From the IMG/VR virus record IMGVR_UViG_3300050154_000050, positions 1 through 47,816 of that record: 47,816 nt of DNA; one strand, 5' to 3'. Shown here one piece after another: positions 1 through 47,816 of the stretch. Positions within the stretch are counted from its first letter, which is position 1, and every line of letters begins with the position of its first letter. A program made the position numbers and the translations under genes. The notes beneath the pieces are model-generated. The model searched no databases, was not told where the DNA came from, and saw only the letters and a list, made by a program, of their open reading frames with translations. This DNA comes from a virus.

Positions 1-127
1 ATTCAATTACAACCGAGAGGTTTATACGTTCGATGGAAACGACTCTCTGGGTAATCCAACATACATTTACGTTACAACAGCAACAACATATTTCAGTCAA
101 TCTAACACTATTTCATATGATGACATT
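1..127. repeat. Terminal direct repeat copy 1 (identical to 47690..47816); circular-assembly overlap
   Basis: All 127 nt read identical to the last 127 nt of the window; unique genome length is therefore 47,689 bp. Confidence 0.95.
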
Positions 128-1714
128 AATGACAGATTCATAGTAACCGCTACATCGTTCACTGGGCAGCATACTGATAGGAATTACATTGGATCTGTTG
201 GTCTGTATCAAGTCGAAGCAACGTGGGCGGGCTGGTATACATCAAACGTTACATGCACAGAGCTATGGCTTAATTTTGTGTTTCAGCAAGGTTTAAAGGG
301 AACCGCAATAATAGCCATAGAATATGCTCCATGTGATTCAGATGGTAACTCCACAGGCGCGGTAGTCCCGCTAACCGTATCTTATAGTAAAGACACATAT
401 GATGACTGGTCATTTACTTATAAAATTCCATCACTTACCGAATCTTATTACAAAGTTAGAGCCAGAAGAACTAACAACTCAAGTGATTACAGCGCAGTGA
501 AAGTTGAAAAAATATCGGCGATGATCAAGCGCGTAAATGTAGTTCATGCTGACGATACCATTTGGACAATAAAGACAACAGCCAATAACCAAAGCGCTGG
601 CACTGAAATGAAATTTAACGTCATGGCTAGCCGCAAAATGATTTGGTGGGATGGTTCAACTGTTCGCGGTTGGAATGCGACAACCAAAACAGAAATACCG
701 TCAGACATGCGAGCAAGTCAATTTTGTGCTGATGCCATTCTACACAACTGGATTGTAATGGGTGGAAATACAGTAGACGGTATCGATGTCGAAGGTCTCT
801 ATGAAATTCATGATGCACTTTATGCGCAAAATCCAGAGTTGGTTCGATGCTCTGTGACATTTGATGATAAAGACCAATCGCTAGGTGACCGCATTGTTAC
901 TATTGCTAACTTAATGCGCTGTGAAACGTCATTCGATGGCGACAAATATTACTTTGTTCGTGATGAGCCGCGCTCAGTTGTTGTCGCTCAATTTGATGGG
1001 AACAACATCGCGTCAGATGGTTTTAGTCATACTCACAGCTTTCTTGTTGCAGACCAAGTGACAGGTATCAAGTTACAGTGGGTTGACGTTGAAGCGAAAA
1101 ACAAAAAACGTTACATCTATTTAACATTAGACGCTAATGGCAACATTATTGAAGGTCAATCATCTCATCCAAATGAGATTGAATTCACCGGCTGCTGCAA
1201 CTCAACGCAGGCCTATGATCGTGCATACTACGAAATGCGCAGATTGATTTATCGCAATCTTACTGTGCAATTTGACACTTTCAACGAGGGCTTTATCCCA
1301 CGACATGGCGACTTAGTGCGCTACGTTGATTACGCTAATGAATACGTGTTTAACGGCGAGATAATAGCGATAACCATCAATAATGACGGATCCGTGACTT
1401 ACACGACAAGCGCAGTGATAGATCTTGAAGATGGTGTTACATATTCAGCTATTTGCAACAATTCATCAGGCGCCGCAGATAAAGACGGATGGGAAACGGT
1501 TACGGCATGGACTCGCAATTCATTCACGGTTTCTGCGCCGCTCGATGGTGCATTTATCGCAAATGGTGATGATGTTCGTATCGGGTCAAGATACATCATT
1601 AGCAAGCTAGTTGAAAAATCAGCAAATCTATTCCTGATGACAAAGAAAGAACCAAACTCAGATGGAACAATTAACATTGAGCTGCAAAATTATGACGAGC
1701 GCGTATATCCATAG
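1..1714 (+). CDS. Tail-tip host-specificity protein (lambda gpJ-like), 3' portion; continues from 46779..47816 across the circular junction
   Basis: Frame is open from base 2 up to the track ORF 278..1714. 278+47689-46779=1188 is divisible by 3, so it is the same frame as the ORF running off the right end. Joined product is 874 aa and sits after gpL/gpK-like genes. Confidence 0.75.
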   Translation, partial: FNYNREVYTFDGNDSLGNPTYIYVTTATTYFSQSNTISYDDINDRFIVTATSFTGQHTDRNYIGSVGLYQVEATWAGWYTSNVTCTELWLNFVFQQGLKGTAIIAIEYAPCDSDGNSTGAVVPLTVSYSKDTYDDWSFTYKIPSLTESYYKVRARRTNNSSDYSAVKVEKISAMIKRVNVVHADDTIWTIKTTANNQSAGTEMKFNVMASRKMIWWDGSTVRGWNATTKTEIPSDMRASQFCADAILHNWIVMGGNTVDGIDVEGLYEIHDALYAQNPELVRCSVTFDDKDQSLGDRIVTIANLMRCETSFDGDKYYFVRDEPRSVVVAQFDGNNIASDGFSHTHSFLVADQVTGIKLQWVDVEAKNKKRYIYLTLDANGNIIEGQSSHPNEIEFTGCCNSTQAYDRAYYEMRRLIYRNLTVQFDTFNEGFIPRHGDLVRYVDYANEYVFNGEIIAITINNDGSVTYTTSAVIDLEDGVTYSAICNNSSGAADKDGWETVTAWTRNSFTVSAPLDGAFIANGDDVRIGSRYIISKLVEKSANLFLMTKKEPNSDGTINIELQNYDERVYP

Positions 1715-1756
1715 CGCCGTGATATAATGCAGTTAAATAAATAAAGAGGCTTTGAC

Positions 1757-3871
1757 ATGTATAACACTGGAAATCCTATTCCGTCTGCTGCGCTAGAAGA
1801 TATGGCGGATAATGCGCAAACTTTTGATGCGTTAGTGACAAAAACAGAAGGCACTGCCACCGATAGAAAAGGAATAACTCGCCGAGTATTTCAGCAAATT
1901 CTCATGGATATGGGATTCCAGCCTTTATCTGGTTCATTTCAAACTGGTGCAACAATCACAGCAAGAAATCAGACTCTTTATGATGAAGTGTCGCATGTGT
2001 TTTATGCGTGGGGTGGTGCGCTTCCTAAAGTTGTTACTGTTGGCTCAACACCTGCCGCCACTGGCGGCACTGGAGTTGGCGCGTGGGTTGATCGCACTGA
2101 TGTTGTGTTGCGGAAGCAGCTGCCGTATGTGATTTACTCGGCAACTGGCATTGCTGATGCATCTGGAGTGCTAGCTGCTTCGATCGCAGCAGGAGCAGCA
2201 AACAAAATGCTGGCTATCCACGGGATCGCTAACATCGAATCAGCAATTACGATAGATGCTCCGATATTTGACACGAAGCAGCAGATTTTTACCTCGACAT
2301 CTGCTGTCACAATCACATCTGGCTACACGCGCCCAGAGTGGTTCGGCGATGATGAAGGGTCTGTTGATAAGGCAGTCAGAGCTCTACCAAACCCAGCAGG
2401 TGGAATCGTAAAGCTAGAGTCTCGTGCATATAAGCGCAACGGATACTTATATAACTCCGGTAGCTACATGGACCGACCAAATATTAAAATTATTGGTTCG
2501 AAAATGCCTAGGGTGGCATTTGATGCAAAATCACTTGTTGATGGTTCGGTTATTCAAGGACCATTTCTCGCCTTTGCCGATAATTTCCAGTGTGAGAATG
2601 TAGGGTTTGATTCGGGTAAGGACTATATCGACACCTATTGCGGAGGGGTTGGCGGGCCAATTATCGGTGAGGGACTTATTCTAACGTACCCAACAGATGC
2701 ATCAAAGGCCGCAAGTGACTTAAGACGCGGAGCTAGACTTAGCAATGTAATCGGGTTATGTGAATCCCCAACATCTGCAACGCACGCGATAATCGCTGGA
2801 GAGGGGTACACCGATGTATCATGTGACGGTGATATTATAGGAGTTTACGGTGTTCACGGCGTAGTTTTTAAGTGTGATCACGTTACAGCTGATACCGTTA
2901 AGGCTTATGCAAATGCGTCAGAAGGTTTGATTATAAAATCAGACCAACAGGCAACAGCGAAGGCAAATAACATATCAATAAGCAAAGCAATACTTTCTGC
3001 GGGGCTGCCAATTGGCGTATCAAGTGCGGCAGCGACAGCCATCGGTATAGCTCAATCCGGTGTGCAATTCATGTGTGTTGACTCAAACAGTATGAATAAC
3101 GTAAATATAAACTTTCTATCAGCCTCAGGTCAAAAGCACCCAATTGAGTATGTTTTTACTGGCCCCGCAATTATGAGATCTGTTTATGTTGATAAAGCAA
3201 TACTAGACTGCATCGGTTCAGCATCTGGTAATAGCGGTGTTTTCTGCAATCAAAACTTGGCAGGCGGTGAATTTTTAAATTCAGGGGTCGGCGACTTAGA
3301 GGTTAGAAACACAGAAGTTGGTTTGCAATTGCAGCTGACCTCTGCTGGCGGTAGAAATTTATTTAAAAGTAACCATTTATCAGCTATAAATTGCAGAAAC
3401 GCTATAGATATATCTAATTCATCACGGGTAAATATTGACACGGTTAGCGCTGAGAATTGCACAAGTGGGGTAGTTAACATATCAGATTATGCAAAACCTA
3501 GAATAGGGACGATAAATAAGGACTCAGCCAGTGGGCCTGATATAACCGGGCTTGTTCCTGCATTGAGTGCAAATTGGGCATCTGTTGTTGGAGGGCCTGC
3601 ATTTTCCTTGTCTTTGTCATCGTGGGGCGTTGTTTTTAATGGGCTAATTATGCCAACATCAACCAACCAAGCAGTTGCGACTCTGCCAGTGTGGGCAAGA
3701 CCTGTGTCAACAAAGAGATTCACAGTGAACGGGTCTAACGGAAATACCATATCGGCCGTTTCAGTGACGATTGATACATCAGGCGTGATAACGGTAAACG
3801 AGGTAGGCGGAGGGGTAGCTAATTGCTCGTCGTGGCTAAGCCTTGATGGCGTATCGTATGAGATAAAATAA
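1757..3871 (+). CDS. Tailspike / tail fibre 1 with beta-helix (pectate-lyase-like depolymerase) body
   Basis: 704-aa ORF right after the J-like gene. N-terminus MYNTGNPIPSAALEDMADNAQTFDALV resembles phage tail-fibre adaptor domains. Long Gly/Ser/Asn/Val-rich repetitive body. Confidence 0.7.
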   Translation: MYNTGNPIPSAALEDMADNAQTFDALVTKTEGTATDRKGITRRVFQQILMDMGFQPLSGSFQTGATITARNQTLYDEVSHVFYAWGGALPKVVTVGSTPAATGGTGVGAWVDRTDVVLRKQLPYVIYSATGIADASGVLAASIAAGAANKMLAIHGIANIESAITIDAPIFDTKQQIFTSTSAVTITSGYTRPEWFGDDEGSVDKAVRALPNPAGGIVKLESRAYKRNGYLYNSGSYMDRPNIKIIGSKMPRVAFDAKSLVDGSVIQGPFLAFADNFQCENVGFDSGKDYIDTYCGGVGGPIIGEGLILTYPTDASKAASDLRRGARLSNVIGLCESPTSATHAIIAGEGYTDVSCDGDIIGVYGVHGVVFKCDHVTADTVKAYANASEGLIIKSDQQATAKANNISISKAILSAGLPIGVSSAAATAIGIAQSGVQFMCVDSNSMNNVNINFLSASGQKHPIEYVFTGPAIMRSVYVDKAILDCIGSASGNSGVFCNQNLAGGEFLNSGVGDLEVRNTEVGLQLQLTSAGGRNLFKSNHLSAINCRNAIDISNSSRVNIDTVSAENCTSGVVNISDYAKPRIGTINKDSASGPDITGLVPALSANWASVVGGPAFSLSLSSWGVVFNGLIMPTSTNQAVATLPVWARPVSTKRFTVNGSNGNTISAVSVTIDTSGVITVNEVGGGVANCSSWLSLDGVSYEIK

Positions 3872-3875
3872 AAAC

Positions 3876-3899
3876 AAAGCCCCATTACGGGGCTTTTTC
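3876..3899. terminator. Bidirectional intrinsic terminator between convergent tailspike and spanin genes
   Basis: AAAGCCCC-attac-GGGGCTTT hairpin flanked by an A-run and a T-run. Confidence 0.75.
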
Positions 3900-4175
3900 T
3901 TCATCTGAATATCGTTTAATTTCTTTTTGCTGCCATTCGATTATTTTGTCTGAATCGCCATTCGCTTTTTTAATCTCTGCACGCAACGCTGGAACTAACT
4001 CATCAACGCATGTTCCTAGCTTCAAATCACTCGATTCAATCTGCTTTGGCCTTGGAAGCATCGATGTCGGAACTGTTAACACTTTTATTTTTGTCATTGT
4101 TAGCGTGACAGGCTGAGTTTGATGGCTGCATGATGCAGATAGCATCAATAGCATCAGCAGGAATAGTTTGGTCAT
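3885..4175 (-). CDS. o-spanin (Rz1-like outer-membrane lipoprotein), overlapped architecture
   Basis: 96-aa ORF out of frame inside the 3' end of the i-spanin gene (overlap 4036-4175). Signal-like MTKLFLLMLLMLSASC with Cys16 as candidate lipidation site. Confidence 0.6.
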   Translation of the reverse strand: MTKLFLLMLLMLSASCSHQTQPVTLTMTKIKVLTVPTSMLPRPKQIESSDLKLGTCVDELVPALRAEIKKANGDSDKIIEWQQKEIKRYSDEEKAP

Positions 4176-4473
4176 AACATGGCAGTCCTTTTATTTGATT
4201 CTTGATAGAGTATTTTGTCTTTTGTAGCTCATCTGTAATATCGTCGTGCATAGCCTTAATTGCTTGCTGAGTATCATCGATGCTTTGCTGTGTTTCGGCT
4301 TGCTTTGAGATTGTTTCATTGAGTGATGCGTTTTTGTTTTGTGCATCAGTTAGAGATTGCTCAAGTTTTGTTTTGTCTTCTTTGAGTTGCTGGTTGTCGG
4401 AGTAAAGCGATTTTGCAGCGAGAAGTAAAACAAGCAGAGCTAGACCTGCGACAAAGTAAATGTATTTACTCAT
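4036..4473 (-). CDS. i-spanin (Rz-like)
   Basis: N-terminal TM helix YIYFVAGLALLVLLLAA followed by a Q/E/K-rich coiled-coil-like domain; 4-nt overlap with the holin gene. Confidence 0.65.
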   Translation of the reverse strand: MSKYIYFVAGLALLVLLLAAKSLYSDNQQLKEDKTKLEQSLTDAQNKNASLNETISKQAETQQSIDDTQQAIKAMHDDITDELQKTKYSIKNQIKGLPCYDQTIPADAIDAICIMQPSNSACHANNDKNKSVNSSDIDASKAKAD

Positions 4474-4685
4474 AATGATGAACCTTGCTTAACGACGCGC
4501 GACATCAACACAACGGCGAACAGTAGAGAATAAGCCCACTGCGGCATGTTGCTACCGTAGTATTCATTCACCGCTGCAACCACTACGCCGATAGTCGCTG
4601 CATGAACTGAAAACCATTTGTAGCATTGCTGCCAGTCGTCAAGTAAGTGCGCGTTTAACCAGTTTTTTAGTTTAGTTAACATCAT
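4470..4685 (-). CDS. Putative holin/pinholin (two TM helices)
   Basis: 71 aa; hydrophobic segments HAATIGVVVAAV and AYSLLFAVVLM; located between endolysin and spanins. Confidence 0.5.
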   Translation of the reverse strand: MMLTKLKNWLNAHLLDDWQQCYKWFSVHAATIGVVVAAVNEYYGSNMPQWAYSLLFAVVLMSRVVKQGSSL

Positions 4686-5232
4686 CTACCGCCTGTTTTG
4701 GTAATTTACCTACACGAATAAGAAATTCTTCAACCGTTATTTTATTGGTGCAAACTTGCCACTCGTCAAATCTTCGCTGCCATACGCCTTTGCATTTGCT
4801 TGATTTCGAGCAATCAATTTTCTTTGAGTATTTGTATTTAAGAAGATTTCCACAGGCCGACTGAACATCGCCAGCCTTTAAATCACGCATCATGCTTGAT
4901 TTGTTGAATGTTGATTCACCAGCATTTAATGTAAAATCCAGAAATGCGATGTGAGGGCCTCGCTCAAGCTCATAAGGCAGCGATTCAAGCGGCTTATTGT
5001 ATTGCTGCAATGATTGCTCAAGTATTTGCGCGCATTCTTCATCACTGAAATATGTTTTACCAACAACAATTGGCTTTCCTAGTGTTATTTTGGTCTGGCC
5101 ATCGCACCATGTTTTTACTCCAACAGGGTCAACATAAACATAGTTTTTTGTTCCTTCATGATATTGAATGAATGCCGTTGCTAGTGCTGCGGTTAGGCTT
5201 CCGGCGATTATTTTGTTTTTTACCGCCATCAC
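4672..5232 (-). CDS. SAR endolysin, GH24 (T4-lysozyme-type) muramidase
   Basis: Catalytic spacing E-x8-D-x5-T in HEGTKNYVYVDPVGVKT. N-terminal Gly/Ala-rich weak TM IIAGSLTAALATAFI is typical of signal-anchor-release endolysins. Start is GTG 5232 or ATG 5229. Confidence 0.8.
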   Translation of the reverse strand: MMAVKNKIIAGSLTAALATAFIQYHEGTKNYVYVDPVGVKTWCDGQTKITLGKPIVVGKTYFSDEECAQILEQSLQQYNKPLESLPYELERGPHIAFLDFTLNAGESTFNKSSMMRDLKAGDVQSACGNLLKYKYSKKIDCSKSSKCKGVWQRRFDEWQVCTNKITVEEFLIRVGKLPKQAVDDVN

Positions 5233-5403
5233 TCAATCTCCACCAAATCAATGCAATACGGCTCAGTATCAATATAAACAAAAGCCGAGTCTGCGCCAGT
5301 GATAACGCCATGCTTTGGCGATTCTTTTGTAATGCGAAAGCGAGGGATGGTGAATTCTACCTTCTCACCAATAAGTGATTTGAAAAATGTTGTTTTATCC
5401 ATG
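5229..5403 (-). pseudogene. Small ORF split by a 1-nt frame change just upstream of the endolysin
   Basis: ATG 5403 reads MDKTTFFKSLIGEKVEFTIPR, then runs into an implausible tail ending at 5269. The +1 frame from 5339 reads FRITKESPKHGVITGADSAFVYIDTEPYCIDLVEIE and stops in TGATG overlapping the endolysin start. Confidence 0.35.
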
Positions 5404-5414
5404 CTTATTCTCCA

Positions 5415-5443
5415 ACAAAAAGAGCGCTATAAACCGCGCTCTA
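5415..5443 (-). terminator. Intrinsic terminator upstream of the lysis cassette (leftward transcription)
   Basis: Minus strand AGAGCGC-ggtttata-GCGCTCT followed by TTTTTG. Confidence 0.6.
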
Positions 5444-5615
5444 ACCAAAACTTCATCAAACGAAAGTAGTTATAGGCTTCTGCGCCATCAACTGCTTGCT
5501 GCTGCATACGTTTGCACCATTGGCTATACATCAAACCCGCACTCCTTTAGCATCCTAATAGCGGTATTATAACAGCCATTACAGAATAAATCGGCGTATT
5601 GTTGTATTGCACATT

Positions 5616-6083
5616 CTACACGCTGCATTGTTGTTGCCTCATGCCAATGGTCATCATTCGATGTGGAATGGTGAATGGTGTTTTCGGTATCCGCACTTTT
5701 GATGCGTCACGATGTCTTGTTAACACTTGCAGCTTACTTTTAGGTGGACGGTTTCGCACTGGAATACCCTGCAGGCGAAGGTACTTATTAATTGTCGGCG
5801 CTGTCATGTGGTACTTATCGACGATATCTTCCATTTTCACACCGTCTTCATAGTCATCGATGATTAATGCAAGAATTGCATCTGTCATTTTCACATTTGA
5901 CTTATCGCGGTTACGTTTCATTGCGGCGGTAACTTCGGCGTTGTTCAAGTCTGACAACCTGGCGCTGATTGTATCTTTGCTAACACCGTGTTTATCGGCA
6001 AGCGTTAACATGGTAATACGTCCGTCGCAATAATCCTGTAATTCTTGCTTAGTGAAAGCAACTTCCTTTCGTTTTGTGCCCAT
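5616..6083 (-). CDS. DNA-binding protein with two HTH-like segments (candidate regulator)
   Basis: 155 aa; LADKHGVSKDTISARL and IVDKYHMTAPTINKYL look like helix-turn-helix units; last sizeable gene before terminator 5415-5443. Confidence 0.5.
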   Translation of the reverse strand: MGTKRKEVAFTKQELQDYCDGRITMLTLADKHGVSKDTISARLSDLNNAEVTAAMKRNRDKSNVKMTDAILALIIDDYEDGVKMEDIVDKYHMTAPTINKYLRLQGIPVRNRPPKSKLQVLTRHRDASKVRIPKTPFTIPHRMMTIGMRQQQCSV

Positions 6084-6095
6084 TGCTTGTAACTC

Positions 6096-6353
6096 CTAAA
6101 AATTTAATGCAGATAGCTTCTTAATTTGCTTATCGAGTGATTTCAATTTTTTGATGCGCATTTCTTCTGCACGATTAATGGCGTCTTCTTTTGTTAGTTG
6201 AAAATCTTTACCATGAAAATAATGCCAATATCCATTTTCTCTGAATGATGCTACGGATGTGTCATCTGAAATACTTGCATCATGCTCAGTGATTCCAGCT
6301 GTTAATGAATATTTTGTCACATAAATTTTAGTCATATCATTTATTCCATCCAT
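6096..6353 (-). CDS. Hypothetical protein (likely start ATG 6335)
   Basis: Track ORF co-oriented and tightly packed with neighbours; no motif recognised. Confidence 0.5.
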   Translation of the reverse strand: MDGINDMTKIYVTKYSLTAGITEHDASISDDTSVASFRENGYWHYFHGKDFQLTKEDAINRAEEMRIKKLKSLDKQIKKLSALNF

Positions 6354-6546
6354 TACGATTAATCAACTCACGCATTGACTCTCTAATGCGCTCAAGCTCA
6401 CTTTCTAGCGCTTGCTCGATTAACTCATGCGATTGCATTAGCTTGTCTGCATCGTTGCTGCAACGCGCCAATATCATGCGCGTTGTTTGCGTGTAGTGCT
6501 GCTTGTAGCATTCTAGTGGGGTTGTTTTAGGCATTCGCTTTCTCAT
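6337..6546 (-). CDS. Hypothetical protein
   Basis: 69-aa track ORF in the leftward operon, overlapping its neighbours. Confidence 0.5.
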   Translation of the reverse strand: MRKRMPKTTPLECYKQHYTQTTRMILARCSNDADKLMQSHELIEQALESELERIRESMRELINRNGWNK

Positions 6547-6931
6547 CGGCTAATGAGTAAATTTTCTGCATTCCAATTACAACAATAAAATAGCAAAGCG
6601 AGCACCAATAAAAACCAAATGAGGCAAGCGCGATAAACTCAATGAACGTTGAAGCTTTGCAATATTTTGTGTGATATTGCTGTCTATCTTTTATTGATTT
6701 TACAAGCTTAGATGTATGCTCTTCTTTTGATAGCAAAAGAGCGATACCACACAGTAGTGAAAACGCAGACATAACATAAACAAAGTTTTTTGCGTAATCA
6801 CTCCACTGTTGCGTCTCACCAAATACTGCGTAATAAAAAATAGCGTAAACACACAAGTCAGCAGCTACGTTACGGATAAACTTAACATTAAGCATCATTC
6901 TCTCTCCTCCAAATTGTCGCCTTGTTCGCAT
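6527..6931 (-). CDS. Membrane protein, 3-4 TM helices (likely start ATG 6898 behind GGAGG)
   Basis: Hydrophobic segments LCVYAIFYYAVF, VYVMSAFSLLCGIALLL and FIALASFGFYWCSLCYFIVVIG; GGAGGAGAGA precedes ATG 6898. Confidence 0.55.
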   Translation of the reverse strand: MRTRRQFGGERMMLNVKFIRNVAADLCVYAIFYYAVFGETQQWSDYAKNFVYVMSAFSLLCGIALLLSKEEHTSKLVKSIKDRQQYHTKYCKASTFIEFIALASFGFYWCSLCYFIVVIGMQKIYSLADEKANA

Positions 6932-7244
6932 TTAGCTTTCTTCGCGTGTCGCAGAAATCTTTTAACTTTTGCGATTTGCACTCTTTCTCTGCTTGCTTGT
7001 ATAGCTCAGCCACGTGCATTGCGTTATTGCCAAAATCATCACTTTCGTCATTAAGAAGCCGCTCAAGCTGCATTGCTTTTTCGAGTTTGCTGCCAAGCTC
7101 TTTTTTGTCCGTATCAGCAAAAGCGTCAACAGTCATTTTGTTTGCGCCGGCAAACTTTACGCATGATTTGTGTTGCTTTGTGCGCGGCTTTACTGGCTTT
7201 TCGCGTGTTGCATACAAATCATCATGCCAGATTTCTTGTTCCAT
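6888..7244 (-). CDS. Hypothetical protein
   Basis: 118-aa track ORF; TAATG coupling with the upstream gene at 7244. Confidence 0.5.
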   Translation of the reverse strand: MEQEIWHDDLYATREKPVKPRTKQHKSCVKFAGANKMTVDAFADTDKKELGSKLEKAMQLERLLNDESDDFGNNAMHVAELYKQAEKECKSQKLKDFCDTRRKLNANKATIWRRENDA

Positions 7245-7945
7245 TATTTGCTTCCTTGCAGTTTTTCTTTGTGAATGATTGCGCCAGCGATGTAATTGAT
7301 TGCACCAAGCAACTCACGAATAGCGGCATCGTGCGCAAGTCGTTGTGATTCCTGCATCTTCTTCATTGCTTGGCCAAGCGCGAAACCTTCCCCGCACAAA
7401 TCTTGAATAAGCTGCATTGGCTGTTTTGTAAATGGCAAATCCTGTCCGTGACGCTCTTGGCCTTTACCAGATGATGCTTGGTCATAAGCGCGACGCAATA
7501 CGTTACTTAATGATGCGTAGTTGTCGGCTCGTTTTTCTGCTTCTTCGAATGATAATGAAATACCTGAGTCATCGGTAGACGCGCAATCATAAGCGCGACT
7601 ATCAACAACCTTACAAGGCTTAATATCTTCAACCTGCTTATCTTCTGCGATGTTTGTTTTTGCGCCAATTGCGTACTTTTCGTTATAAGCATCAACAAAC
7701 TGACGCTTCATGATGATTGTTCGTTTCCAATTTGCACATACCTCACAAACTATTGCAATTTTAGATACAAATCCATTACCAGAAAAACCACCATAAACTT
7801 TTTCTGGTTTTCTTGAATACCCAGTTATGGCAATTCCTTCATCAAAATTCTCGCAAACAATAAACTTAACGTCTGCATCAATATCATAAGGCTTAACACC
7901 AGCATCAAGCATCAACTCAATAAGTGTTTTCTTTTTGGTTGTCAT
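7244..7945 (-). CDS. Hypothetical protein; C-terminal all-alpha region SSGKGQERHG...GQAMKK (possibly MazG-like, unassigned)
   Basis: 233-aa track ORF; GGAG 8 nt before ATG 7945; first gene downstream of motif copy 7961-7974. Confidence 0.55.
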   Translation of the reverse strand: MTTKKKTLIELMLDAGVKPYDIDADVKFIVCENFDEGIAITGYSRKPEKVYGGFSGNGFVSKIAIVCEVCANWKRTIIMKRQFVDAYNEKYAIGAKTNIAEDKQVEDIKPCKVVDSRAYDCASTDDSGISLSFEEAEKRADNYASLSNVLRRAYDQASSGKGQERHGQDLPFTKQPMQLIQDLCGEGFALGQAMKKMQESQRLAHDAAIRELLGAINYIAGAIIHKEKLQGSK

Positions 7946-7960
7946 TTCATTAACTCCGTT

Positions 7961-7974
7961 ATTTAACTATTACA
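7961..7974 (-). promoter_or_regulatory. 14-bp motif TGTAATAGTTAAAT (perfect copy), pointing into 7244..7945
   Basis: Plus strand ATTTAACTATTACA; 15 nt (aacGGAGttaatgaa) separate the motif from the ATG. Confidence 0.6.
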
Positions 7975-7999
7975 AATACTAGCACAACATGCGCTGCAA

Positions 8000-8410
8000 T
8001 CAAGGTTTATATCGCTGTTTTATGAAATTAATGGCAGCCTCCCATCCTAGCGCAACACATACATGAGAGCCTAGTTTGTGACACTGCATAAGGTATTCTT
8101 GCTGGCCTGTTTGCCAATGGCTTTTCGTGTGGTCAATGCGCTTTAGTTCTATAACGATTGCAGGCGTACAAGGGATAACCACATCGCTTGCACCTGTGTT
8201 TAATGCGCCTCGCAGCTTGTCTTGCTTTGCCTTGTAAAAGTCTTTACCCGTTCGCTTTGCTTCGTTTTTAGGATGCACGGCAATGCTGTGCAATTCAGGA
8301 AACTGAATACGCAATTGGTTAAAAAATGTGACATGCTCAACATCTTCGAGCGGGCATTCACCTCGATAATTTACGTCACCTGCAACATGTAGCCATGATG
8401 GGAATTTCAT
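8000..8410 (-). CDS. VRR-NUC domain nuclease
   Basis: 136 aa; PD-(D/E)XK-type signature GASDVVIP...IVIELKR; 4-nt overlap with the helicase gene. Confidence 0.75.
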   Translation of the reverse strand: MKFPSWLHVAGDVNYRGECPLEDVEHVTFFNQLRIQFPELHSIAVHPKNEAKRTGKDFYKAKQDKLRGALNTGASDVVIPCTPAIVIELKRIDHTKSHWQTGQQEYLMQCHKLGSHVCVALGWEAAINFIKQRYKP

Positions 8411-10242
8411 TCTATTACTCCAAAATCTAAACCAACAACATCAAAGTATTTACTGTTTTTTTGCTTCTTAAACATAATCTTTTCTGGTTGTTTTGCTGTG
8501 AATCTCCGATGGTAAGCATCGGTTACGCCAACTAGTATTTCACCAAAAGTGGATAAACAAAACTTGTTCCACTTGCTCAATAGCCAAGCTGAATCACTTT
8601 CTGGATGATACCACTCCATAAGTGTTGATGGTTTATCGGCAATCATGTATTCAACGCGTAATGATTCAGGCTTGCCATCTTTACCGGGCCATCGTGTAAA
8701 ATTCCACATCTGAACATCTGCAAAGCGTACGCGGTATGGGTCTTTTTCCATCTTGAGTGCTTCTTCAATCAGGCGATCGTTAGGGTTTACAAGCTCTCCA
8801 CGGCACTTTGTGCAATATCTCGCTGCAATATCATTCTCATGTCCGCAATCTTCACACACCTTGAATGACCATTTGTGTGAGCATTGCGTGAATCGTCCGC
8901 CGATAATGTGAAAGCCTTGGCATCGTCTACCGTAGTGAGCTGGTAAAAATTTTCCTTCTTCTGCTTCAATGCGTGAGCCTGCTAAATCTACAAAATAACC
9001 TTCTGAGTCAATGTCAAAACCATCAGGATTAAATCGCGCAGCAAACTCGTTATGATTTCCGCAAGTAGGGCAAATAACCGTCATCGGTGAAGATTCACCT
9101 TTGCGTGTTGCTCTGATTTCAGGATTGAATACATCACCATCTGGGCAGTGGCGTTCGATGTTTCCCGCGTAGTCTGAAACTAAGCACTCATTTTTCCCGG
9201 CCTCTACACGCAACCCACGGCCTATTATTTGTTGCAGCAATCGCACAGACTCAGTAGCTCTCATAATAACAACATGGTCAACGTGCGGAGCGTCAAAACC
9301 AATAGTTAGGACAGTCACGTTAACTATATATTTCAATGACTTAGACTTGAATTTATTTATTGCATCTTCACGGTCTTGTTTTGACATGTCACCTGTAACC
9401 ATAACTGACAGTTCAGGAGGTAGTGACTCCATTATCTCTCTAGCATGTTGTCTAGTTGCTGCAAATATCATCACGCCTTGCTTGCTTGCTGAGTTAGTAA
9501 CAACATCAGCGATAATACGCGCCGTCTTTCTTCCTTGGCCAACAAATGCCTTGTCGATTTCTTTATCGTCAAATTTACCGTTACGTCCAATCTTTAATGA
9601 TGCTGTATCGTAGTTCTCAACGGATGGTTGAAAAACTGGCTGAGACAAAAAACCTTCTGCAATCAACATTCTCGCATCAATTGTGTAAATCAACTCCATG
9701 TAATACGGGTCAATCGCCGTTTCTTCTGTTAACGCGCCTTGAATGTAGTGGTGTTGGTAGATGTATCCGCTGCCTAGACGAAATGGTGTCGCAGTCAGAC
9801 CAATAACACGCAATAGTGGATTCTCTACCTTCATGTGCTCGATTATTTTTTTAAGTGTTGGCGTAATGCCGTCCGCCTCATCAACAATAACTGCCGCATA
9901 CTGACCACCAAACTTTGACAAATTATTAACAACTGTAAGTGGTGAGCCAAAAACAACAGCGCTTTTTGTTTCTTTTCTTCCGGCGCTTGCAGAAAACATT
10001 GACGCCGGTTCACCAGTTAATAAATATTTTTCTCTGTTCTGTTGTACCAATTCCTTAGACGGAGCCAAACACAGTATTTTTTTACCGCTCATCTTGTTAA
10101 TTGTATTAGCAAGCATGGCGACGATGATTGATTTACCTGCCCCTGTTGGGGCTTCAATAATGCACGAATCAGAACATTTTTTTATCCATGATATGCAGGC
10201 GTCATGCGCTTCCTGCTGATACCATCTTGGTGATATTTTCAT
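8407..10242 (-). CDS. Superfamily-2 DEAD/DEAH-box DNA helicase with C-terminal zinc ribbons
   Basis: Walker A APTGAGKS, VIVDEAD box, TATP motif III, several CxxC pairs near the C-terminus. Confidence 0.85.
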   Translation of the reverse strand: MKISPRWYQQEAHDACISWIKKCSDSCIIEAPTGAGKSIIVAMLANTINKMSGKKILCLAPSKELVQQNREKYLLTGEPASMFSASAGRKETKSAVVFGSPLTVVNNLSKFGGQYAAVIVDEADGITPTLKKIIEHMKVENPLLRVIGLTATPFRLGSGYIYQHHYIQGALTEETAIDPYYMELIYTIDARMLIAEGFLSQPVFQPSVENYDTASLKIGRNGKFDDKEIDKAFVGQGRKTARIIADVVTNSASKQGVMIFAATRQHAREIMESLPPELSVMVTGDMSKQDREDAINKFKSKSLKYIVNVTVLTIGFDAPHVDHVVIMRATESVRLLQQIIGRGLRVEAGKNECLVSDYAGNIERHCPDGDVFNPEIRATRKGESSPMTVICPTCGNHNEFAARFNPDGFDIDSEGYFVDLAGSRIEAEEGKFLPAHYGRRCQGFHIIGGRFTQCSHKWSFKVCEDCGHENDIAARYCTKCRGELVNPNDRLIEEALKMEKDPYRVRFADVQMWNFTRWPGKDGKPESLRVEYMIADKPSTLMEWYHPESDSAWLLSKWNKFCLSTFGEILVGVTDAYHRRFTAKQPEKIMFKKQKNSKYFDVVGLDFGVIE

Positions 10243-10247
10243 GGTGT

Positions 10248-11066
10248 TTATTCCACTTCCAACATATCAATCGTGGCGTTAAATTTAGCCATCAGCTTAA
10301 TAAATGGATCATCCATCGTCATTTTATTGGCCCACACTTTCTTGAACTCAGCAGACGTTAAAACGGGTTTTTCTTTGTTTGTCATGCGCAGCGTTTTGTT
10401 ATTTGATGAGTAAAATCCATCATACTCAATAACCATGTTTTCTTGGTCTACTGACTCGATAGAATAACCAGTGTTAGTGATAAAACACGGATGAAAGATG
10501 TGCAGATCTTCATTTGTGCAACGCTGGCAAATTGGCGAGCCTTTAGCGGCACAGCTTTCACAATTTATCGCCGGAAGATTATTGCCAATGCACAAATCGT
10601 AATGATCGCAGTAAGCGCAATATTCACCGTCTGTACGCTCTGGTGGCTCATCCATATCCGACAGTGAAGAATAATCATCAAGTGCTAAATAAGCAGCGTT
10701 AGCGTCATACTCAACGACAAGTTTTTTAGTTAGCGTAAATACCAAAGATTTATGCAGTACATTGCCTTGTTTAGACAGTTGTCCTGACAAGTTCATTTTC
10801 GCGCTTATGTGTCCTAATGAAAATTCTTGCTCAGGAAATACAGCAAGCAACATAAACTCGTCATTGTGTTTAACAATGCCATCAATAGCGTAAAATCCAT
10901 TCAGTGAAGCTCCTTCGTGAGCAATCTTGTAATGCTCTTTAATGCGAGACATCATGAAGTTTTTTACATGTGCTGATAATGCGCTTATCTGTTCAAGGCG
11001 TTTTGAATCGTTCAATTTGCGCTCTGTGTAATATCGTGAGCGCATACAAATATCATCAGTTTGCAT
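10248..11066 (-). CDS. Cas4-like PD-(D/E)XK exonuclease with Fe-S cluster cysteines (putative)
   Basis: C7 plus C-x2-C-x5-C (CAYCDHYDLC) matches the Cas4/AddB cluster pattern; sits in the recombination module; extra Cys-rich C-terminal region. Confidence 0.5.
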   Translation of the reverse strand: MQTDDICMRSRYYTERKLNDSKRLEQISALSAHVKNFMMSRIKEHYKIAHEGASLNGFYAIDGIVKHNDEFMLLAVFPEQEFSLGHISAKMNLSGQLSKQGNVLHKSLVFTLTKKLVVEYDANAAYLALDDYSSLSDMDEPPERTDGEYCAYCDHYDLCIGNNLPAINCESCAAKGSPICQRCTNEDLHIFHPCFITNTGYSIESVDQENMVIEYDGFYSSNNKTLRMTNKEKPVLTSAEFKKVWANKMTMDDPFIKLMAKFNATIDMLEVE

Positions 11067-11091
11067 ATTACATCCTATCGGTGAATAGGTT

Positions 11092-11113
11092 TAAAAAGGC
11101 CCCGCAGGGCCTT
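11092..11113 (-). terminator. Internal intrinsic terminator or attenuator in the leftward operon
   Basis: AAGGCCC-tgcg-GGGCCTT hairpin followed by TTTTT on the minus strand. Confidence 0.55.
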
Positions 11114-11117
11114 ATAA

Positions 11118-11696
11118 CTAGAACGCTAAATCTTCTCCTTCCTGCGCTAATGGCGGCTCTTGCTTCTGTGTCGCTGGAGCGCTTGTTTTAGGTTGCACGG
11201 TATTTTTTCCTTGCACTGCGTCAATCCAGTTTCCCTGTTTTTCTCCTTCCTTGCCCCATAATCGTTGGCGAACAAACATGATTTTATTCGCAAGGTTTTG
11301 CATCAAGTCCATATCTGTTGGCTCACGGTCTGCCGCAATGATCTTACCGCCTGCGTTAAAGTCGATGGCCGCAAGCATTTCTTTTGCTTTGTCTGCCGCT
11401 GCTGGTTCACTTGCGTTAACGTAAACCTTTTGGAATGTTACTCGTCCTTTGTATTCGCCTTCGATAACGTCCCAACGAAATTGAATATAGCGCTCACCTA
11501 CATAACGCTTTGTGTCACCATCGAATAACTTATCAACTGTTTTCCACTCTACGCCAGTACATGCCACTTTTGTGATGGTTTTATCAGGCATTGGCGCGAT
11601 GTCGGTTGATGATTCAAAGTTACCAGTCACGGTTGTTTTGTTCAGAGTTTCGCCTGTTGATTTAGTGAAAAAACCCATGTTATTTACCCTCTTCAA
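11118..11696 (-). CDS. SSB-like protein (DUF669-like, putative)
   Basis: 192 aa between the ATPase and the nuclease; acidic C-terminal tail QEGEDLAF as in SSB-type proteins. Confidence 0.45.
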   Translation of the reverse strand: MKRVNNMGFFTKSTGETLNKTTVTGNFESSTDIAPMPDKTITKVACTGVEWKTVDKLFDGDTKRYVGERYIQFRWDVIEGEYKGRVTFQKVYVNASEPAAADKAKEMLAAIDFNAGGKIIAADREPTDMDLMQNLANKIMFVRQRLWGKEGEKQGNWIDAVQGKNTVQPKTSAPATQKQEPPLAQEGEDLAF

Positions 11697-12381
11697 TTAA
11701 TGTTTGTGCAGGTTGTTCTGCTGTTTTATCTTCAATGCCGTAATATTCGCAAATTTGTGCATCAATTACAGATAAGTCATTATCAATAATTTCTGATTTA
11801 AACATACCGATTGGTGATTTTACAGTGTCAGTTCCATCGTTCTGGGTTCTGAAAAAATACCCATCGTCGTTACGAATAGACTTTAAAACTATGGTGAACA
11901 TGCCTTCTAGTACGACTTTTTCATCTAGCATTTTGCCAATCGTTTTCATTTTTGCATTCTGTCCATACTCGTCTGTCTGAGTATGGGTAAGAATGTAAAC
12001 GCGAATGTCATCATCAACATTCAAAACTGACTGCATCACATCCCATGAGTGACGGGCAATCTCAGTGAATTTTTCGTACCCTTTTTCTTGGCTACGCTTC
12101 ATGAACTCGTTAGACATCAGGTATTGAAAGTCATCAATAATAACTATTGATTTTCCATTCTGTTTTGCTCGCTCAATAGCCGCACAAATATTTTTTGTGC
12201 TATCCGTGCAAGCAACAGAACCAGTTTTTGTTGCTCCGTCCCAAGGTTTCCAGTTTTTTGAGCTAAACGGTAAGCGCTTCTTGATAACCTGTATCCATAA
12301 GCACTTTTCTGGGTCTAGGTTTCGGCCGCTGGTTGATTTACCAGTTCCGCTATTACCCATCACTATCACTCCAGTTCCCAT
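11680..12381 (-). CDS. RecA-core AAA ATPase (Sak4-like recombination protein)
   Basis: Walker A GNSGTGKST and Walker B IVIIDDF; size and position typical of Sak4-type proteins. Confidence 0.65.
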   Translation of the reverse strand: MGTGVIVMGNSGTGKSTSGRNLDPEKCLWIQVIKKRLPFSSKNWKPWDGATKTGSVACTDSTKNICAAIERAKQNGKSIVIIDDFQYLMSNEFMKRSQEKGYEKFTEIARHSWDVMQSVLNVDDDIRVYILTHTQTDEYGQNAKMKTIGKMLDEKVVLEGMFTIVLKSIRNDDGYFFRTQNDGTDTVKSPIGMFKSEIIDNDLSVIDAQICEYYGIEDKTAEQPAQTLIEEGK

Positions 12382-12390
12382 ATAATTTCC

Positions 12391-12915
12391 TTACAATTCA
12401 ATATGATACTGTTTACAAATCTCAATCAAATGCATTGCCTGTGTCTCAGCATCATCTGCTGCATTATGATGCACACCAATTCGCTTAAATTCTTCAACTG
12501 GAAACATGTTTTTGATTGTGCGATAACACGCATCATTCCAAAATTTCCAAGGTTGAATTATTTCACATTTACGATATGCGTTAGACAAAATCACGTTATC
12601 GAATGCAGCGCCATTACCCCACATTTTTTGCACATTAAAATCAGTGCAAAACGAGCCAAACATCTGCAAAACTTTGCTTATTGGCAAAGCCTTTTCATTT
12701 TCATAAAAAGCCTTACGAGCAGAATCTGATTGCTTTAACCACCACAGCACGGTTGATGTATCCATTTCCATTCCTGCTTTAAGGCAAGATTGCAAATTAA
12801 CCTGTTGGTAAAACTTTCCGTGAATTCCAGTGTTATCAAACGCAACCGCACCAACTGCAATAATTGCTGAGTTTGCTCCGTTGCCCATCGTTTCAAGGTC
12901 TAGCATTATGTCCAT
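12391..12915 (-). CDS. DnaQ-like 3'-5' exonuclease
   Basis: Exo I MLDLETMG (DxE) and Exo III HHNAADDA (H-x4-D); first gene of the leftward operon. Confidence 0.75.
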   Translation of the reverse strand: MDIMLDLETMGNGANSAIIAVGAVAFDNTGIHGKFYQQVNLQSCLKAGMEMDTSTVLWWLKQSDSARKAFYENEKALPISKVLQMFGSFCTDFNVQKMWGNGAAFDNVILSNAYRKCEIIQPWKFWNDACYRTIKNMFPVEEFKRIGVHHNAADDAETQAMHLIEICKQYHIEL

Positions 12916-12949
12916 CTTGTTACTCCGTTGTTTCGCTTCGATGTGGTAA

Positions 12950-12978
12950 ATACTAAATCAACATATTTTGTGTGTCAA
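12950..12978 (-). promoter_or_regulatory. Candidate PL (sigma70-type): TTGACA-17-TAGTAT
   Basis: Minus strand TTGACA (12978..12973), 17-nt spacer, TAGTAT (12955..12950); upstream of 12915. Confidence 0.5.
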
Positions 12979-12987
12979 CACTTGTTG
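12976..12987. promoter_or_regulatory. Inverted repeat CAACA-ct-TGTTG between the PL and PR -35 boxes (operator candidate)
   Basis: 5-bp arms read directly; the repeat overlaps both -35 elements. Confidence 0.3.
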
Positions 12988-13010
12988 TGTATTATTTTTT
13001 AGCATAGAAT
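12982..13010 (+). promoter_or_regulatory. Candidate PR (sigma70-type): TTGTTG-17-TAGAAT
   Basis: Hexamers at 12982-12987 and 13005-13010 with a 17-nt spacer; 30 nt upstream of the Cro-like gene. Confidence 0.5.
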
Positions 13011-13039
13011 TGCTTCATTGAATACATAAAGGAAGAGAT

Positions 13040-13282
13040 ATGAAGACGCTAACACAGATGATTATTGAGCAAGAGACCTCACAATTAAAGGCTCTTATTG
13101 AGTGGGCTGGAAGTCAAAAGAGCTTGGCTGAAAAGTTAGGCGAATCTACACAAACAGTTAGCAACTGGGTTGCAAGAGGCCGCATTAGCGCAACAGCGGC
13201 ACTGAAAGTAGAAGAATTTACAAATGGAAAGTTCAAGGCGTCAGAAATGCGCCCAGATGTTAAGCAATGGAGAAACAAATAA
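13040..13282 (+). CDS. Cro/YdaS-like HTH transcriptional regulator
   Basis: 80 aa; QKSLAEKLGESTQTVSNWVARGRIS is a classic HTH; first rightward gene, divergent from the leftward operon. Confidence 0.7.
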   Translation: MKTLTQMIIEQETSQLKALIEWAGSQKSLAEKLGESTQTVSNWVARGRISATAALKVEEFTNGKFKASEMRPDVKQWRNK

Positions 13283-15586
13283 ATGGCTAGTTTCATTTAC
13301 GACTACTTAGAAGCTGGGTTCCGCATATTTCCGCTGTGGAAAATTGTTAATGGTGAATGCGTTTGTGGGCAAGATGACTGCAAAATGCCTGGAAAACATC
13401 CGCGCATATCGAATTGGACTAACGTCCCGCACTGGTCAGATGAGCAAATCGAAGTAATGGAATCAACAGGCCAATTAGATACTGGCTTTGGTGTTGTAGT
13501 TGATAACCATCTAGTTATAGATATCGACCCGCGCAATGGTGGTGATGAGTCGTATAAGCGGCTATGCAAAGATACCGGGATCGACTATGAAGCGGAAAGC
13601 GGCTTTGTTGTGTCTACTGGAGGCGGTGGGCTGCATATCTATTTTAATAACATTCCGCCTGCGTCACTCATGGCTCACCATAACGACTATAAAGGCATAG
13701 ATTTCAAGTCTGGCAGCACTTACATGGTAGGCTGTGGAAGCCTTCACAAATCCGGTAATTACTACGAAAAGAAAAAAGGTAATCCATGCGATTTAACGCC
13801 TATTCCACCAGCGTTGCTTGAACTACTGAAAAAGCCAGACCATTACCGTGCTGTGTTTAACGGGGAAAGTCTCGACGTAACCGAGCAAGAAATTTGCGAT
13901 ATGCTTGCGCATGTAAATGCAGATGTTGATTATGATGATTGGATAAAAATAGGGATGGCCGTTCACCATTCTACCAATGGGGATGGTTTTCACCTATGGA
14001 ACGCATGGTCATCAAAAGGTAAAAAGTACAACGGAGGCGATGAGCTCGACAAACACTGGCATTCTTTCGGTAAATCAGCAAACCCTGTCACCATTGGTAC
14101 GCTTTTTCACATGGCGGAAGCTGGTGGGTATAAGCGTTCAATTACATTTTCAGTGTCAGAAGAAGATGCAAAAGAAGTAATAAAATACAACAACAGCGAC
14201 CACCCGTTCAGCATAGATACCATTGACCTACTGCGACCTCCAGGGTTCGTCGGGAAAGTTACCAACTGGATAAACTCGCAATGTCTTTTCCCTCGTGAAC
14301 ATTTAGCGGCGGCTGCGGCAATATCAACCATTGGAAATATTGCAGGGTTACGCTATACAGACGATTTAAGCAGCGTTACAGCCAATCTGTTTGTGTTCGG
14401 TGTAGCTGCATCAGGTACTGGTAAGGAAGCGATTATGACAGCGATGATGGACTTGCACATTGCGGCAGGTATTAGCGCGGCAGTACATGGCGCTATCAAG
14501 TCAGAGCAGGAGATAATCCGTAATCTATTGCGTCACCAAATGGCAGCATACCAGATAGATGAACTAGGTATTGTACTTAAAAAGATTTCCAACGCGGGTA
14601 AGAGCGGTGCAAGTTACCTTGAGGGAGTCATCGGTACGCTTATGTCGGCGTATGGTAAGGCACACGGGTATCTCACTATTAGCGGAGACCTAAAAGAAGA
14701 CATTCGCGCTAACTTAATGAAAGAAATAGCACTGTGCAACGGCAAGATAGATGAGAACGAAGACAGTGACGGATTTTTTGCTGCAAGGTTGTCGCGCTCA
14801 GAAGAAAGCCTTAAAAATTTAGATAAAGGAATTGTAGCGCCATTTTTATCAATGTTTGGTGCAACTACACCAGTGACATTTGACGGCATGGTTAACTATG
14901 AGCAAGCCACAAACGGGTTTATTGGCCGCGCATGGATTGTGCGTGAGCATGAGACAAACCCACGCAAGAAAAAGAAATTCAAGAAAGCGCCGCCTGATAG
15001 TTACATGAATGCCACTTTAAAGCAGCTTTACAATCAGGGTACCTGCAATCCTGATATGCAGGTATGCGTAGAGCATCGCGGCGATAAAATAGAGGTTCGT
15101 ACAGACAAAGAAGCAGAGGACATGCTTGAGCAGGTTTCTGACTGGATTGAAGACTATGCAGAGAAACATAAAGGCGCTACAGGGCTGGAAAGCATTGTAA
15201 AACGCGGTTATGAGCTATGCGCAAAGATAAGCCTGATACTTGCCATTCCATCAGGGCTGCGCACGGCAGAGCACGTACGGTGGGCTTATGCTGCCATGCG
15301 TAAAGATGTTGATACAAAGATAATGCTGGCTCGTTCCAATATGCTAGCTGAATCAGAGCGTAGCGACTCGCTAGTTGATGTTTTGCGAACTCGCATCATT
15401 TCAGCGTGTGGTTATGAAGATGGGGAGCCAATCAGTGTTATATGTCAACGTGCCATGAGCAAGAAATACACCAAGCAGGATGTGCAAGCAATGGTTGTCG
15501 CTATGGTTGATGACGGAAGTCTTGAGTCATACGAGGTAGAGCATGGGAAAACTCACGTGAAGTCGTTGCGGTATGTAGCAGTTTAG
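13283..15586 (+). CDS. Bifunctional prim-pol / D5-P4-type replicative helicase
   Basis: N-terminal prim-pol features (FPLW, acidic IDIDPRNGG); central P-loop GVAASGTGKE; 767 aa. Confidence 0.85.
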   Translation: MASFIYDYLEAGFRIFPLWKIVNGECVCGQDDCKMPGKHPRISNWTNVPHWSDEQIEVMESTGQLDTGFGVVVDNHLVIDIDPRNGGDESYKRLCKDTGIDYEAESGFVVSTGGGGLHIYFNNIPPASLMAHHNDYKGIDFKSGSTYMVGCGSLHKSGNYYEKKKGNPCDLTPIPPALLELLKKPDHYRAVFNGESLDVTEQEICDMLAHVNADVDYDDWIKIGMAVHHSTNGDGFHLWNAWSSKGKKYNGGDELDKHWHSFGKSANPVTIGTLFHMAEAGGYKRSITFSVSEEDAKEVIKYNNSDHPFSIDTIDLLRPPGFVGKVTNWINSQCLFPREHLAAAAAISTIGNIAGLRYTDDLSSVTANLFVFGVAASGTGKEAIMTAMMDLHIAAGISAAVHGAIKSEQEIIRNLLRHQMAAYQIDELGIVLKKISNAGKSGASYLEGVIGTLMSAYGKAHGYLTISGDLKEDIRANLMKEIALCNGKIDENEDSDGFFAARLSRSEESLKNLDKGIVAPFLSMFGATTPVTFDGMVNYEQATNGFIGRAWIVREHETNPRKKKKFKKAPPDSYMNATLKQLYNQGTCNPDMQVCVEHRGDKIEVRTDKEAEDMLEQVSDWIEDYAEKHKGATGLESIVKRGYELCAKISLILAIPSGLRTAEHVRWAYAAMRKDVDTKIMLARSNMLAESERSDSLVDVLRTRIISACGYEDGEPISVICQRAMSKKYTKQDVQAMVVAMVDDGSLESYEVEHGKTHVKSLRYVAV

Positions 15587-15679
15587 ACTAGTATTATTAG
15601 TTATCTGGTGTTGTGCACCATAGCGCTCTTTTTTACACAGTTTTTTGCTTTATTAAATTATTAAGTTTATAGGTTTTAG

Positions 15680-15712
15680 AAACCCCCGAATCGAAAGAAA
15701 CGGGGGTTTTGC
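15680..15712 (+). terminator. Intrinsic terminator after the primase-helicase gene
   Basis: AAACCCCCG-12 nt loop-CGGGGGTTT followed by T. Confidence 0.7.
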
Positions 15713-15868
15713 GTATCTGGGCCTCTATATAATATATAAAGTTAATATTTTAATATTGTTATATAGGGAAGTTTAATCAAGCTTTAACGCCGAACTCGCC
15801 ATACGATAACATTGTTTTTACCACATTGGAATAGCTTAAAAAACTTTATTTTTATGGATTGTTTAACT

Positions 15869-15882
15869 TGTAATAGTTAAAT
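15869..15882 (+). promoter_or_regulatory. 14-bp motif TGTAATAGTTAAAT (perfect copy), pointing into the 15953-19150 small-gene block
   Basis: Read directly. In this copy only, the motif lies within TTTAACT-tgtaat-AGTTAAA (7-bp inverted arms). Confidence 0.6.
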
Positions 15883-15952
15883 TATTGGCGTAGATTTAAT
15901 GGCAGGTGAGGCGCAATGGTGCGATGAATAGTTAGATTAGCGGAGATTGGAA

Positions 15953-16135
15953 ATGACTAGCGAAGAAATGGATGAGTTGTTGTTTAGTTTAGCGTGGTGC
16001 TCATGGAGTGCATACCATAACCAAAACGCAAAATTCTTACTTAAAAAACACTTTCCAGAGATTGATGCAGAAAAGCAAATAAAGCGGTTTGAAAATATCA
16101 TCACTCAAAAACCACAAGAAGGATCACCAAAATGA
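15953..16135 (+). CDS. Hypothetical protein
   Basis: Track ORF 15947..16135 trimmed to ATG 15953, which has GGAG 8 nt upstream. Confidence 0.5.
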   Translation: MTSEEMDELLFSLAWCSWSAYHNQNAKFLLKKHFPEIDAEKQIKRFENIITQKPQEGSPK

Positions 16136-16260
16136 CCTACGAAAACATCATAATCGGCGATTTACTGGATACCTACATGTACGCATGTCGCCCTGACAAC
16201 TTTGAAGGCATCATCTGTGATGCTGACAGCCAAGCAGTAGTCGTTGTTTTCAATAGTTAA
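16132..16260 (+). CDS. Hypothetical 42-aa protein (below the track cutoff)
   Basis: ATGA start/stop overlap with the upstream gene; MTYENIIIGDLLDTYMYACRPDNFEGIICDADSQAVVVVFNS. Confidence 0.4.
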   Translation: MTYENIIIGDLLDTYMYACRPDNFEGIICDADSQAVVVVFNS

Positions 16261-16343
16261 CAGTAATGCAAGCAAACGCACTACCAGCGTGAAGAAATTA
16301 AAACTAAACCGATTCAGCAAGCGTTAAAAATAGGAGTAACACC

Positions 16344-16673
16344 ATGAACTATGCAGAGATGAGTGATTTTGAGATTAATAAGGCTGTTTTCTTAAAATTA
16401 AATATTGACTATGAGGATTTTGATTTAAATCCGTTTCCAGATGATTGCGCATCATTAAGCTATGGAGATGGTGCAAACTGGCATGAATTCGATGCTTGCA
16501 ACAATCCGTCAGACGCTTGGCCGATTATTGCTGAAAACAAAATAAACGTTTATGCGTCAGAGGGCCCAGATTTCATGCCTTGGATGGCTGGATGCAACCA
16601 CTTCATGGTTAGCCATAAAAACCCACTACGCGCAGCAATGATTGTTTTCTTGATGATGAATGAGGATAAATAA
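16344..16673 (+). CDS. NinX-like (DUF2591-like) protein
   Basis: MSDFEINKAVFLKL...NNPSDAWPIIAENKINV resembles the NinX family; GGAG before the ATG. Confidence 0.55.
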   Translation: MNYAEMSDFEINKAVFLKLNIDYEDFDLNPFPDDCASLSYGDGANWHEFDACNNPSDAWPIIAENKINVYASEGPDFMPWMAGCNHFMVSHKNPLRAAMIVFLMMNEDK

Positions 16674-16676
16674 CAA

Positions 16677-17012
16677 GTGGATATCACGAAAGTAATAAAC
16701 AAATACGAAGCGCATTCATTTCACAACTGCCTTAATTTCTACAAAGAACCAGAGGGTGAATGGAGTAAATGCCCAAAATGCGAATTAAAGCCTAAAGTTT
16801 GGCTGTTTGATAATGGGAGATTTACTGCTTGTGGGTGCTGGAATAGTGAATATGACCATTTTAGCGTTAGAGCTGAAAGCATTATGAGTGTATATAAACG
16901 CACAGATGGAAAGAAAATTAATGAGTACGATTCTGATGGATTGAGAAAAAACTGGAATCATTATTGCGAAACGGGCGATATTTTGTTTTCAGCTGAAAAT
17001 GGCTTGTGGTAA
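16677..17012 (+). CDS. Hypothetical Cys-rich protein (GTG start)
   Basis: 111 aa; CPKC ... CGC cysteines suggest zinc binding. Confidence 0.5.
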   Translation: MDITKVINKYEAHSFHNCLNFYKEPEGEWSKCPKCELKPKVWLFDNGRFTACGCWNSEYDHFSVRAESIMSVYKRTDGKKINEYDSDGLRKNWNHYCETGDILFSAENGLW

Positions 17013-17032
17013 TAAAATAGAGGAGTAACACC

Positions 17033-17296
17033 ATGTGCAACACAAACCTAACACGTGAACAACTCGTAAGCATCCTAAGTGATGCGCAGCAATTGGTGCA
17101 GAATGCCCGGTCGGCATTAACACTAGATGTGGCGTATAAAGGAACGAAAGAACCGGCTCTGTTTGGATTTTATGAGGATGAGTGCAAAGCGGTGCATAAG
17201 CGCGTTGATGCGATACTGGAGGCGGCTGGTGTTGAGTTGGTTGGTGATGATGTGGAAGTTTTTCACCGAGTTGAAAAATGCCAGGATAGTTTTTAG
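17033..17296 (+). CDS. Hypothetical protein
   Basis: 87-aa track ORF behind AGAGGAGTAACACC-ATG. Confidence 0.5.
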   Translation: MCNTNLTREQLVSILSDAQQLVQNARSALTLDVAYKGTKEPALFGFYEDECKAVHKRVDAILEAAGVELVGDDVEVFHRVEKCQDSF

Positions 17297-17485
17297 ATGA
17301 TAGCCCCATCACAAAAGCACCGCTTTATCACGAAAAAAGAGGCGGTATACTGGCTTAATGCCAACAACTTCAAGCAAGTTCGCGGAATGAAAGGTTATTA
17401 TTTAAACGATAAATACTCAGCAAATTTGCAACATATGCCAAGCGGTGCGTGGGTTGTGATTGTTGTAATTAGTGATAGAGGGTGA
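17297..17485 (+). CDS. Hypothetical protein
   Basis: 62-aa track ORF abutting the previous stop. Confidence 0.45.
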   Translation: MIAPSQKHRFITKKEAVYWLNANNFKQVRGMKGYYLNDKYSANLQHMPSGAWVVIVVISDRG

Positions 17486-17488
17486 GAT

Positions 17489-17833
17489 ATGAGAGAGATT
17501 AAGTTTAGGTGTTGGAATGCGCACTCAAAGGTGATGCACGATTGGGGCGAGTTGGTTGGTAAAAATAAAATTCATTTATTAGCTAACCAAAAAACATCAT
17601 ATCCTGTTATGCAATTCACAGGGATGCTAGATAAACATGGAATGCCTATATTTGAAGGTGACATCATTCACTGGCATGGGTTCAACCTTGAGGTTAAATT
17701 TATTGTAGATGGCTGGTTTGCTGAAACAGCGGACGAGTCAATAACGGAAGCGGGACAAGAATGGGAATCATCTTGCGCCGTAATCGGAAACATCCACCAA
17801 CACGCACACTTATTGGAGCAAAACAAATGCTAA
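17489..17833 (+). CDS. YopX family protein
   Basis: MREIKFRCWN...MQFTGMLDKHGMPIFEGDII...GNIHQH matches the YopX signature. Confidence 0.7.
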   Translation: MREIKFRCWNAHSKVMHDWGELVGKNKIHLLANQKTSYPVMQFTGMLDKHGMPIFEGDIIHWHGFNLEVKFIVDGWFAETADESITEAGQEWESSCAVIGNIHQHAHLLEQNKC

Positions 17834-18171
17834 AACTAAAACAATCCTGTGGTGAGAAAATTGTGCTTAAAGATGCGCAAACTGGACATCATTTGATGAC
17901 GATTACCACTATGCTGGCAGATGATGAAATGCTAGCAATTTACCGCTCACCGTTAATTTGTCGCGTTGAATATCCGGCTGGAAAAGATGGATTTATTCCT
18001 ACTACCTACATGCCTATTCCTCATGCAGACTGGTTTGATTTTGGAAAAACATCATTCCGCATCACGAACAGAAAGCGAGCGACAGTAACATATCGCTTTA
18101 TGCAGGAAGAAGATGAAGTGCAAGTGCTACGGGCTGATTTGATCCAGCGTAAGGATTATTGCTATGAATAA
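17827..18171 (+). CDS. Hypothetical protein
   Basis: Track ORF 17761..18171 trimmed to ATG 17827, which overlaps the YopX stop. Confidence 0.5.
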   Translation: MLKLKQSCGEKIVLKDAQTGHHLMTITTMLADDEMLAIYRSPLICRVEYPAGKDGFIPTTYMPIPHADWFDFGKTSFRITNRKRATVTYRFMQEEDEVQVLRADLIQRKDYCYE

Positions 18172-18373
18172 CAGCTACGCGATAATCTTTACCAACGAAG
18201 AAAAGGGACGTGTTGGTATTGGTGTATTATGTATAGAAGGTGAGCTTGATAAAGAATCTCCAGCGTATAAACAATGCATTTTGTGTGCAGAGCTTTATCG
18301 TGAGCATTTAGATAAAAAAGAAATTCCGGTTTACTGCGAAGAAAATACATTAACCAAAGAATACAAACATTAA
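18164..18373 (+). CDS. Hypothetical protein
   Basis: 69-aa track ORF; 8-nt overlap with the upstream gene. Confidence 0.5.
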   Translation: MNNSYAIIFTNEEKGRVGIGVLCIEGELDKESPAYKQCILCAELYREHLDKKEIPVYCEENTLTKEYKH

Positions 18374-18383
18374 GGAATAAAAA

Positions 18384-18572
18384 GTGAAACAAGAGCAAAT
18401 CAGTGATGAAGAATTGGCGTTTTGCGAAGAAACATTGAAAGCGTACACCAATAAATGCGAATGCAAAAATCTCGATGATGTACATTGGAAGCTGCGATGT
18501 TTACTGTCAATGACGTGTGAAATGCTTGAATCAATCGAGCAGGGTCGTACAGAAGAAATAAAACAACACTAA
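18384..18572 (+). CDS. Hypothetical protein (GTG start)
   Basis: 62-aa track ORF, co-oriented with its neighbours. Confidence 0.45.
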   Translation: MKQEQISDEELAFCEETLKAYTNKCECKNLDDVHWKLRCLLSMTCEMLESIEQGRTEEIKQH

Positions 18573-18581
18573 GGAGTAACC

Positions 18582-18860
18582 ATGCTTCAACTAACAGAAA
18601 ACCAACAATTAAACGACTACACAACGCTAGCGCTTACATCGGCTCCAACTTTCAACACAGTGCAAACTGACGGAGTAGTGCAGATGACTATCACTGCTGT
18701 AGATGTCGGCGCGTACCTATCTAGCCTAGTTAGCACCGGGAAACCAGTCATCATGACTAACGGTGCTATTAAGGTGGCCGTGACGGGTAATATCGATGGA
18801 TGCGTTGTTAATGGGCAACTGGTGCAAACGGTTGCTGAAATCACAAATAGCGAGGCTTAA
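18582..18860 (+). CDS. Hypothetical protein
   Basis: 92-aa track ORF behind AAGGAG. Confidence 0.5.
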   Translation: MLQLTENQQLNDYTTLALTSAPTFNTVQTDGVVQMTITAVDVGAYLSSLVSTGKPVIMTNGAIKVAVTGNIDGCVVNGQLVQTVAEITNSEA

Positions 18861-18862
18861 AA

Positions 18863-19150
18863 ATGAGTAAATGCGCGGAACACTTAAACAACCTACTTGG
18901 AAAGCACGCAGTAGATGTTGTAACTGGTTTTACTGGCGTTGTAAGCACCGTATCATTTGATTTGTATGGCTGCATTCAGGCTGTACTAACTCCTGCCGTT
19001 GATGAAAAAGGTGAAATGAAAGAGGGCCGATGGTTCGACATTAACCGCCTTAGTTTGCAATCTGAATGTCCAGTTATGCAAATTCCGGATTTTATTTCTG
19101 GTGATATTGCTGATGGCAATCACGGGCCAGCTGAAAAGCCTAAAATGTAA
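18863..19150 (+). CDS. Hypothetical protein
   Basis: 95-aa track ORF; last gene before terminator 19170-19193. Confidence 0.5.
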   Translation: MSKCAEHLNNLLGKHAVDVVTGFTGVVSTVSFDLYGCIQAVLTPAVDEKGEMKEGRWFDINRLSLQSECPVMQIPDFISGDIADGNHGPAEKPKM

Positions 19151-19169
19151 AGAATCTGTTCAGGGTTTT

Positions 19170-19193
19170 GCCTCGCAATTGCGGGGCTTTTTT
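19170..19193 (+). terminator. Intrinsic terminator
   Basis: GCCTCGC-aatt-GCGGGGC followed by TTTTTT. Confidence 0.75.
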
Positions 19194-19219
19194 ATATGTA
19201 AAATATTTCACAAAATAGC

Positions 19220-19248
19220 TTGCACTCATACATAGTATATACTATTAT
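19220..19248 (+). promoter_or_regulatory. Sigma70-type promoter TTGCAC-17-TATTAT
   Basis: Hexamers at 19220-19225 and 19243-19248; 50 nt upstream of ATG 19298. Confidence 0.55.
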
Positions 19249-19297
19249 TAATTCATTGAAGCAGCACACATAAACGGCAACACTTAGGAGATACAAA

Positions 19298-19447
19298 ATG
19301 AAAGCAGTTAAAATTTACGACCAAGAAGACAACCGCACTGTTGGTATTTTTACAGACGGTAAAAAATTCACAGCTATGACATACAGCCAAAGCAAAGATT
19401 TCAAAACATTTAAAGCCGCTGACAAATGGTTGCAAAAATATCTATGA
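19298..19447 (+). CDS. Hypothetical 49-aa protein (below the track cutoff)
   Basis: GGAGATACAAA-ATG context; MKAVKIYDQEDNRTVGIFTDGKKFTAMTYSQSKDFKTFKAADKWLQKYL. Confidence 0.5.
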   Translation: MKAVKIYDQEDNRTVGIFTDGKKFTAMTYSQSKDFKTFKAADKWLQKYL

Positions 19448-19737
19448 ACAAACAAGACATTGAAAAGGCAAAAAGTGGTGCGCGGCTTGTAACAGATTAC
19501 GGAAAGCCTGCACGTGTTATATGTTGGGATGCTGATGGACAATATCCAGTGGTAGCTCTTATATATGAAATCGATACAGACTCTGAGAGAGTTGTCATGT
19601 TATCAAGTTCATTGAGAGCATATCTTGATGAAAATGAAAGTTTTGACGATCTTCATCTTTTTGATTCATACCCACATGGCGCTACTCATATTGAAGTCCA
19701 TGTTAGATCAAACATTCCTAGATGGTGCAGGAAATGA
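19444..19737 (+). CDS. Hypothetical protein
   Basis: Track ORF 19426..19737 trimmed to the ATGA-coupled ATG 19444. Confidence 0.5.
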   Translation: MNKQDIEKAKSGARLVTDYGKPARVICWDADGQYPVVALIYEIDTDSERVVMLSSSLRAYLDENESFDDLHLFDSYPHGATHIEVHVRSNIPRWCRK

Positions 19738-19904
19738 CCAAACAAACCCCGCAACAACGCCAAAACGAGAAACGCCGTGAACTGCCACGTCTTTCTCCAA
19801 TGTACTTGTCAGCATTGGCGATGGTAAGGCTGGAAGAGCTTGCGCAAATACACGGTAGCAAAAAGGCAGCATTGGAGTACTTGCTACTTAATAGCCGCAC
19901 TTAG
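19734..19904 (+). CDS. Small basic protein, possible ribbon-helix-helix DNA binder
   Basis: Track ORF 19722..19904 trimmed to the ATGA-coupled ATG 19734; basic N-terminus QQRQNEKRRELPR followed by helices. Confidence 0.4.
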   Translation: MTKQTPQQRQNEKRRELPRLSPMYLSALAMVRLEELAQIHGSKKAALEYLLLNSRT

Positions 19905-19913
19905 CGGCTTTTT
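19893..19913 (+). terminator. Intrinsic terminator immediately before the terminase genes
   Basis: AGCCGC-actta-GCGGCT followed by TTTTT; overlaps the stop codon. Confidence 0.7.
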
Positions 19914-19939
19914 CATTTAACGACACAACACCGATAAAC

Positions 19940-19948
19940 TGGTACAAT
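19940..19948 (+). promoter_or_regulatory. Extended -10 promoter TGgTACAAT for terS-terL
   Basis: TG at 19940-19941 and TACAAT at 19943-19948; 25 nt upstream of ATG 19973. Confidence 0.45.
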
Positions 19949-19972
19949 TGAGTTTATTTTTAGGAGGTTTTT

Positions 19973-20458
19973 ATGGCTGAATCGTTGTGGCAGATAGCAG
20001 CCAAGAAGATGGGCAGGCCTAGACGGTATTCAAGCCCAGATGAGCTATGGAGTGATGCGCTGGCGTATTTCATGTGGGCAGAAGAAAACCCGCTATACGA
20101 AGAAAAGGCTTTTGCATTTCAGGGTGTGGTGACTAAAGAATCACTATGTAAGTTACGCGCATTTACTCTTGATGGGTTCCTTTTGCATTCTGGACTAGCT
20201 GAGTCAACGTGGTATGACTACAAGAAAAAGGGTGATTATTCGGGGGTCATTAGTTTAATTGAAAAGTCAATACGCGAACAGAAATTTACTGGGGCTGCTG
20301 CTGACCTGCTTAATCCAAATATTATCGCACGTGACCTTGGACTGAAAGACTCAACTAGCAACGAACACACTGGCGCAAATGGTGGGCCAATCGAGCACAA
20401 AGTAGAAGTATCTGCCGCAGACAAATTCGCTGAGATTCTGAATGGCCTTAAAGATTAG
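19973..20458 (+). CDS. terS: Terminase small subunit
   Basis: N-terminal MGRPRRYSSPDELWSDALAYFMW is typical of phage small terminases; overlaps terL. Confidence 0.75.
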   Translation: MAESLWQIAAKKMGRPRRYSSPDELWSDALAYFMWAEENPLYEEKAFAFQGVVTKESLCKLRAFTLDGFLLHSGLAESTWYDYKKKGDYSGVISLIEKSIREQKFTGAAADLLNPNIIARDLGLKDSTSNEHTGANGGPIEHKVEVSAADKFAEILNGLKD

Positions 20459-21791
20459 TTCGGCCCCCACTCTTGCTGGTATAGAGGCTGTCAGGAAGTT
20501 TATTCATGCTAACCCGCGCATTGCACGTGAGGCTATTGCGCGTATGTTTTCTGATAGCGAGAAAGACAAGAACGACCTGTTGCACGACTTCAAGTTGTGG
20601 GCCCGTCCAGAGCAGATTGTGGACATCCCTAGCGATATGGATACGCTATTACTGCTGTGTGGTCGTGGGTTCGGCAAAACGTGGTACGTTAGCAACAAAG
20701 CGATAGACCTTGCGCTATCAGAGTCTAATTCACGGATAGCACTATGGGCTGCTGATTATGGGTCGCTAAAGAAGGTTAACTTCCTTGGTGAGTCGGGAAT
20801 CATCTCGCAAATAAACCCCAATCTTGAATATGAGTTCAACAAATCCGACTTGATTCTAAAGTTCGCAAACGGCAGCCAAATCACCGGGTATTCTTGCGAG
20901 GCTTTGGAGCGTTCGCGCGGTAGCCAGTCGAGCCACTCAGTGGTTGATGAGTTGGCCGCATGGCAGTATGCAGAAGAAGGGCTGGAGGCGGCAAAGCTAA
21001 TCAACCGCCTTGGTAAAAACCCACTGATGTATATCGCAACAACCCCACGACCTACTGCCATCATCAAATCGTTGTGCGCTAATCCATACGTCTACACGGT
21101 GAAAGGTACAACGCACGACAACTATTTCCTAACACCTAAATATGCAGAGTCACTCAAGCGCGAACTGACAGACCGCATGTTCCGGCAGGAGTGCCTAGCT
21201 GAGATACTGGACGATAACCCGTATGCATTATGGCGCATGACAGACATTGAGTCGTGTCGTATGCACAATGTTCCGCAACTACGCCGTATTGTTGTTGGCG
21301 TTGACCCAGCAGTGAGCAGCAACGAGCTATCAGATGAAACTGGTATCGTTGTTTGCGGAATTGGCTATGATGACCGAGTTTATATTCTTGATGATTGTAG
21401 TGTCACCAGTGCCACTCCTGACCAATGGGCGCAAGCCGTTGTAGACGCTTACAATAAATGGGAAGCTGATGCGGTTATTGCTGAGGTTAACCAAGGCGGT
21501 GATATGGTTGAAACGGTTATCCTGCAAAAGTCACGCAACCTGCGAGTTATCAAGGTTAGGGCGACAAAAGGGAAGGAAGTTAGGGCTGAGCCAGTGGCAG
21601 CTATCTATGAGCGCCGTGAGTGTTCGCACGTTGGCCGATTCGATAAGCTAGAACAGCAGATGACAGAGTGGGACCCGGTTAATAGCAAGAAATCACCAGA
21701 TAGAATGGATGCTTTAGTATGGGCCGTGAGTGAATTGACAGGCATATGTCAGGAAAGTTTCGGCGCATTCCGTCCATCTGGAAGAAGATAG
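20442..21791 (+). CDS. terL: Terminase large subunit
   Basis: Walker A CGRGFGKTW, Walker B SVVDE, C-terminal nuclease-like acidic motifs (VGVDPA). Confidence 0.85.
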   Translation: MALKISSAPTLAGIEAVRKFIHANPRIAREAIARMFSDSEKDKNDLLHDFKLWARPEQIVDIPSDMDTLLLLCGRGFGKTWYVSNKAIDLALSESNSRIALWAADYGSLKKVNFLGESGIISQINPNLEYEFNKSDLILKFANGSQITGYSCEALERSRGSQSSHSVVDELAAWQYAEEGLEAAKLINRLGKNPLMYIATTPRPTAIIKSLCANPYVYTVKGTTHDNYFLTPKYAESLKRELTDRMFRQECLAEILDDNPYALWRMTDIESCRMHNVPQLRRIVVGVDPAVSSNELSDETGIVVCGIGYDDRVYILDDCSVTSATPDQWAQAVVDAYNKWEADAVIAEVNQGGDMVETVILQKSRNLRVIKVRATKGKEVRAEPVAAIYERRECSHVGRFDKLEQQMTEWDPVNSKKSPDRMDALVWAVSELTGICQESFGAFRPSGRR

Positions 21792-21810
21792 CCGCTAAAT
21801 AGCGGCTTTT
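21790..21810. terminator. Shared bidirectional hairpin between terL and antisense cassette A
   Basis: AGCCGCT-aaat-AGCGGCT followed by TTTT. Confidence 0.7.
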
Positions 21811-21977
21811 GCATTTCTCCAAACTTCCCAGTCGTGTTCGAGATAGCACTTTGCCTTACCTTGGTATGTTGCGTAGTGAACTGAGTCACTACGATGCTTT
21901 GACAGTTCAATATTGAATAATTTATGTTTTGCTGCAAACCATAGCTCGAATTTGTCGCGTTCTGAATACATAATCAA
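21795..21977 (-). CDS. Hypothetical protein (cassette A)
   Basis: 60-aa track ORF; 4-nt overlap with the upstream gene. Confidence 0.5.
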   Translation of the reverse strand: MIMYSERDKFELWFAAKHKLFNIELSKHRSDSVHYATYQGKAKCYLEHDWEVWRNAKAAI

Positions 21978-22252
21978 TCCCCCACAAACTCACCAGATTC
22001 TTTACCTGCATACGGACTGACATCGCCAGTGTGGCGCTTGGCTTTGTTTTCTTCCCATAGCTTCGTGTAAAAATCGTTATCGCGCTTTTCTCGCTGACTA
22101 CGCTCAAGCAATACCGCTGCTTTGCGTTGTCGGCAAGCTTCTTGGTATTTGTCTGTGAACAGTTCGCCTGATTTTATGGAAGCAATGACATCTTGTTTTG
22201 ACGGCATATTAATTACCCATCCTTGGCATTTTACCTGACGGAGTGCGCTCAC
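21974..22252 (-). CDS. Hypothetical protein (cassette A; likely start ATG 22207)
   Basis: Track ORF; the internal ATG follows TAAT after the upstream stop. Confidence 0.5.
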   Translation of the reverse strand: MSALRQVKCQGWVINMPSKQDVIASIKSGELFTDKYQEACRQRKAAVLLERSQREKRDNDFYTKLWEENKAKRHTGDVSPYAGKESGEFVGD

Positions 22253-22355
22253 ATTTCATGCACCACTCGTTCCAATACGCTTGCCCTACGCGGAAATATT
22301 CTGCTTCCTTTATTTCACGGCAGCGCATACATTGTTTCATACCTTTTTTAATCAT
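22209..22355 (-). CDS. 48-aa zinc-ribbon-like protein (cassette A; below the track cutoff)
   Basis: MIKKGMKQCMRCREIKEAEYFRVGQAYWNEWCMKCERTPSGKMPRMGN with CxxC...CxxC; TGATG coupling to the upstream ORF. Confidence 0.45.
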   Translation of the reverse strand: MIKKGMKQCMRCREIKEAEYFRVGQAYWNEWCMKCERTPSGKMPRMGN

Positions 22356-22528
22356 CACTTAACCTCCTGAATAATAACCCTGTCGCCTTGTGAGTTTTTC
22401 ATGATTGTGACGTTGTGGCATTGTAGTGCCACATCATAATTATTCAGCCCGTTTAATTTATCTCTGAACGTGCTAATTCCGAAGCCGTATTCAATGCCAT
22501 AACGATTAATGAATGTTCGCTTGTACAT
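22355..22528 (-). CDS. Hypothetical 57-aa protein (cassette A; below the track cutoff)
   Basis: ATG 22528 two nt after the upstream stop; MYKRTFINRYGIEYGFGISTFRDKLNG... Confidence 0.45.
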   Translation of the reverse strand: MYKRTFINRYGIEYGFGISTFRDKLNGLNNYDVALQCHNVTIMKNSQGDRVIIQEVK

Positions 22529-22530
22529 AA

Positions 22531-22815
22531 CTATTTAACTCCACATTCAGATTCAACAATCTTAATCAACCGATGGATATAAGCCAACGGCAACGCCTGC
22601 GACATTGCACCTACTAGAATCTTTCTAGTTCGCTCACCTTGAAAGCGTTTAAGCATGTGACCACAAGCTTTGCGCACTGCTGTGTTAGGCTTATCAGCGT
22701 TAAGTTCAGCAGCCATCAGGCAGGTTAGCAGCATGGATCGGAATTCCTCCGATTCTATGCGCTTCATTTCTGGTGTATCAGAGGCGTAGGTGATTGGTAG
22801 TGCAAGATTTACCAT
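22531..22815 (-). CDS. Hypothetical protein (first gene of cassette A)
   Basis: 94-aa track ORF; GGAGATACAAC-ATG; 15 nt downstream of a motif copy. Confidence 0.55.
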   Translation of the reverse strand: MVNLALPITYASDTPEMKRIESEEFRSMLLTCLMAAELNADKPNTAVRKACGHMLKRFQGERTRKILVGAMSQALPLAYIHRLIKIVESECGVK

Positions 22816-22830
22816 GTTGTATCTCCATCT

Positions 22831-22844
22831 ATTTAACTATTACA
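22831..22844 (-). promoter_or_regulatory. 14-bp motif TGTAATAGTTAAAT (perfect copy), pointing into cassette A
   Basis: Plus strand ATTTAACTATTACA; 15 nt (agatGGAGatacaac) to the ATG. Confidence 0.6.
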
Positions 22845-22915
22845 TACATAGTATAGCCACTATTCACACCATGCAAGCCATATCACCACTAAAATGCTAA
22901 AATAAATCATTCCAC

Positions 22916-24340
22916 ATGGGAGCAAGAAAGATGGACAAAGAGATTATCGTCAACCGCGCAAAGCAAATGCTGGCGGCAAACGCGCAACAATACACGCGCG
23001 CAACATTACCCGGGTGGCTGCCCGGGCAAGACAATAAACATGACAGGCTATATAAAGTGTTTGGGTTGCCTGAGCAGCTAACATTCCAAGCCAAGAAAAA
23101 CCTGTATGACCGCAATGGTTTCGTTAAAGGCGCGATTGATAAGCTGTGCGGTAAAGTATGGCAGGATAGCCCTGAGATTGTTGAAGGAAGCGGAGAAGAG
23201 GCGAAAGACCGCAAAGAAACGCCAACAGAGAAAGAATTTGCAGCATTCGCTAAGCGTACAAAGTTATGGCGATGTTTCTCTATGGCCGATAAGTACCGCA
23301 TGGTTGGCAACTACTCAGCGCTTATCTTGCGAATCGCGGATGGTAAAGATTGGTCGCTGCCAGTTGACGGTTTAACGCCTGACAAGATTGTCGGATTCTA
23401 CCCTGTATGGGAAGACCAACTGAAAGTTAGCTCGACCGATACGGACCGCATGAGCGATACCTACGGAGAGCCATTACTGTGGACTTATCATGAAACAATC
23501 AACTTTGACCAATCGATGAATACCCGCGTCAAGCCGGTAGACATCACCATTCACCGGGACCGTATTTTTTATCTTGGTGATGTATTCACAGATGGGTTGT
23601 CGTCGGAAGGCGGGAACAACATGCTGGCATCGGCTTACAACTCTGCTTTCGCGCTATTCAAGCTAAATCAATCCGGCGCTGAGGGTTTCGCTAAAAACTC
23701 TATGCGGCAGATTCATGCAAACTTCGATAAAGACGCAAAAATAAGAGAAATAGAAAGAGACCTAAAACTCAATCCAAATGAAAGTCTAGCAGATTACTTT
23801 CAGGGGATGGGGGAGGACTTAAACAAATACCTAGATGCATTCGTAGTCACGCAAGGTGTAGACATGACGGCTTTGTCAGTGTCCATGCCGGCCATTGCCG
23901 AGTTCGCGCAATGGAACATGAACGAGTTCTGCGCGGCACTTGGCGGCATTCCATCTACTGAGCTAACCGGAACGCTAACAGGCGATAGAGCAAGCACTGA
24001 GAATGGCAAGGTAATGGCAATGCTTGCGGATGGGCGGCGCAACCAAGTGCTGAATAATGACATCTTGGATTTTGTCGCATTCTTGCAAGGCCTAGGCTGC
24101 TGGACTGGTAAAGAGTTCGACACTTCATGGCCTGACTTATTGGTTCCGTCACCACTTGAAAAGGTGCAGCTCGCTATCGCTATGGCAGATGCTAACAGTA
24201 AATCGTTAACAGGTGCAGGACTGCTGTTTGATGCCAATGAAATGCGCGTCGCTGGTGGATATGAGCCGGATGCAGATACTGACCTGCAAAAAGAAGTAGA
24301 CGGAATGATTAAAGAGGACGCTATTGACGCGGTGAAGTAA
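22916..24340 (+). CDS. Portal protein (start possibly ATG 22931 behind GGAG)
   Basis: 474-aa ORF following the terminase block; DUF1073-type portal-like composition; call rests on synteny. Confidence 0.7.
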   Translation: MGARKMDKEIIVNRAKQMLAANAQQYTRATLPGWLPGQDNKHDRLYKVFGLPEQLTFQAKKNLYDRNGFVKGAIDKLCGKVWQDSPEIVEGSGEEAKDRKETPTEKEFAAFAKRTKLWRCFSMADKYRMVGNYSALILRIADGKDWSLPVDGLTPDKIVGFYPVWEDQLKVSSTDTDRMSDTYGEPLLWTYHETINFDQSMNTRVKPVDITIHRDRIFYLGDVFTDGLSSEGGNNMLASAYNSAFALFKLNQSGAEGFAKNSMRQIHANFDKDAKIREIERDLKLNPNESLADYFQGMGEDLNKYLDAFVVTQGVDMTALSVSMPAIAEFAQWNMNEFCAALGGIPSTELTGTLTGDRASTENGKVMAMLADGRRNQVLNNDILDFVAFLQGLGCWTGKEFDTSWPDLLVPSPLEKVQLAIAMADANSKSLTGAGLLFDANEMRVAGGYEPDADTDLQKEVDGMIKEDAIDAVK

Positions 24341-24346
24341 AGGTAA

Positions 24347-24364
24347 AGCCCCAAGGATGGGGCT
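24347..24364. terminator. Shared hairpin between the portal gene and antisense cassette B (weak U-tract)
   Basis: AGCCCC-aaggat-GGGGCT. Confidence 0.45.
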
Positions 24365-24593
24365 AGTCTGCGATGAAGTATTGCGCTTTTTGTGATACTA
24401 GAAAATCGCGAGCAAATTCAATAGGCATTCTCGCTTTGTATTCGCAGTCATAGTCGGGGTTGTTTTTACTTATCACGTAAATAACTGTCGGTTCCATTCT
24501 GTTTATTTCATAAACGACAGAGTTTATGCTTTCATTTTTTTGATAAACCGCCACAAACTGCCCGCAAGTTGGCATTCCTGAGACTTGTTTCAT
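24363..24593 (-). CDS. Hypothetical protein (cassette B)
   Basis: 76-aa track ORF; 4-nt overlap with the upstream gene. Confidence 0.5.
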   Translation of the reverse strand: MKQVSGMPTCGQFVAVYQKNESINSVVYEINRMEPTVIYVISKNNPDYDCEYKARMPIEFARDFLVSQKAQYFIAD

Positions 24594-24916
24594 TCTTCCA
24601 CCTTATATCCTGCTGATGTGATTGCTTCCTTGCATTCATTATAGGATTCTGAATACCCGGTATCGTAATCTCCATCTACAATTACCAACTTATGAGGTAA
24701 CTTAATCGCCTTCATGCTTTCGCGTGATGCTTTCCATCCCATCCATGCGGAATCAACCCAAGACATTTTGTAATATCCAGACGCATTTTGAAGCAGAACT
24801 TTGTTTTTACAATGATAATTAATTTCATCGCAGTAGCTAACCAACCACGCCTCAAACTCCTCTCTACATTTGTCCATTTTTAATAACCTCGCAATCAACA
24901 ATAATAAAACCATCAT
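24590..24916 (-). CDS. Hypothetical protein (cassette B; likely start ATG 24877)
   Basis: Track ORF; MDKCREEFEAWLV... begins behind GAGG. Confidence 0.5.
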   Translation of the reverse strand: MMVLLLLIARLLKMDKCREEFEAWLVSYCDEINYHCKNKVLLQNASGYYKMSWVDSAWMGWKASRESMKAIKLPHKLVIVDGDYDTGYSESYNECKEAITSAGYKVEE

Positions 24917-25271
24917 ACTTAACTTCTTTTAGCGTGTGGTTTTTAATAAACATTGGTACACCAGCTGTCACGGATGGGTCTCCGTGACCAGCCGCCGATG
25001 TCTTGTCTGCCATGATGCAAATGTGCCATTCATCATTAATCTTGCATATGAAGTTACCGGTCAAATTAACCTTCTTGTCGTTTTTATCGCGCCACTCACC
25101 AGACGGCCACCAAGTGCTATGCCACTTAATTAGCATTTTTAACTCCTTCTTCATAACCTTTGCACCAACTTGTAACAACTTGTAACAACTACCGCCGTTA
25201 AAGCCATCATAACGGCGCAGTAAACCAGATAATATGTAATTGCTGTTGCTATCATTTGCGCATCCTATCAT
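24864..25271 (-). CDS. Hypothetical protein (cassette B; probable true start ATG 25136)
   Basis: AAGGAG lies 6 nt before ATG 25136; the 45 N-terminal codons of the track ORF span a 10-bp tandem repeat and look non-coding. Confidence 0.5.
   Translation of the reverse strand: MIGCANDSNSNYILSGLLRRYDGFNGGSCYKLLQVGAKVMKKELKMLIKWHSTWWPSGEWRDKNDKKVNLTGNFICKINDEWHICIMADKTSAAGHGDPSVTAGVPMFIKNHTLKEVKYDGFIIVDCEVIKNGQM
25166..25190. repeat. Tandem 10-bp repeat TGTAACAACT x2.4 carrying TTGTaACAA palindromes one helical turn apart
   Basis: 25171-25180 equals 25181-25190, with a partial unit at 25166-25170. Confidence 0.8.
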
Positions 25272-25280
25272 AAAAACCTG

Positions 25281-25294
25281 ATTTAACTATTACA
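25281..25294 (-). promoter_or_regulatory. 14-bp motif TGTAATAGTTAAAT (perfect copy), pointing into cassette B
   Basis: Plus strand ATTTAACTATTACA. Confidence 0.6.
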
Positions 25295-25315
25295 CAAAAA
25301 CACACTATCAACAAG

Positions 25316-25324
25316 TGATATAAT
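25316..25324 (+). promoter_or_regulatory. Extended -10 promoter TGaTATAAT for the head-morphogenesis gene
   Basis: TATAAT at 25319-25324, exactly 24 nt from the motif; followed by GAAAAAA, as at 46359. Confidence 0.5.
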
Positions 25325-26285
25325 GAAAAAAAGTTTTCAGGGCTACCAGATGGCAAACGTATCAATAAAAGACCCGACATTTCAAGCTGGCAGAATAGTA
25401 AAGGCGTATGGTGAATTTAAACGTAGGCTCACCCGCATCAAGAAAGAGGTTACTGCCGTTTATGAGTCACTAAAGCCTATCGAGACTGCATCGAATACGC
25501 GCTCATACTTTCTCAACGCAGAGAAGACCTATCTGTATGAAATCGACTTGAACGAAATCCTACGGCTGAATGAAACCATCGATGCGCTGATAGAAAAAAT
25601 CATGATGGATGATAATGACCAGCCTAAAGATAACTGGTTTTTTAGTGGGTACACTGAGGCCGCATACGAGCAAGGCACAGGCTACGCTCAAGCATTCATT
25701 AGCCAGCAGGCTGATAGTTATGCTCGGACATACCAAAACTTGCATCAGGTGTTGTTCAGTCAGCCATATCAACGTCGTATTGGTATTGTGTCAGCCCGAA
25801 CGTTTAACGAAATGCGCGGGTTTACCGATGACGTGACAAAGCAGGCGCGGTTCATTCTTGGTGAAACTATCGCGCGCGGGAAGTCGCCTAAGTGGGCAGT
25901 GTCTCAGCTATCGGAAGCCATCGATGGTGATAAGAAGCGCGCACTACGCATCGCGCGCACGGAAATGGGTGTATCATTCCGCTCTGCCGTCATGGATGAG
26001 TCAGCTCAGGCCGCGAGACAGTTTGAGCTGAAGATGAAGATGTTGTGGGTTAGCGCACTGATACCAGGTAGGACAAGAAAATCGCACGCTGAGCGGCATG
26101 GATTGCTATACACACAGAAAGAAGTTAATGACTTTTATGCAGTGGACGGGAATGCCATACACTGTTTGTGCTCAATTGTCCCCACTGTCGTCAACGAAAA
26201 AGGCGAGGCGCTCGCTAAAAACCTCATCGCTAAAATGCAGAAGCAGGAAGAAGCGTGGATTGCTAGCGGTGGCGGGGTTAAATAG
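25323..26285 (+). CDS. Head morphogenesis protein (SPP1 gp7 / Mu F-like); start may be ATG 25350
   Basis: C-terminal IARTEMGVSFR...HAERHG...HCLCS resembles the gp7/F family; ATG 25323 overlaps the predicted -10. Confidence 0.7.
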   Translation: MKKSFQGYQMANVSIKDPTFQAGRIVKAYGEFKRRLTRIKKEVTAVYESLKPIETASNTRSYFLNAEKTYLYEIDLNEILRLNETIDALIEKIMMDDNDQPKDNWFFSGYTEAAYEQGTGYAQAFISQQADSYARTYQNLHQVLFSQPYQRRIGIVSARTFNEMRGFTDDVTKQARFILGETIARGKSPKWAVSQLSEAIDGDKKRALRIARTEMGVSFRSAVMDESAQAARQFELKMKMLWVSALIPGRTRKSHAERHGLLYTQKEVNDFYAVDGNAIHCLCSIVPTVVNEKGEALAKNLIAKMQKQEEAWIASGGGVK

Positions 26286-26287
26286 AT

Positions 26288-26305
26288 AAGGCCCGCAAGG
26301 GCCTT
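26288..26305. terminator. Shared bidirectional hairpin between the head gene and antisense cassette C
   Basis: AAGGCCC-gcaa-GGGCCTT. Confidence 0.65.
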
Positions 26306-26308
26306 ACT

Positions 26309-27019
26309 TTATTCGGACATAATTCTGTTTTTTGCTATCTCGAAATACTTATCGTCCATCTCGATACCGATGAATTTGCGGTTTAGGTTTTTTGCTGCTA
26401 CACCTGTTGTGCCTGAGCCAATAAATGGATCAAATATCACAGATTCAATAACTGAATGGTTAATAATGAATTTTTCCATTAAATCTACAGGCTTGCATGT
26501 TGGATGCCCATACTCATTTTTATCTTTCTTGTTTATAGGTGACGTAAAAACCATACTTTTTGATTCATAACTACCTAATATCTTTGATTTTTTACCTTTT
26601 ATGTAAATCCAATACTCAACATCGTTTAGATATTTACAATTACATAGTGGAGTTGGATTTGTTTTGTTCCACACACCAATACCGTATTGATATCCGTTAT
26701 CCTCAGCAAATGAGATATACATGTGCAATTGCTTTGTAGAGCAAGTAAACACGCAGCAAAAATGTTGTTTAGTTTTAAACAGGCGTTTTGATTGTTCAAT
26801 AAATTTATTGAAGTTAAAACCATTAACCATATCCATCGAGTTAACTTCTTGCATAAACTCTCTGTTATCGCGGCCCATCATTCCTCCGCCTTTGCTCTTT
26901 GATAACTCATATGGCGGGTCAGTCAAAATCATATCAACAGTACCACTTTCAATTTCTTTCATTCTTTCTAAGCAGTCGCCTTTCATTAGCCACATTGTTT
27001 CTGTTTTAATATCGCTCAT
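26309..27019 (-). CDS. DNA methyltransferase (beta-class N6-adenine/N4-cytosine)
   Basis: Motif IV ILTDPPY precedes motif I FDPFIGSGTTGVAA; visibly AT-rich gene. Confidence 0.8.
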   Translation of the reverse strand: MSDIKTETMWLMKGDCLERMKEIESGTVDMILTDPPYELSKSKGGGMMGRDNREFMQEVNSMDMVNGFNFNKFIEQSKRLFKTKQHFCCVFTCSTKQLHMYISFAEDNGYQYGIGVWNKTNPTPLCNCKYLNDVEYWIYIKGKKSKILGSYESKSMVFTSPINKKDKNEYGHPTCKPVDLMEKFIINHSVIESVIFDPFIGSGTTGVAAKNLNRKFIGIEMDDKYFEIAKNRIMSE

Positions 27020-27705
27020 TTCTTTTCTATCCTCGCAAACGTAACTGTTTCTGCATACTTTGTGACGCGATCTTTGGCTAATATGTAAATCTCCTTATAT
27101 GGAAACTTTCGCTCCATCCCTTCTTTAATGGCCGCTCTGCACACTTGTTCTGCTGCTTGCAGAAAGCACAAGTCAAGAAGGTCAAGCGTGTCACGGAATC
27201 CGCTAGGAACTTTCTCTTTGCTTTGTATCAACTCAAGCGCTGCATACTCCATTTTTGTGATGTTCATATAGTATTTTGACGCACTGCCTGAACCTTGGTC
27301 TGTGGCGTAGTCTACAAAATCTTTAATGGTGTCAGTTACATTGCGCCTGACTTCTTTGCTTTGAATGCGCGCTTGTTTCCATTCCAGTTTGTCATCATCT
27401 TTCTTTAATTGAGCCTCCATTGCGCTAAAAGCATTAATGTACGCCTCTTTCCATTTTGCAGCCTCTGAGCCAGTGAATCCCATACACAAGAAAGAGAATC
27501 CATCTCGTGTCATCATGAAGCTGTCGTATGTATGCCCCCTCACGACATAATTTGACTGCGCAAAATGGCGCATCATAAACTCATCGCTGCACTCAAGATT
27601 ATCTATTGCCCTCATAACATCACGATGAATCTTTCCGAATTTTTTTGATACTAGTACGCTATCAACCATCGGAACGCCATTAGTTAAAACAACCAAATCA
27701 TTCAT
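27016..27705 (-). CDS. Rha family phage regulatory protein
   Basis: N-terminal VDSVLVSKKFGKIHRDVMRAIDNL...FLCMGFTG matches the Rha signature. Confidence 0.75.
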   Translation of the reverse strand: MNDLVVLTNGVPMVDSVLVSKKFGKIHRDVMRAIDNLECSDEFMMRHFAQSNYVVRGHTYDSFMMTRDGFSFLCMGFTGSEAAKWKEAYINAFSAMEAQLKKDDDKLEWKQARIQSKEVRRNVTDTIKDFVDYATDQGSGSASKYYMNITKMEYAALELIQSKEKVPSGFRDTLDLLDLCFLQAAEQVCRAAIKEGMERKFPYKEIYILAKDRVTKYAETVTFARIEKK

Positions 27706-27716
27706 GTTAATTCCTT

Positions 27717-27731
27717 ATGTAAAATTTACAT
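27717..27731. promoter_or_regulatory. Perfect 15-bp palindrome ATGTAAA-a-TTTACAT upstream of rha (operator candidate)
   Basis: 7-bp arms read directly; 11 nt upstream of ATG 27705. Confidence 0.5.
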
Positions 27732-27884
27732 GATAATTGTAGTTTATATTGGCCAAGAAAACAACGAAACATAAAAGCGTTTAAACACTCTTCAACAAGC
27801 AATTTTCACCGTCACGATAAACAAAACCAATTCACGTTTGAAACGTAAGACGGCCGACATTTCGGCGCTCCTAAATTCAACACA

Positions 27885-27908
27885 CAAAAAAGGCGCACTA
27901 AGCGCCTT
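27885..27908 (-). terminator. Intrinsic terminator after dut (leftward)
   Basis: Minus strand AAGGCGC-ttagt-GCGCCTT followed by TTTTT. Confidence 0.7.
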
Positions 27909-27933
27909 ACCATTATGCTAATACCGGCGGCAT

Positions 27934-28362
27934 CTATCTTCCACTACTCCCAAATCCACCATCACCACGCTCGCTGTCGCTTAATTCCGTTACCTCTTCA
28001 AATGTAACTACCGGCACAGGAATAAGCATGGCTTGTGCGATGCGGTCGCCGACTTTAGGCACGTATTGAATCTGGCGGTCACAGGTTAGCTTTACCATTA
28101 GCTGGCCGCGATAGCCTGAGTCGATAACACCTACGCAATTAGACAGGCGCATATTGTTTTTGAAGCCATGACCAGAGCGGCTATAAATCATCATGGCGTA
28201 ACCTCGTGGTACTTCTACTGACAAGCCAGTATCGCATAGATACATTCCACCAAAATTATCGTTGACGCCATCAGCATACAAATCAAAACACGCATCACCG
28301 TCATGTGCGTAGGTTGGCAGCTTTGCTGTATCCGTGAGGAGCTTTACTTTTAGATTAATCAT
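27934..28362 (-). CDS. dut: dUTP diphosphatase (trimeric dUTPase)
   Basis: Motifs GDACFDL, SRSG, GVIDSGYRG and C-terminal RGDGGFGSSG. Confidence 0.9.
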   Translation of the reverse strand: MINLKVKLLTDTAKLPTYAHDGDACFDLYADGVNDNFGGMYLCDTGLSVEVPRGYAMMIYSRSGHGFKNNMRLSNCVGVIDSGYRGQLMVKLTCDRQIQYVPKVGDRIAQAMLIPVPVVTFEEVTELSDSERGDGGFGSSGR

Positions 28363-28820
28363 TTGCTTAAAAACTCCTTTATGTCATCAACTGAAATGCT
28401 GAACTCTATAACGTAAGAATTAATTCCGACTTCAAGGTTATTATCGTTATCTTCATATTTAACGGGTATGTAGTATTTCTTTGATTCTTTTTTGTAATTC
28501 GGGTCGTAAATGCTCCAATTACCATCTGGATCAACCTCCATCAGCACCATGTGAGTGCCGCCTTCGACGTTCAAGCTTGGCACTATCAAGCCATAAACGG
28601 TGTTGTAGTCAATGTTTTTTGGTGAAAAATCAGCGTACATCCTTTCTACTATCAGGCCCTTACTATGCAGGTATTCGGCGCATGTTATGTTGCATTCGGT
28701 GTAGTATTTTTCGTGAAACTCATTAATCACCTCCTCAACCGGCACACATAATATCATGGACATGCAGGTGCTTACGCAAGTTATTGGCGTTGGTTGTACT
28801 TGTTGTTTTATTAGCATCAT
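28359..28820 (-). CDS. Stand-alone papain-like cysteine peptidase, C39-like
   Basis: Q-x5-C (QPTPITCVSTCMSMIL), GGTHMVLMEV and WSIYDPNY give a Q/C/H/D arrangement as in C39 peptidase domains. Confidence 0.55.
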   Translation of the reverse strand: MMLIKQQVQPTPITCVSTCMSMILCVPVEEVINEFHEKYYTECNITCAEYLHSKGLIVERMYADFSPKNIDYNTVYGLIVPSLNVEGGTHMVLMEVDPDGNWSIYDPNYKKESKKYYIPVKYEDNDNNLEVGINSYVIEFSISVDDIKEFLSK

Positions 28821-29422
28821 TCCCCGCCTTTTGTTGGTACTGATAATTCACCAGATAGAATTGAGTCGTAAACACTGCGCAAATGCGATTTCAGTCTTTG
28901 CTTCTCACCTTCAGATGTTCCTCCAAAAATACATGTATTACCATATGCGCTATCAACCCACTCGTTACGCAAACGCTCTGCCTTTTCTTCTGGTGTTTCT
29001 AGTGGGCGAATTGATTCAATTACAAGCTGAGTTGTATAACGTGTTCGTCTGTTGTAAACGGCAACACACATACCACCATTACCACCACACACATGAGCTA
29101 GAACATCAAGAATATCTCCACTTTCGAACTCCTCTATTGGCTCGTAGTAATTAAATTCATTATTGAAAACAAACTCAACATTAGCCCCCACCTCTGGCAA
29201 CCGCCCAGCCTTTTGGTCTTCAACCGTCCAGCGTTTAGGTTCTTGGATGATGCGGCGCATGGCGCAAACTGGGTGATTTCTCAATGACTCAGGAGTTAAA
29301 TCAGATGATCTTGCGTAAGACTTAATCCCACTAGCAATACTATGAACAACAACATCTAAACCGGTAAAAGTTCCAGCTCCATCGAACAATTCTTGGTTAC
29401 CAAACACTGCTTCATATTTCAT
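28817..29422 (-). CDS. Hypothetical protein (cassette C)
   Basis: 201-aa track ORF; 4-nt overlap with the peptidase gene. Confidence 0.55.
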   Translation of the reverse strand: MKYEAVFGNQELFDGAGTFTGLDVVVHSIASGIKSYARSSDLTPESLRNHPVCAMRRIIQEPKRWTVEDQKAGRLPEVGANVEFVFNNEFNYYEPIEEFESGDILDVLAHVCGGNGGMCVAVYNRRTRYTTQLVIESIRPLETPEEKAERLRNEWVDSAYGNTCIFGGTSEGEKQRLKSHLRSVYDSILSGELSVPTKGGE

Positions 29423-29648
29423 TATTTATCTCCTAAATTATCAACATCACTACGAACGAAAATTACATCGCGGTTGTCTTTGCGTTCATGGCGCCCGCAT
29501 GGCGGAACATTTCTGTAATCACTGCCAATTGTACACATCCCATACGCGCTACTTAAATCACAATTCCTGCATCCATCCTGCATCCATCCTGCTCAACAGC
29601 GATATACCACAAGCCATCATGCTTGAACTTGCTCTCTGTGTAGTTCAT
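29422..29648 (-). pseudogene. Small 4-Cys (zinc-ribbon-like) gene frameshifted by an 11-bp tandem duplication
   Basis: The ORF from ATG 29648 stops after 31 codons. Removing one 11-nt unit restores a 71-codon ORF ending in TAATG on the next gene start (227-11=216 nt). Confidence 0.5.
29565..29591. repeat. Tandem duplication CATCCATCCTG x2 plus a partial third unit
   Basis: 29570-29580 equals 29581-29591; 29565-29569 repeats the unit end. Confidence 0.9.
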
Positions 29649-29650
29649 AT

Positions 29651-29824
29651 CTACTCCCACTCATCCGGCGACATAATGCGGTTTGGGTTGATTACTTCAA
29701 AGTGTGATTCATCTAGTGTTCTATGAACACCTAATACACACCAGTCTTTGCAGCAATCATCGAAAAATGCCACCTCCCAATCTCCGCCATATTTCACCCA
29801 ATAAAACCCACTTTTACGCTCCAT
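29651..29824 (-). CDS. Hypothetical 57-aa protein (cassette C; below the track cutoff)
   Basis: MERKSGFYWVKYGGDWEVAFFDDCCKDWCVLGVHRTLDESHFEVINPNRIMSPDEWE; GGAG before the ATG. Confidence 0.45.
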   Translation of the reverse strand: MERKSGFYWVKYGGDWEVAFFDDCCKDWCVLGVHRTLDESHFEVINPNRIMSPDEWE

Positions 29825-29839
29825 CTTTAATCTCCTTAA

Positions 29840-30046
29840 TCAGAAAAATAACCCCATAAAAGAGCCAACAGGAACAGCAATAATGCCTACAGCTCTAACA
29901 ACAAGTAATCCCGTTATGTTGCCAAAATCGCTATTAACAACATTTATGCAGTTTATAATCCATCCGTAAATGCAGATTAACCACATCATAATTACAAAGA
30001 TTGCCAGTTTTACCGGCGTTCCTGAACTTCGTTTTTTACTTAACAT
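29840..30046 (-). CDS. Small membrane protein (2 TM helices)
   Basis: LAIFVIMMWLICIYGWII and LLVVRAVGIIAVPVGSFMGLFF. Confidence 0.5.
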   Translation of the reverse strand: MLSKKRSSGTPVKLAIFVIMMWLICIYGWIINCINVVNSDFGNITGLLVVRAVGIIAVPVGSFMGLFF

Positions 30047-30233
30047 CTTTAATCTCCTTAACTGCTAATTTACGTTGTGCGCGTTTTGCGCGGTGATATG
30101 CCACTGCACACGAACCTTTCTTGCAAAACTTGCGAGGGTTGCTATTTGGTAAGTAACTAAACTCCTCACCACACCAATCGCATGGCTTTGTCATAATCTG
30201 TGAATCTGGAATGTGAACCATTTTGCATCTCAA
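30036..30233 (-). CDS. Small Cys-rich basic protein (likely start ATG 30221); first gene of cassette C
   Basis: CDWC...CKKGSC plus a basic tail HRAKRAQRK; the track start is TTG. Confidence 0.5.
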   Translation of the reverse strand: MRCKMVHIPDSQIMTKPCDWCGEEFSYLPNSNPRKFCKKGSCAVAYHRAKRAQRKLAVKEIKDVK

Positions 30234-30257
30234 TTTGTAATCATTAAACCTAGTGTA

Positions 30258-30271
30258 AGTTAACTATTACA
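30258..30271 (-). promoter_or_regulatory. 14-bp motif variant TGTAATAGTTAACT (1 mismatch), pointing into cassette C
   Basis: Plus strand AGTTAACTATTACA. Confidence 0.55.
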
Positions 30272-30285
30272 TGATTGCAAGTGGT

Positions 30286-30314
30286 TTGCATTAATATTTG
30301 TTTAGGTTTATAAT
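30286..30314 (+). promoter_or_regulatory. Near-consensus sigma70 promoter TTGCAT-17-TATAAT
   Basis: Hexamers at 30286-30291 and 30309-30314; upstream of 30348. Confidence 0.7.
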
Positions 30315-30347
30315 TTAGACTTAATAACAATCGTAGGAGTACGATAA

Positions 30348-31073
30348 ATGACAAACGAAAAAACAACAATCCAAAATGTGGGACATTGCTATGCCATTGA
30401 GTTCGACAATGGAACAGTGAAGATTGGCAAAACAATAAATCCATCAGCGAGATTTAATACTCATAGGTCATCAGCAAAAAAATTTGGCGTGTCAGTGGTT
30501 AAGGCAATCATATCAATGTCTATTCCGTTTCATGATGAGATGGAAGAAAAACTGCTTAGCGATGCCAGTTCGATTTGTACAATAACAAATTCAAAAGAGT
30601 ATTTCACTGGCATTACCATAGACGATTGCTGTGAGCTTTTTAGACGCAATGGCGTCGGATACGTGAAGGTTTTCGACATCGTGAAAACAGATAAATACGG
30701 AAGAATAATGATGTATGTAGACCTTGAACAGAAAATAAGCAATGAGTATCTAATAAACAAAAAAGAAGAATGTAACAATAAATCAGAAAGCACACCACTT
30801 GGTGTATGCAAAAGTAAGATAATCAAATTCTTGCTAAACAGCGATGAGTCATTATCACCAAGTGTTATAGCTCAGAGAGTTAGAAGTAGATACCAGAACA
30901 TAGATGATAGCGTCATCAACCAGTCCATGCTTGATCTAACAATTGACGGAATAGTCTCATCAGAGATGATTGAGCACGCAAAGACAAAACTGAAGTCAAA
31001 GAGATACTTTATAGGAGCAACAAAAGAGCGAGAGGCAAAACTTTACTTAATTGAAAAATCTAATATAATTTAG
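30348..31073 (+). CDS. T5orf172 (GIY-YIG-related) domain protein with C-terminal wHTH-like region
   Basis: N-terminal HCYAIEFDNGTVKIGKTINPSARFNTHR fits the T5orf172 signature; AT-rich; has its own promoter and terminator. Confidence 0.6.
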   Translation: MTNEKTTIQNVGHCYAIEFDNGTVKIGKTINPSARFNTHRSSAKKFGVSVVKAIISMSIPFHDEMEEKLLSDASSICTITNSKEYFTGITIDDCCELFRRNGVGYVKVFDIVKTDKYGRIMMYVDLEQKISNEYLINKKEECNNKSESTPLGVCKSKIIKFLLNSDESLSPSVIAQRVRSRYQNIDDSVINQSMLDLTIDGIVSSEMIEHAKTKLKSKRYFIGATKEREAKLYLIEKSNII

Positions 31074-31215
31074 ATTACTCCTACGTAAAAACATATTTGC
31101 TTTATACAATTATAAGTTTGTAAGGTTTCAAAAAGTAAGAAAAACGCTAAAAAGTGAATTTTCAGAAAAACATGACCAGATAAACTAATAAAGCAGATAA
31201 ATCAAAAAACCTAAA

Positions 31216-31240
31216 AGACAGCAGATAGCTGTCTTTTTTT
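31216..31240 (+). terminator. Intrinsic terminator after the T5orf172 gene
   Basis: AGACAGC-agata-GCTGTCT followed by TTTTTT. Confidence 0.8.
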
Positions 31241-31390
31241 ATCTCTATATATAAATAATATAAAGATTATAATCTCTATAAGAGAGTATTTATGTATATT
31301 GTTGTTCAGGAGCCTACCCAGTATGTCACATGGTAACGATGTGGTAAATGGTAAATCAAAGTTTATTTTTAGCGTTGTTTTGTGGATAAA

Positions 31391-31399
31391 TGGTAAAAT
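31391..31399 (+). promoter_or_regulatory. Extended -10 promoter TGgTAAAAT
   Basis: TG at 31391-31392 and TAAAAT at 31394-31399; 30 nt upstream of ATG 31429. Confidence 0.45.
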
Positions 31400-31428
31400 A
31401 CCCACACAACAACTACGGGATAAAATCA

Positions 31429-31647
31429 ATGTTCATTCAACTCACACAAGAACAGATGCGACAAGATAGCGGGGATGGCCTTCTACGCTGCGCCTGCACG
31501 ATTGCAAGCAGTTACGGCATAGAGAACTTCATTGAATACACGGAACCGCGCACAGTGCTTGTGGCTGGCGTTAAATGTCATGCTGTTTTTGATTACGTTC
31601 GGCGCGGCGTTGAGTTTGTGGCTTGCAAAGATGAGAAAGTGGTGTAA
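31429..31647 (+). CDS. Hypothetical protein
   Basis: Track ORF 31390..31647 trimmed to ATG 31429, because 31390 lies inside the predicted -10. Confidence 0.45.
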   Translation: MFIQLTQEQMRQDSGDGLLRCACTIASSYGIENFIEYTEPRTVLVAGVKCHAVFDYVRRGVEFVACKDEKVV

Positions 31648-31656
31648 TAATTAAAT
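31643..31656 (+). promoter_or_regulatory. 14-bp motif variant TGTAATAATTAAAT (1 mismatch), pointing toward the tRNAs and head genes
   Basis: Read directly; overlaps the stop codon of 31429..31647. Confidence 0.5.
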
Positions 31657-31918
31657 TGTTGTTGATAGCGTCCTGCCGTTGCGGGTATTTGGGAAGGCAA
31701 TCGAAACAACAATGATTCAACCATAGCAACGCTGTGAAGCGTAGCGAATGGGCAAGAGCTCTAATCTGTCGACATAGCTCTATAAATTATCAAACGCTGA
31801 CCGTTAATGGATTGTTGAGCAATGAGGCGGCACAACAAATCTAGATCCCGCCTAGCAAGTAAAAACAAGTTCCGCTTGTTCATTCTTGCCGATAGAGCTG
31901 AAAGGTTCTAAATTTTTA

Positions 31919-32006
31919 TGGCTCATGGTGTATCATGGATAACACGGATTCGAGATGGTCGCTACTTCCGAATCAAAACATGGTTCAAGCCCATGTGAGC
32001 CAACCA
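31919..32006 (+). ncRNA. tRNA-like element with an expanded anticodon arm (no anticodon assignable)
   Basis: Perfect 7-bp acceptor TGGCTCA/TGAGCCA, D-arm GTGT/ACAC with GG in the loop, T-arm CATGG-TTCAAGC-CCATG, encoded ACCA. The anticodon region is a 6-bp stem GATTCG/CGAATC with a 16-nt loop. Confidence 0.5.
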
Positions 32007-32010
32007 ATTT

Positions 32011-32085
32011 TGCACTGTAGCTTAAGGTAAAGCGGTCTGGCTCATAACCGGAAATACTCAGGTTCGATACCTGTCAGTGCAACCA
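32011..32085 (+). tRNA. tRNA with anticodon CAT (Met, or Ile2 if lysidine-modified)
   Basis: Acceptor TGCACTG/CAGTGCA, anticodon stem TCTGG/CCGGA, loop CTCATAA, T-loop TTCGATA, CCA encoded. Non-standard 2-nt D/anticodon junction and a U-U at the top of the T-stem. Confidence 0.75.
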
Positions 32086-32091
32086 AATAAC

Positions 32092-32165
32092 GCGAGTGTA
32101 ATTCAGTGGCAGAACTGGCGACTTCCAATCGTTACGCGTGAGTTCGATTCTCACCACTCGCTCCA
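32092..32165 (+). tRNA. tRNA-Gly (anticodon TCC)
   Basis: Acceptor GCGAGTG/CACTCGC, anticodon loop CTTCCAA, T-arm GTGAG-TTCGATT-CTCAC, CCA encoded. Confidence 0.85.
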
Positions 32166-32268
32166 AATTAGACAGCGCCCTCTGCATTTGTACGGCGCTG
32201 TTACCACATCTGCAACATCCCGTCATTCCATGCTAAAATATCACCAGTCTAGACAACTGGTATTAATC

Positions 32269-33711
32269 ATGATTAAGAAAATCAAAGGTAAATTCGAGCT
32301 ATACAGCAAAGATGGCACAAAACATCTTGGTAGCTTTGATACGAAAGAAGCCGCTCAGGCTCGTGAAGATGAAATCAATAAAATCAAACACGCGAAAGAA
32401 CCCACTGGAAATCAGCTACTGGTTAACATCTCTACGCTGGTTGACAATTCAGCAATCCGCACAGAAACGATTGAGGGCGTAGAGTTTACTGTCCTGCCGT
32501 CGAAGACATTGCCGAAAGACATAGTTATGAACGGAATCATGTACCCTGCTGATGAAGTTAAGCGCACCATCGACACGTTAAACATGACGCCTGTTACGCT
32601 TGGCCACCCGGTAGTTAATGGAAAGTTTGCTGATGCTTACGACATGATGAGTCAAGCAAAGCACGGCTTATCAGGCGCGTTCAACAAGGTGACGGGGCAA
32701 GCACAAGATGGTAGTTGGCTGGTGGATAAATACATCCCTACCGAAGCGCTGCAAAACTCTACCCGCGGTAAGATTGTTGCGAATGCTATCGACAAGAAAC
32801 AGCCAATTCACACATCAACTGGCGTGTACCTGTCTCGCGTACCCGAACTTGGCACAAATGCTGCCGGGCAAGAATACGAATATAAAGCCAATATCGATAC
32901 ATTCAACCACGATGCCATTCTAGTCGGTGAAATCGGCGCGGCAACTCCAGAGCAGGGTGTGGGTATTTTCGTGAATGCGGATGGTGAGCAAGAAGTCGAT
33001 GTGATGTATTGCAATCTTAATTTGTCATCTGGCGACGATTACTCAATGAGCGCTGAAACCATAAAGGAAATGCTGGAAGAGGCGGCAAAGCAGGCTTTCT
33101 GTCCAGATATGCATGATTGCAAGTGCGAAGTGGAAGACTTTACAGATTCATCTGTCATTGTTGAGTGCATGGATAGAAAATATAAAACATCATATTCAAT
33201 CGATGGCGATAAAGCCGCGCTGTCTGGTGACGTGTATGAAGTTAAGGAAAAATACACTTTCACACAGAAAGTTGGCAAAATTATCAGCAAATTAACTTCT
33301 TTTGTAAAAAGTGATACAATGGATGGCGAAAGTGGTGATATGCCACCAATGCCTATGAATAACAGCCGTGAGGGCGACCAAGTGGAAAAACAAGAAGTTC
33401 AACAAATGATTGCGGATGCTCTCGCGGTAAACGCAGAACAAACCGCAAAAACTGTGCAGGATGCTGTAACCTCTGCACTGGCTGCAAACAAAACAGCTAC
33501 CGAGCAAGCTGAAAAAGACGGCCTGATTCAGCAAGTGGTTAACGCAAAACTGTTGCCAGAAGACGCAGCAAAAGAATGTGGTATCACTGCATTGCGTGCC
33601 ATGATTGCTAATCAGAAGCAACCGGCTTTCGGTCTGAATGCTAATCGTGTGGCTGGCGGCGATGATGAATTCGCGGGCTATGATTTCAACGCCATGATGG
33701 AGACTAAATAA
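32269..33711 (+). CDS. Prohead protease/scaffolding protein (DUF2213-like, putative)
   Basis: Track ORF 32077.. trimmed to ATG 32269, since the upstream part covers the tRNAs; coiled-coil Q/A/E-rich C-terminal half; sits upstream of the capsid genes. Confidence 0.55.
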   Translation: MIKKIKGKFELYSKDGTKHLGSFDTKEAAQAREDEINKIKHAKEPTGNQLLVNISTLVDNSAIRTETIEGVEFTVLPSKTLPKDIVMNGIMYPADEVKRTIDTLNMTPVTLGHPVVNGKFADAYDMMSQAKHGLSGAFNKVTGQAQDGSWLVDKYIPTEALQNSTRGKIVANAIDKKQPIHTSTGVYLSRVPELGTNAAGQEYEYKANIDTFNHDAILVGEIGAATPEQGVGIFVNADGEQEVDVMYCNLNLSSGDDYSMSAETIKEMLEEAAKQAFCPDMHDCKCEVEDFTDSSVIVECMDRKYKTSYSIDGDKAALSGDVYEVKEKYTFTQKVGKIISKLTSFVKSDTMDGESGDMPPMPMNNSREGDQVEKQEVQQMIADALAVNAEQTAKTVQDAVTSALAANKTATEQAEKDGLIQQVVNAKLLPEDAAKECGITALRAMIANQKQPAFGLNANRVAGGDDEFAGYDFNAMMETK

Positions 33712-34151
33712 TGTCAGGTAATCGCATTTTCCGTGGCTCTATCGATGAGCAACCAAAAACAGTAAGCAAGCCAGTCACTGGCGCATTGCTTCCAGCTACA
33801 TTCGTCACCATTGGCGCATCAGCGCTGGCACAAGCAACCACGCCGGTCGGACGCTTAGGTATTCTGGCACATCGTGACTTTTACTCGCAGGACAACGTAA
33901 CAGCATATGCATCAGGTGATACCGGTATTGCTTATCGTGTAGAACCAGAGCTTGAATTTCAAGTTGCAGTTGCTGCCGGTACTTACACCTTCGGTCAGGA
34001 ATTGACTGTTGCCGCATCCGGTCGGTTAGCGGCTGCTGCAAGCACCAACGTAGTAGTGGCATTCTTTGACGACGCAAGCAAGGCTGGCGTAGCTCAATCA
34101 GCCGGTGCACTGTGTGACGTTGTTATTGCCAATTACTACACCAAGCCTTAA
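33711..34151 (+). CDS. Head decoration-like protein (putative)
   Basis: 146-aa Ala/Gly/Val-rich ORF between the scaffold and major capsid genes; ATGA-type coupling. Confidence 0.45.
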   Translation: MSGNRIFRGSIDEQPKTVSKPVTGALLPATFVTIGASALAQATTPVGRLGILAHRDFYSQDNVTAYASGDTGIAYRVEPELEFQVAVAAGTYTFGQELTVAASGRLAAAASTNVVVAFFDDASKAGVAQSAGALCDVVIANYYTKP

Positions 34152-34165
34152 TGGGAGTTAAATAG

Positions 34166-35152
34166 ATGATCAAATACTCAAAAGAGCAGGCGGATTTTCT
34201 GCTTAACTCTCGCAAACAGTTTAACATGACGCAATCGGCGTTAGGCGTAAATCACCTGGTTGGTAACGCATCACCATTACCACGATACGTGTGGGAAATG
34301 ATTGACCGTGAGTCAGTAATGATTCAGCGTGACAACTTGGCAGTCTATAACGATTTGGCAGGCTCAGTTTCGCAGGCTATCCCAATCGGTAAGTTGTTGC
34401 ACATGTTCCCTAAAATCAGCGATTCAGGTTCTGCCAACGTATCACTGGATGGTCGCGGTAAGAACAAAGCTGATGCACCACTGATTGATTATGCTGGCAC
34501 TCCACTGCCAATTATCGACGATGTTGTTCAGTATGGCTGGCGTCAGGTTGCAGCGGCTGAGTCAGAAGGTTACGGCAACTTTACGGATTCAGGTATCCAG
34601 AACTCACAGCGCAAAGTCGCCGAGAAGCTGGAAGACATCGTACTGAATGGTGATAGCTCAATCGTTGTTGGTGGTTCTACCCTGTATGGCCTACGCAACC
34701 ATCCATCACGCAACACCGGCACTCATGGCTTGACTTTGAACTCATCAACAGGCGCGCAATGGTTGACAGCGTTGAAGGCTGGTTTAGCTAAGTTGCAAGG
34801 TGATAACTTCTTCACCAACACAGTAACTGTGTACCTGAATTGGCAGGATTGGTTCTACGCATCAACCACTGACTACACAGCAAACTATGCAAAATCAATT
34901 TTGCAGCGCTTGCAAGAAACTGTCGGAGTGACATTCGTACCGGCATCTAAAGTGCCAGCAAACGAAATGCTGTTTGTAGTTAAGCAGCGCACAGTAGTGA
35001 CACTACTGAACGGTATGCCACTGTCTACACGCGCACAAGTTCGTCAGAATCCAGAAGATGATTACAAATTCATTACTATGGCTTCAAGCGCGTTGGAAAT
35101 CAAAACAGACTACAATGGTAATTGTGGTATTGCTCATTTAACAACCGCATAA
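34166..35152 (+). CDS. Major capsid protein
   Basis: 328-aa ORF behind GGGAG, followed by a strong terminator; position and composition fit an HK97-fold/encapsulin-like coat protein. Confidence 0.7.
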   Translation: MIKYSKEQADFLLNSRKQFNMTQSALGVNHLVGNASPLPRYVWEMIDRESVMIQRDNLAVYNDLAGSVSQAIPIGKLLHMFPKISDSGSANVSLDGRGKNKADAPLIDYAGTPLPIIDDVVQYGWRQVAAAESEGYGNFTDSGIQNSQRKVAEKLEDIVLNGDSSIVVGGSTLYGLRNHPSRNTGTHGLTLNSSTGAQWLTALKAGLAKLQGDNFFTNTVTVYLNWQDWFYASTTDYTANYAKSILQRLQETVGVTFVPASKVPANEMLFVVKQRTVVTLLNGMPLSTRAQVRQNPEDDYKFITMASSALEIKTDYNGNCGIAHLTTA

Positions 35153-35180
35153 CTGTTAATGTAAATTGGTGTTAAAATAG

Positions 35181-35202
35181 AGGGAGCTTAGGCTCCCTTT
35201 TT
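35181..35202 (+). terminator. Intrinsic terminator after the major capsid gene
   Basis: AGGGAGC-ttag-GCTCCCT followed by TTTT. Confidence 0.8.
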
Positions 35203-35220
35203 ACTAAATAAGGAAACAAC

Positions 35221-35562
35221 ATGGCCGCTATTACCACACAATCAATCACGCAAGACGGCTCACTTGCCATCACGATGTCTACACTGACAGCGTCAGACAC
35301 CATCACATATTCAGCGAATGAATATATTTTGTTTCATAACCCTACTGGCGGCTCGTTAACTGCCAATATAAAAGGCTCAAGTGCCACCACAAAACAGGTG
35401 GACGGTGTTGGCTCCGTGTCACTATCCGCTGGCGTTGATGTTGTTGTCGCAGCTGGAGCGCACAAGGTGCTGAACGTTAACTCTCGCAAAGAGTTCATGA
35501 CTGGAACAACTGTAACCGTTACTGGCGCCGCTGGTTTAACTGCTGCAGTGTTGCAGGGTTAA
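35221..35562 (+). CDS. Hypothetical beta-rich structural protein
   Basis: 113-aa Thr/Ser/Gly/Val-rich ORF behind AAGGAA. Confidence 0.45.
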   Translation: MAAITTQSITQDGSLAITMSTLTASDTITYSANEYILFHNPTGGSLTANIKGSSATTKQVDGVGSVSLSAGVDVVVAAGAHKVLNVNSRKEFMTGTTVTVTGAAGLTAAVLQG

Positions 35563-35565
35563 AGT

Positions 35566-35733
35566 ATGATTATCGAAGTAACAGAAAAAGGATCCGACCT
35601 AACAGTTGGGACGCGCATCGAGGTCGAGAATGTCCCTCTGTGGCTAGTTAATAAATGTAAAATTGTCGATGAAGCAGAGCTAGAAGTGGCAACACCTAAG
35701 CGACAATACACGAAACGAGAAAAGGCCGAATAG
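35566..35733 (+). CDS. Hypothetical 55-aa protein (below the track cutoff)
   Basis: ATG 35566 lies 3 nt after the previous stop; MIIEVTEKGSDLTVGTRIEVENVPLWLVNKCKIVDEAELEVATPKRQYTKREKAE. Confidence 0.4.
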   Translation: MIIEVTEKGSDLTVGTRIEVENVPLWLVNKCKIVDEAELEVATPKRQYTKREKAE

Positions 35734-35781
35734 GGTCTTTTTTATGATGTTACATAAAGAAATAAACAGTAAGGAGCACAA

Positions 35782-37875
35782 ATGGCTGATATTATTTTCC
35801 CTCCTGTAAATGGCGGAGGAATCATTTACGTTAGATCTACATCTGAAATTCCAGCAGTTCCAGACCCGTCAATAGTCTACTACATCTGGGACGGAATTAA
35901 CTCATCAAAAGCAGTTCGCTATGAGTTTAGCGATGGTAGACTGCAAAGCGATGGTGTAACAGAAACCACGCTGGCCAATTTGGGGAGTGCTCAGAGTGCT
36001 GGGCAAGAAACAAGTATCACCGACTTGAGTGCTATATCAAAACGTATTGGCGACCACTACGCATTCATTTCAACCGCGCAATTTGTAAATGCACTGGATT
36101 TTGGGGTACCGAGAGACGGGATTACTGACATGTATCCAGCTCTAAGAATGTTGTGCGATGCAATAAAATCAAAAACCATCAAAGCGTCAGGAATTTTCCT
36201 TCCTTATACGGGTAATGGATATAAAATATCACAGCAAATATTAATAGATTTTCCTCTACAAATTAGATATGAAGACAACATAACTGCAACATTCACAACC
36301 AAAAAATGTGTTTTTCTTTTTCGTGGGACATACAGCACTACCGATTCTAATGCATTGCTAAAAGGATGCGGAATTAGTTCTTCCGGCAGATATTTCATTG
36401 ATGGAAATGGTTGGAATAATACAGATTACACATATTCGACTTCCGATACTTATTATTCGCCTGTTCTTTTTATGTGGTGTGACAAACCTTATGCTATTGA
36501 TGTGTGGGTTAAGAATGGTCTTGTTAATGGAGTTAGGTCGTTCCAGTGCAGAGAACCTTTATTTCACCGAGTGATTGGCTCTGAATCTGTGTGGGATAAT
36601 GGCGTTAGCATTGAATTTGATCCCCCTTGTTATTTGTCAACTGATTATACAACATGGTCTAAAGCCATCATGTCTTACTGCATTGGTGCCAATAATAAAC
36701 GAGGCCTTGGATGCACCATGTATGCCGCGCCAATGAGAGCCACTGTTGTTGGGTGTCTTGCTTTTGGTAACGGAGCAAGAAGTGCTGGTGAAGTTGGTTC
36801 ATCAGGTGTGATTGGAGGGGGTATTTCAATTGAAGATGATTTTAATAACAAACACAGCAAGGCCCCATATATAAAAGTTATTAATTGCCACGCATGGGAT
36901 AACGCAAATGGATTCTTTGTTTCTTCTGATTATGTGGATATTGATGAGGCGTGCACTGCTAACGATAATACCTACCCATTCGATGGAGTTAATGATTCTG
37001 CAAATACCCATGGTAATGGATATACGTTTGTAAATACTAAGCACATAAAATGCCTAGGAAGTTCAAAAGGCAATTTCAAACGTGGTATATATGGACTTGG
37101 TTATCAAACTTTACCAATAGACCAAGCTGTTTTCGGTGGAAAGCACCGAAATAATTTAGTATCAGGCTTATTAGTGCAAGGCGCTGGTAAAATTGATATT
37201 TTACCATCATTTTCGTCTGATACTAATGGAGCAACGCAGCCTGCTGTACATGTATATAATCTAACTGATTATAATTTCGGCGCAGGGGAAGTAACAATAA
37301 AAGGAATTAACGTTTCCCGTTCTGGATTAAATGCTATTAAAGCACAGGGTGTTGGCGATGTAAAAGTCATGGGAGTTTCAGGCAAAGATAATGGAGCGTC
37401 AACGGCATCCCCATGCGTCTTAGTTGATTCATGTACTAAAGCCGTTGTGGATGGCGTTGCTTTCACTGGGGCAAATAACACCAATATTGTCTCTGTTAAT
37501 AGTGCGACTGGTGCTGCTGCAATTAATAATGTTTCCGGTGATTCTTCTGGAGCTAAGGTTATAAACAATGCAGCAACACCATTTGATGTAAATGGGATAA
37601 CTCAATCAGTTGGTGATGCGTCAGTAACAGCATGGCAGGGTAAATTTGTTACTATCCTATTTAATGCTGCTATTACGTCGGCAAGAACCGTAACATTATC
37701 AACCACTAATGCATCAAGAGGGGATAGAGTTCGCGTCCTTAGAACATCCAATGCTACTGGCGCGTTTACCGTAACCGTTGGCTCATCGCTTAAAACGCTG
37801 TCATCTGCATCAACTTGGGCCGATTTTGAATTTGACGGAACGAATTGGTTCTGTTCCGCCTCTGGTTCGGTATAA
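35782..37875 (+). CDS. Tailspike 2 with pectate-lyase-type beta-helix (depolymerase-like)
   Basis: NALDFGVPRDGITDMYPALRMLCDA resembles the Pectate_lyase_3 N-terminal signature; 697 aa, repetitive Gly/Asn/Ser/Val-rich body. Confidence 0.65.
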   Translation: MADIIFPPVNGGGIIYVRSTSEIPAVPDPSIVYYIWDGINSSKAVRYEFSDGRLQSDGVTETTLANLGSAQSAGQETSITDLSAISKRIGDHYAFISTAQFVNALDFGVPRDGITDMYPALRMLCDAIKSKTIKASGIFLPYTGNGYKISQQILIDFPLQIRYEDNITATFTTKKCVFLFRGTYSTTDSNALLKGCGISSSGRYFIDGNGWNNTDYTYSTSDTYYSPVLFMWCDKPYAIDVWVKNGLVNGVRSFQCREPLFHRVIGSESVWDNGVSIEFDPPCYLSTDYTTWSKAIMSYCIGANNKRGLGCTMYAAPMRATVVGCLAFGNGARSAGEVGSSGVIGGGISIEDDFNNKHSKAPYIKVINCHAWDNANGFFVSSDYVDIDEACTANDNTYPFDGVNDSANTHGNGYTFVNTKHIKCLGSSKGNFKRGIYGLGYQTLPIDQAVFGGKHRNNLVSGLLVQGAGKIDILPSFSSDTNGATQPAVHVYNLTDYNFGAGEVTIKGINVSRSGLNAIKAQGVGDVKVMGVSGKDNGASTASPCVLVDSCTKAVVDGVAFTGANNTNIVSVNSATGAAAINNVSGDSSGAKVINNAATPFDVNGITQSVGDASVTAWQGKFVTILFNAAITSARTVTLSTTNASRGDRVRVLRTSNATGAFTVTVGSSLKTLSSASTWADFEFDGTNWFCSASGSV

Positions 37876-37884
37876 CAACAAACC

Positions 37885-37904
37885 AACCCGCTTCGGCGGG
37901 TTTT
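37885..37904 (+). terminator. Intrinsic terminator after tailspike 2
   Basis: AACCCGC-ttcg-GCGGGTT followed by TTTCTTTT. Confidence 0.8.
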
Positions 37905-37923
37905 CTTTTGCCTGTTAAAAAGG

Positions 37924-37932
37924 TGATATAAT
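37924..37932 (+). promoter_or_regulatory. Extended -10 promoter TGaTATAAT
   Basis: TG at 37924-37925 and TATAAT at 37927-37932; upstream of 37960. Confidence 0.5.
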
Positions 37933-37959
37933 AACCAAAATGTATGAACGGTTATTATT

Positions 37960-38814
37960 ATGCAAGACTTCATCACATCGGTGCCGGTTGGGCCGTTATT
38001 CACCGATGTCATATCGGTATCAGGATTAAATTCAAACAGACCAATAAAAGCAATTAATAACGGAAATGAGCAAATCCGTTACTTTGTGTCTTCATTGCAA
38101 CCAACGGCAGACAAGGAACGTGACGCTATATGGATTTCCGTTGGTGAGTCATTAGTTATTCCCGCTGGCGCTAAATTGTGGTGCGCTTGCGTATCATCCA
38201 GTTCAATTAATCTTCAATATTCCGATGCTTGGTCAATTGAAGGCGCGCTTCGACAGATCAATGGCTTATCACAGGCGAGATTGATGACGTCTGACCTTAG
38301 CGCTGGTGAAACATTCGCAGTAAGCGGTCAGATGTATCGGTGTGCGATAACATTCACATCTGTACCAATTGGTGGAACAAGATGGATAAGGTTTACACCT
38401 CCAGCAGATAAAGAGGTAGCAATAACAGAGCGCACACTATCGCCTGACATCGCGGGGGCTACATACCATCTATATACCAACTCAACCGGATTCACGCCAA
38501 CTGCAACGGTTAAGGCTTATAACCAATCAGACAGACCAACAGACCAGCAAGAGTCGTCATCTATCATTCAGATTGGCACAACAGCACCAACATCGCTTGG
38601 AACAGATAAAGGAATTATACTGCGATGCGGTAAGGGTTCATCTCCAGGGCAAAGCGGAAGACCAGCTGGCACGGCATCACCAGACACCGGGTTCACGCGA
38701 TACAGTGCAGGCGGCGCCGGGTTCTTTTCTGAGATAGCGAACACATCAGGGATTATTCAGGATATTGACGTTGTACTGTATTTTGCTGAAATACCGCCTT
38801 CACTGCTTACATAG
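37960..38814 (+). CDS. Hypothetical protein (possible receptor-binding or structural accessory)
   Basis: 284-aa track ORF with its own promoter, downstream of tailspike 2; no motif recognised. Confidence 0.5.
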   Translation: MQDFITSVPVGPLFTDVISVSGLNSNRPIKAINNGNEQIRYFVSSLQPTADKERDAIWISVGESLVIPAGAKLWCACVSSSSINLQYSDAWSIEGALRQINGLSQARLMTSDLSAGETFAVSGQMYRCAITFTSVPIGGTRWIRFTPPADKEVAITERTLSPDIAGATYHLYTNSTGFTPTATVKAYNQSDRPTDQQESSSIIQIGTTAPTSLGTDKGIILRCGKGSSPGQSGRPAGTASPDTGFTRYSAGGAGFFSEIANTSGIIQDIDVVLYFAEIPPSLLT

Positions 38815-38881
38815 TAAAACTGTGTTAAAATTGAGTTAATAAAAACCATAATTTGCGGGATGAAACAACTCCTTGTTTTTA

Positions 38882-38890
38882 TGATAAAAT
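38882..38890 (+). promoter_or_regulatory. Extended -10 promoter TGaTAAAAT
   Basis: TG at 38882-38883 and TAAAAT at 38885-38890; upstream of 38909. Confidence 0.45.
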
Positions 38891-38908
38891 TATGGGTAAC
38901 GATAAATT

Positions 38909-39181
38909 ATGAATGAGACAACGATGGACAAAATTTCTGCGGCGCTTGATTCGCCCATCGGAAGACTAGTAGACAACGCAAGCCCGAAGATTGGCGCAGT
39001 CACGACGATGGTGGCTGGAACATCGTGGTATATGGCTATCCCGTGGGATAATGTCGTACTAATAACCTCGGCTGTCGGCGGCGTGTTTTTCGCTGTTGAG
39101 CGTGGGCTGCGGCTAGCGGTGTATATTAGAAATAATTTCATCAAGCGAAAGGAGTTGGCAAGTGACGGCGACGATAACTAG
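38909..39181 (+). CDS. Holin-like small membrane protein (2 TM helices, charged C-terminus)
   Basis: GAVTTMVAGTSWYMAIPW and VVLITSAVGGVFFAV, followed by RNNFIKRKELASDGDDN. Confidence 0.4.
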   Translation: MNETTMDKISAALDSPIGRLVDNASPKIGAVTTMVAGTSWYMAIPWDNVVLITSAVGGVFFAVERGLRLAVYIRNNFIKRKELASDGDDN

Positions 39182-39557
39182 TGCAGAGCTCGCAGCATTC
39201 ACAAAGAAGCTCGGATTCGAATCACTAACTGACATCGAGAGCGAAGCATTCATTGAGGCTGCTGATTCGGTAGATTCTGGATTTGATGTATCTGGATATA
39301 CTGACGCAAAAGTTAGACTGATTAAACTGTATCTGTGCGCCATGCTTTCGATTAATGGCGTTCGGCAAGTGTCGTCTGTAGGGCTTGACGTTATGTCAAA
39401 GTCGTACAGATATGGCACACTAGAAGAGACATACCGCTGGCTTGAATCAGCAATCGGCACGGCAGACGTTGACGGCGTGGTTAGTTCGCTGATTCCGTCA
39501 AGCGGCGCTGGTTTCGGATTTATGGCGGTTACGTCAGGACAGGCTGCCGATGAGTGA
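39162..39557 (+). CDS. Head-tail adaptor/connector (putative; GTG start behind AAGGAG)
   Basis: 131 aa; first of four tightly overlapping neck genes; call rests on synteny. Confidence 0.45.
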   Translation: MTATITSAELAAFTKKLGFESLTDIESEAFIEAADSVDSGFDVSGYTDAKVRLIKLYLCAMLSINGVRQVSSVGLDVMSKSYRYGTLEETYRWLESAIGTADVDGVVSSLIPSSGAGFGFMAVTSGQAADE

Positions 39558-39897
39558 CTTCATAGCCGAAGACTTTCTAACTGAAACCTGTACATACTGG
39601 AAAACATCCGGCGTTGACGAGTGGACAGGCGTTACCACTTATTCAGCGCCAGTGTCTGTTAAATGCTGGTACAAACAAGATTACAAGATGATACGCAACG
39701 CACAAGGACAAGAGGTTGTATCAACAGCAACATTCTTTAGTCCTTATCTGCAAAGCGTGTCAGTTGGCGATTTAATTCATATCGGCACAACAACAGAAGC
39801 TGACCCGCTACAGGTTGCAGTGATGCCAGTCGTTGGTGTTGGACATATTCCTGCGTCCGCCGTTGATTCGTCTGATTTGTATAAGGTATTTGTATAA
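39550..39897 (+). CDS. Head closure / neck protein (putative)
   Basis: 115 aa; overlaps both neighbours; call rests on synteny. Confidence 0.4.
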   Translation: MSDFIAEDFLTETCTYWKTSGVDEWTGVTTYSAPVSVKCWYKQDYKMIRNAQGQEVVSTATFFSPYLQSVSVGDLIHIGTTTEADPLQVAVMPVVGVGHIPASAVDSSDLYKVFV

Positions 39898-40247
39898 TGG
39901 CGATTACAGCAGTGAAAGTTATTAACAATATGCCAGCCATTCTGTCTGACATTCAAACAAAAATGGCGCGAATGACCTACGCTGGCGCTACCGTACTGGA
40001 TGGTTATCAAGCAACTAATATCCCAATTGATACCAGTGCGCTAGCTAATAACCGAACCATTGAAACCAAAGCAATCGGTGAAATGCGCGTTGTCTCCATC
40101 CTTAAATTCCACCAAGACTACGCCGCAGCAGTTAACGCCAAAGTCGGTGTAAAATGGAAGCGTCCAGCCGCGATAGACCACTGGCTAACTGAGTCAGCAA
40201 AAGAAAGCCGCGATGAAATGCTGGCAGTAATGAAGGCGGTGTTATGA
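39897..40247 (+). CDS. HK97 gp10-like neck protein (putative)
   Basis: 116 aa; NIPIDTSALANNRT...HQDYAAAVN resembles the gp10 family. Confidence 0.45.
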   Translation: MAITAVKVINNMPAILSDIQTKMARMTYAGATVLDGYQATNIPIDTSALANNRTIETKAIGEMRVVSILKFHQDYAAAVNAKVGVKWKRPAAIDHWLTESAKESRDEMLAVMKAVL

Positions 40248-40621
40248 GTAACCACATTGCAGACCTAAAAGATTTTCTAGTCGCACAAAACCTAACGACT
40301 GGATTTATCGTCCAGCCGTATGAGCTGAAAAGCACAACAACAGCAACCGAGCGATACATGGCATTGTTACCAGACGGTGGCGGTAATGCGTCAATCAGGC
40401 AGCCATTTGTGCGTATTTTATTGATTGGTCAAATTAACGAGTTGGCGGCATATGTTGTAAACGCAGCAGATGCGATTGTCAAAAAACTATTACCAGATAG
40501 CGATACATACAGCCAAGGTAATTCCGCATTATTTGAAGTAACCAACGACATCACAATCAGCGAGCGCACTACAGATGGTCGCCCGTACTGTCAAATTAAC
40601 TTACGCTGCTTAGTGTGGTAA
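40244..40621 (+). CDS. Tail completion/terminator protein (putative)
   Basis: 125 aa; last gene before the major tail gene; call rests on synteny. Confidence 0.4.
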   Translation: MSNHIADLKDFLVAQNLTTGFIVQPYELKSTTTATERYMALLPDGGGNASIRQPFVRILLIGQINELAAYVVNAADAIVKKLLPDSDTYSQGNSALFEVTNDITISERTTDGRPYCQINLRCLVW

Positions 40622-40661
40622 AATGGCACGGTAATATTACAAACTTTTTGAGGTATAACAA

Positions 40662-41126
40662 ATGACTGCATATGTGGGCCGTGCAACTGGCTACAGCTTT
40701 ATCGAGGCTAAGGGCTCAGACAATACAAAAACACTAGCGCAAGTTGCTGCGTTGGCTTTTAAATTCATTGGTGCGGCGCGTGGTAAGGAAAACGATTCTT
40801 CTTGGACAACTGCCGACGCAACTCACTCAGATTCACCAGACTTCAAAAAGCAGTCGCTGGTAACGTTTAATGAAAACAACATTAAAATTGATGGTGTATT
40901 TATTGATGACGGCACCGCAAACCTTTTAGCTCTGGAAAATGCTGTAAACTATCCAGACGCAACAAGCCAAGGCAGTGAGCCGTACATGTTCATTAAAGAA
41001 GTGTCACCGATTACCGGGACTCGATACTTCTTCTGTATGGGCACAAAGTTCACCGTTACAGCTAGTTTTGACGATGTTCAAAAGTGGTCAATGGAAGCTA
41101 GTGTATTGAATCGCATTAGTGAATAA
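40662..41126 (+). CDS. Major tail (tube) protein
   Basis: 154-aa ORF behind GAGG, followed by a terminator; lies upstream of the chaperone and tape measure genes. Confidence 0.55.
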   Translation: MTAYVGRATGYSFIEAKGSDNTKTLAQVAALAFKFIGAARGKENDSSWTTADATHSDSPDFKKQSLVTFNENNIKIDGVFIDDGTANLLALENAVNYPDATSQGSEPYMFIKEVSPITGTRYFFCMGTKFTVTASFDDVQKWSMEASVLNRISE

Positions 41127-41129
41127 CAT

Positions 41130-41147
41130 AAGCCCCGAAAGGGGCTT
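41130..41147. terminator. Shared bidirectional hairpin between the major tail gene and antisense cassette D
   Basis: AAGCCCC-gaaa-GGGGCTT. Confidence 0.7.
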
Positions 41148-41289
41148 AGTTTAATTTAAAGTTTTCAAGCTCAGATAAGTCAATGTCATTTTGTTCTACA
41201 GCATCAAAATGATAAACATCAATACCTTCATTACATTCAGATTTAATAACCGCTAAATCTTCTTCATATCCCAAGAATGTTAATTCCAT
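41146..41289 (-). CDS. 47-aa highly acidic protein (cassette D; below the track cutoff)
   Basis: GGAGATACAAA-ATG; MELTFLGYEEDLAVIKSECNEGIDVYHFDAVEQNDIDLSELENFKLN has 13 D/E against 2 K and 0 R. Confidence 0.55.
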   Translation of the reverse strand: MELTFLGYEEDLAVIKSECNEGIDVYHFDAVEQNDIDLSELENFKLN

Positions 41290-41320
41290 TTTGTATCTCC
41301 ATCCGTTATCTCTTCGTTGT

Positions 41321-41334
41321 ATTTAACTATTATA
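41321..41334 (-). promoter_or_regulatory. 14-bp motif variant TATAATAGTTAAAT (1 mismatch), pointing into cassette D
   Basis: Plus strand ATTTAACTATTATA; 31 nt to ATG 41289. Confidence 0.55.
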
Positions 41335-41372
41335 CACCCTCAAACCAACCGCAAGCCATAAACACAAAAAAA

Positions 41373-41381
41373 TGATAAAAT
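41373..41381 (+). promoter_or_regulatory. Extended -10 promoter TGaTAAAAT restarting tail gene transcription
   Basis: TG at 41373-41374 and TAAAAT at 41376-41381; upstream of 41412. Confidence 0.5.
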
Positions 41382-41411
41382 ATCGCCATGCTTTCATAGC
41401 GAGACTTTTTC

Positions 41412-42134
41412 ATGATTGATGTTACATCTGGCGATACAGTTATCACGTTTAACGGCGCTGATTACCTATTCCGCCCATCCCTAAAAAACATAGCAAAACT
41501 TGGCGACCCGAAAGAAATCATCGAGATTTTCGGGCAGCTACACGGCGCTGGAGTTGAATCAGCACTTAAAGACATAGATAGTTTCAGGTCAAATACTGAT
41601 AACTTGCAGCAACGCGCACAAGAGCTTATAGAGCATCACGGAACGCACCTAGTTGCTATCGGAGAACTAATGCAGTTTCAGACTGGTGCGGATATTTACG
41701 GGCGGTATTACAAAACACTGTTGAAGCAGATATTGCCTACTGCTATTAACATTTTGTGGTGCTGCTACGAAGGTGAAAATGATTTGACGCCTATCGTTGG
41801 CGGTTACAAATCGGTGCGCGGAAAGTTGCTGTATTCCATCGGCAAAGCAAACACGAAAGAAATCATCATACTTGCTCGCCACATGATGAAACATGGTGTA
41901 GTTGGCGATGGCGAGAAAAAAGAAGATGGTGAATATTCAGATGAGTTTAATCCGGCGGAGTTTGTAGAAGTCGCTGTTGATTTATTGAAGATGCCATTTG
42001 CGGAAGCTGAACAACTAACCATGACTAGATTGATTCGCATGTTAGACCGAAGAAGTGGCAAGAAGAAAGAAAAAGAAATCAGCAGAGAAGAATATGCAGC
42101 ACTAAAAGAATTGGCGACTAAGGGGAATAAATAA
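41412..42134 (+). CDS. Tail assembly chaperone (putative; no frameshift product seen)
   Basis: 240-aa ORF between the major tail and tape measure genes; acidic/basic C-terminus. Confidence 0.5.
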   Translation: MIDVTSGDTVITFNGADYLFRPSLKNIAKLGDPKEIIEIFGQLHGAGVESALKDIDSFRSNTDNLQQRAQELIEHHGTHLVAIGELMQFQTGADIYGRYYKTLLKQILPTAINILWCCYEGENDLTPIVGGYKSVRGKLLYSIGKANTKEIIILARHMMKHGVVGDGEKKEDGEYSDEFNPAEFVEVAVDLLKMPFAEAEQLTMTRLIRMLDRRSGKKKEKEISREEYAALKELATKGNK

Positions 42135-44521
42135 TGGCAACTTCAGCAGGCGAGTTAATTTACACAATAGGGGCCGATGCCTCACCTATGCTTGCGGCTG
42201 CTTCAAAGGTTGATTCAGCAGCTAAAGAAATGGCTGATGCATTAAATCAGGCGTCAGCATCAGCAGAAAAAGCCGGTGAAGCCCTAATAGGTTTAGCTAA
42301 CGATGCAACCAGACTGCAAACGGGTATATCAAAATCAGCAAGCGCAGTAACTGGGATGATTCAACAGTTACGGCTTGAGGCTTTAACTGTAAGAATGAAT
42401 GCAAATGAAAAAGCTTTGTATATCGCCGCACTAAAAGGCGCAACAGCAGCAGAGTTGCAGGAAATAGCATCTTTACAGGTTTTAGCTGGCGCATCAAACT
42501 CGTCAAAAGGCGGGGTGATAAATATGCGTTATGCAGTTCAGAATCTCGGATATCAAATGCAGGATATCGCCGTTCAGTTACAAATGGGGGCTAGTGCATT
42601 CACTGTCCTCGGCCAGCAGGGGTCGCAGGTAGCATCAATATTCGGCCCGGGTGGTGCCGTTATAGGTGCAATAATCGCCGTAGCATCAGCAATAGGTGGA
42701 GCGCTTATAAAATCGCTGAATGGCGCTAATGCTGAATTTGATGTTATGACTGCAAAAGTTGGCGAACTACAGTCGGCGCAAAGAAAGGTCGCTACAGATG
42801 AAATAAGCGCAAAATTAGATAAAGTTAACAGCAGAATAAAGGATTTTTCAAGCGGCACTGATGCAGCTGGAGTATCCGGAACGGGATGGACGAAAACCAT
42901 TTCATTTAATACTGAAGGGTTGCATAAGCAGCAAGCGGCGCTTGAGGCACTCAAAGCAGAACAGAAATCATATCAAGATAGGCTTAAAGAGCTTTCAACT
43001 GGTACAACAAAAGAAGCAACATCGGCCAATGAAGATTGGAAAACCAGCGTGATTGCAGGAACCATCGCGCTAAAGGATGGAGAGAAACAGGCTGCAATTT
43101 ATGTAAGAACACAAGAGATAATGAAAAAGGCCAAAGAGAACGGCCAATCCAATGACATTACACAAGCACAAATCAAGGTTGATACTGATTTAATCAATAA
43201 GCAATACGAAGCAAAGGACGCTCATGATGCCGCTGAAAAGGCAAAAAGAGCTAGCGAATCAGCAACAAAAAAAGATTTATCAGCACAAAAGCAAGTTGTA
43301 AATCAATTAGAAGACTCAGCCAGCAAAGCAGCCCAGCTAGGCATTGAATACAACAACCTGAAAAAAGGTATTGACGAAAACTCAGCATCGACAAGTCGAT
43401 TCACTCTAGAGTCAGCAACGCTTGAAGCCCAAAGACAACTTGGTTCTGCCGCTACTGAAAAACAGATTGATGCACAAGCGCGTAACATTCTGAAAATTCA
43501 TGAAGAAACAGATGCCATTGATAAGCTAAAGAAAAAGCAGGCCCAAGACAAGGAAACAACAAATAAATTTACCACCGTTGAAAGTAAAGTAAGCACAAAA
43601 GGCGAAAACGTTGACTCGCAATACAAGGATGACATCAAAGCACTTAACAACTACCACAAAATGGCAGGCGCCAGTGATGCCAGATACCAGAAAACAAAAT
43701 CAAAGTTAGAGGAAAAATATCGCAAAGACAAGCAAGCCGCCGCAATTGAAGACTACAAAGCACAGTCAGAGTGGAATAAATTCTTGATGGATGGCTTGGA
43801 TGCGCTTGGTCAGTCCGCTACAACCACAATCGCAGGGCTAGCATCCGGAACCATGACCGCAACTCAGGCCATGCAGAATTTTGCTAGCATTATTCTGAAT
43901 CAGGCGGTTGGGGCTCTTGTTGAGATGGGTATTAACCAGATTAAGAACACCATGCTTTCAGACACAATGGCTGCCACGCAGCAAGCTAACATCGTCGCAA
44001 CTAACGCGACTGGTATTGCAGCCGGTAGTGCAAATGCGGCAGCGCAAGCGGGTAATGCAGCTACAGTAGCAGCAGCGGCGGCACCAGCGGCGGCGGCAAC
44101 AGCAACATTCTCATGGGGTACTGCTGCTGTTGTCGGTGGGGCGGCTTTACTTGCCACATATGCTATAGCAAAATCAGCTGGCGGACGACAGTTTGGTGGT
44201 AGCGTAAACGCTGGAGGCATGTATCGAGTTGGTGAAAACGGACGTGCAGAAGTATTCACTCAGGGAGGAAGAAACTACCTTTTACCTGGTGACGGCGGCG
44301 GCCAGGTTACACCAATGAGCGGGACGGGTGGCGGCGGTTTCAGCCAAAACGTCAGCATTGTTAACACATCCGGCGCAAGCGTGTCACATAATACAAGTGC
44401 AGACGGAAAGCAAATGCGCATATTGGTAGAGCAGACGGTCAGTAAGTCAATCAGCGAGAAGCGTGGTAGAATTTACTCAGCATTTAACCGTACAACAAAC
44501 CTGCAATCGAGGGCTAGATAA
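42134..44521 (+). CDS. Tape measure protein
   Basis: 795 aa; long alpha-helical K/E/Q/A-rich body and a Gly/Ala-rich hydrophobic C-terminal part; ATGA-type coupling. Confidence 0.85.
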   Translation: MATSAGELIYTIGADASPMLAAASKVDSAAKEMADALNQASASAEKAGEALIGLANDATRLQTGISKSASAVTGMIQQLRLEALTVRMNANEKALYIAALKGATAAELQEIASLQVLAGASNSSKGGVINMRYAVQNLGYQMQDIAVQLQMGASAFTVLGQQGSQVASIFGPGGAVIGAIIAVASAIGGALIKSLNGANAEFDVMTAKVGELQSAQRKVATDEISAKLDKVNSRIKDFSSGTDAAGVSGTGWTKTISFNTEGLHKQQAALEALKAEQKSYQDRLKELSTGTTKEATSANEDWKTSVIAGTIALKDGEKQAAIYVRTQEIMKKAKENGQSNDITQAQIKVDTDLINKQYEAKDAHDAAEKAKRASESATKKDLSAQKQVVNQLEDSASKAAQLGIEYNNLKKGIDENSASTSRFTLESATLEAQRQLGSAATEKQIDAQARNILKIHEETDAIDKLKKKQAQDKETTNKFTTVESKVSTKGENVDSQYKDDIKALNNYHKMAGASDARYQKTKSKLEEKYRKDKQAAAIEDYKAQSEWNKFLMDGLDALGQSATTTIAGLASGTMTATQAMQNFASIILNQAVGALVEMGINQIKNTMLSDTMAATQQANIVATNATGIAAGSANAAAQAGNAATVAAAAAPAAAATATFSWGTAAVVGGAALLATYAIAKSAGGRQFGGSVNAGGMYRVGENGRAEVFTQGGRNYLLPGDGGGQVTPMSGTGGGGFSQNVSIVNTSGASVSHNTSADGKQMRILVEQTVSKSISEKRGRIYSAFNRTTNLQSRAR

Positions 44522-45000
44522 TGGCAATAGTCGCCTATCCTGAAAACGTACCACTGCCATTATTGACTGAAACTAGCCGCTCACAGGCGGCTACGTTTCG
44601 CGCATATCAGCCGCTAGCAGGGCCTATGCGCATCAAAAAGACATCCAGTGATGCGCCAGTGCAATATGATATCGCGTGGCGCATGTCACGACTTGGCGCG
44701 CAACGGTTTACGGCGTGGTTTTATAATCCAGATGGATTAAATCAAGGCAGAAACACGTTTACGGTAAAACTGAACACTGAGTTTGGATTACTTGACCACA
44801 CTGTGCAACTATTGCCAGACAGCCTTGTTCCATGTACTACAGAAGGCTCTACTGTTTACAGTTATACAGCATCAGGTATTGTTCGAGCGTTACCGATTCC
44901 ACAGGTTTACTTTGACCATTACGACCTTTTGCAGTCAGATTACTACACGCAAGCAGGGCTGTTTGACTTGATTGTTAATGATTATTTGCCGATTATTTAG
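44521..45000 (+). CDS. Minor/distal tail protein (gpM position)
   Basis: 159 aa immediately after the tape measure gene; call rests on synteny. Confidence 0.45.
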   Translation: MAIVAYPENVPLPLLTETSRSQAATFRAYQPLAGPMRIKKTSSDAPVQYDIAWRMSRLGAQRFTAWFYNPDGLNQGRNTFTVKLNTEFGLLDHTVQLLPDSLVPCTTEGSTVYSYTASGIVRALPIPQVYFDHYDLLQSDYYTQAGLFDLIVNDYLPII

Positions 45001-45009
45001 GGTGCCACA

Positions 45010-45495
45010 ATGACATCAAACGCCACAATCTGGACAACAGCAAATCCAGTCATGGAGTTCGATACTATGATGATAAGTCATAGCTCGTTCGACCCTGTTT
45101 ATGTTGTTTTTAATCAGTACGACAAGGTTACGCTAAACGGTAACGAATACTTGCCCTGTTACGGCGAGATAACCTATCCAGTCGTTGACGGTGAAACTAC
45201 GCCAGAAGTCACGGTCGATATGGCTCGCGCATTGGTTGGTGATGAAATCGAGACACTCATTAAATCCATTCCGCCGTGGAAACGAATGGTTGAGCCTGTC
45301 ATTGCGACATTCCAACATTGGTCAGAAGAAAATGGCGGCACGTTAATGTTTGGTTATGAGCTGAATATCAGCAACGAAGGCGTCTCCATGTCAATTGATT
45401 CAGTGACAATCAAGGCGCAAAAGTTAAACCAAATGACGCGATCAGTGGCTAGATTGTATGAAATCACTGAATGGCCGGGCTTGCAGAATACATAA
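45010..45495 (+). CDS. Minor tail protein (gpL/DUF1833-like)
   Basis: 161 aa; sits between the gpM-like and gpK-like genes. Confidence 0.45.
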   Translation: MTSNATIWTTANPVMEFDTMMISHSSFDPVYVVFNQYDKVTLNGNEYLPCYGEITYPVVDGETTPEVTVDMARALVGDEIETLIKSIPPWKRMVEPVIATFQHWSEENGGTLMFGYELNISNEGVSMSIDSVTIKAQKLNQMTRSVARLYEITEWPGLQNT

Positions 45496-45500
45496 AAGAA

Positions 45501-45518
45501 AAGCCCCGGTAGGGGCTT
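45501..45518. terminator. Shared bidirectional hairpin between the tail gene and antisense cassette E
   Basis: AAGCCCC-ggta-GGGGCTT. Confidence 0.7.
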
Positions 45519-45526
45519 AGTTGTTA

Positions 45527-46297
45527 CTATTGCTTTAGTTTATCAAATAAATTTTTAAGTTTAGAAAAACTATCAATCATTCCGTCTATCTGCTTTTCCA
45601 TTTCAATTATTTCAACGTTAATTTCACGCTGAATATTCATAATCTCATGTTTTGACAGTTGTTTTTCTTCTTCTTTTTTTGCTTCTTCTGCCGCCGCTAG
45701 AAGTTTGTTTGCTTGTTCAATTAGCTCTTCTGATTTGGTCTTTGTATTTGATTTATCTGTCATTATAATATTCTCACTTAAGCTTATTAGTATAGTTCCA
45801 GTTCTTCCGTTTTTTATCTTTCTTACTTTTATTAGCCCATCATTCTCTAAGCTATCTAATATGTTTTTTCTGTCAATTTTGCACATCTTTTTAAATCTAT
45901 GCGCGCGAGCCGTTAACTCGCTCATATTCATTTCATTTTTTTCTTTCAGCACAAAAAGCAACTCATCAAGTAGTGATTTTACTTCTACTTCCGATACGAG
46001 CTCATAACGACTTTCAATTCGCTTAACATCATTTACATTAGCGGCGTAAAATGATATTTGATTCCCACTTGACTTGCTTCTTAGTTTAAGTTTTATTGCC
46101 CCTCTTTTTTTGCACAATACATACAAACTCTCATGTCTTGCTTGACTAGAGAGAAGTACGTATTCCCTTATGCTGAAAAAGTTTGCGATACTCATTGGCT
46201 TGCCATGTAGCAATTTTTTTACAATTATATCTGCAACCTTTAGTATTCTTGCGTATTCTTGGTCTGAATAAGACCTTCCATCGTATCCAACTTTCAT
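45527..46297 (-). CDS. AT-rich wHTH plus coiled-coil protein of unknown function (cassette E)
   Basis: 256 aa; central MSELTARAHRFKKMCKIDRKNILDSLENDGLIKVRK looks winged-helix-like; K/E-rich coiled-coil C-terminus; AAGGAG before the ATG. Confidence 0.55.
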   Translation of the reverse strand: MKVGYDGRSYSDQEYARILKVADIIVKKLLHGKPMSIANFFSIREYVLLSSQARHESLYVLCKKRGAIKLKLRSKSSGNQISFYAANVNDVKRIESRYELVSEVEVKSLLDELLFVLKEKNEMNMSELTARAHRFKKMCKIDRKNILDSLENDGLIKVRKIKNGRTGTILISLSENIIMTDKSNTKTKSEELIEQANKLLAAAEEAKKEEEKQLSKHEIMNIQREINVEIIEMEKQIDGMIDSFSKLKNLFDKLKQ

Positions 46298-46320
46298 TTT
46301 TTAACTCCTTCATTAACTGT

Positions 46321-46334
46321 ATTTAACTATTACA
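46321..46334 (-). promoter_or_regulatory. 14-bp motif TGTAATAGTTAAAT (perfect copy), pointing into cassette E
   Basis: Plus strand ATTTAACTATTACA; 23 nt to ATG 46297. Confidence 0.6.
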
Positions 46335-46358
46335 CACAACATAACATCATGTAAAGAG

Positions 46359-46364
46359 TATAAT
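46359..46364 (+). promoter_or_regulatory. -10 element TATAAT (followed by GAAAAAA) restarting tail-tip gene transcription
   Basis: Exactly 24 nt from the motif, as at 25319; 25 nt upstream of ATG 46390. Confidence 0.45.
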
Positions 46365-46389
46365 GAAAAAATAGTTAAAAGGAGGTTTT

Positions 46390-46782
46390 ATGACAGAACA
46401 AGAATTCATCTCGCATTGGGTTGGCACGCCTTGGCTTGAGCGCGGAAACAGCAAGCAAGGAATCGACTGCTGGGCGCTTGTTGTGCGTTATTACAAGGAT
46501 GTTTTAGGTATTAGCCTTTGCAACGACTACGATTCAAACTTTCTGCAGGGCTATCTGCAAGAAGTGCAGCACTGGAAGCCGACAACAGCAAAACAAGGCG
46601 TTGCGTTCATGTGCTTTGACAAGTTAACACATGAGCCTTGTCACGTTGGCGTGGTTGTTGGAAATGGTAAATTCATTCTGCACTGCAAGAACAACACCGC
46701 CCACGGTGCTACACGGTGCGACCGACTCTCCGCTATGTTAAAATTGTATCCAGACATGCAATTTTACGAGTATATCGGATGA
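46390..46782 (+). CDS. NlpC/P60 (C40) peptidase domain tail protein (lambda gpK C-terminal-like)
   Basis: GIDCWALVVRYY (catalytic Cys) plus CHVGVV and H in LHCKNNTAH. Confidence 0.7.
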   Translation: MTEQEFISHWVGTPWLERGNSKQGIDCWALVVRYYKDVLGISLCNDYDSNFLQGYLQEVQHWKPTTAKQGVAFMCFDKLTHEPCHVGVVVGNGKFILHCKNNTAHGATRCDRLSAMLKLYPDMQFYEYIG

Positions 46783-47816
46783 CAAGCACCGCGCTAGTTG
46801 AGCACATGAAAAGCAAAGGTAAAGCGCTATTAATTATCGATGGCATCGCACGACAAAAGCGACATGAAATAAGCACGACAAAAACATGGGTTGAGCAAGT
46901 TATTGCACAGGCTGGTCAGTTCGATCCAAAATTTACTGAGCTGTATTTCAACGGCAAGAAAATCAGCAATGACGATTTTTTGTTTGATGCTTACCCGAAA
47001 GATGGTGATGCGCTAGTCATTAAGATTAGGCCGCAGCTAGAGGGTATGGCGGCATGGAAAATTGGTTTAATCATCGCTGGTATAGCGCTTGCATCTGCAT
47101 TTGCTGTAATGGCATTAACAAGAAAAAGTCTATCATCAACCAGCGGAACTCAATCACCAAACTCCAGCTTTACCGGGCAAACTAACGCGGCCCGTCTTTA
47201 CGAGCAGCGCCCAGACATTTACGGCATTGTGCGCGCCTATCCCGATATTATCTCCGAGGCTGTTGAAGAATATAACGCCAACAACCGCAAGGTGTTAACG
47301 CATTATTTAAACGTAGGACTTGGTTATTACGAGCTAACAAAATCGAGATACTCAGATAGTAATGTAGCTAACTTCGCAAACTCTGAGCACACTTTTTATC
47401 AGGCTGGCACAACAATACCAATAATCTATGAGCAAAATTCATTCAGTGAAATAGACTCTGCAGGACAAGAGCTGCTTGGCCCAAATGAGATTGAGTATGT
47501 CACTGGAGACCCGTTTTATACAGCAACGCCATATTCTATTTCATCTAGCGCAGTATCGCAGACGTTTACCGTTGTTTATGTGAACCCTACCGCTGGCGTT
47601 ACACCTGATTTAGGAGGCGGTGGGCAGCTTGGCGCATGGTGGTTGGCGAGAGATACTGGAACGGGGGAAATCACCGGAATAGGCCTGCGATTCAATTACA
47701 ACCGAGAGGTTTATACGTTCGATGGAAACGACTCTCTGGGTAATCCAACATACATTTACGTTACAACAGCAACAACATATTTCAGTCAATCTAACACTAT
47801 TTCATATGATGACATT
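46779..47816 (+). CDS. gpI-like domain fused to gpJ-like host-specificity protein, 5' portion (no stop in window; continues at base 128 = 1..1714)
   Basis: ATGA-coupled ATG 46779; open to the window end. N-terminal ~110 aa look beta-grasp-like (DGDALVIKIRPQLEG) followed by a TM-like IGLIIAGIALASAFAV, as in lambda gpI. Then NAARLYEQRPDIYGIVRAYPDII, typical of a gpJ N-terminus. Confidence 0.7.
   Translation, partial: MTSTALVEHMKSKGKALLIIDGIARQKRHEISTTKTWVEQVIAQAGQFDPKFTELYFNGKKISNDDFLFDAYPKDGDALVIKIRPQLEGMAAWKIGLIIAGIALASAFAVMALTRKSLSSTSGTQSPNSSFTGQTNAARLYEQRPDIYGIVRAYPDIISEAVEEYNANNRKVLTHYLNVGLGYYELTKSRYSDSNVANFANSEHTFYQAGTTIPIIYEQNSFSEIDSAGQELLGPNEIEYVTGDPFYTATPYSISSSAVSQTFTVVYVNPTAGVTPDLGGGGQLGAWWLARDTGTGEITGIGLRFNYNREVYTFDGNDSLGNPTYIYVTTATTYFSQSNTISYDDI
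47690..47816. repeat. Terminal direct repeat copy 2 (identical to 1..127)
   Basis: Base-by-base identity with the window start. Confidence 0.95.

Follow-up and report, generated by a model that had tools for sequence, protein, structure and literature searches.

When phage promoters rely on the sigma70 holoenzyme of the host, they can show much greater uniformity than the promoters of the host itself. The early promoters of T4 and the extended -10 middle and late promoters of Thermus phage P23-45 each follow a lineage-wide consensus and use the host polymerase, and a single genome may use several box types to set up temporal classes with no need for a phage sigma factor. Short repeats of another kind are the stoperators of cluster A mycobacteriophages (the L5 gp71 sites) and the start-associated sequences of cluster K, which are asymmetric, 13-14 nt long, located in short intergenic gaps and oriented with transcription. 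These are repressor- or translation-linked elements of temperate phages, found either at a set distance from the start codon or between genes that are transcribed together.

For Escherichia coli sigma70, a "-35/TGn" class of promoters with a non-canonical -10 element starting with A at -12 is established, with examples including AATTTT in gapA P1, TGT-AAGTAT in lambda P_RE and AAAGAT in ompF (PMC2613000). In T4-like myoviruses, promoter-early stem-loop (PeSL) cassettes combine conserved sigma70-like promoters, each with an adjacent stem-loop terminator, and small variable ORFans scattered genome-wide; insertions, deletions and replacements among close relatives map to the promoters, and shuffling by recombination between promoter copies has been proposed (PMC2839356, PMC4122927).

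Here we describe a 14-base motif, TGTAATAGTTAAAT, that recurs in a 47,816-nt stretch of viral DNA (the window) and appears from its sequence to belong to a known kind, the sigma70-type promoter heading exchangeable cassettes, as in PeSL. Like the stoperators and cluster K sequences, it is asymmetric, intergenic and co-oriented with transcription, but it has -35/-10 anatomy, heads transcription units and lies at variable distances from start codons, with no repressor or integrase nearby. Box types can mark temporal classes in phages such as T4 and P23-45; those described here are at most candidates for such classes, and no AsiA- or gp39-like modifier of sigma region 4 was identified. Similarly to the TGn and "-35/TGn" promoters (galP1, lambda P_RE, gapA P1, T4 Pminor, ompF; PMC2613000), the motif has TG at -15/-14 and a -10 element that keeps A-11 and T-7 and starts with A-12, together with a TTGACA-like -35 at 17 nt in some sites. 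Lambda P_RE itself reads TGT-AAGTAT (PMC2613000), against TGT-AATAGT here. Cellular TGn promoters are individually diverse, whereas here one 9- to 14-nt version is repeated nearly unchanged, across clades. The cassettes resemble PeSL in their scattered promoters, their small variable ORFans and the mapping of differences to promoters (PMC2839356, PMC4122927). They differ in that most copies have no adjoining hairpin, the terminator lying at the far end of the cassette, in the fixed non-consensus -10 AATAGT, and in their setting: siphoviruses of ~48 kb, with cassettes antisense inside the virion-gene array.

Copies of the motif in the window

Searching the window returned exactly the eight copies of the initial annotation, five perfect and three with one mismatch (...AACT at 30258, ...TAAT... 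at 31643 and TAT... at 41321; Table 1). This is far above chance: in 100 dinucleotide-preserving shuffles of the window, matches with up to two mismatches averaged 0.88 with a maximum of 4, and none of the shuffles reached eight. All eight copies share the orientation of the next gene and five head antisense cassettes in the structural region, both as first described. The claim that every copy is intergenic holds for seven, the first 5 nt of the 31643 copy overlapping the end of ORF 31390-31647. The copies occupy places where transcripts have to start (divergent junctions) and precede start codons by 15-65 nt; some copies in relatives come after terminator hairpins.

Related genomes keep the motif at the corresponding junctions, and the absence there that the initial annotation would have taken as refuting it was thus not observed. 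The 7961 copy is kept in L012, L013, L015, L043 and L046, the 15869 copy in L008, L010, L012 and L015, and the 22831 copy in ten relatives, while L008 and L010 retain the same variant at 31643. At the 41321 junction the motif of relatives is without mismatch (TGTAATAGTTAAAT), and TTGATG or TTGCGG precedes it by 14 nt.

Table 1. Positions of the motif copies and of other promoter-like elements in the window
Feature	Position	Strand	-10 region	-35 region	Downstream unit and its end
Copy 1, perfect	7961..7974	-	AATAGT 7966-7971; TG 7973-7974	none at 17-nt spacing	gene 7244-7945 and leftward block down to wHTH gene 5616-6083
Copy 2, perfect	15869..15882	+	AATAGT 15872-15877	weak (TTTTTA), AT-rich upstream	small-gene block 15947-19150; terminator 19170-19187
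Copy 3, perfect	22831..22844	-	AATAGT 22836-22841		antisense cassette 22815..21974 between terminase and portal genes; bidirectional hairpin 21790-21807
Copy 4, perfect	25281..25294	-	AATAGT 25286-25291	TTGTTG 25309-25314, 17-nt spacer	antisense cassette 25271..24363; terminator 24347-24364
Copy 5, TGTAATAGTTAACT	30258..30271	-	AATAGT 30263-30268	ATGCAA at 17-nt spacing	long antisense block 30233..26309 (zinc-ribbon protein, dUTPase, Rha-like regulator, methylase); hairpin 26287-26306
Copy 6, TGTAATAATTAAAT	31643..31656	+	AATAAT 31646-31651	TTGCAA 31623-31628, 17-nt spacer	tRNA-Met, tRNA-Gly, head genes
Copy 7, TATAATAGTTAAAT	41321..41334	-	AATAGT 41326-41331	TTGCGG 41349-41354, 17-nt spacer	one-gene cassette (47-aa acidic ORF 41146-41289); bidirectional hairpin 41129-41148
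Copy 8, perfect	46321..46334	-	AATAGT 46326-46331	TTTACA 46350-46355, 18-nt spacer	cassette gene 45527-46297; bidirectional hairpin 45501-45518
Contrasting box TGCTAAAAT, TGnTAnAAT	22895..22903	+			portal gene
Other intergenic TGnTAnAAT boxes	1720, 5566(-), 19940, 25316, 35170, 37924, 38823, 38882, 40616, 41373
Divergent early control region, no motif	12916..13039	both	- strand: TAGTAT; + strand: TAGAAT	- strand: TTGACA, 17-nt spacer (12978-12950); + strand: TTGTTG, 17-nt spacer	- strand: replication genes; + strand: Cro/YdaS-like gene and primase
AATAGTTAA	46370	+	5 nt after a TATAAT

Register, spacing and conservation

The anatomy of the motif becomes apparent when TG (positions 1-2) is read as the extended -10 "TGn", AATAGT (positions 4-9) as the -10 hexamer, with the essential A-11 and T-7, and TAAAT as a discriminator rich in A and T. 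Read in this way, four of the eight copies in the window have a -35 element (TTGTTG, TTGCAA and TTGCGG with a 17-nt spacer, TTTACA with an 18-nt spacer) and the other four have none at the right spacing. The initial annotation had reported no conserved -35-like hexamer 16-18 nt upstream, which fails once the -10 is placed at positions 4-9, and a G where sigma70 needs A-11, which is true only for the wrong register with TGTAAT as the hexamer. Nor does the motif call for an unknown reader, since TG-n-AATAGT matches by its sequence the standard extended -10 (or "-35/TGn") type of sigma70 promoter. Of the two functions first suggested, a compact core promoter or a start-site operator, the promoter element stands, and chance is not its source; an operator over the start site is a lesser possibility that nothing directly indicates. 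A sigma70 scan independently flagged two of the copies with an upstream TG before the second element, as TTGCAA-17-AATAAT at 31643 (31623-31651) and TTTACA-18-AATAGT at 46321 (46355-46326).

The spacing is also evident across related genomes. Of 21 non-redundant sites, 9 have a TTG placed precisely 14 nt before the motif, which makes the spacer to AATAGT 17 nt long (P=1e-8; 4e-7 corrected for 37 offsets). When the set was enlarged to 45 independent site families, drawn from three clades of related phages, TTG had this spacing in 14 (P=1.3e-10; corrected 5e-9), and 8 of these 14 read TTGAC[ACGT]. Moreover, the two bases after the box are A or T in 43 and 42 of the 45 families, and A is the commonest base (22/45) 7 nt past the hexamer, the expected place of a sigma70 start.

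Relatives whose portal is only ~50% identical still carry the core TG[T/C]AATAGT at the corresponding junctions; among them are two cultured Aeromonas phages, phiA005 and 4_L372X. TGTAATAGT occurs 7 times in phiA005 and 8 times in 4_L372X (shuffle means 0.48 and 0.37), and 156 kb of sequence from other relatives contains it 48 times. One clade uses TGCAATAGT; the difference between clades is confined to the "n" of TGn, a base to which sigma70 is indifferent. Across three clades, no change affects T-15, G-14 or any base of the hexamer, the non-consensus A-12 and G-8 among them; positions 5 (A-11) and 9 (T-7) are invariant in genuine copies, and the additional five bases (TAAAT) are likewise fixed inside the clade of the window. 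Across seven orthologous junction families (41 distinct sequences), minority bases make up 4/574 in the motif and 112/1845 over the 45 nt that precede it (Fisher p=1.8e-9), and divergence climbs to ~30% from 13 nt downstream.

Profile scans with PHROG, Pfam and NCBIfam over essentially all ORFs of at least 50 aa found no sigma-factor or RNA polymerase gene, as the initial annotation had also concluded. The window's recognizable DNA-binding proteins, for their part, have no homologue in the Aeromonas phages that share the box. We consider it likely that the 14-mer forms the core of a family of extended -10 promoters of the sigma70 type, read by host RNA polymerase and reused before exchangeable accessory cassettes. 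T1-G2 would then be the extended -10 at -15/-14, T3 the unread base at -13, A4-T9 the hexamer from -12 to -7 and T10-T14 the discriminator. About half of the copies would add a -35 (TTGNNN) at 17-18 nt, with the TG element substituting for it elsewhere. Transcription is predicted to start 1-3 nt past the motif, which would explain the short leaders with GGAG; at 7961 and 22831 the ATG lies 15 nt past the motif, with GGAG 3 nt past it at 7961.

Cassette boundaries and a second box type

By sequence the motif forms a class of its own, apart from the TGnTA(T/A)AAT boxes of the virion genes, a separation already drawn in the initial annotation. TGnTAnAAT occurs 19 times in the window, 17 of them on the + strand, and where it is intergenic it immediately precedes virion or lysis genes, while the motif heads accessory, mostly antisense cassettes. 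At 25281 the two stand back to back, the + strand box TGATATAAT occupying 25316-25324. Orthologous TGnTAnAAT boxes vary at -13 and -10, unlike the invariant AATAGT.

In nearly all relatives, homology to the window reaches the edge of the motif on the backbone side, and the cargo beyond it is unrelated, swapped, missing or interrupted by insertions of 250-310 nt. Past the 25281 copy, for example, cargo is replaced or carries an insertion. Behind the 46321 copy it varies among L039-L045, and the orthologous slot of phiA005 holds just the promoter, ~100 nt and the terminator. A chimeric junction in L049 joins the upstream flank of 41321 to the leader of 46321, and L006 has a tandem motif-gene-motif arrangement. 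Since conserved backbone extends only as far as the motif, with substituted, enlarged or absent cargo behind it, the motif also appears to be the seam of cassette exchange, and was probably the crossover point. The seam pattern is perhaps partly trivial, as the last constrained base before hypervariable cargo always resembles a breakpoint.

Collectively, the data suggest that each copy drives one self-contained accessory unit, and that the copies are paralogues of one portable promoter. Five of these units are antisense cassettes wedged among virion genes, each ending in a bidirectional terminator. Virion and lysis genes would be served by TGnTAnAAT, a near-consensus -10 usually without a -35.

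Alternative readings of the motif

A plain sigma70 reading leaves the fixed A-12 and G-8 unaccounted for, while TGnTAnAAT boxes vary freely. A non-consensus AATAGT that does not drift leaves room for an extra regulator, and it is possible, though rather improbable, that the promoter is also the specific target of a dedicated phage- or host-encoded activator, repressor or sigma70-modifying factor that tells AATAGT-type from TAnAAT-type promoters. The accessory cassettes would then follow a temporal programme unlike that of the virion and lysis genes. The invariance of T-15, G-14 and the whole hexamer at ~50% protein identity, the drift of the other box type, the clean split of the two boxes between accessory and virion or lysis genes and the fixed TAAAT of the window's clade all favor such a factor. 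One candidate is a basic zinc-ribbon protein (30036-30233; ~61 aa, pI 9.7, C-x2-C-x16-C-x5-C followed by a basic helix), which is the first gene past the 30258 copy and among the very few non-structural proteins that the window has in common with both Aeromonas phages. However, searches assigned this protein no family, structure or function, and its homologues are detectable in one lineage only, so the co-occurrence counts as a single observation. Its gene also sits behind a motif promoter, so that the box must first be read by host polymerase. The motif lacks palindromic symmetry, and uniformity within a genome could also arise by copying or recombination among promoters, as the predominance of the TGC variant within one genome suggests.

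A host alternative factor of the sigma70 family, for example stationary-phase RpoS, is a very unlikely reader in place of the primary sigma. RpoS-preferred promoters favor T-A-A from -6 to -4, as well as C at -13 and a TG at -15/-14. In the clade of the window, -6 to -4 is TAA, one clade has C at -13, and the element upstream of the 22831 copy (22850-22856) reads CTATACT; however, most copies have T at -13, the Aeromonas-clade discriminators are not TAA, and it would be uncommon for a lytic programme to rely on a stress sigma factor. The -35/-10 architecture is common to RpoS and RpoD, which are therefore not separable by sequence.

We give equally little credence to the motif as a stoperator-type operator or an RNA element of the 5' leader (with a role in processing or translation) downstream of the true starts, for which its asymmetry, length, copy number and constant co-orientation with transcription could speak. 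At 7961 and 22831 the motif could be ~+1 to +14 of another promoter, with -35/-10-like pairs just upstream (TTGATT-16-TAGTAT at ~7976-8003, beside a small hairpin at 7981-7995, and TTGCAT(22871-22876)-15-TATACT(22850-22855), respectively), and AATAGTTAA follows a TATAAT (Table 1). At 30258, a conserved TTGCAA 3 nt upstream of the motif allows the reading TTGCAA-17-TACACT, which would put the motif in the spacer and thus counts against the sigma70 promoter as proposed. Most copies, however, have no better upstream promoter, a -35 lies exactly 17 nt away in a third of independent sites, and the copies head units, including at divergent junctions, rather than lying between co-transcribed genes. 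The distance to the start codon ranges from 15 to more than 60 nt, the motif holds no Shine-Dalgarno sequence, and no CI-type repressor, integrase or recombinase was found in the window.

That the motif is primarily a site-specific recombination site of a cassette-capture system, like integron attC/attI, is extremely unlikely: cargo changes do start at or just past it, and the L049 chimera, the L006 tandem and the empty phiA005 slot would fit, but besides the missing integrase and recombinase it has no inverted-repeat structure and stands at one cassette end only, and many breakpoints fall after a shared leader or Shine-Dalgarno sequence rather than at one fixed base.

Position and anatomy of the box

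A search of the window for TGTAATAGTTAAAT, allowing up to two mismatches, recovered eight copies (five perfect, three with one mismatch), exactly those listed in the initial annotation, against a mean of 0.88 matches and a maximum of 4 in dinucleotide-preserving shuffles. By the ORF map, the oriented flanks and the intergenic map, all copies are intergenic and directed into the next gene, the exception being the copy at 31643, the first 5 nt of which lie within the end of ORF 31390-31647. The 14-mer is best read as a sigma70 extended -10 promoter, portable and particular to its lineage, that marks exchangeable accessory cassettes, the gene units that lie behind the motif copies. The initial annotation had described a candidate promoter of a distinct box type, which is borne out, and had described it as lacking a -35, as not sigma70 and as having no reader, for which there is no support. 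The box is conserved at equivalent junctions.

The G at -11 that had appeared forbidden and the -35 that had appeared missing both arise from taking TGTAAT as the -10. Once AATAGT (motif positions 4-9) is taken instead, -35 hexamers come into view: TTGTTG at 25281, TTGCAA at 31643 and TTGCGG at 41321, each 14 nt before the motif, and TTTACA at 46321, 15 nt before it. They stand 17-18 nt from AATAGT, with TG (motif positions 1-2) at -15/-14 and a single free base at -13; the other four of the eight window copies are without a -35. The hexamer is AATAGT, with AATAAT at 31643, and a sigma70 scan reported 31623-31651 (TTGCAA-17-AATAAT) and 46355-46326 (TTTACA-18-AATAGT), both flagged 'TG before second'. 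Sigma70 region 3 reads TGn, which is able to offset a weak -35 or a weak -10, the -35 may be missing in TGn promoters, and '-35/TGn' promoters with a non-canonical -10 that has A at -12 include gapA P1 (AATTTT), ompF (AAAGAT) and lambda P_RE (TGT-AAGTAT) (PMC2613000). The layout in the window (-35, 17-18 nt, TGn, AATAGT) is that of the extended -10 'TGn' class of the same paper, with TG at -15/-14, A-11 and T-7, and an optional -35.

Spacing and conservation follow the same register. In a set of 21 non-redundant sites, TTG falls exactly at the 17-nt spacer in nine (P=1e-8 on a background of 3.3% per offset; 4e-7 when corrected for 37 offsets), and in an enlarged set of 131 sites collapsed to 45 families it does so in 14 (P=1.3e-10, corrected 5e-9), eight of these 14 reading TTGAC[ACGT]; five further families have TTG at a 15-nt spacer. 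Among 53 copies the TG is retained in 51, motif position 9 (T-7) is constant in all 53, and position 5 (A-11) deviates only in a probable chance match (L009 2931+, in a relative's contig), while substitutions are seen at G2, A7, G8, A13 and T14. Because T-7 is invariant, A-11 nearly so, and the variants fall at those other positions, the constraint pattern agrees with the bases that sigma70 reads, and clades differ at a single position, the 'n' of TGn, which sigma70 does not read. Across seven orthologous junction families (41 distinct sequences), minority bases make up 4 of 574 motif cells and 112 of 1845 cells over the 45 nt upstream (Fisher p=1.8e-9), and variation rises to ~30% starting 13 nt downstream.

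Sigma70 promoters are expected to start about seven bases after the hexamer. Seven bases past the hexamer, A is the most frequent base (22 of 45 families), A or T fills the first base past the box in 43 of the 45 and the second in 42, and a Shine-Dalgarno sequence and ATG stand close behind the motif. Where transcripts begin, their dependence on sigma70, their timing and any recombination at the motif are all inferred; sigma70 holoenzyme would begin transcription 6-9 nt past AATAGT. A -35/-10-like pair lies upstream of the 7961 and 22831 copies, which could instead form the beginning of a different transcript, and the 30258 copy is overlapped by a conserved alternative, TTGCAA-17-TACACT. What was taken for an orphan promoter class without a reader gives way to a concrete anatomy (-35, 17-nt spacer, TGn, AATAGT, predicted start ~7 nt on), with which the transcription units of an uncultured ~48 kb lineage and of its cultured Aeromonas relatives can be annotated from sequence alone.

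Two box types and their reader

The virion and lysis genes carry a contrasting box, TGnTAnAAT. There are 19 copies of TGNTANAAT, 17 of them on the + strand, and the intergenic copies directly precede tail-fibre, lysis, terminase, portal, head-morphogenesis, connector, tail and tape-measure units; the Aeromonas phage phiA005 has TG[GA]TA[ACT]AAT at corresponding places. Of the units headed by the 14-mer, five are antisense cassettes that end at bidirectional hairpins; the others are the 15947-19150 small-gene block, the 7945-to-5616 block and, behind the AATAAT variant, the tRNA/head unit. Canonical -35/-10 pairs in 12916-13039 serve the replication genes and the Cro-like gene. At 25281-25324 and 46321-46364 only 27 bp separate the -10 hexamers of the motif and of the divergent + strand promoter; two polymerases probably cannot occupy both promoters at once, and expression of cassette and virion genes could be mutually exclusive there.

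Since the core of the box, TGTAATAGT, is common to the Aeromonas phages, a dedicated phage reader would need to be shared with them too. The shared set comprises the virion module, the endolysin, NinX-like and DUF7740 proteins and a few proteins of 57-69 aa; because it holds neither replication modules nor recognisable DNA-binding proteins, the most economical reader would be the host sigma70 holoenzyme. What a plain sigma70 reading leaves unexplained is the fixity of AATAGT, which never drifts, whereas TGnTAnAAT boxes at orthologous places differ in the bases at -13 and -10. The main rival to this reading therefore holds that an added factor tells AATAGT from the TGnTAnAAT boxes, or that there is selection for promoter strength or -35 dependence. 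Among the few non-structural proteins common to the window and the Aeromonas phages is a basic protein of ~61 aa, encoded by the first gene behind the 30258 copy, with homologues restricted to the window's lineage; family and structure searches for it gave no assignment. Its C-x2-C-x16-C-x5-C zinc ribbon leads into a basic C-terminal helix, and it could be a small transcription factor or accessory regulator, as a candidate only. We think it improbable, if worth stating, that the rigidly kept, non-consensus TG-n-AATAGT marks a regulon set apart from the TGnTAnAAT virion and lysis promoters by a small factor (this zinc-ribbon protein or a sigma70 modifier) and that the box also acts as a cassette landing pad. 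Were it so, the factor would move host polymerase from one type of extended -10 promoter to the other, with no phage sigma factor involved, and accessory cassettes would use the same box to pass between genome positions and between phages. The fixity of AATAGT and the clean split into two boxes offer a simple system for the study of gene timing by a phage without its own sigma factor.

A promoter class read by a phage RNA polymerase or sigma factor (T7-like, N4-like, gp55/gp28-type) fares less well, with no reader gene found and a host-type geometry, the 17-nt -35 spacing and the TGn and hexamer in host register. When essentially all ORFs of at least 50 aa were compared with PHROG, Pfam and NCBIfam, none matched a sigma factor, anti-sigma factor or RNA polymerase family. 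The one large orphan in the window (697 aa, rich in G/N/S/T, between two terminators in the virion-gene array) was considered as a cryptic polymerase and set aside, having no polymerase-type catalytic motif on sequence reading and no match in PHROG, Pfam, PDB sequences or 50,697 phage genomes; it looks like a putative beta-helix fibre or depolymerase. Stoperators of the mycobacteriophage cluster A kind go with a repressor and a temperate lifestyle and lie within transcription units, where they block elongation, whereas no integrase or CI-type repressor was found in the window, whose regulators are a Cro/YdaS-like HTH protein (13040-13282), a wHTH protein and a Rha-family regulator (27016-27705), and the motif copies head units, five of them in divergent junctions, so that transcription must initiate there. 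Nor is the motif an upstream element of the opposite promoter, because its inner distances to the divergent + strand -10 are not constant (27, 27, 40, 44 and 56 bp). Of the host-factor sites considered (LexA, TyrR, CRP, IHF and the TGT-N12-ACA site of Ogr), none fits all copies.

Coordinates of the motif copies and associated features (L-numbers are loci or contigs of relatives; L050 is phiA005)
Feature	Genome or locus	Position	Strand	Remarks
14-mer copies	window	7961, 22831, 25281, 30258, 41321, 46321	-	
14-mer copies	window	15869, 31643	+	
Hairpins closing the five antisense cassettes	window	21790, 24347, 26287, 41129, 45501		bidirectional; each shared with the preceding + strand gene
Zinc-ribbon gene	window	30036-30233	-	
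Zinc-ribbon homologue	L050	19783-19950		
Zinc-ribbon homologue	L051	4647-4799		
Orphan ORF	window	35782-37875	+	
wHTH gene	window	5616-6083	-	
TGTTATAAT box	window	5566-5574		
Strong terminator	window	5442-5421		
Lysis genes	window	5402..3487	-	small ORF, endolysin, holin, spanins
Empty slot	L050	36694-36825		
Copies with terminator hairpin 11 nt before	L002	9518		extra copy
Copies with terminator hairpin 11 nt before	L008	16061		extra copy
Copies with terminator hairpin 11 nt before	L010	14195		extra copy
ACTGGTCAAACCAC box	L028	2899	-	also in L026, L034
ACTGGTCAAACCAC box	L028	12389, 14193	+	
Iteron cluster GATTATTGAATTAT	L014	3677-3892		six copies
Iteron cluster AGTAGAATAGTAG	L023	5045-5211		three copies
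Iteron cluster AAGAGATAG	L028	4965-5212		four copies

Conservation among relatives and probable cassette exchange

To follow the box across the lineage, we collected IMG/VR relatives at graded distances through portal, helicase and tail-protein searches. In relatives of 83-96% portal identity the 14-mer is kept at equivalent junctions, and extra copies occur besides. The nearest cultured phages, the Aeromonas phages phiA005 and 4_L372X (~50% portal identity), share the window's unusual antisense small-gene cassettes between terminase, portal and head genes and carry seven and eight copies of TGTAATAGT, respectively (shuffles, 0.48 and 0.37), followed by five bases unlike the window's TAAAT. 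Nineteen more contigs of similar depth, many of them interrelated, hold 48 exact copies in 156 kb, where about one would be expected of a random 9-mer by an arithmetic estimate. Contig 3300020045_001314 (loci L014 and L185) has five sites that read TGCAATAGT and a single TGTAATAGT. Such within-genome uniformity, as in the predominance of the TGC variant, fits copying or conversion between the promoters of a genome. Among the matches listed for the exact 14-mer in IMG/VR, almost all are single chance copies, and at least two copies occur only on contigs of the clade already found. The 15 best-ranked full-text matches for TGTAATAGT include no phage-promoter paper, and the paper describing phage 4_L372X makes no mention of promoters or motifs. 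A tRNA gene adjoining a motif copy in two relatives (L002 and L008; GGCCTTATAGCTCAG...) was rejected, ARAGORN and Rfam both being negative.

In relatives recovered by helicase only (31-52% identity) the box is not above chance level; it therefore travels with the virion-module lineage and not with the replication module. Rigid repeated words in three loci (L014, L023, L028) were considered as dispersed promoters and turned out to be tight local iteron clusters, origin- or operator-like, which are probably replication origins or operator arrays in helicase-related phages. A different box, ACTGGTCAAACCAC, is dispersed in helicase-only relatives of ~47% identity, where it precedes TATAAT, TATATT or TATAGT by exactly 18 nt; the element is unlike a -35 hexamer and its position is that of an activator box such as the T4 MotA box.

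When 400 nt on each side of every motif copy in close relatives were compared with the window by BLAST, the backbone-side alignment reached the motif edge in nearly all cases, and the alignment on the cargo (cassette) side was often missing or resumed after 250-310 nt, a gap that points to an inserted gene. At 22831 relatives retain the leader and Shine-Dalgarno sequence, and the gene changes at the start codon; one relative (L006) has motif, gene and motif in tandem, and another (L049) has a chimeric junction in which the flank upstream of the 41321 copy meets the 46321 leader. The slot of phiA005 that is orthologous to the 46321 cassette is 'empty', consisting of a TTGACA-N14-TGTAATAGT promoter, ~100 nt and a terminator hairpin without an annotated ORF, which could be a small RNA gene or the remnant of a lost cassette.

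This arrangement recalls the PeSLs of T4-like phages, where variable ORFans are flanked by sigma70 promoters with stem-loops, through which modules are shuffled (PMC2839356, PMC4122927). A trait of PeSLs is that mini-circles arise when copies recombine. Present in both are a sigma70-like promoter at many sites, ORFans differing between close relatives, and indels or replacements at the element; mostly missing from the motif system is a stem-loop terminator adjoining the promoter as a composite element. A terminator hairpin 11 nt before the motif is found at some extra copies only, the 7961 copy has a weak hairpin, the divergent copies have none, and terminators lie at the distal ends of cassettes. 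By analogy, the motif system can be said to work like a PeSL without being a member of the family, because the defining composite stem-loop is mostly absent. Promoter-marked exchange of cassettes, hitherto known from T4-like myoviruses, probably operates in siphoviruses too, where it puts antisense accessory genes between virion genes, and the box serves as a locator of fast-evolving cargo that may include host-takeover or anti-defence genes.

Genomic setting

The window is a circular assembly of ~47.7 kb (the 127 nt at 47690-47816 repeat 1-127 exactly), and the arbitrary start point cuts a J-like tail gene in two. Besides a siphovirus set of terminase, portal, head, tape-measure and J-like tail genes, it encodes a primase, helicase, SSB, exonuclease, lysis cassette and two tRNAs. 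No close relative was found in 50,697 phage records, the sole match of a whole-window megablast being a methylase gene (72-75% identity), and no prophage relatives for host assignment were found among 185,579 reference genomes.

Three further regions are of note. The wHTH gene is followed by a TGTTATAAT box, an ORF or RNA of ~36 codons and a strong terminator ahead of the lysis genes; the arrangement at 5403-6083(-) resembles lambdoid late control (Q, P_R', t_R'), by analogy with which the lysis operon could be under antitermination control. Between the 31643 promoter and tRNA-Met, ~350 nt are untranslated (31657-32010) and match no Rfam family, and phiA005 has a similar gap of ~460 nt ahead of its tRNAs. 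Past the primase gene, the long intergenic stretch 15587-15868 holds a terminator-like hairpin (AAACCCCCG...CGGGGGTTT) and then an AT-rich, partly palindromic tract, TATATAATATATAAAGTTAATATTTTAATATTGTTATATAG, and could be a replication origin.

Follow-up and report, generated by a model that had tools for sequence, protein, structure and literature searches.

Morons of the HK97 gene 15 type, a concept that goes back to Juhala and Hendrix, are known from lambdoid and other tailed phages and have been reviewed (PMC3594210). Promoter-early stem-loop (PeSL) elements are regulatory cassettes of T4-type myoviruses (PMC2839356, PMC4122927). The Aeromonas phages phiA005 (OM033133) and 4_L372X (MK813940) share the virion gene order of the phage described here; the published description of 4_L372X makes no mention of a reverse-cassette organization (PMC6669705). 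The first-pass annotation of the present sequence described five antisense cassettes within the late operon and could not assign them to a described system. We find that they can be assigned, with specific differences, to morons and PeSLs.

The window (the whole stretch of DNA analysed, 47 816 nucleotides) holds a complete siphophage-like genome of about 47.7 kb. It contains no lysogeny module, and the phage is apparently virulent. Five minus-strand cassettes (A–E) lie between virion genes at the positions first reported for their open reading frames, with GC contents of 0.28–0.43 versus 0.45–0.48 in the flanking genes. The identities first given to the flanking genes were confirmed for terS, terL, head morphogenesis (Mu F) and the major tail protein, as well as for the minor tail proteins, and the portal gene was assigned via tblastn. 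The portal gene probably starts at 22931 rather than at the called ORF start, the true start of the head-morphogenesis gene is probably 25350, and the ORF at 32077 is over-extended and runs across two tRNA genes. The cassette cargo and a neighbouring accessory gene are as follows.

21795–22815, minus strand: cassette A cargo, five genes (60, 92, 49, 57 and 94 aa); GC 0.431
24363–25271, minus strand: cassette B cargo, three genes (76, 108 and 135 aa) of no known function; GC 0.399
26309–27705, minus strand: cassette C distal unit, N6/N4 DNA methyltransferase and Rha regulator
27934–30233, minus strand: cassette C proximal unit, dUTPase, phrog_4049 protein, 201-aa protein and four small genes
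30348–31073, plus strand: accessory gene, weakly T5orf172/GIY-YIG-like; GC 0.358; absent in relative L027
41146–41289, minus strand: cassette D cargo, one acidic 47-aa gene; GC 0.278
45527–46297, minus strand: cassette E cargo, one AT-rich 256-aa gene with no assigned function; GC 0.327

Cassette A includes NinD-like and DUF7740 proteins. Cassette C is a minus-strand block as first described, but not a single unit: it consists of at least two, given an internal terminator (27890–27908) and a separate predicted promoter in front of Rha (TTGTTT at 27759–27764, a 17-bp spacer and TACAAT at 27736–27741). The methyltransferase, Rha and dUTPase named in the first-pass annotation were recovered, whereas neither Pfam (E up to 10) nor PDB sequences nor PHROG annotation support its C39-like peptidase (28359–28820), for which structure modelling from the single sequence gave no usable result (pLDDT 37).

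A GC-rich hairpin marks the 3′ end of every cassette, and all five fold on both strands, with a 7–9-bp GC stem, a tetraloop and folding energies of −12 to −17 kcal/mol.

21790–21807, both strands: hairpin A, at the terL stop codon; −12 kcal/mol on each strand
24347–24364, both strands: hairpin B, 6 nt past the portal stop codon
26287–26306, both strands: hairpin C, right after the head-morphogenesis stop codon; −16 to −17 kcal/mol
27890–27908, minus strand: internal terminator of cassette C, AAGGCGCTTAGTGCGCCTT followed by a T-run
41129–41148, both strands: hairpin D, right after the stop codon of the major tail protein
45501–45518, both strands: hairpin E, 5 nt past the stop codon of minor tail gene 45010–45495

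Hairpin A, which forms the left arm of slot A and is kept in relatives, would act as a bidirectional, terminator-like stem-loop, with the better U-tract on the plus strand. Hairpin B and the last cargo gene of cassette B overlap at the stop codon of that gene, and hairpin E has a good U-tract on the minus strand. Several of the hairpins have a poor U-tract on one strand, and termination may therefore be partial.

The 5′ end of each cassette carries a copy of a 14-mer, TGTAATAGTTAAAT (class I), exact at 22831, 25281 and 46321 and with one mismatch at 30258 and 41321. Allowing up to two mismatches, the window contains eight copies versus 0.84 expected, a number reached in none of 100 shuffles. 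Three of the eight lie away from the cassettes.

7961–7974, minus strand: class I copy outside the cassettes, within the minus-strand early/lysis arm
15869–15882, plus strand: class I copy at the head of the nin-like block of small genes leading up to terS and terL
22831–22844, minus strand: TGTAATAGTTAAAT, heads cassette A; followed by a shared leader and the SD AGATGGAGATA
25281–25294, minus strand: heads cassette B; −35-like TTGTTG at 25309–25314
30258–30271, minus strand: variant TGTAATAGTTAACT, heads cassette C
31643–31656, plus strand: TGTAATAATTAAAT, upstream of tRNA-Met (32011–32085) and tRNA-Gly (32092–32165)
41321–41334, minus strand: variant TATAATAGTTAAAT, heads cassette D; −35-like TTGCGG 17 bp upstream of AATAGT
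46321–46334, minus strand: heads cassette E; TTTACA-18-AATAGT with TG

As a −10 hexamer AATAGT is weak, with A at −12 and G at −8.

We read the 14-mer as a putative sigma-70-type extended −10 promoter, TTGCA-N14-TGT-AATAGT. A TTGCA −35-like box at 17-bp spacing to AATAGT is present in about two-thirds of 30 distinct contexts, and a promoter scan independently found TTGCAA-17-AATAAT and TTTACA-18-AATAGT with TG. All 14 positions are near-invariant in the eight window copies and in more than 50 copies in relatives, with variable flanks; this conservation exceeds the needs of a plain sigma-70 promoter, so that a phage factor may be involved. The 14-mer could then be the site of a phage-encoded protein (sigma-like, an appropriator, Cro-like or Rha) defining a dedicated temporal class, consistent with the retention of the core TGTAATAGT in the Aeromonas phages, which have a different host background, and with the ordinary TTGACA-17-TAGTAT signals of the immediate-early divergent region (12916–13039), which lacks the motif. 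We consider this rather unlikely: Pfam and PHROGs searches of the whole genome gave no sigma factor, RNA polymerase or known late activator, the motif already has the extended −10 elements, spacing and −35 box of a sigma-70 promoter, and it lacks the palindromic symmetry of a typical dimeric operator.

On the virion strand, a −10-type element follows each of the five cassettes, as first noted.

22895–22903, plus strand: candidate class II promoter of the portal gene, TGCTAAAAT; kept in all relatives; TAAAAT also at 22890
25316–25324, plus strand: candidate class II promoter of the head-morphogenesis gene, TGATATAAT; back-to-back with class I motif B
30285–30314, plus strand: promoter-like site TTTGCA-18-TATAAT, before the accessory gene 30348–31073
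41373–41381, plus strand: candidate class II promoter of the chaperone/tape-measure unit, TGATAAAAT
46359–46364, plus strand: putative restart promoter of gene 46390, TATAAT followed by an RBS

The class II sequence, TGnTA(A/T)AAT, stands before the majority of virion and lysis genes, both those preceded by a cassette and those that are not. The genome has 15 matches to TGNTAWAAT where 7.4 are expected, and 13 of the 15 lie on the virion strand; nine fall in the intergenic 6.8% of the genome (binomial P ∼ 1e-7) and precede genes that include those for tailspike, lysis, portal, scaffold and tail. The virion block thus appears, from its motifs, to comprise at least 11 short promoter-headed units, several of which have no cassette in front, and the splitting of the operon is therefore not due to the cassettes. 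The first-pass annotation was right that the virion genes are split, into at least six units by its count, but not in making the cassettes the cause. Likewise, the shared grammar that it saw is real, yet the motif, hairpins and restart promoters are punctuation used throughout the genome and are not special to the cassettes.

The same slots are kept in about 40 metagenomic relatives and in the two cultured Aeromonas phages, the portal proteins of which are 50% identical. The class I motif heads slot A in 23 of 23 relatives covering that slot and slot B in 15 of 15 relatives reaching it. Between the conserved hairpin and promoter arms the cargo is unrelated from genome to genome, with 24, 18, 51, five and eight distinct protein clusters in slots A, B, C, D and E, respectively. 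The gene content of slot A is mosaic, with at least nine different first genes after the promoter arm among the relatives, and the 47-aa protein of cassette D is conserved in L016 and L020, with other cargo in L015 and L018. In L016, L017, L022, L025 and L026 slot E is empty, with only 10 nt between a stop codon and a start codon in place of the whole block; in L015, L018, L020, L021 and L023 it holds other cargo, and in L024 a forward-oriented Rha-like moron. Since the whole of 45496–46389 is missing in the five empty relatives, the TATAAT at 46359 is part of the inserted block. The minor tail junction 44521–45000/45010–45495 is empty here and carries a cassette with identical grammar in L022 and L019. 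A single protein family, Rha-like, was found in two different slots. None of slots A–D was seen empty in close relatives; for these, the sole grounds for insertion would be distant phages, ES18 and Oslo among them, whose portal and head-morphogenesis genes are directly adjacent. The alignment thus found cassettes present, absent and swapped with breakpoints at the hairpin and motif, and these breakpoints bear out the modular cargo exchange that was one of the readings first offered. Many breakpoints also fall on internal gene junctions within cassettes, and the arms are therefore not the sole recombination sites.

At two junctions whole blocks are present or missing precisely between a stop codon and a start codon; this, together with weak HNH, endonuclease VII and GIY-YIG-like matches in a few small cargo or neighbouring proteins, might suggest enzyme-driven mobile elements (integron-like, transposon-like or driven by a homing endonuclease) aimed at intergenic junctions. 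This is very improbable. Filled and empty sites show neither target-site duplication nor terminal inverted repeats, no integrase, transposase or recombinase was detected in the complete genome, and the endonuclease-like matches are marginal (E of 7e-4 to 5e-3), absent from cassettes B, D and E and differently placed from cassette to cassette.

The arrangement of the promoters bears on another possibility, namely that the cassettes mainly regulate the virion genes as a distributed antisense or promoter-competition switch of early-to-late timing at five sites, with back-to-back promoters admitting one RNA polymerase and convergent transcription into the hairpins dampening the upstream virion unit. 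The class I −35 region abuts or overlaps the neighbouring class II −10 (the −10 hexamers are 27 nt apart at E and at B, where the partner is the head-morphogenesis promoter), and a near-identical geometry occurs in phiA005 (17449/17478), slot E of which has a class I promoter without annotated cargo. Slots A–D are filled in every relative whatever the cargo, even at 50% portal identity, hinting that the position as such has a role under selection. However, each hairpin lies directly at a stop codon, so that antisense RNA would be expected to reach the preceding virion gene only rarely; slot E is empty in five close relatives and occupied in forward orientation in one; other virion units carry a class II promoter without a cassette in front; and the cargo consists of real conserved proteins, for example the methyltransferase, dUTPase and 47-aa D protein. 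We regard such a switch as quite unlikely.

We favour, with a probability of roughly 70%, the reading that the inserts are moron-type cassettes in fixed hyperplastic slots, exchanged via shared regulatory arms. It builds on direct observations: the anatomy of the cassettes, conservation of the arms, swapping of cargo, empty and filled sites and GC contrast. Judged from sequence, the cassettes are built of the standard transcription signals of the phage itself, neither hairpin nor motif being cassette-specific. The hairpin at the preceding virion gene's stop codon would terminate both converging transcripts. Low-GC cargo would occupy the opposite strand between the hairpin and a class I promoter (TTGCAn-N14-TGT-AATAGT-TAAAT), which would drive it from a start just past the 14-mer through a short SD-bearing leader; class I would also drive the nin-like/terminase unit, one early-arm unit and the tRNAs. 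Class II, back-to-back with class I, would start the next virion gene. Both motifs probably fire as promoters, class I presumably in early/middle and class II in late transcription, and reverse orientation and the terminator would insulate the virion genes from cargo transcription. Because the virion module is composed of many short promoter-to-terminator units, a reverse cassette could fit without starving downstream genes. As the arms are conserved and the cargo is not, recombination between co-infecting relatives would swap cargo exactly between the arms, which would themselves be the recombination substrates; exchange between slots with common arm sequence may also happen, and whole blocks could be gained at new junctions. 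The cassettes offer a clear natural example of how phages gain extra genes.

The likeness to morons lies in extra DNA separating two virion genes that stand side by side in related phages, with its own promoter and terminator, GC content unlike that of its neighbours and accessory cargo; cassette E and the cassette of relatives at 44521–45000/45010–45495 match point by point. Unlike morons, one genome holds five of them, all reversed and with near-identical copies of a promoter used phage-wide; the slots persist throughout a deep lineage while cargo turnover is high, and the block brings a restart promoter for the downstream virion gene. As this phage has no lysogeny module, the classical moron rationale of expression from a repressed prophage is inapplicable.

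As in PeSLs, a repeated sigma-70-like promoter and stem-loop terminator flank non-essential ORFans of hyperplastic regions; where close relatives differ by indels or replacements, these end in the motifs, which give both expression signals and portable homology. PeSL-like terminator-then-promoter composites also occur: in cassette C of L002, L008 and L010 the internal hairpin is directly followed by the class I motif, and in this genome hairpin 37885 is followed by TGATATAAT at 37924 and TGTTAAAAT at 35170 adjoins hairpin 35181. The present genome is, however, siphophage-like and of about 48 kb rather than T4-type, the cassettes face backward inside the virion module, and promoter and hairpin stand at opposite ends of the cargo instead of being fused in one unit of ∼100 bp.

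The layout is shared with phiA005 and 4_L372X, in which reverse blocks fill slots A, B and C (in the order terL, portal and head morphogenesis, each followed by a minus block), and in phiA005 slot D as well. Both have hairpins at stop codons, the TGTAATAGT promoter core and TGGTA(A/T)AAT promoters; TTGAC(A/C)-N14-TGTAATAGT precedes many of their genes on both strands, and all 11 class II matches of phiA005 are on the virion strand. They differ in a portal that is only 50% identical, in their cargo and in the motif tail (TGTAATAGTaT..). Both phages are cultured, which makes the architecture open to experiment.

The window opens and closes on an exact 127-bp repeat (1-127 = 47690-47816), which indicates a complete, circularly assembled phage genome of ∼47.7 kb (∼47,689 bp); a distal tail gene spans the window ends. 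Tape-measure, major tail and minor tail proteins mark the genome as siphophage-like; its parts are listed below.

278-3871, +, tail fibre/tailspike genes
3885-12915, −, arm with lysis genes, helicase, SSB, Sak4-like AAA_24 protein and exonuclease
12916-13039, divergent early region
After the divergent early region, +, Cro/YdaS-like gene and primase
Between primase and virion genes, nin-like small-gene block
Virion genes, start: terS (GP3_package), terL (Terminase_6N/6C), portal, head morphogenesis (Mu F)
Virion genes, rest: decoration, capsid, major tail protein, chaperone-position gene, tape measure, minor tail proteins

Searches of the complete genome detected no integrase, CI repressor, sigma factor or RNA polymerase, and a contig scan of the GTDB genome set (185,579 genomes) found no prophage relative. 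Rfam returned two tRNAs and nothing else. The genes for tRNA-Met (CAT; 32011-32085, +) and tRNA-Gly (TCC; 32092-32165, +) are both overlapped by an ORF listed as 32077..33711, which is over-extended and probably starts at ATG 32269; the cultured Aeromonas phage phiA005 carries tRNA-Thr and tRNA-Met in the equivalent place.

All five minus-strand cargo blocks reported among the virion genes by the first-pass annotation exist as described. Each occupies an intergenic slot.

21795-22815, −, cassette A; hairpin at 21790, 14-mer at 22831
24363-25271, −, cassette B; hairpin at 24347, 14-mer at 25281
26309-30233, −, cassette C; hairpin at 26287, 14-mer at 30258
41146-41289, −, cassette D; hairpin at 41129, 14-mer at 41321
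45527-46297, −, cassette E; hairpin at 45501, 14-mer at 46321

The annotated signals are likewise in place. The hairpin at the 3′ end of each cassette has a GC-rich stem of 7-9 bp and a tetraloop, starts 0-6 nt past the stop codon of the preceding + strand gene and is stable on both strands (−12 to −17 kcal/mol). The 14-mer heading every block, here termed the class I motif, occurs there in three exact and two one-mismatch copies and reads TGTAATAGTTAAAT in the cargo direction, with eight copies in the window against 0.84 expected; the −10 elements proposed on the + strand after the cassettes are present in all five cases. Promoter-like and hairpin signals thus accompany every cassette at the sequence level. 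The GC content of the cassettes is 0.278-0.431, compared with 0.445-0.482 for the virion genes. Chance or an ORF-calling artefact is ruled out by the strong enrichment of the 14-mer, by cargo proteins that are conserved or have family hits, and by retention of the arms (the conserved hairpin end and promoter end around the cargo) in ∼40 relatives.

The block described as a single cassette C consists of two units: a terminator lies inside it at 27890-27908, and Rha and the methylase have a promoter of their own. The methyltransferase, Rha and dUTPase assignments hold; the label of C39-like peptidase for 28359-28820 (−) is unsupported, no profile or PDB sequence matching it. This 153-aa cargo protein belongs to phrog_4049, and its single-sequence AlphaFold model (pLDDT 37) is unusable. 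Its pattern Q-x5-C ... G-G-T-H-M-V-L-M ... D-P looks papain-like by eye. Searches with PADLOC, PDB sequences and relaxed Pfam thresholds gave no match for the cargo of cassettes B, D and E or for the putative C39 peptidase, and the cargo of the variable cassettes, which are headed by five of the eight motif copies, is mostly of no known function. Beside cassette C, a + strand gene (30348-31073; GC 0.358) with weak T5orf172/GIY-YIG similarity is absent from one relative (L027) and ∼35% identical in others, and is therefore itself a variable forward cassette.

A reading of these signals as specific to the cassettes is rejected: three motif copies, many hairpins and many copies of a second promoter-like motif, TGnTA(A/T)AAT (class II), lie outside the cassettes.

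7961, −, class I copy in the early/lysis arm
15869, +, class I copy preceding the nin-like block, which continues into terS and terL
31643, +, class I copy preceding tRNA-Met and tRNA-Gly, which lie ∼370 nt downstream
1720, 5566(−), 22895, 25316, 32231, 35170, 37924, 38823, 38882, 40616, 41373, 46736, class II sites

We aligned 30 distinct class I contexts from this phage and its relatives. A TTGCA box lies 17 bp upstream of AATAGT in about two thirds of them, TGT occupies the extended −10 position and, in the Aeromonas phages, a canonical TTGAC(A/C) precedes the same core at the same spacing; on these features the 14-mer fits best as an extended −10 promoter of the sigma-70 type, spanning positions −15 to −2. 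A promoter for a phage RNA polymerase or sigma factor is a minority rival, and a gene for either was not found in the genome. An RNA element was rejected since the predicted start site is downstream of the motif, which hence falls outside the RNA.

Class II, to which the + strand −10 elements after the cassettes belong, has 15 matches against 7.4 expected, 13 of them on the virion strand, and nine fall in intergenic DNA, which makes up 6.8% of the genome (P ∼1e-7). It immediately precedes the tailspike, lysis, portal, head-morphogenesis and scaffold genes, 35221, 37960 and 38909, and the major-tail, chaperone and distal tail genes, mostly with no obvious −35 box. Because phiA005 shows the same pattern, class II may be the late promoter class of the lineage. 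Strong hairpins also follow cassette-free units (3876, 19170, 19893, 31213, 35181 and 37885; ∼13 strong intergenic hairpins genome-wide), and tandem hairpin-then-promoter composites occur both at 35170/35181 and 37885/37924 and in relatives. The virion module appears to comprise at least 11 short promoter-to-terminator units, with promoter activity, temporal class and terminator efficiency inferred from sequence. The cassettes had been thought to split a late operon; they sit in existing punctuation and do not create it. The predicted 5′ leader of the chaperone/tape-measure unit contains a small conserved hairpin (TCGCCATGCTTTCATAGCGA; 41383-41402) downstream of the class II promoter and ahead of the start codon, present in all four relatives.

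The window was compared with 26 IMG/VR loci (L001-L011, L015-L027 and L028, a duplicate of the L001 contig), 19 loci from metagenomes (L029-L047) and two cultured Aeromonas phages, phiA005 (OM033133) and 4_L372X (MK813940). Scans of IMG/VR with the capsid gene and with the 37960 gene gave one locus each, so that slot usage at 32-41 kb is poorly sampled in relatives. The class I motif heads slot A in 23/23 relatives covering it and slot B in 15/15 reaching it; slot C is filled in all relatives that reach it, as is slot D (4/4). Virion genes alternate with reverse blocks in both cultured phages as in the window, at a portal identity of only 50%, with hairpins at stop codons, the TGTAATAGT promoter core and TGGTA(A/T)AAT promoters. 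The more distant phages ES18 and Oslo have a related portal, and there the portal gene adjoins the head-morphogenesis gene.

Further arrangements were observed among the relatives. Slot E of phiA005 (36694-36825) has a well-formed minus-strand class I promoter, TTGACA-N14-TGTAATAGT, with no annotated gene; possible identities for the site are the remnant of an empty cassette, a tiny ORF and a small antisense RNA. In L011, ∼7 kb of minus-strand genes (754-7775), none of them related to the window, follow a portal fragment that is 86-92% identical; this is either a giant cassette in slot B or a genome that is arranged differently. The terminase module is mosaic, with terL only ∼41% identical or unrelated in several relatives (L002, L006, L009, L010 and L008); window homology resumes there 30-100 bp before the terL stop (window 21690-21791), so the conserved stretch takes in hairpin A and the first cassette gene.

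Cassette E is missing as a block in five relatives. In the empty slot, GGAATGCACC (10 nt) separates the stop codon of 45010..45495 from the ATG of gene 46390; the filled slot of the window instead has the hairpin, the cargo, the motif, TATAAT and a new ribosome-binding site (RBS) there. The reciprocal case is the minor-tail junction between 44521..45000 and 45010..45495, a bare 9-nt spacer in the window, which holds a cassette of identical grammar in two relatives (L022 and L019). In L024 (3058-3705), slot E holds a forward-oriented Rha-like moron (extra-gene unit) with its own terminator, and the slot therefore takes cargo in either orientation. There, TATAAT directly follows the upstream stop and a strong terminator precedes the ancestral RBS. 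L019 carries a homologue of minor tail gene 45010..45495 twice in tandem (24-537 and 1356-1845), and behind each copy come a hairpin and a reverse cassette, the two cassettes being different; the duplication could be real, arising from unequal recombination of cassette arms, or be due to chimeric assembly of the metagenome. Comparison of filled and empty sites revealed no target-site duplication, and no dedicated recombinase or nuclease was found in the complete genome; a transposon, integron or homing element is rejected for lack of both enzyme and target duplication.

Between relatives the arms are conserved and the cargo is often unrelated, which supports the modular cargo exchange put forward by the first-pass annotation; indel and replacement endpoints fall at the hairpin and motif boundaries. 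At slot E, window homology stops at 45522-45531, just beyond the hairpin, and restarts at 46291-46318, just ahead of the motif, with at least five different cargos between identical arms. Slot A has at least nine different first genes after the shared TGTAATAGTTAAAT-AGATGGAGATA arm, and in three relatives an extra gene is inserted exactly at 22818-22820. The same holds for slots B, C and D, and clustering of the proteins yielded 24, 18, 51, 5 and 8 families for slots A-E, respectively. Further breakpoints occur at internal gene junctions within cassettes, making the arms preferred but not sole breakpoint sites. The last five codons of the hairpin-proximal cassette B gene (YFIAD and stop; 24365-24385) are conserved among divergent or different genes, and the left recombination arm of slot B therefore extends into a coding 3′ end.

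We propose that the cassettes are moron-type accessory units in which the class I promoter would drive the cargo and the shared bidirectional hairpin would stop transcription. Reverse orientation together with the terminator would prevent cargo transcription from entering the virion genes, and the class II promoter across each slot would let the next virion unit be transcribed independently. Short homology for cargo replacement between co-infecting relatives would come from the conserved arms, possibly assisted by the phage-encoded Sak4-like AAA_24 protein, SSB and exonuclease. Arm sequence is partly common to several slots: GCAAGCCATA...TGnTAAAAT occurs in both A and D, CACTATCAA...CAAGTGnTAnAAT in B and in the L022 cassette, and AAGCCCCnnnnGGGGCT in the hairpins of D, E and the L022/L019 cassettes, with TAGTT after it in D, E and L019. 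Exchange between slots would thus be possible in principle; a search for the same cargo in different slots, as proof of such movement, yielded only Rha-like proteins, which occur in two slots. The broader reading, to which we assign a probability of roughly one in five, is that a siphophage lineage has evolved a standardized plug-in architecture, with virion genes divided into short units and the terminator/promoter junctions between units docking reverse cassettes; the arms (hairpin, 14-mer promoter with its Shine-Dalgarno sequence, and paired restart promoter) would act at once as expression signals, as recombinase-free sites of cargo exchange throughout the phage population and, by way of overlapping divergent promoters, as a distributed early-cargo/late-virion switch. 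The antisense control suggested earlier is not supported by the present evidence.

It has long been asked how phages can gain and exchange accessory genes and still leave essential operons intact; many of these genes act in counter-defence or host takeover. The present system offers filled, empty and refilled sites whose junctions are resolved to the base pair, and its regulatory arms are standard. The same metagenomes supply dozens of natural variants, and two cultured Aeromonas phages share the layout; the arm-exchange model and the two-class promoter scheme are therefore directly testable. The variable slots are an obvious place to seek new anti-defence genes.

The published description of 4_L372X does not mention the cassette organization, and we found no description of it in the literature for that phage, for phiA005 or elsewhere, nor any equivalent. 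The first-pass annotation could assign the cassettes to no described system, yet at the sequence level they correspond to the structure that defines morons (PMC3594210). A moron has a promoter and a terminator of its own; at every cassette, such signals are predicted from sequence. They are extra DNA between genes that are adjacent in relatives, as seen at slot E and the minor-tail junction and, for slots A-D, only against the distant ES18 and Oslo, and their base composition is unlike that of their neighbours. Morons are usually also expressed when the prophage is repressed, and benefit the lysogen, a feature that is not strictly definitional; this genome has no lysogeny context. Integrons, transposons and homing cassettes involve a dedicated recombinase or nuclease and target duplication or specific attachment sites; neither such an enzyme nor a duplication was found for the cassettes described here. 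The promoter-early stem-loop (PeSL) cassettes of T4-type phages (PMC2839356, PMC4122927) share with them a repeated sigma-70-like promoter motif with stable stem-loops, a preferential location in hyperplastic regions beside ORFans, and indel or replacement endpoints within the motifs between close relatives; excised mini-circles from recombination between motifs are a further mark of PeSLs. PeSLs belong to T4-type myoviruses, where the early genes are co-oriented in hyperplastic regions between core blocks, whereas the cassettes here are antisense and lie inside the virion block of a siphophage-like genome, with promoter and hairpin at opposite ends of the cargo. In contrast to the known systems, the slots are conserved over deep divergence and each block is paired with a restart promoter.
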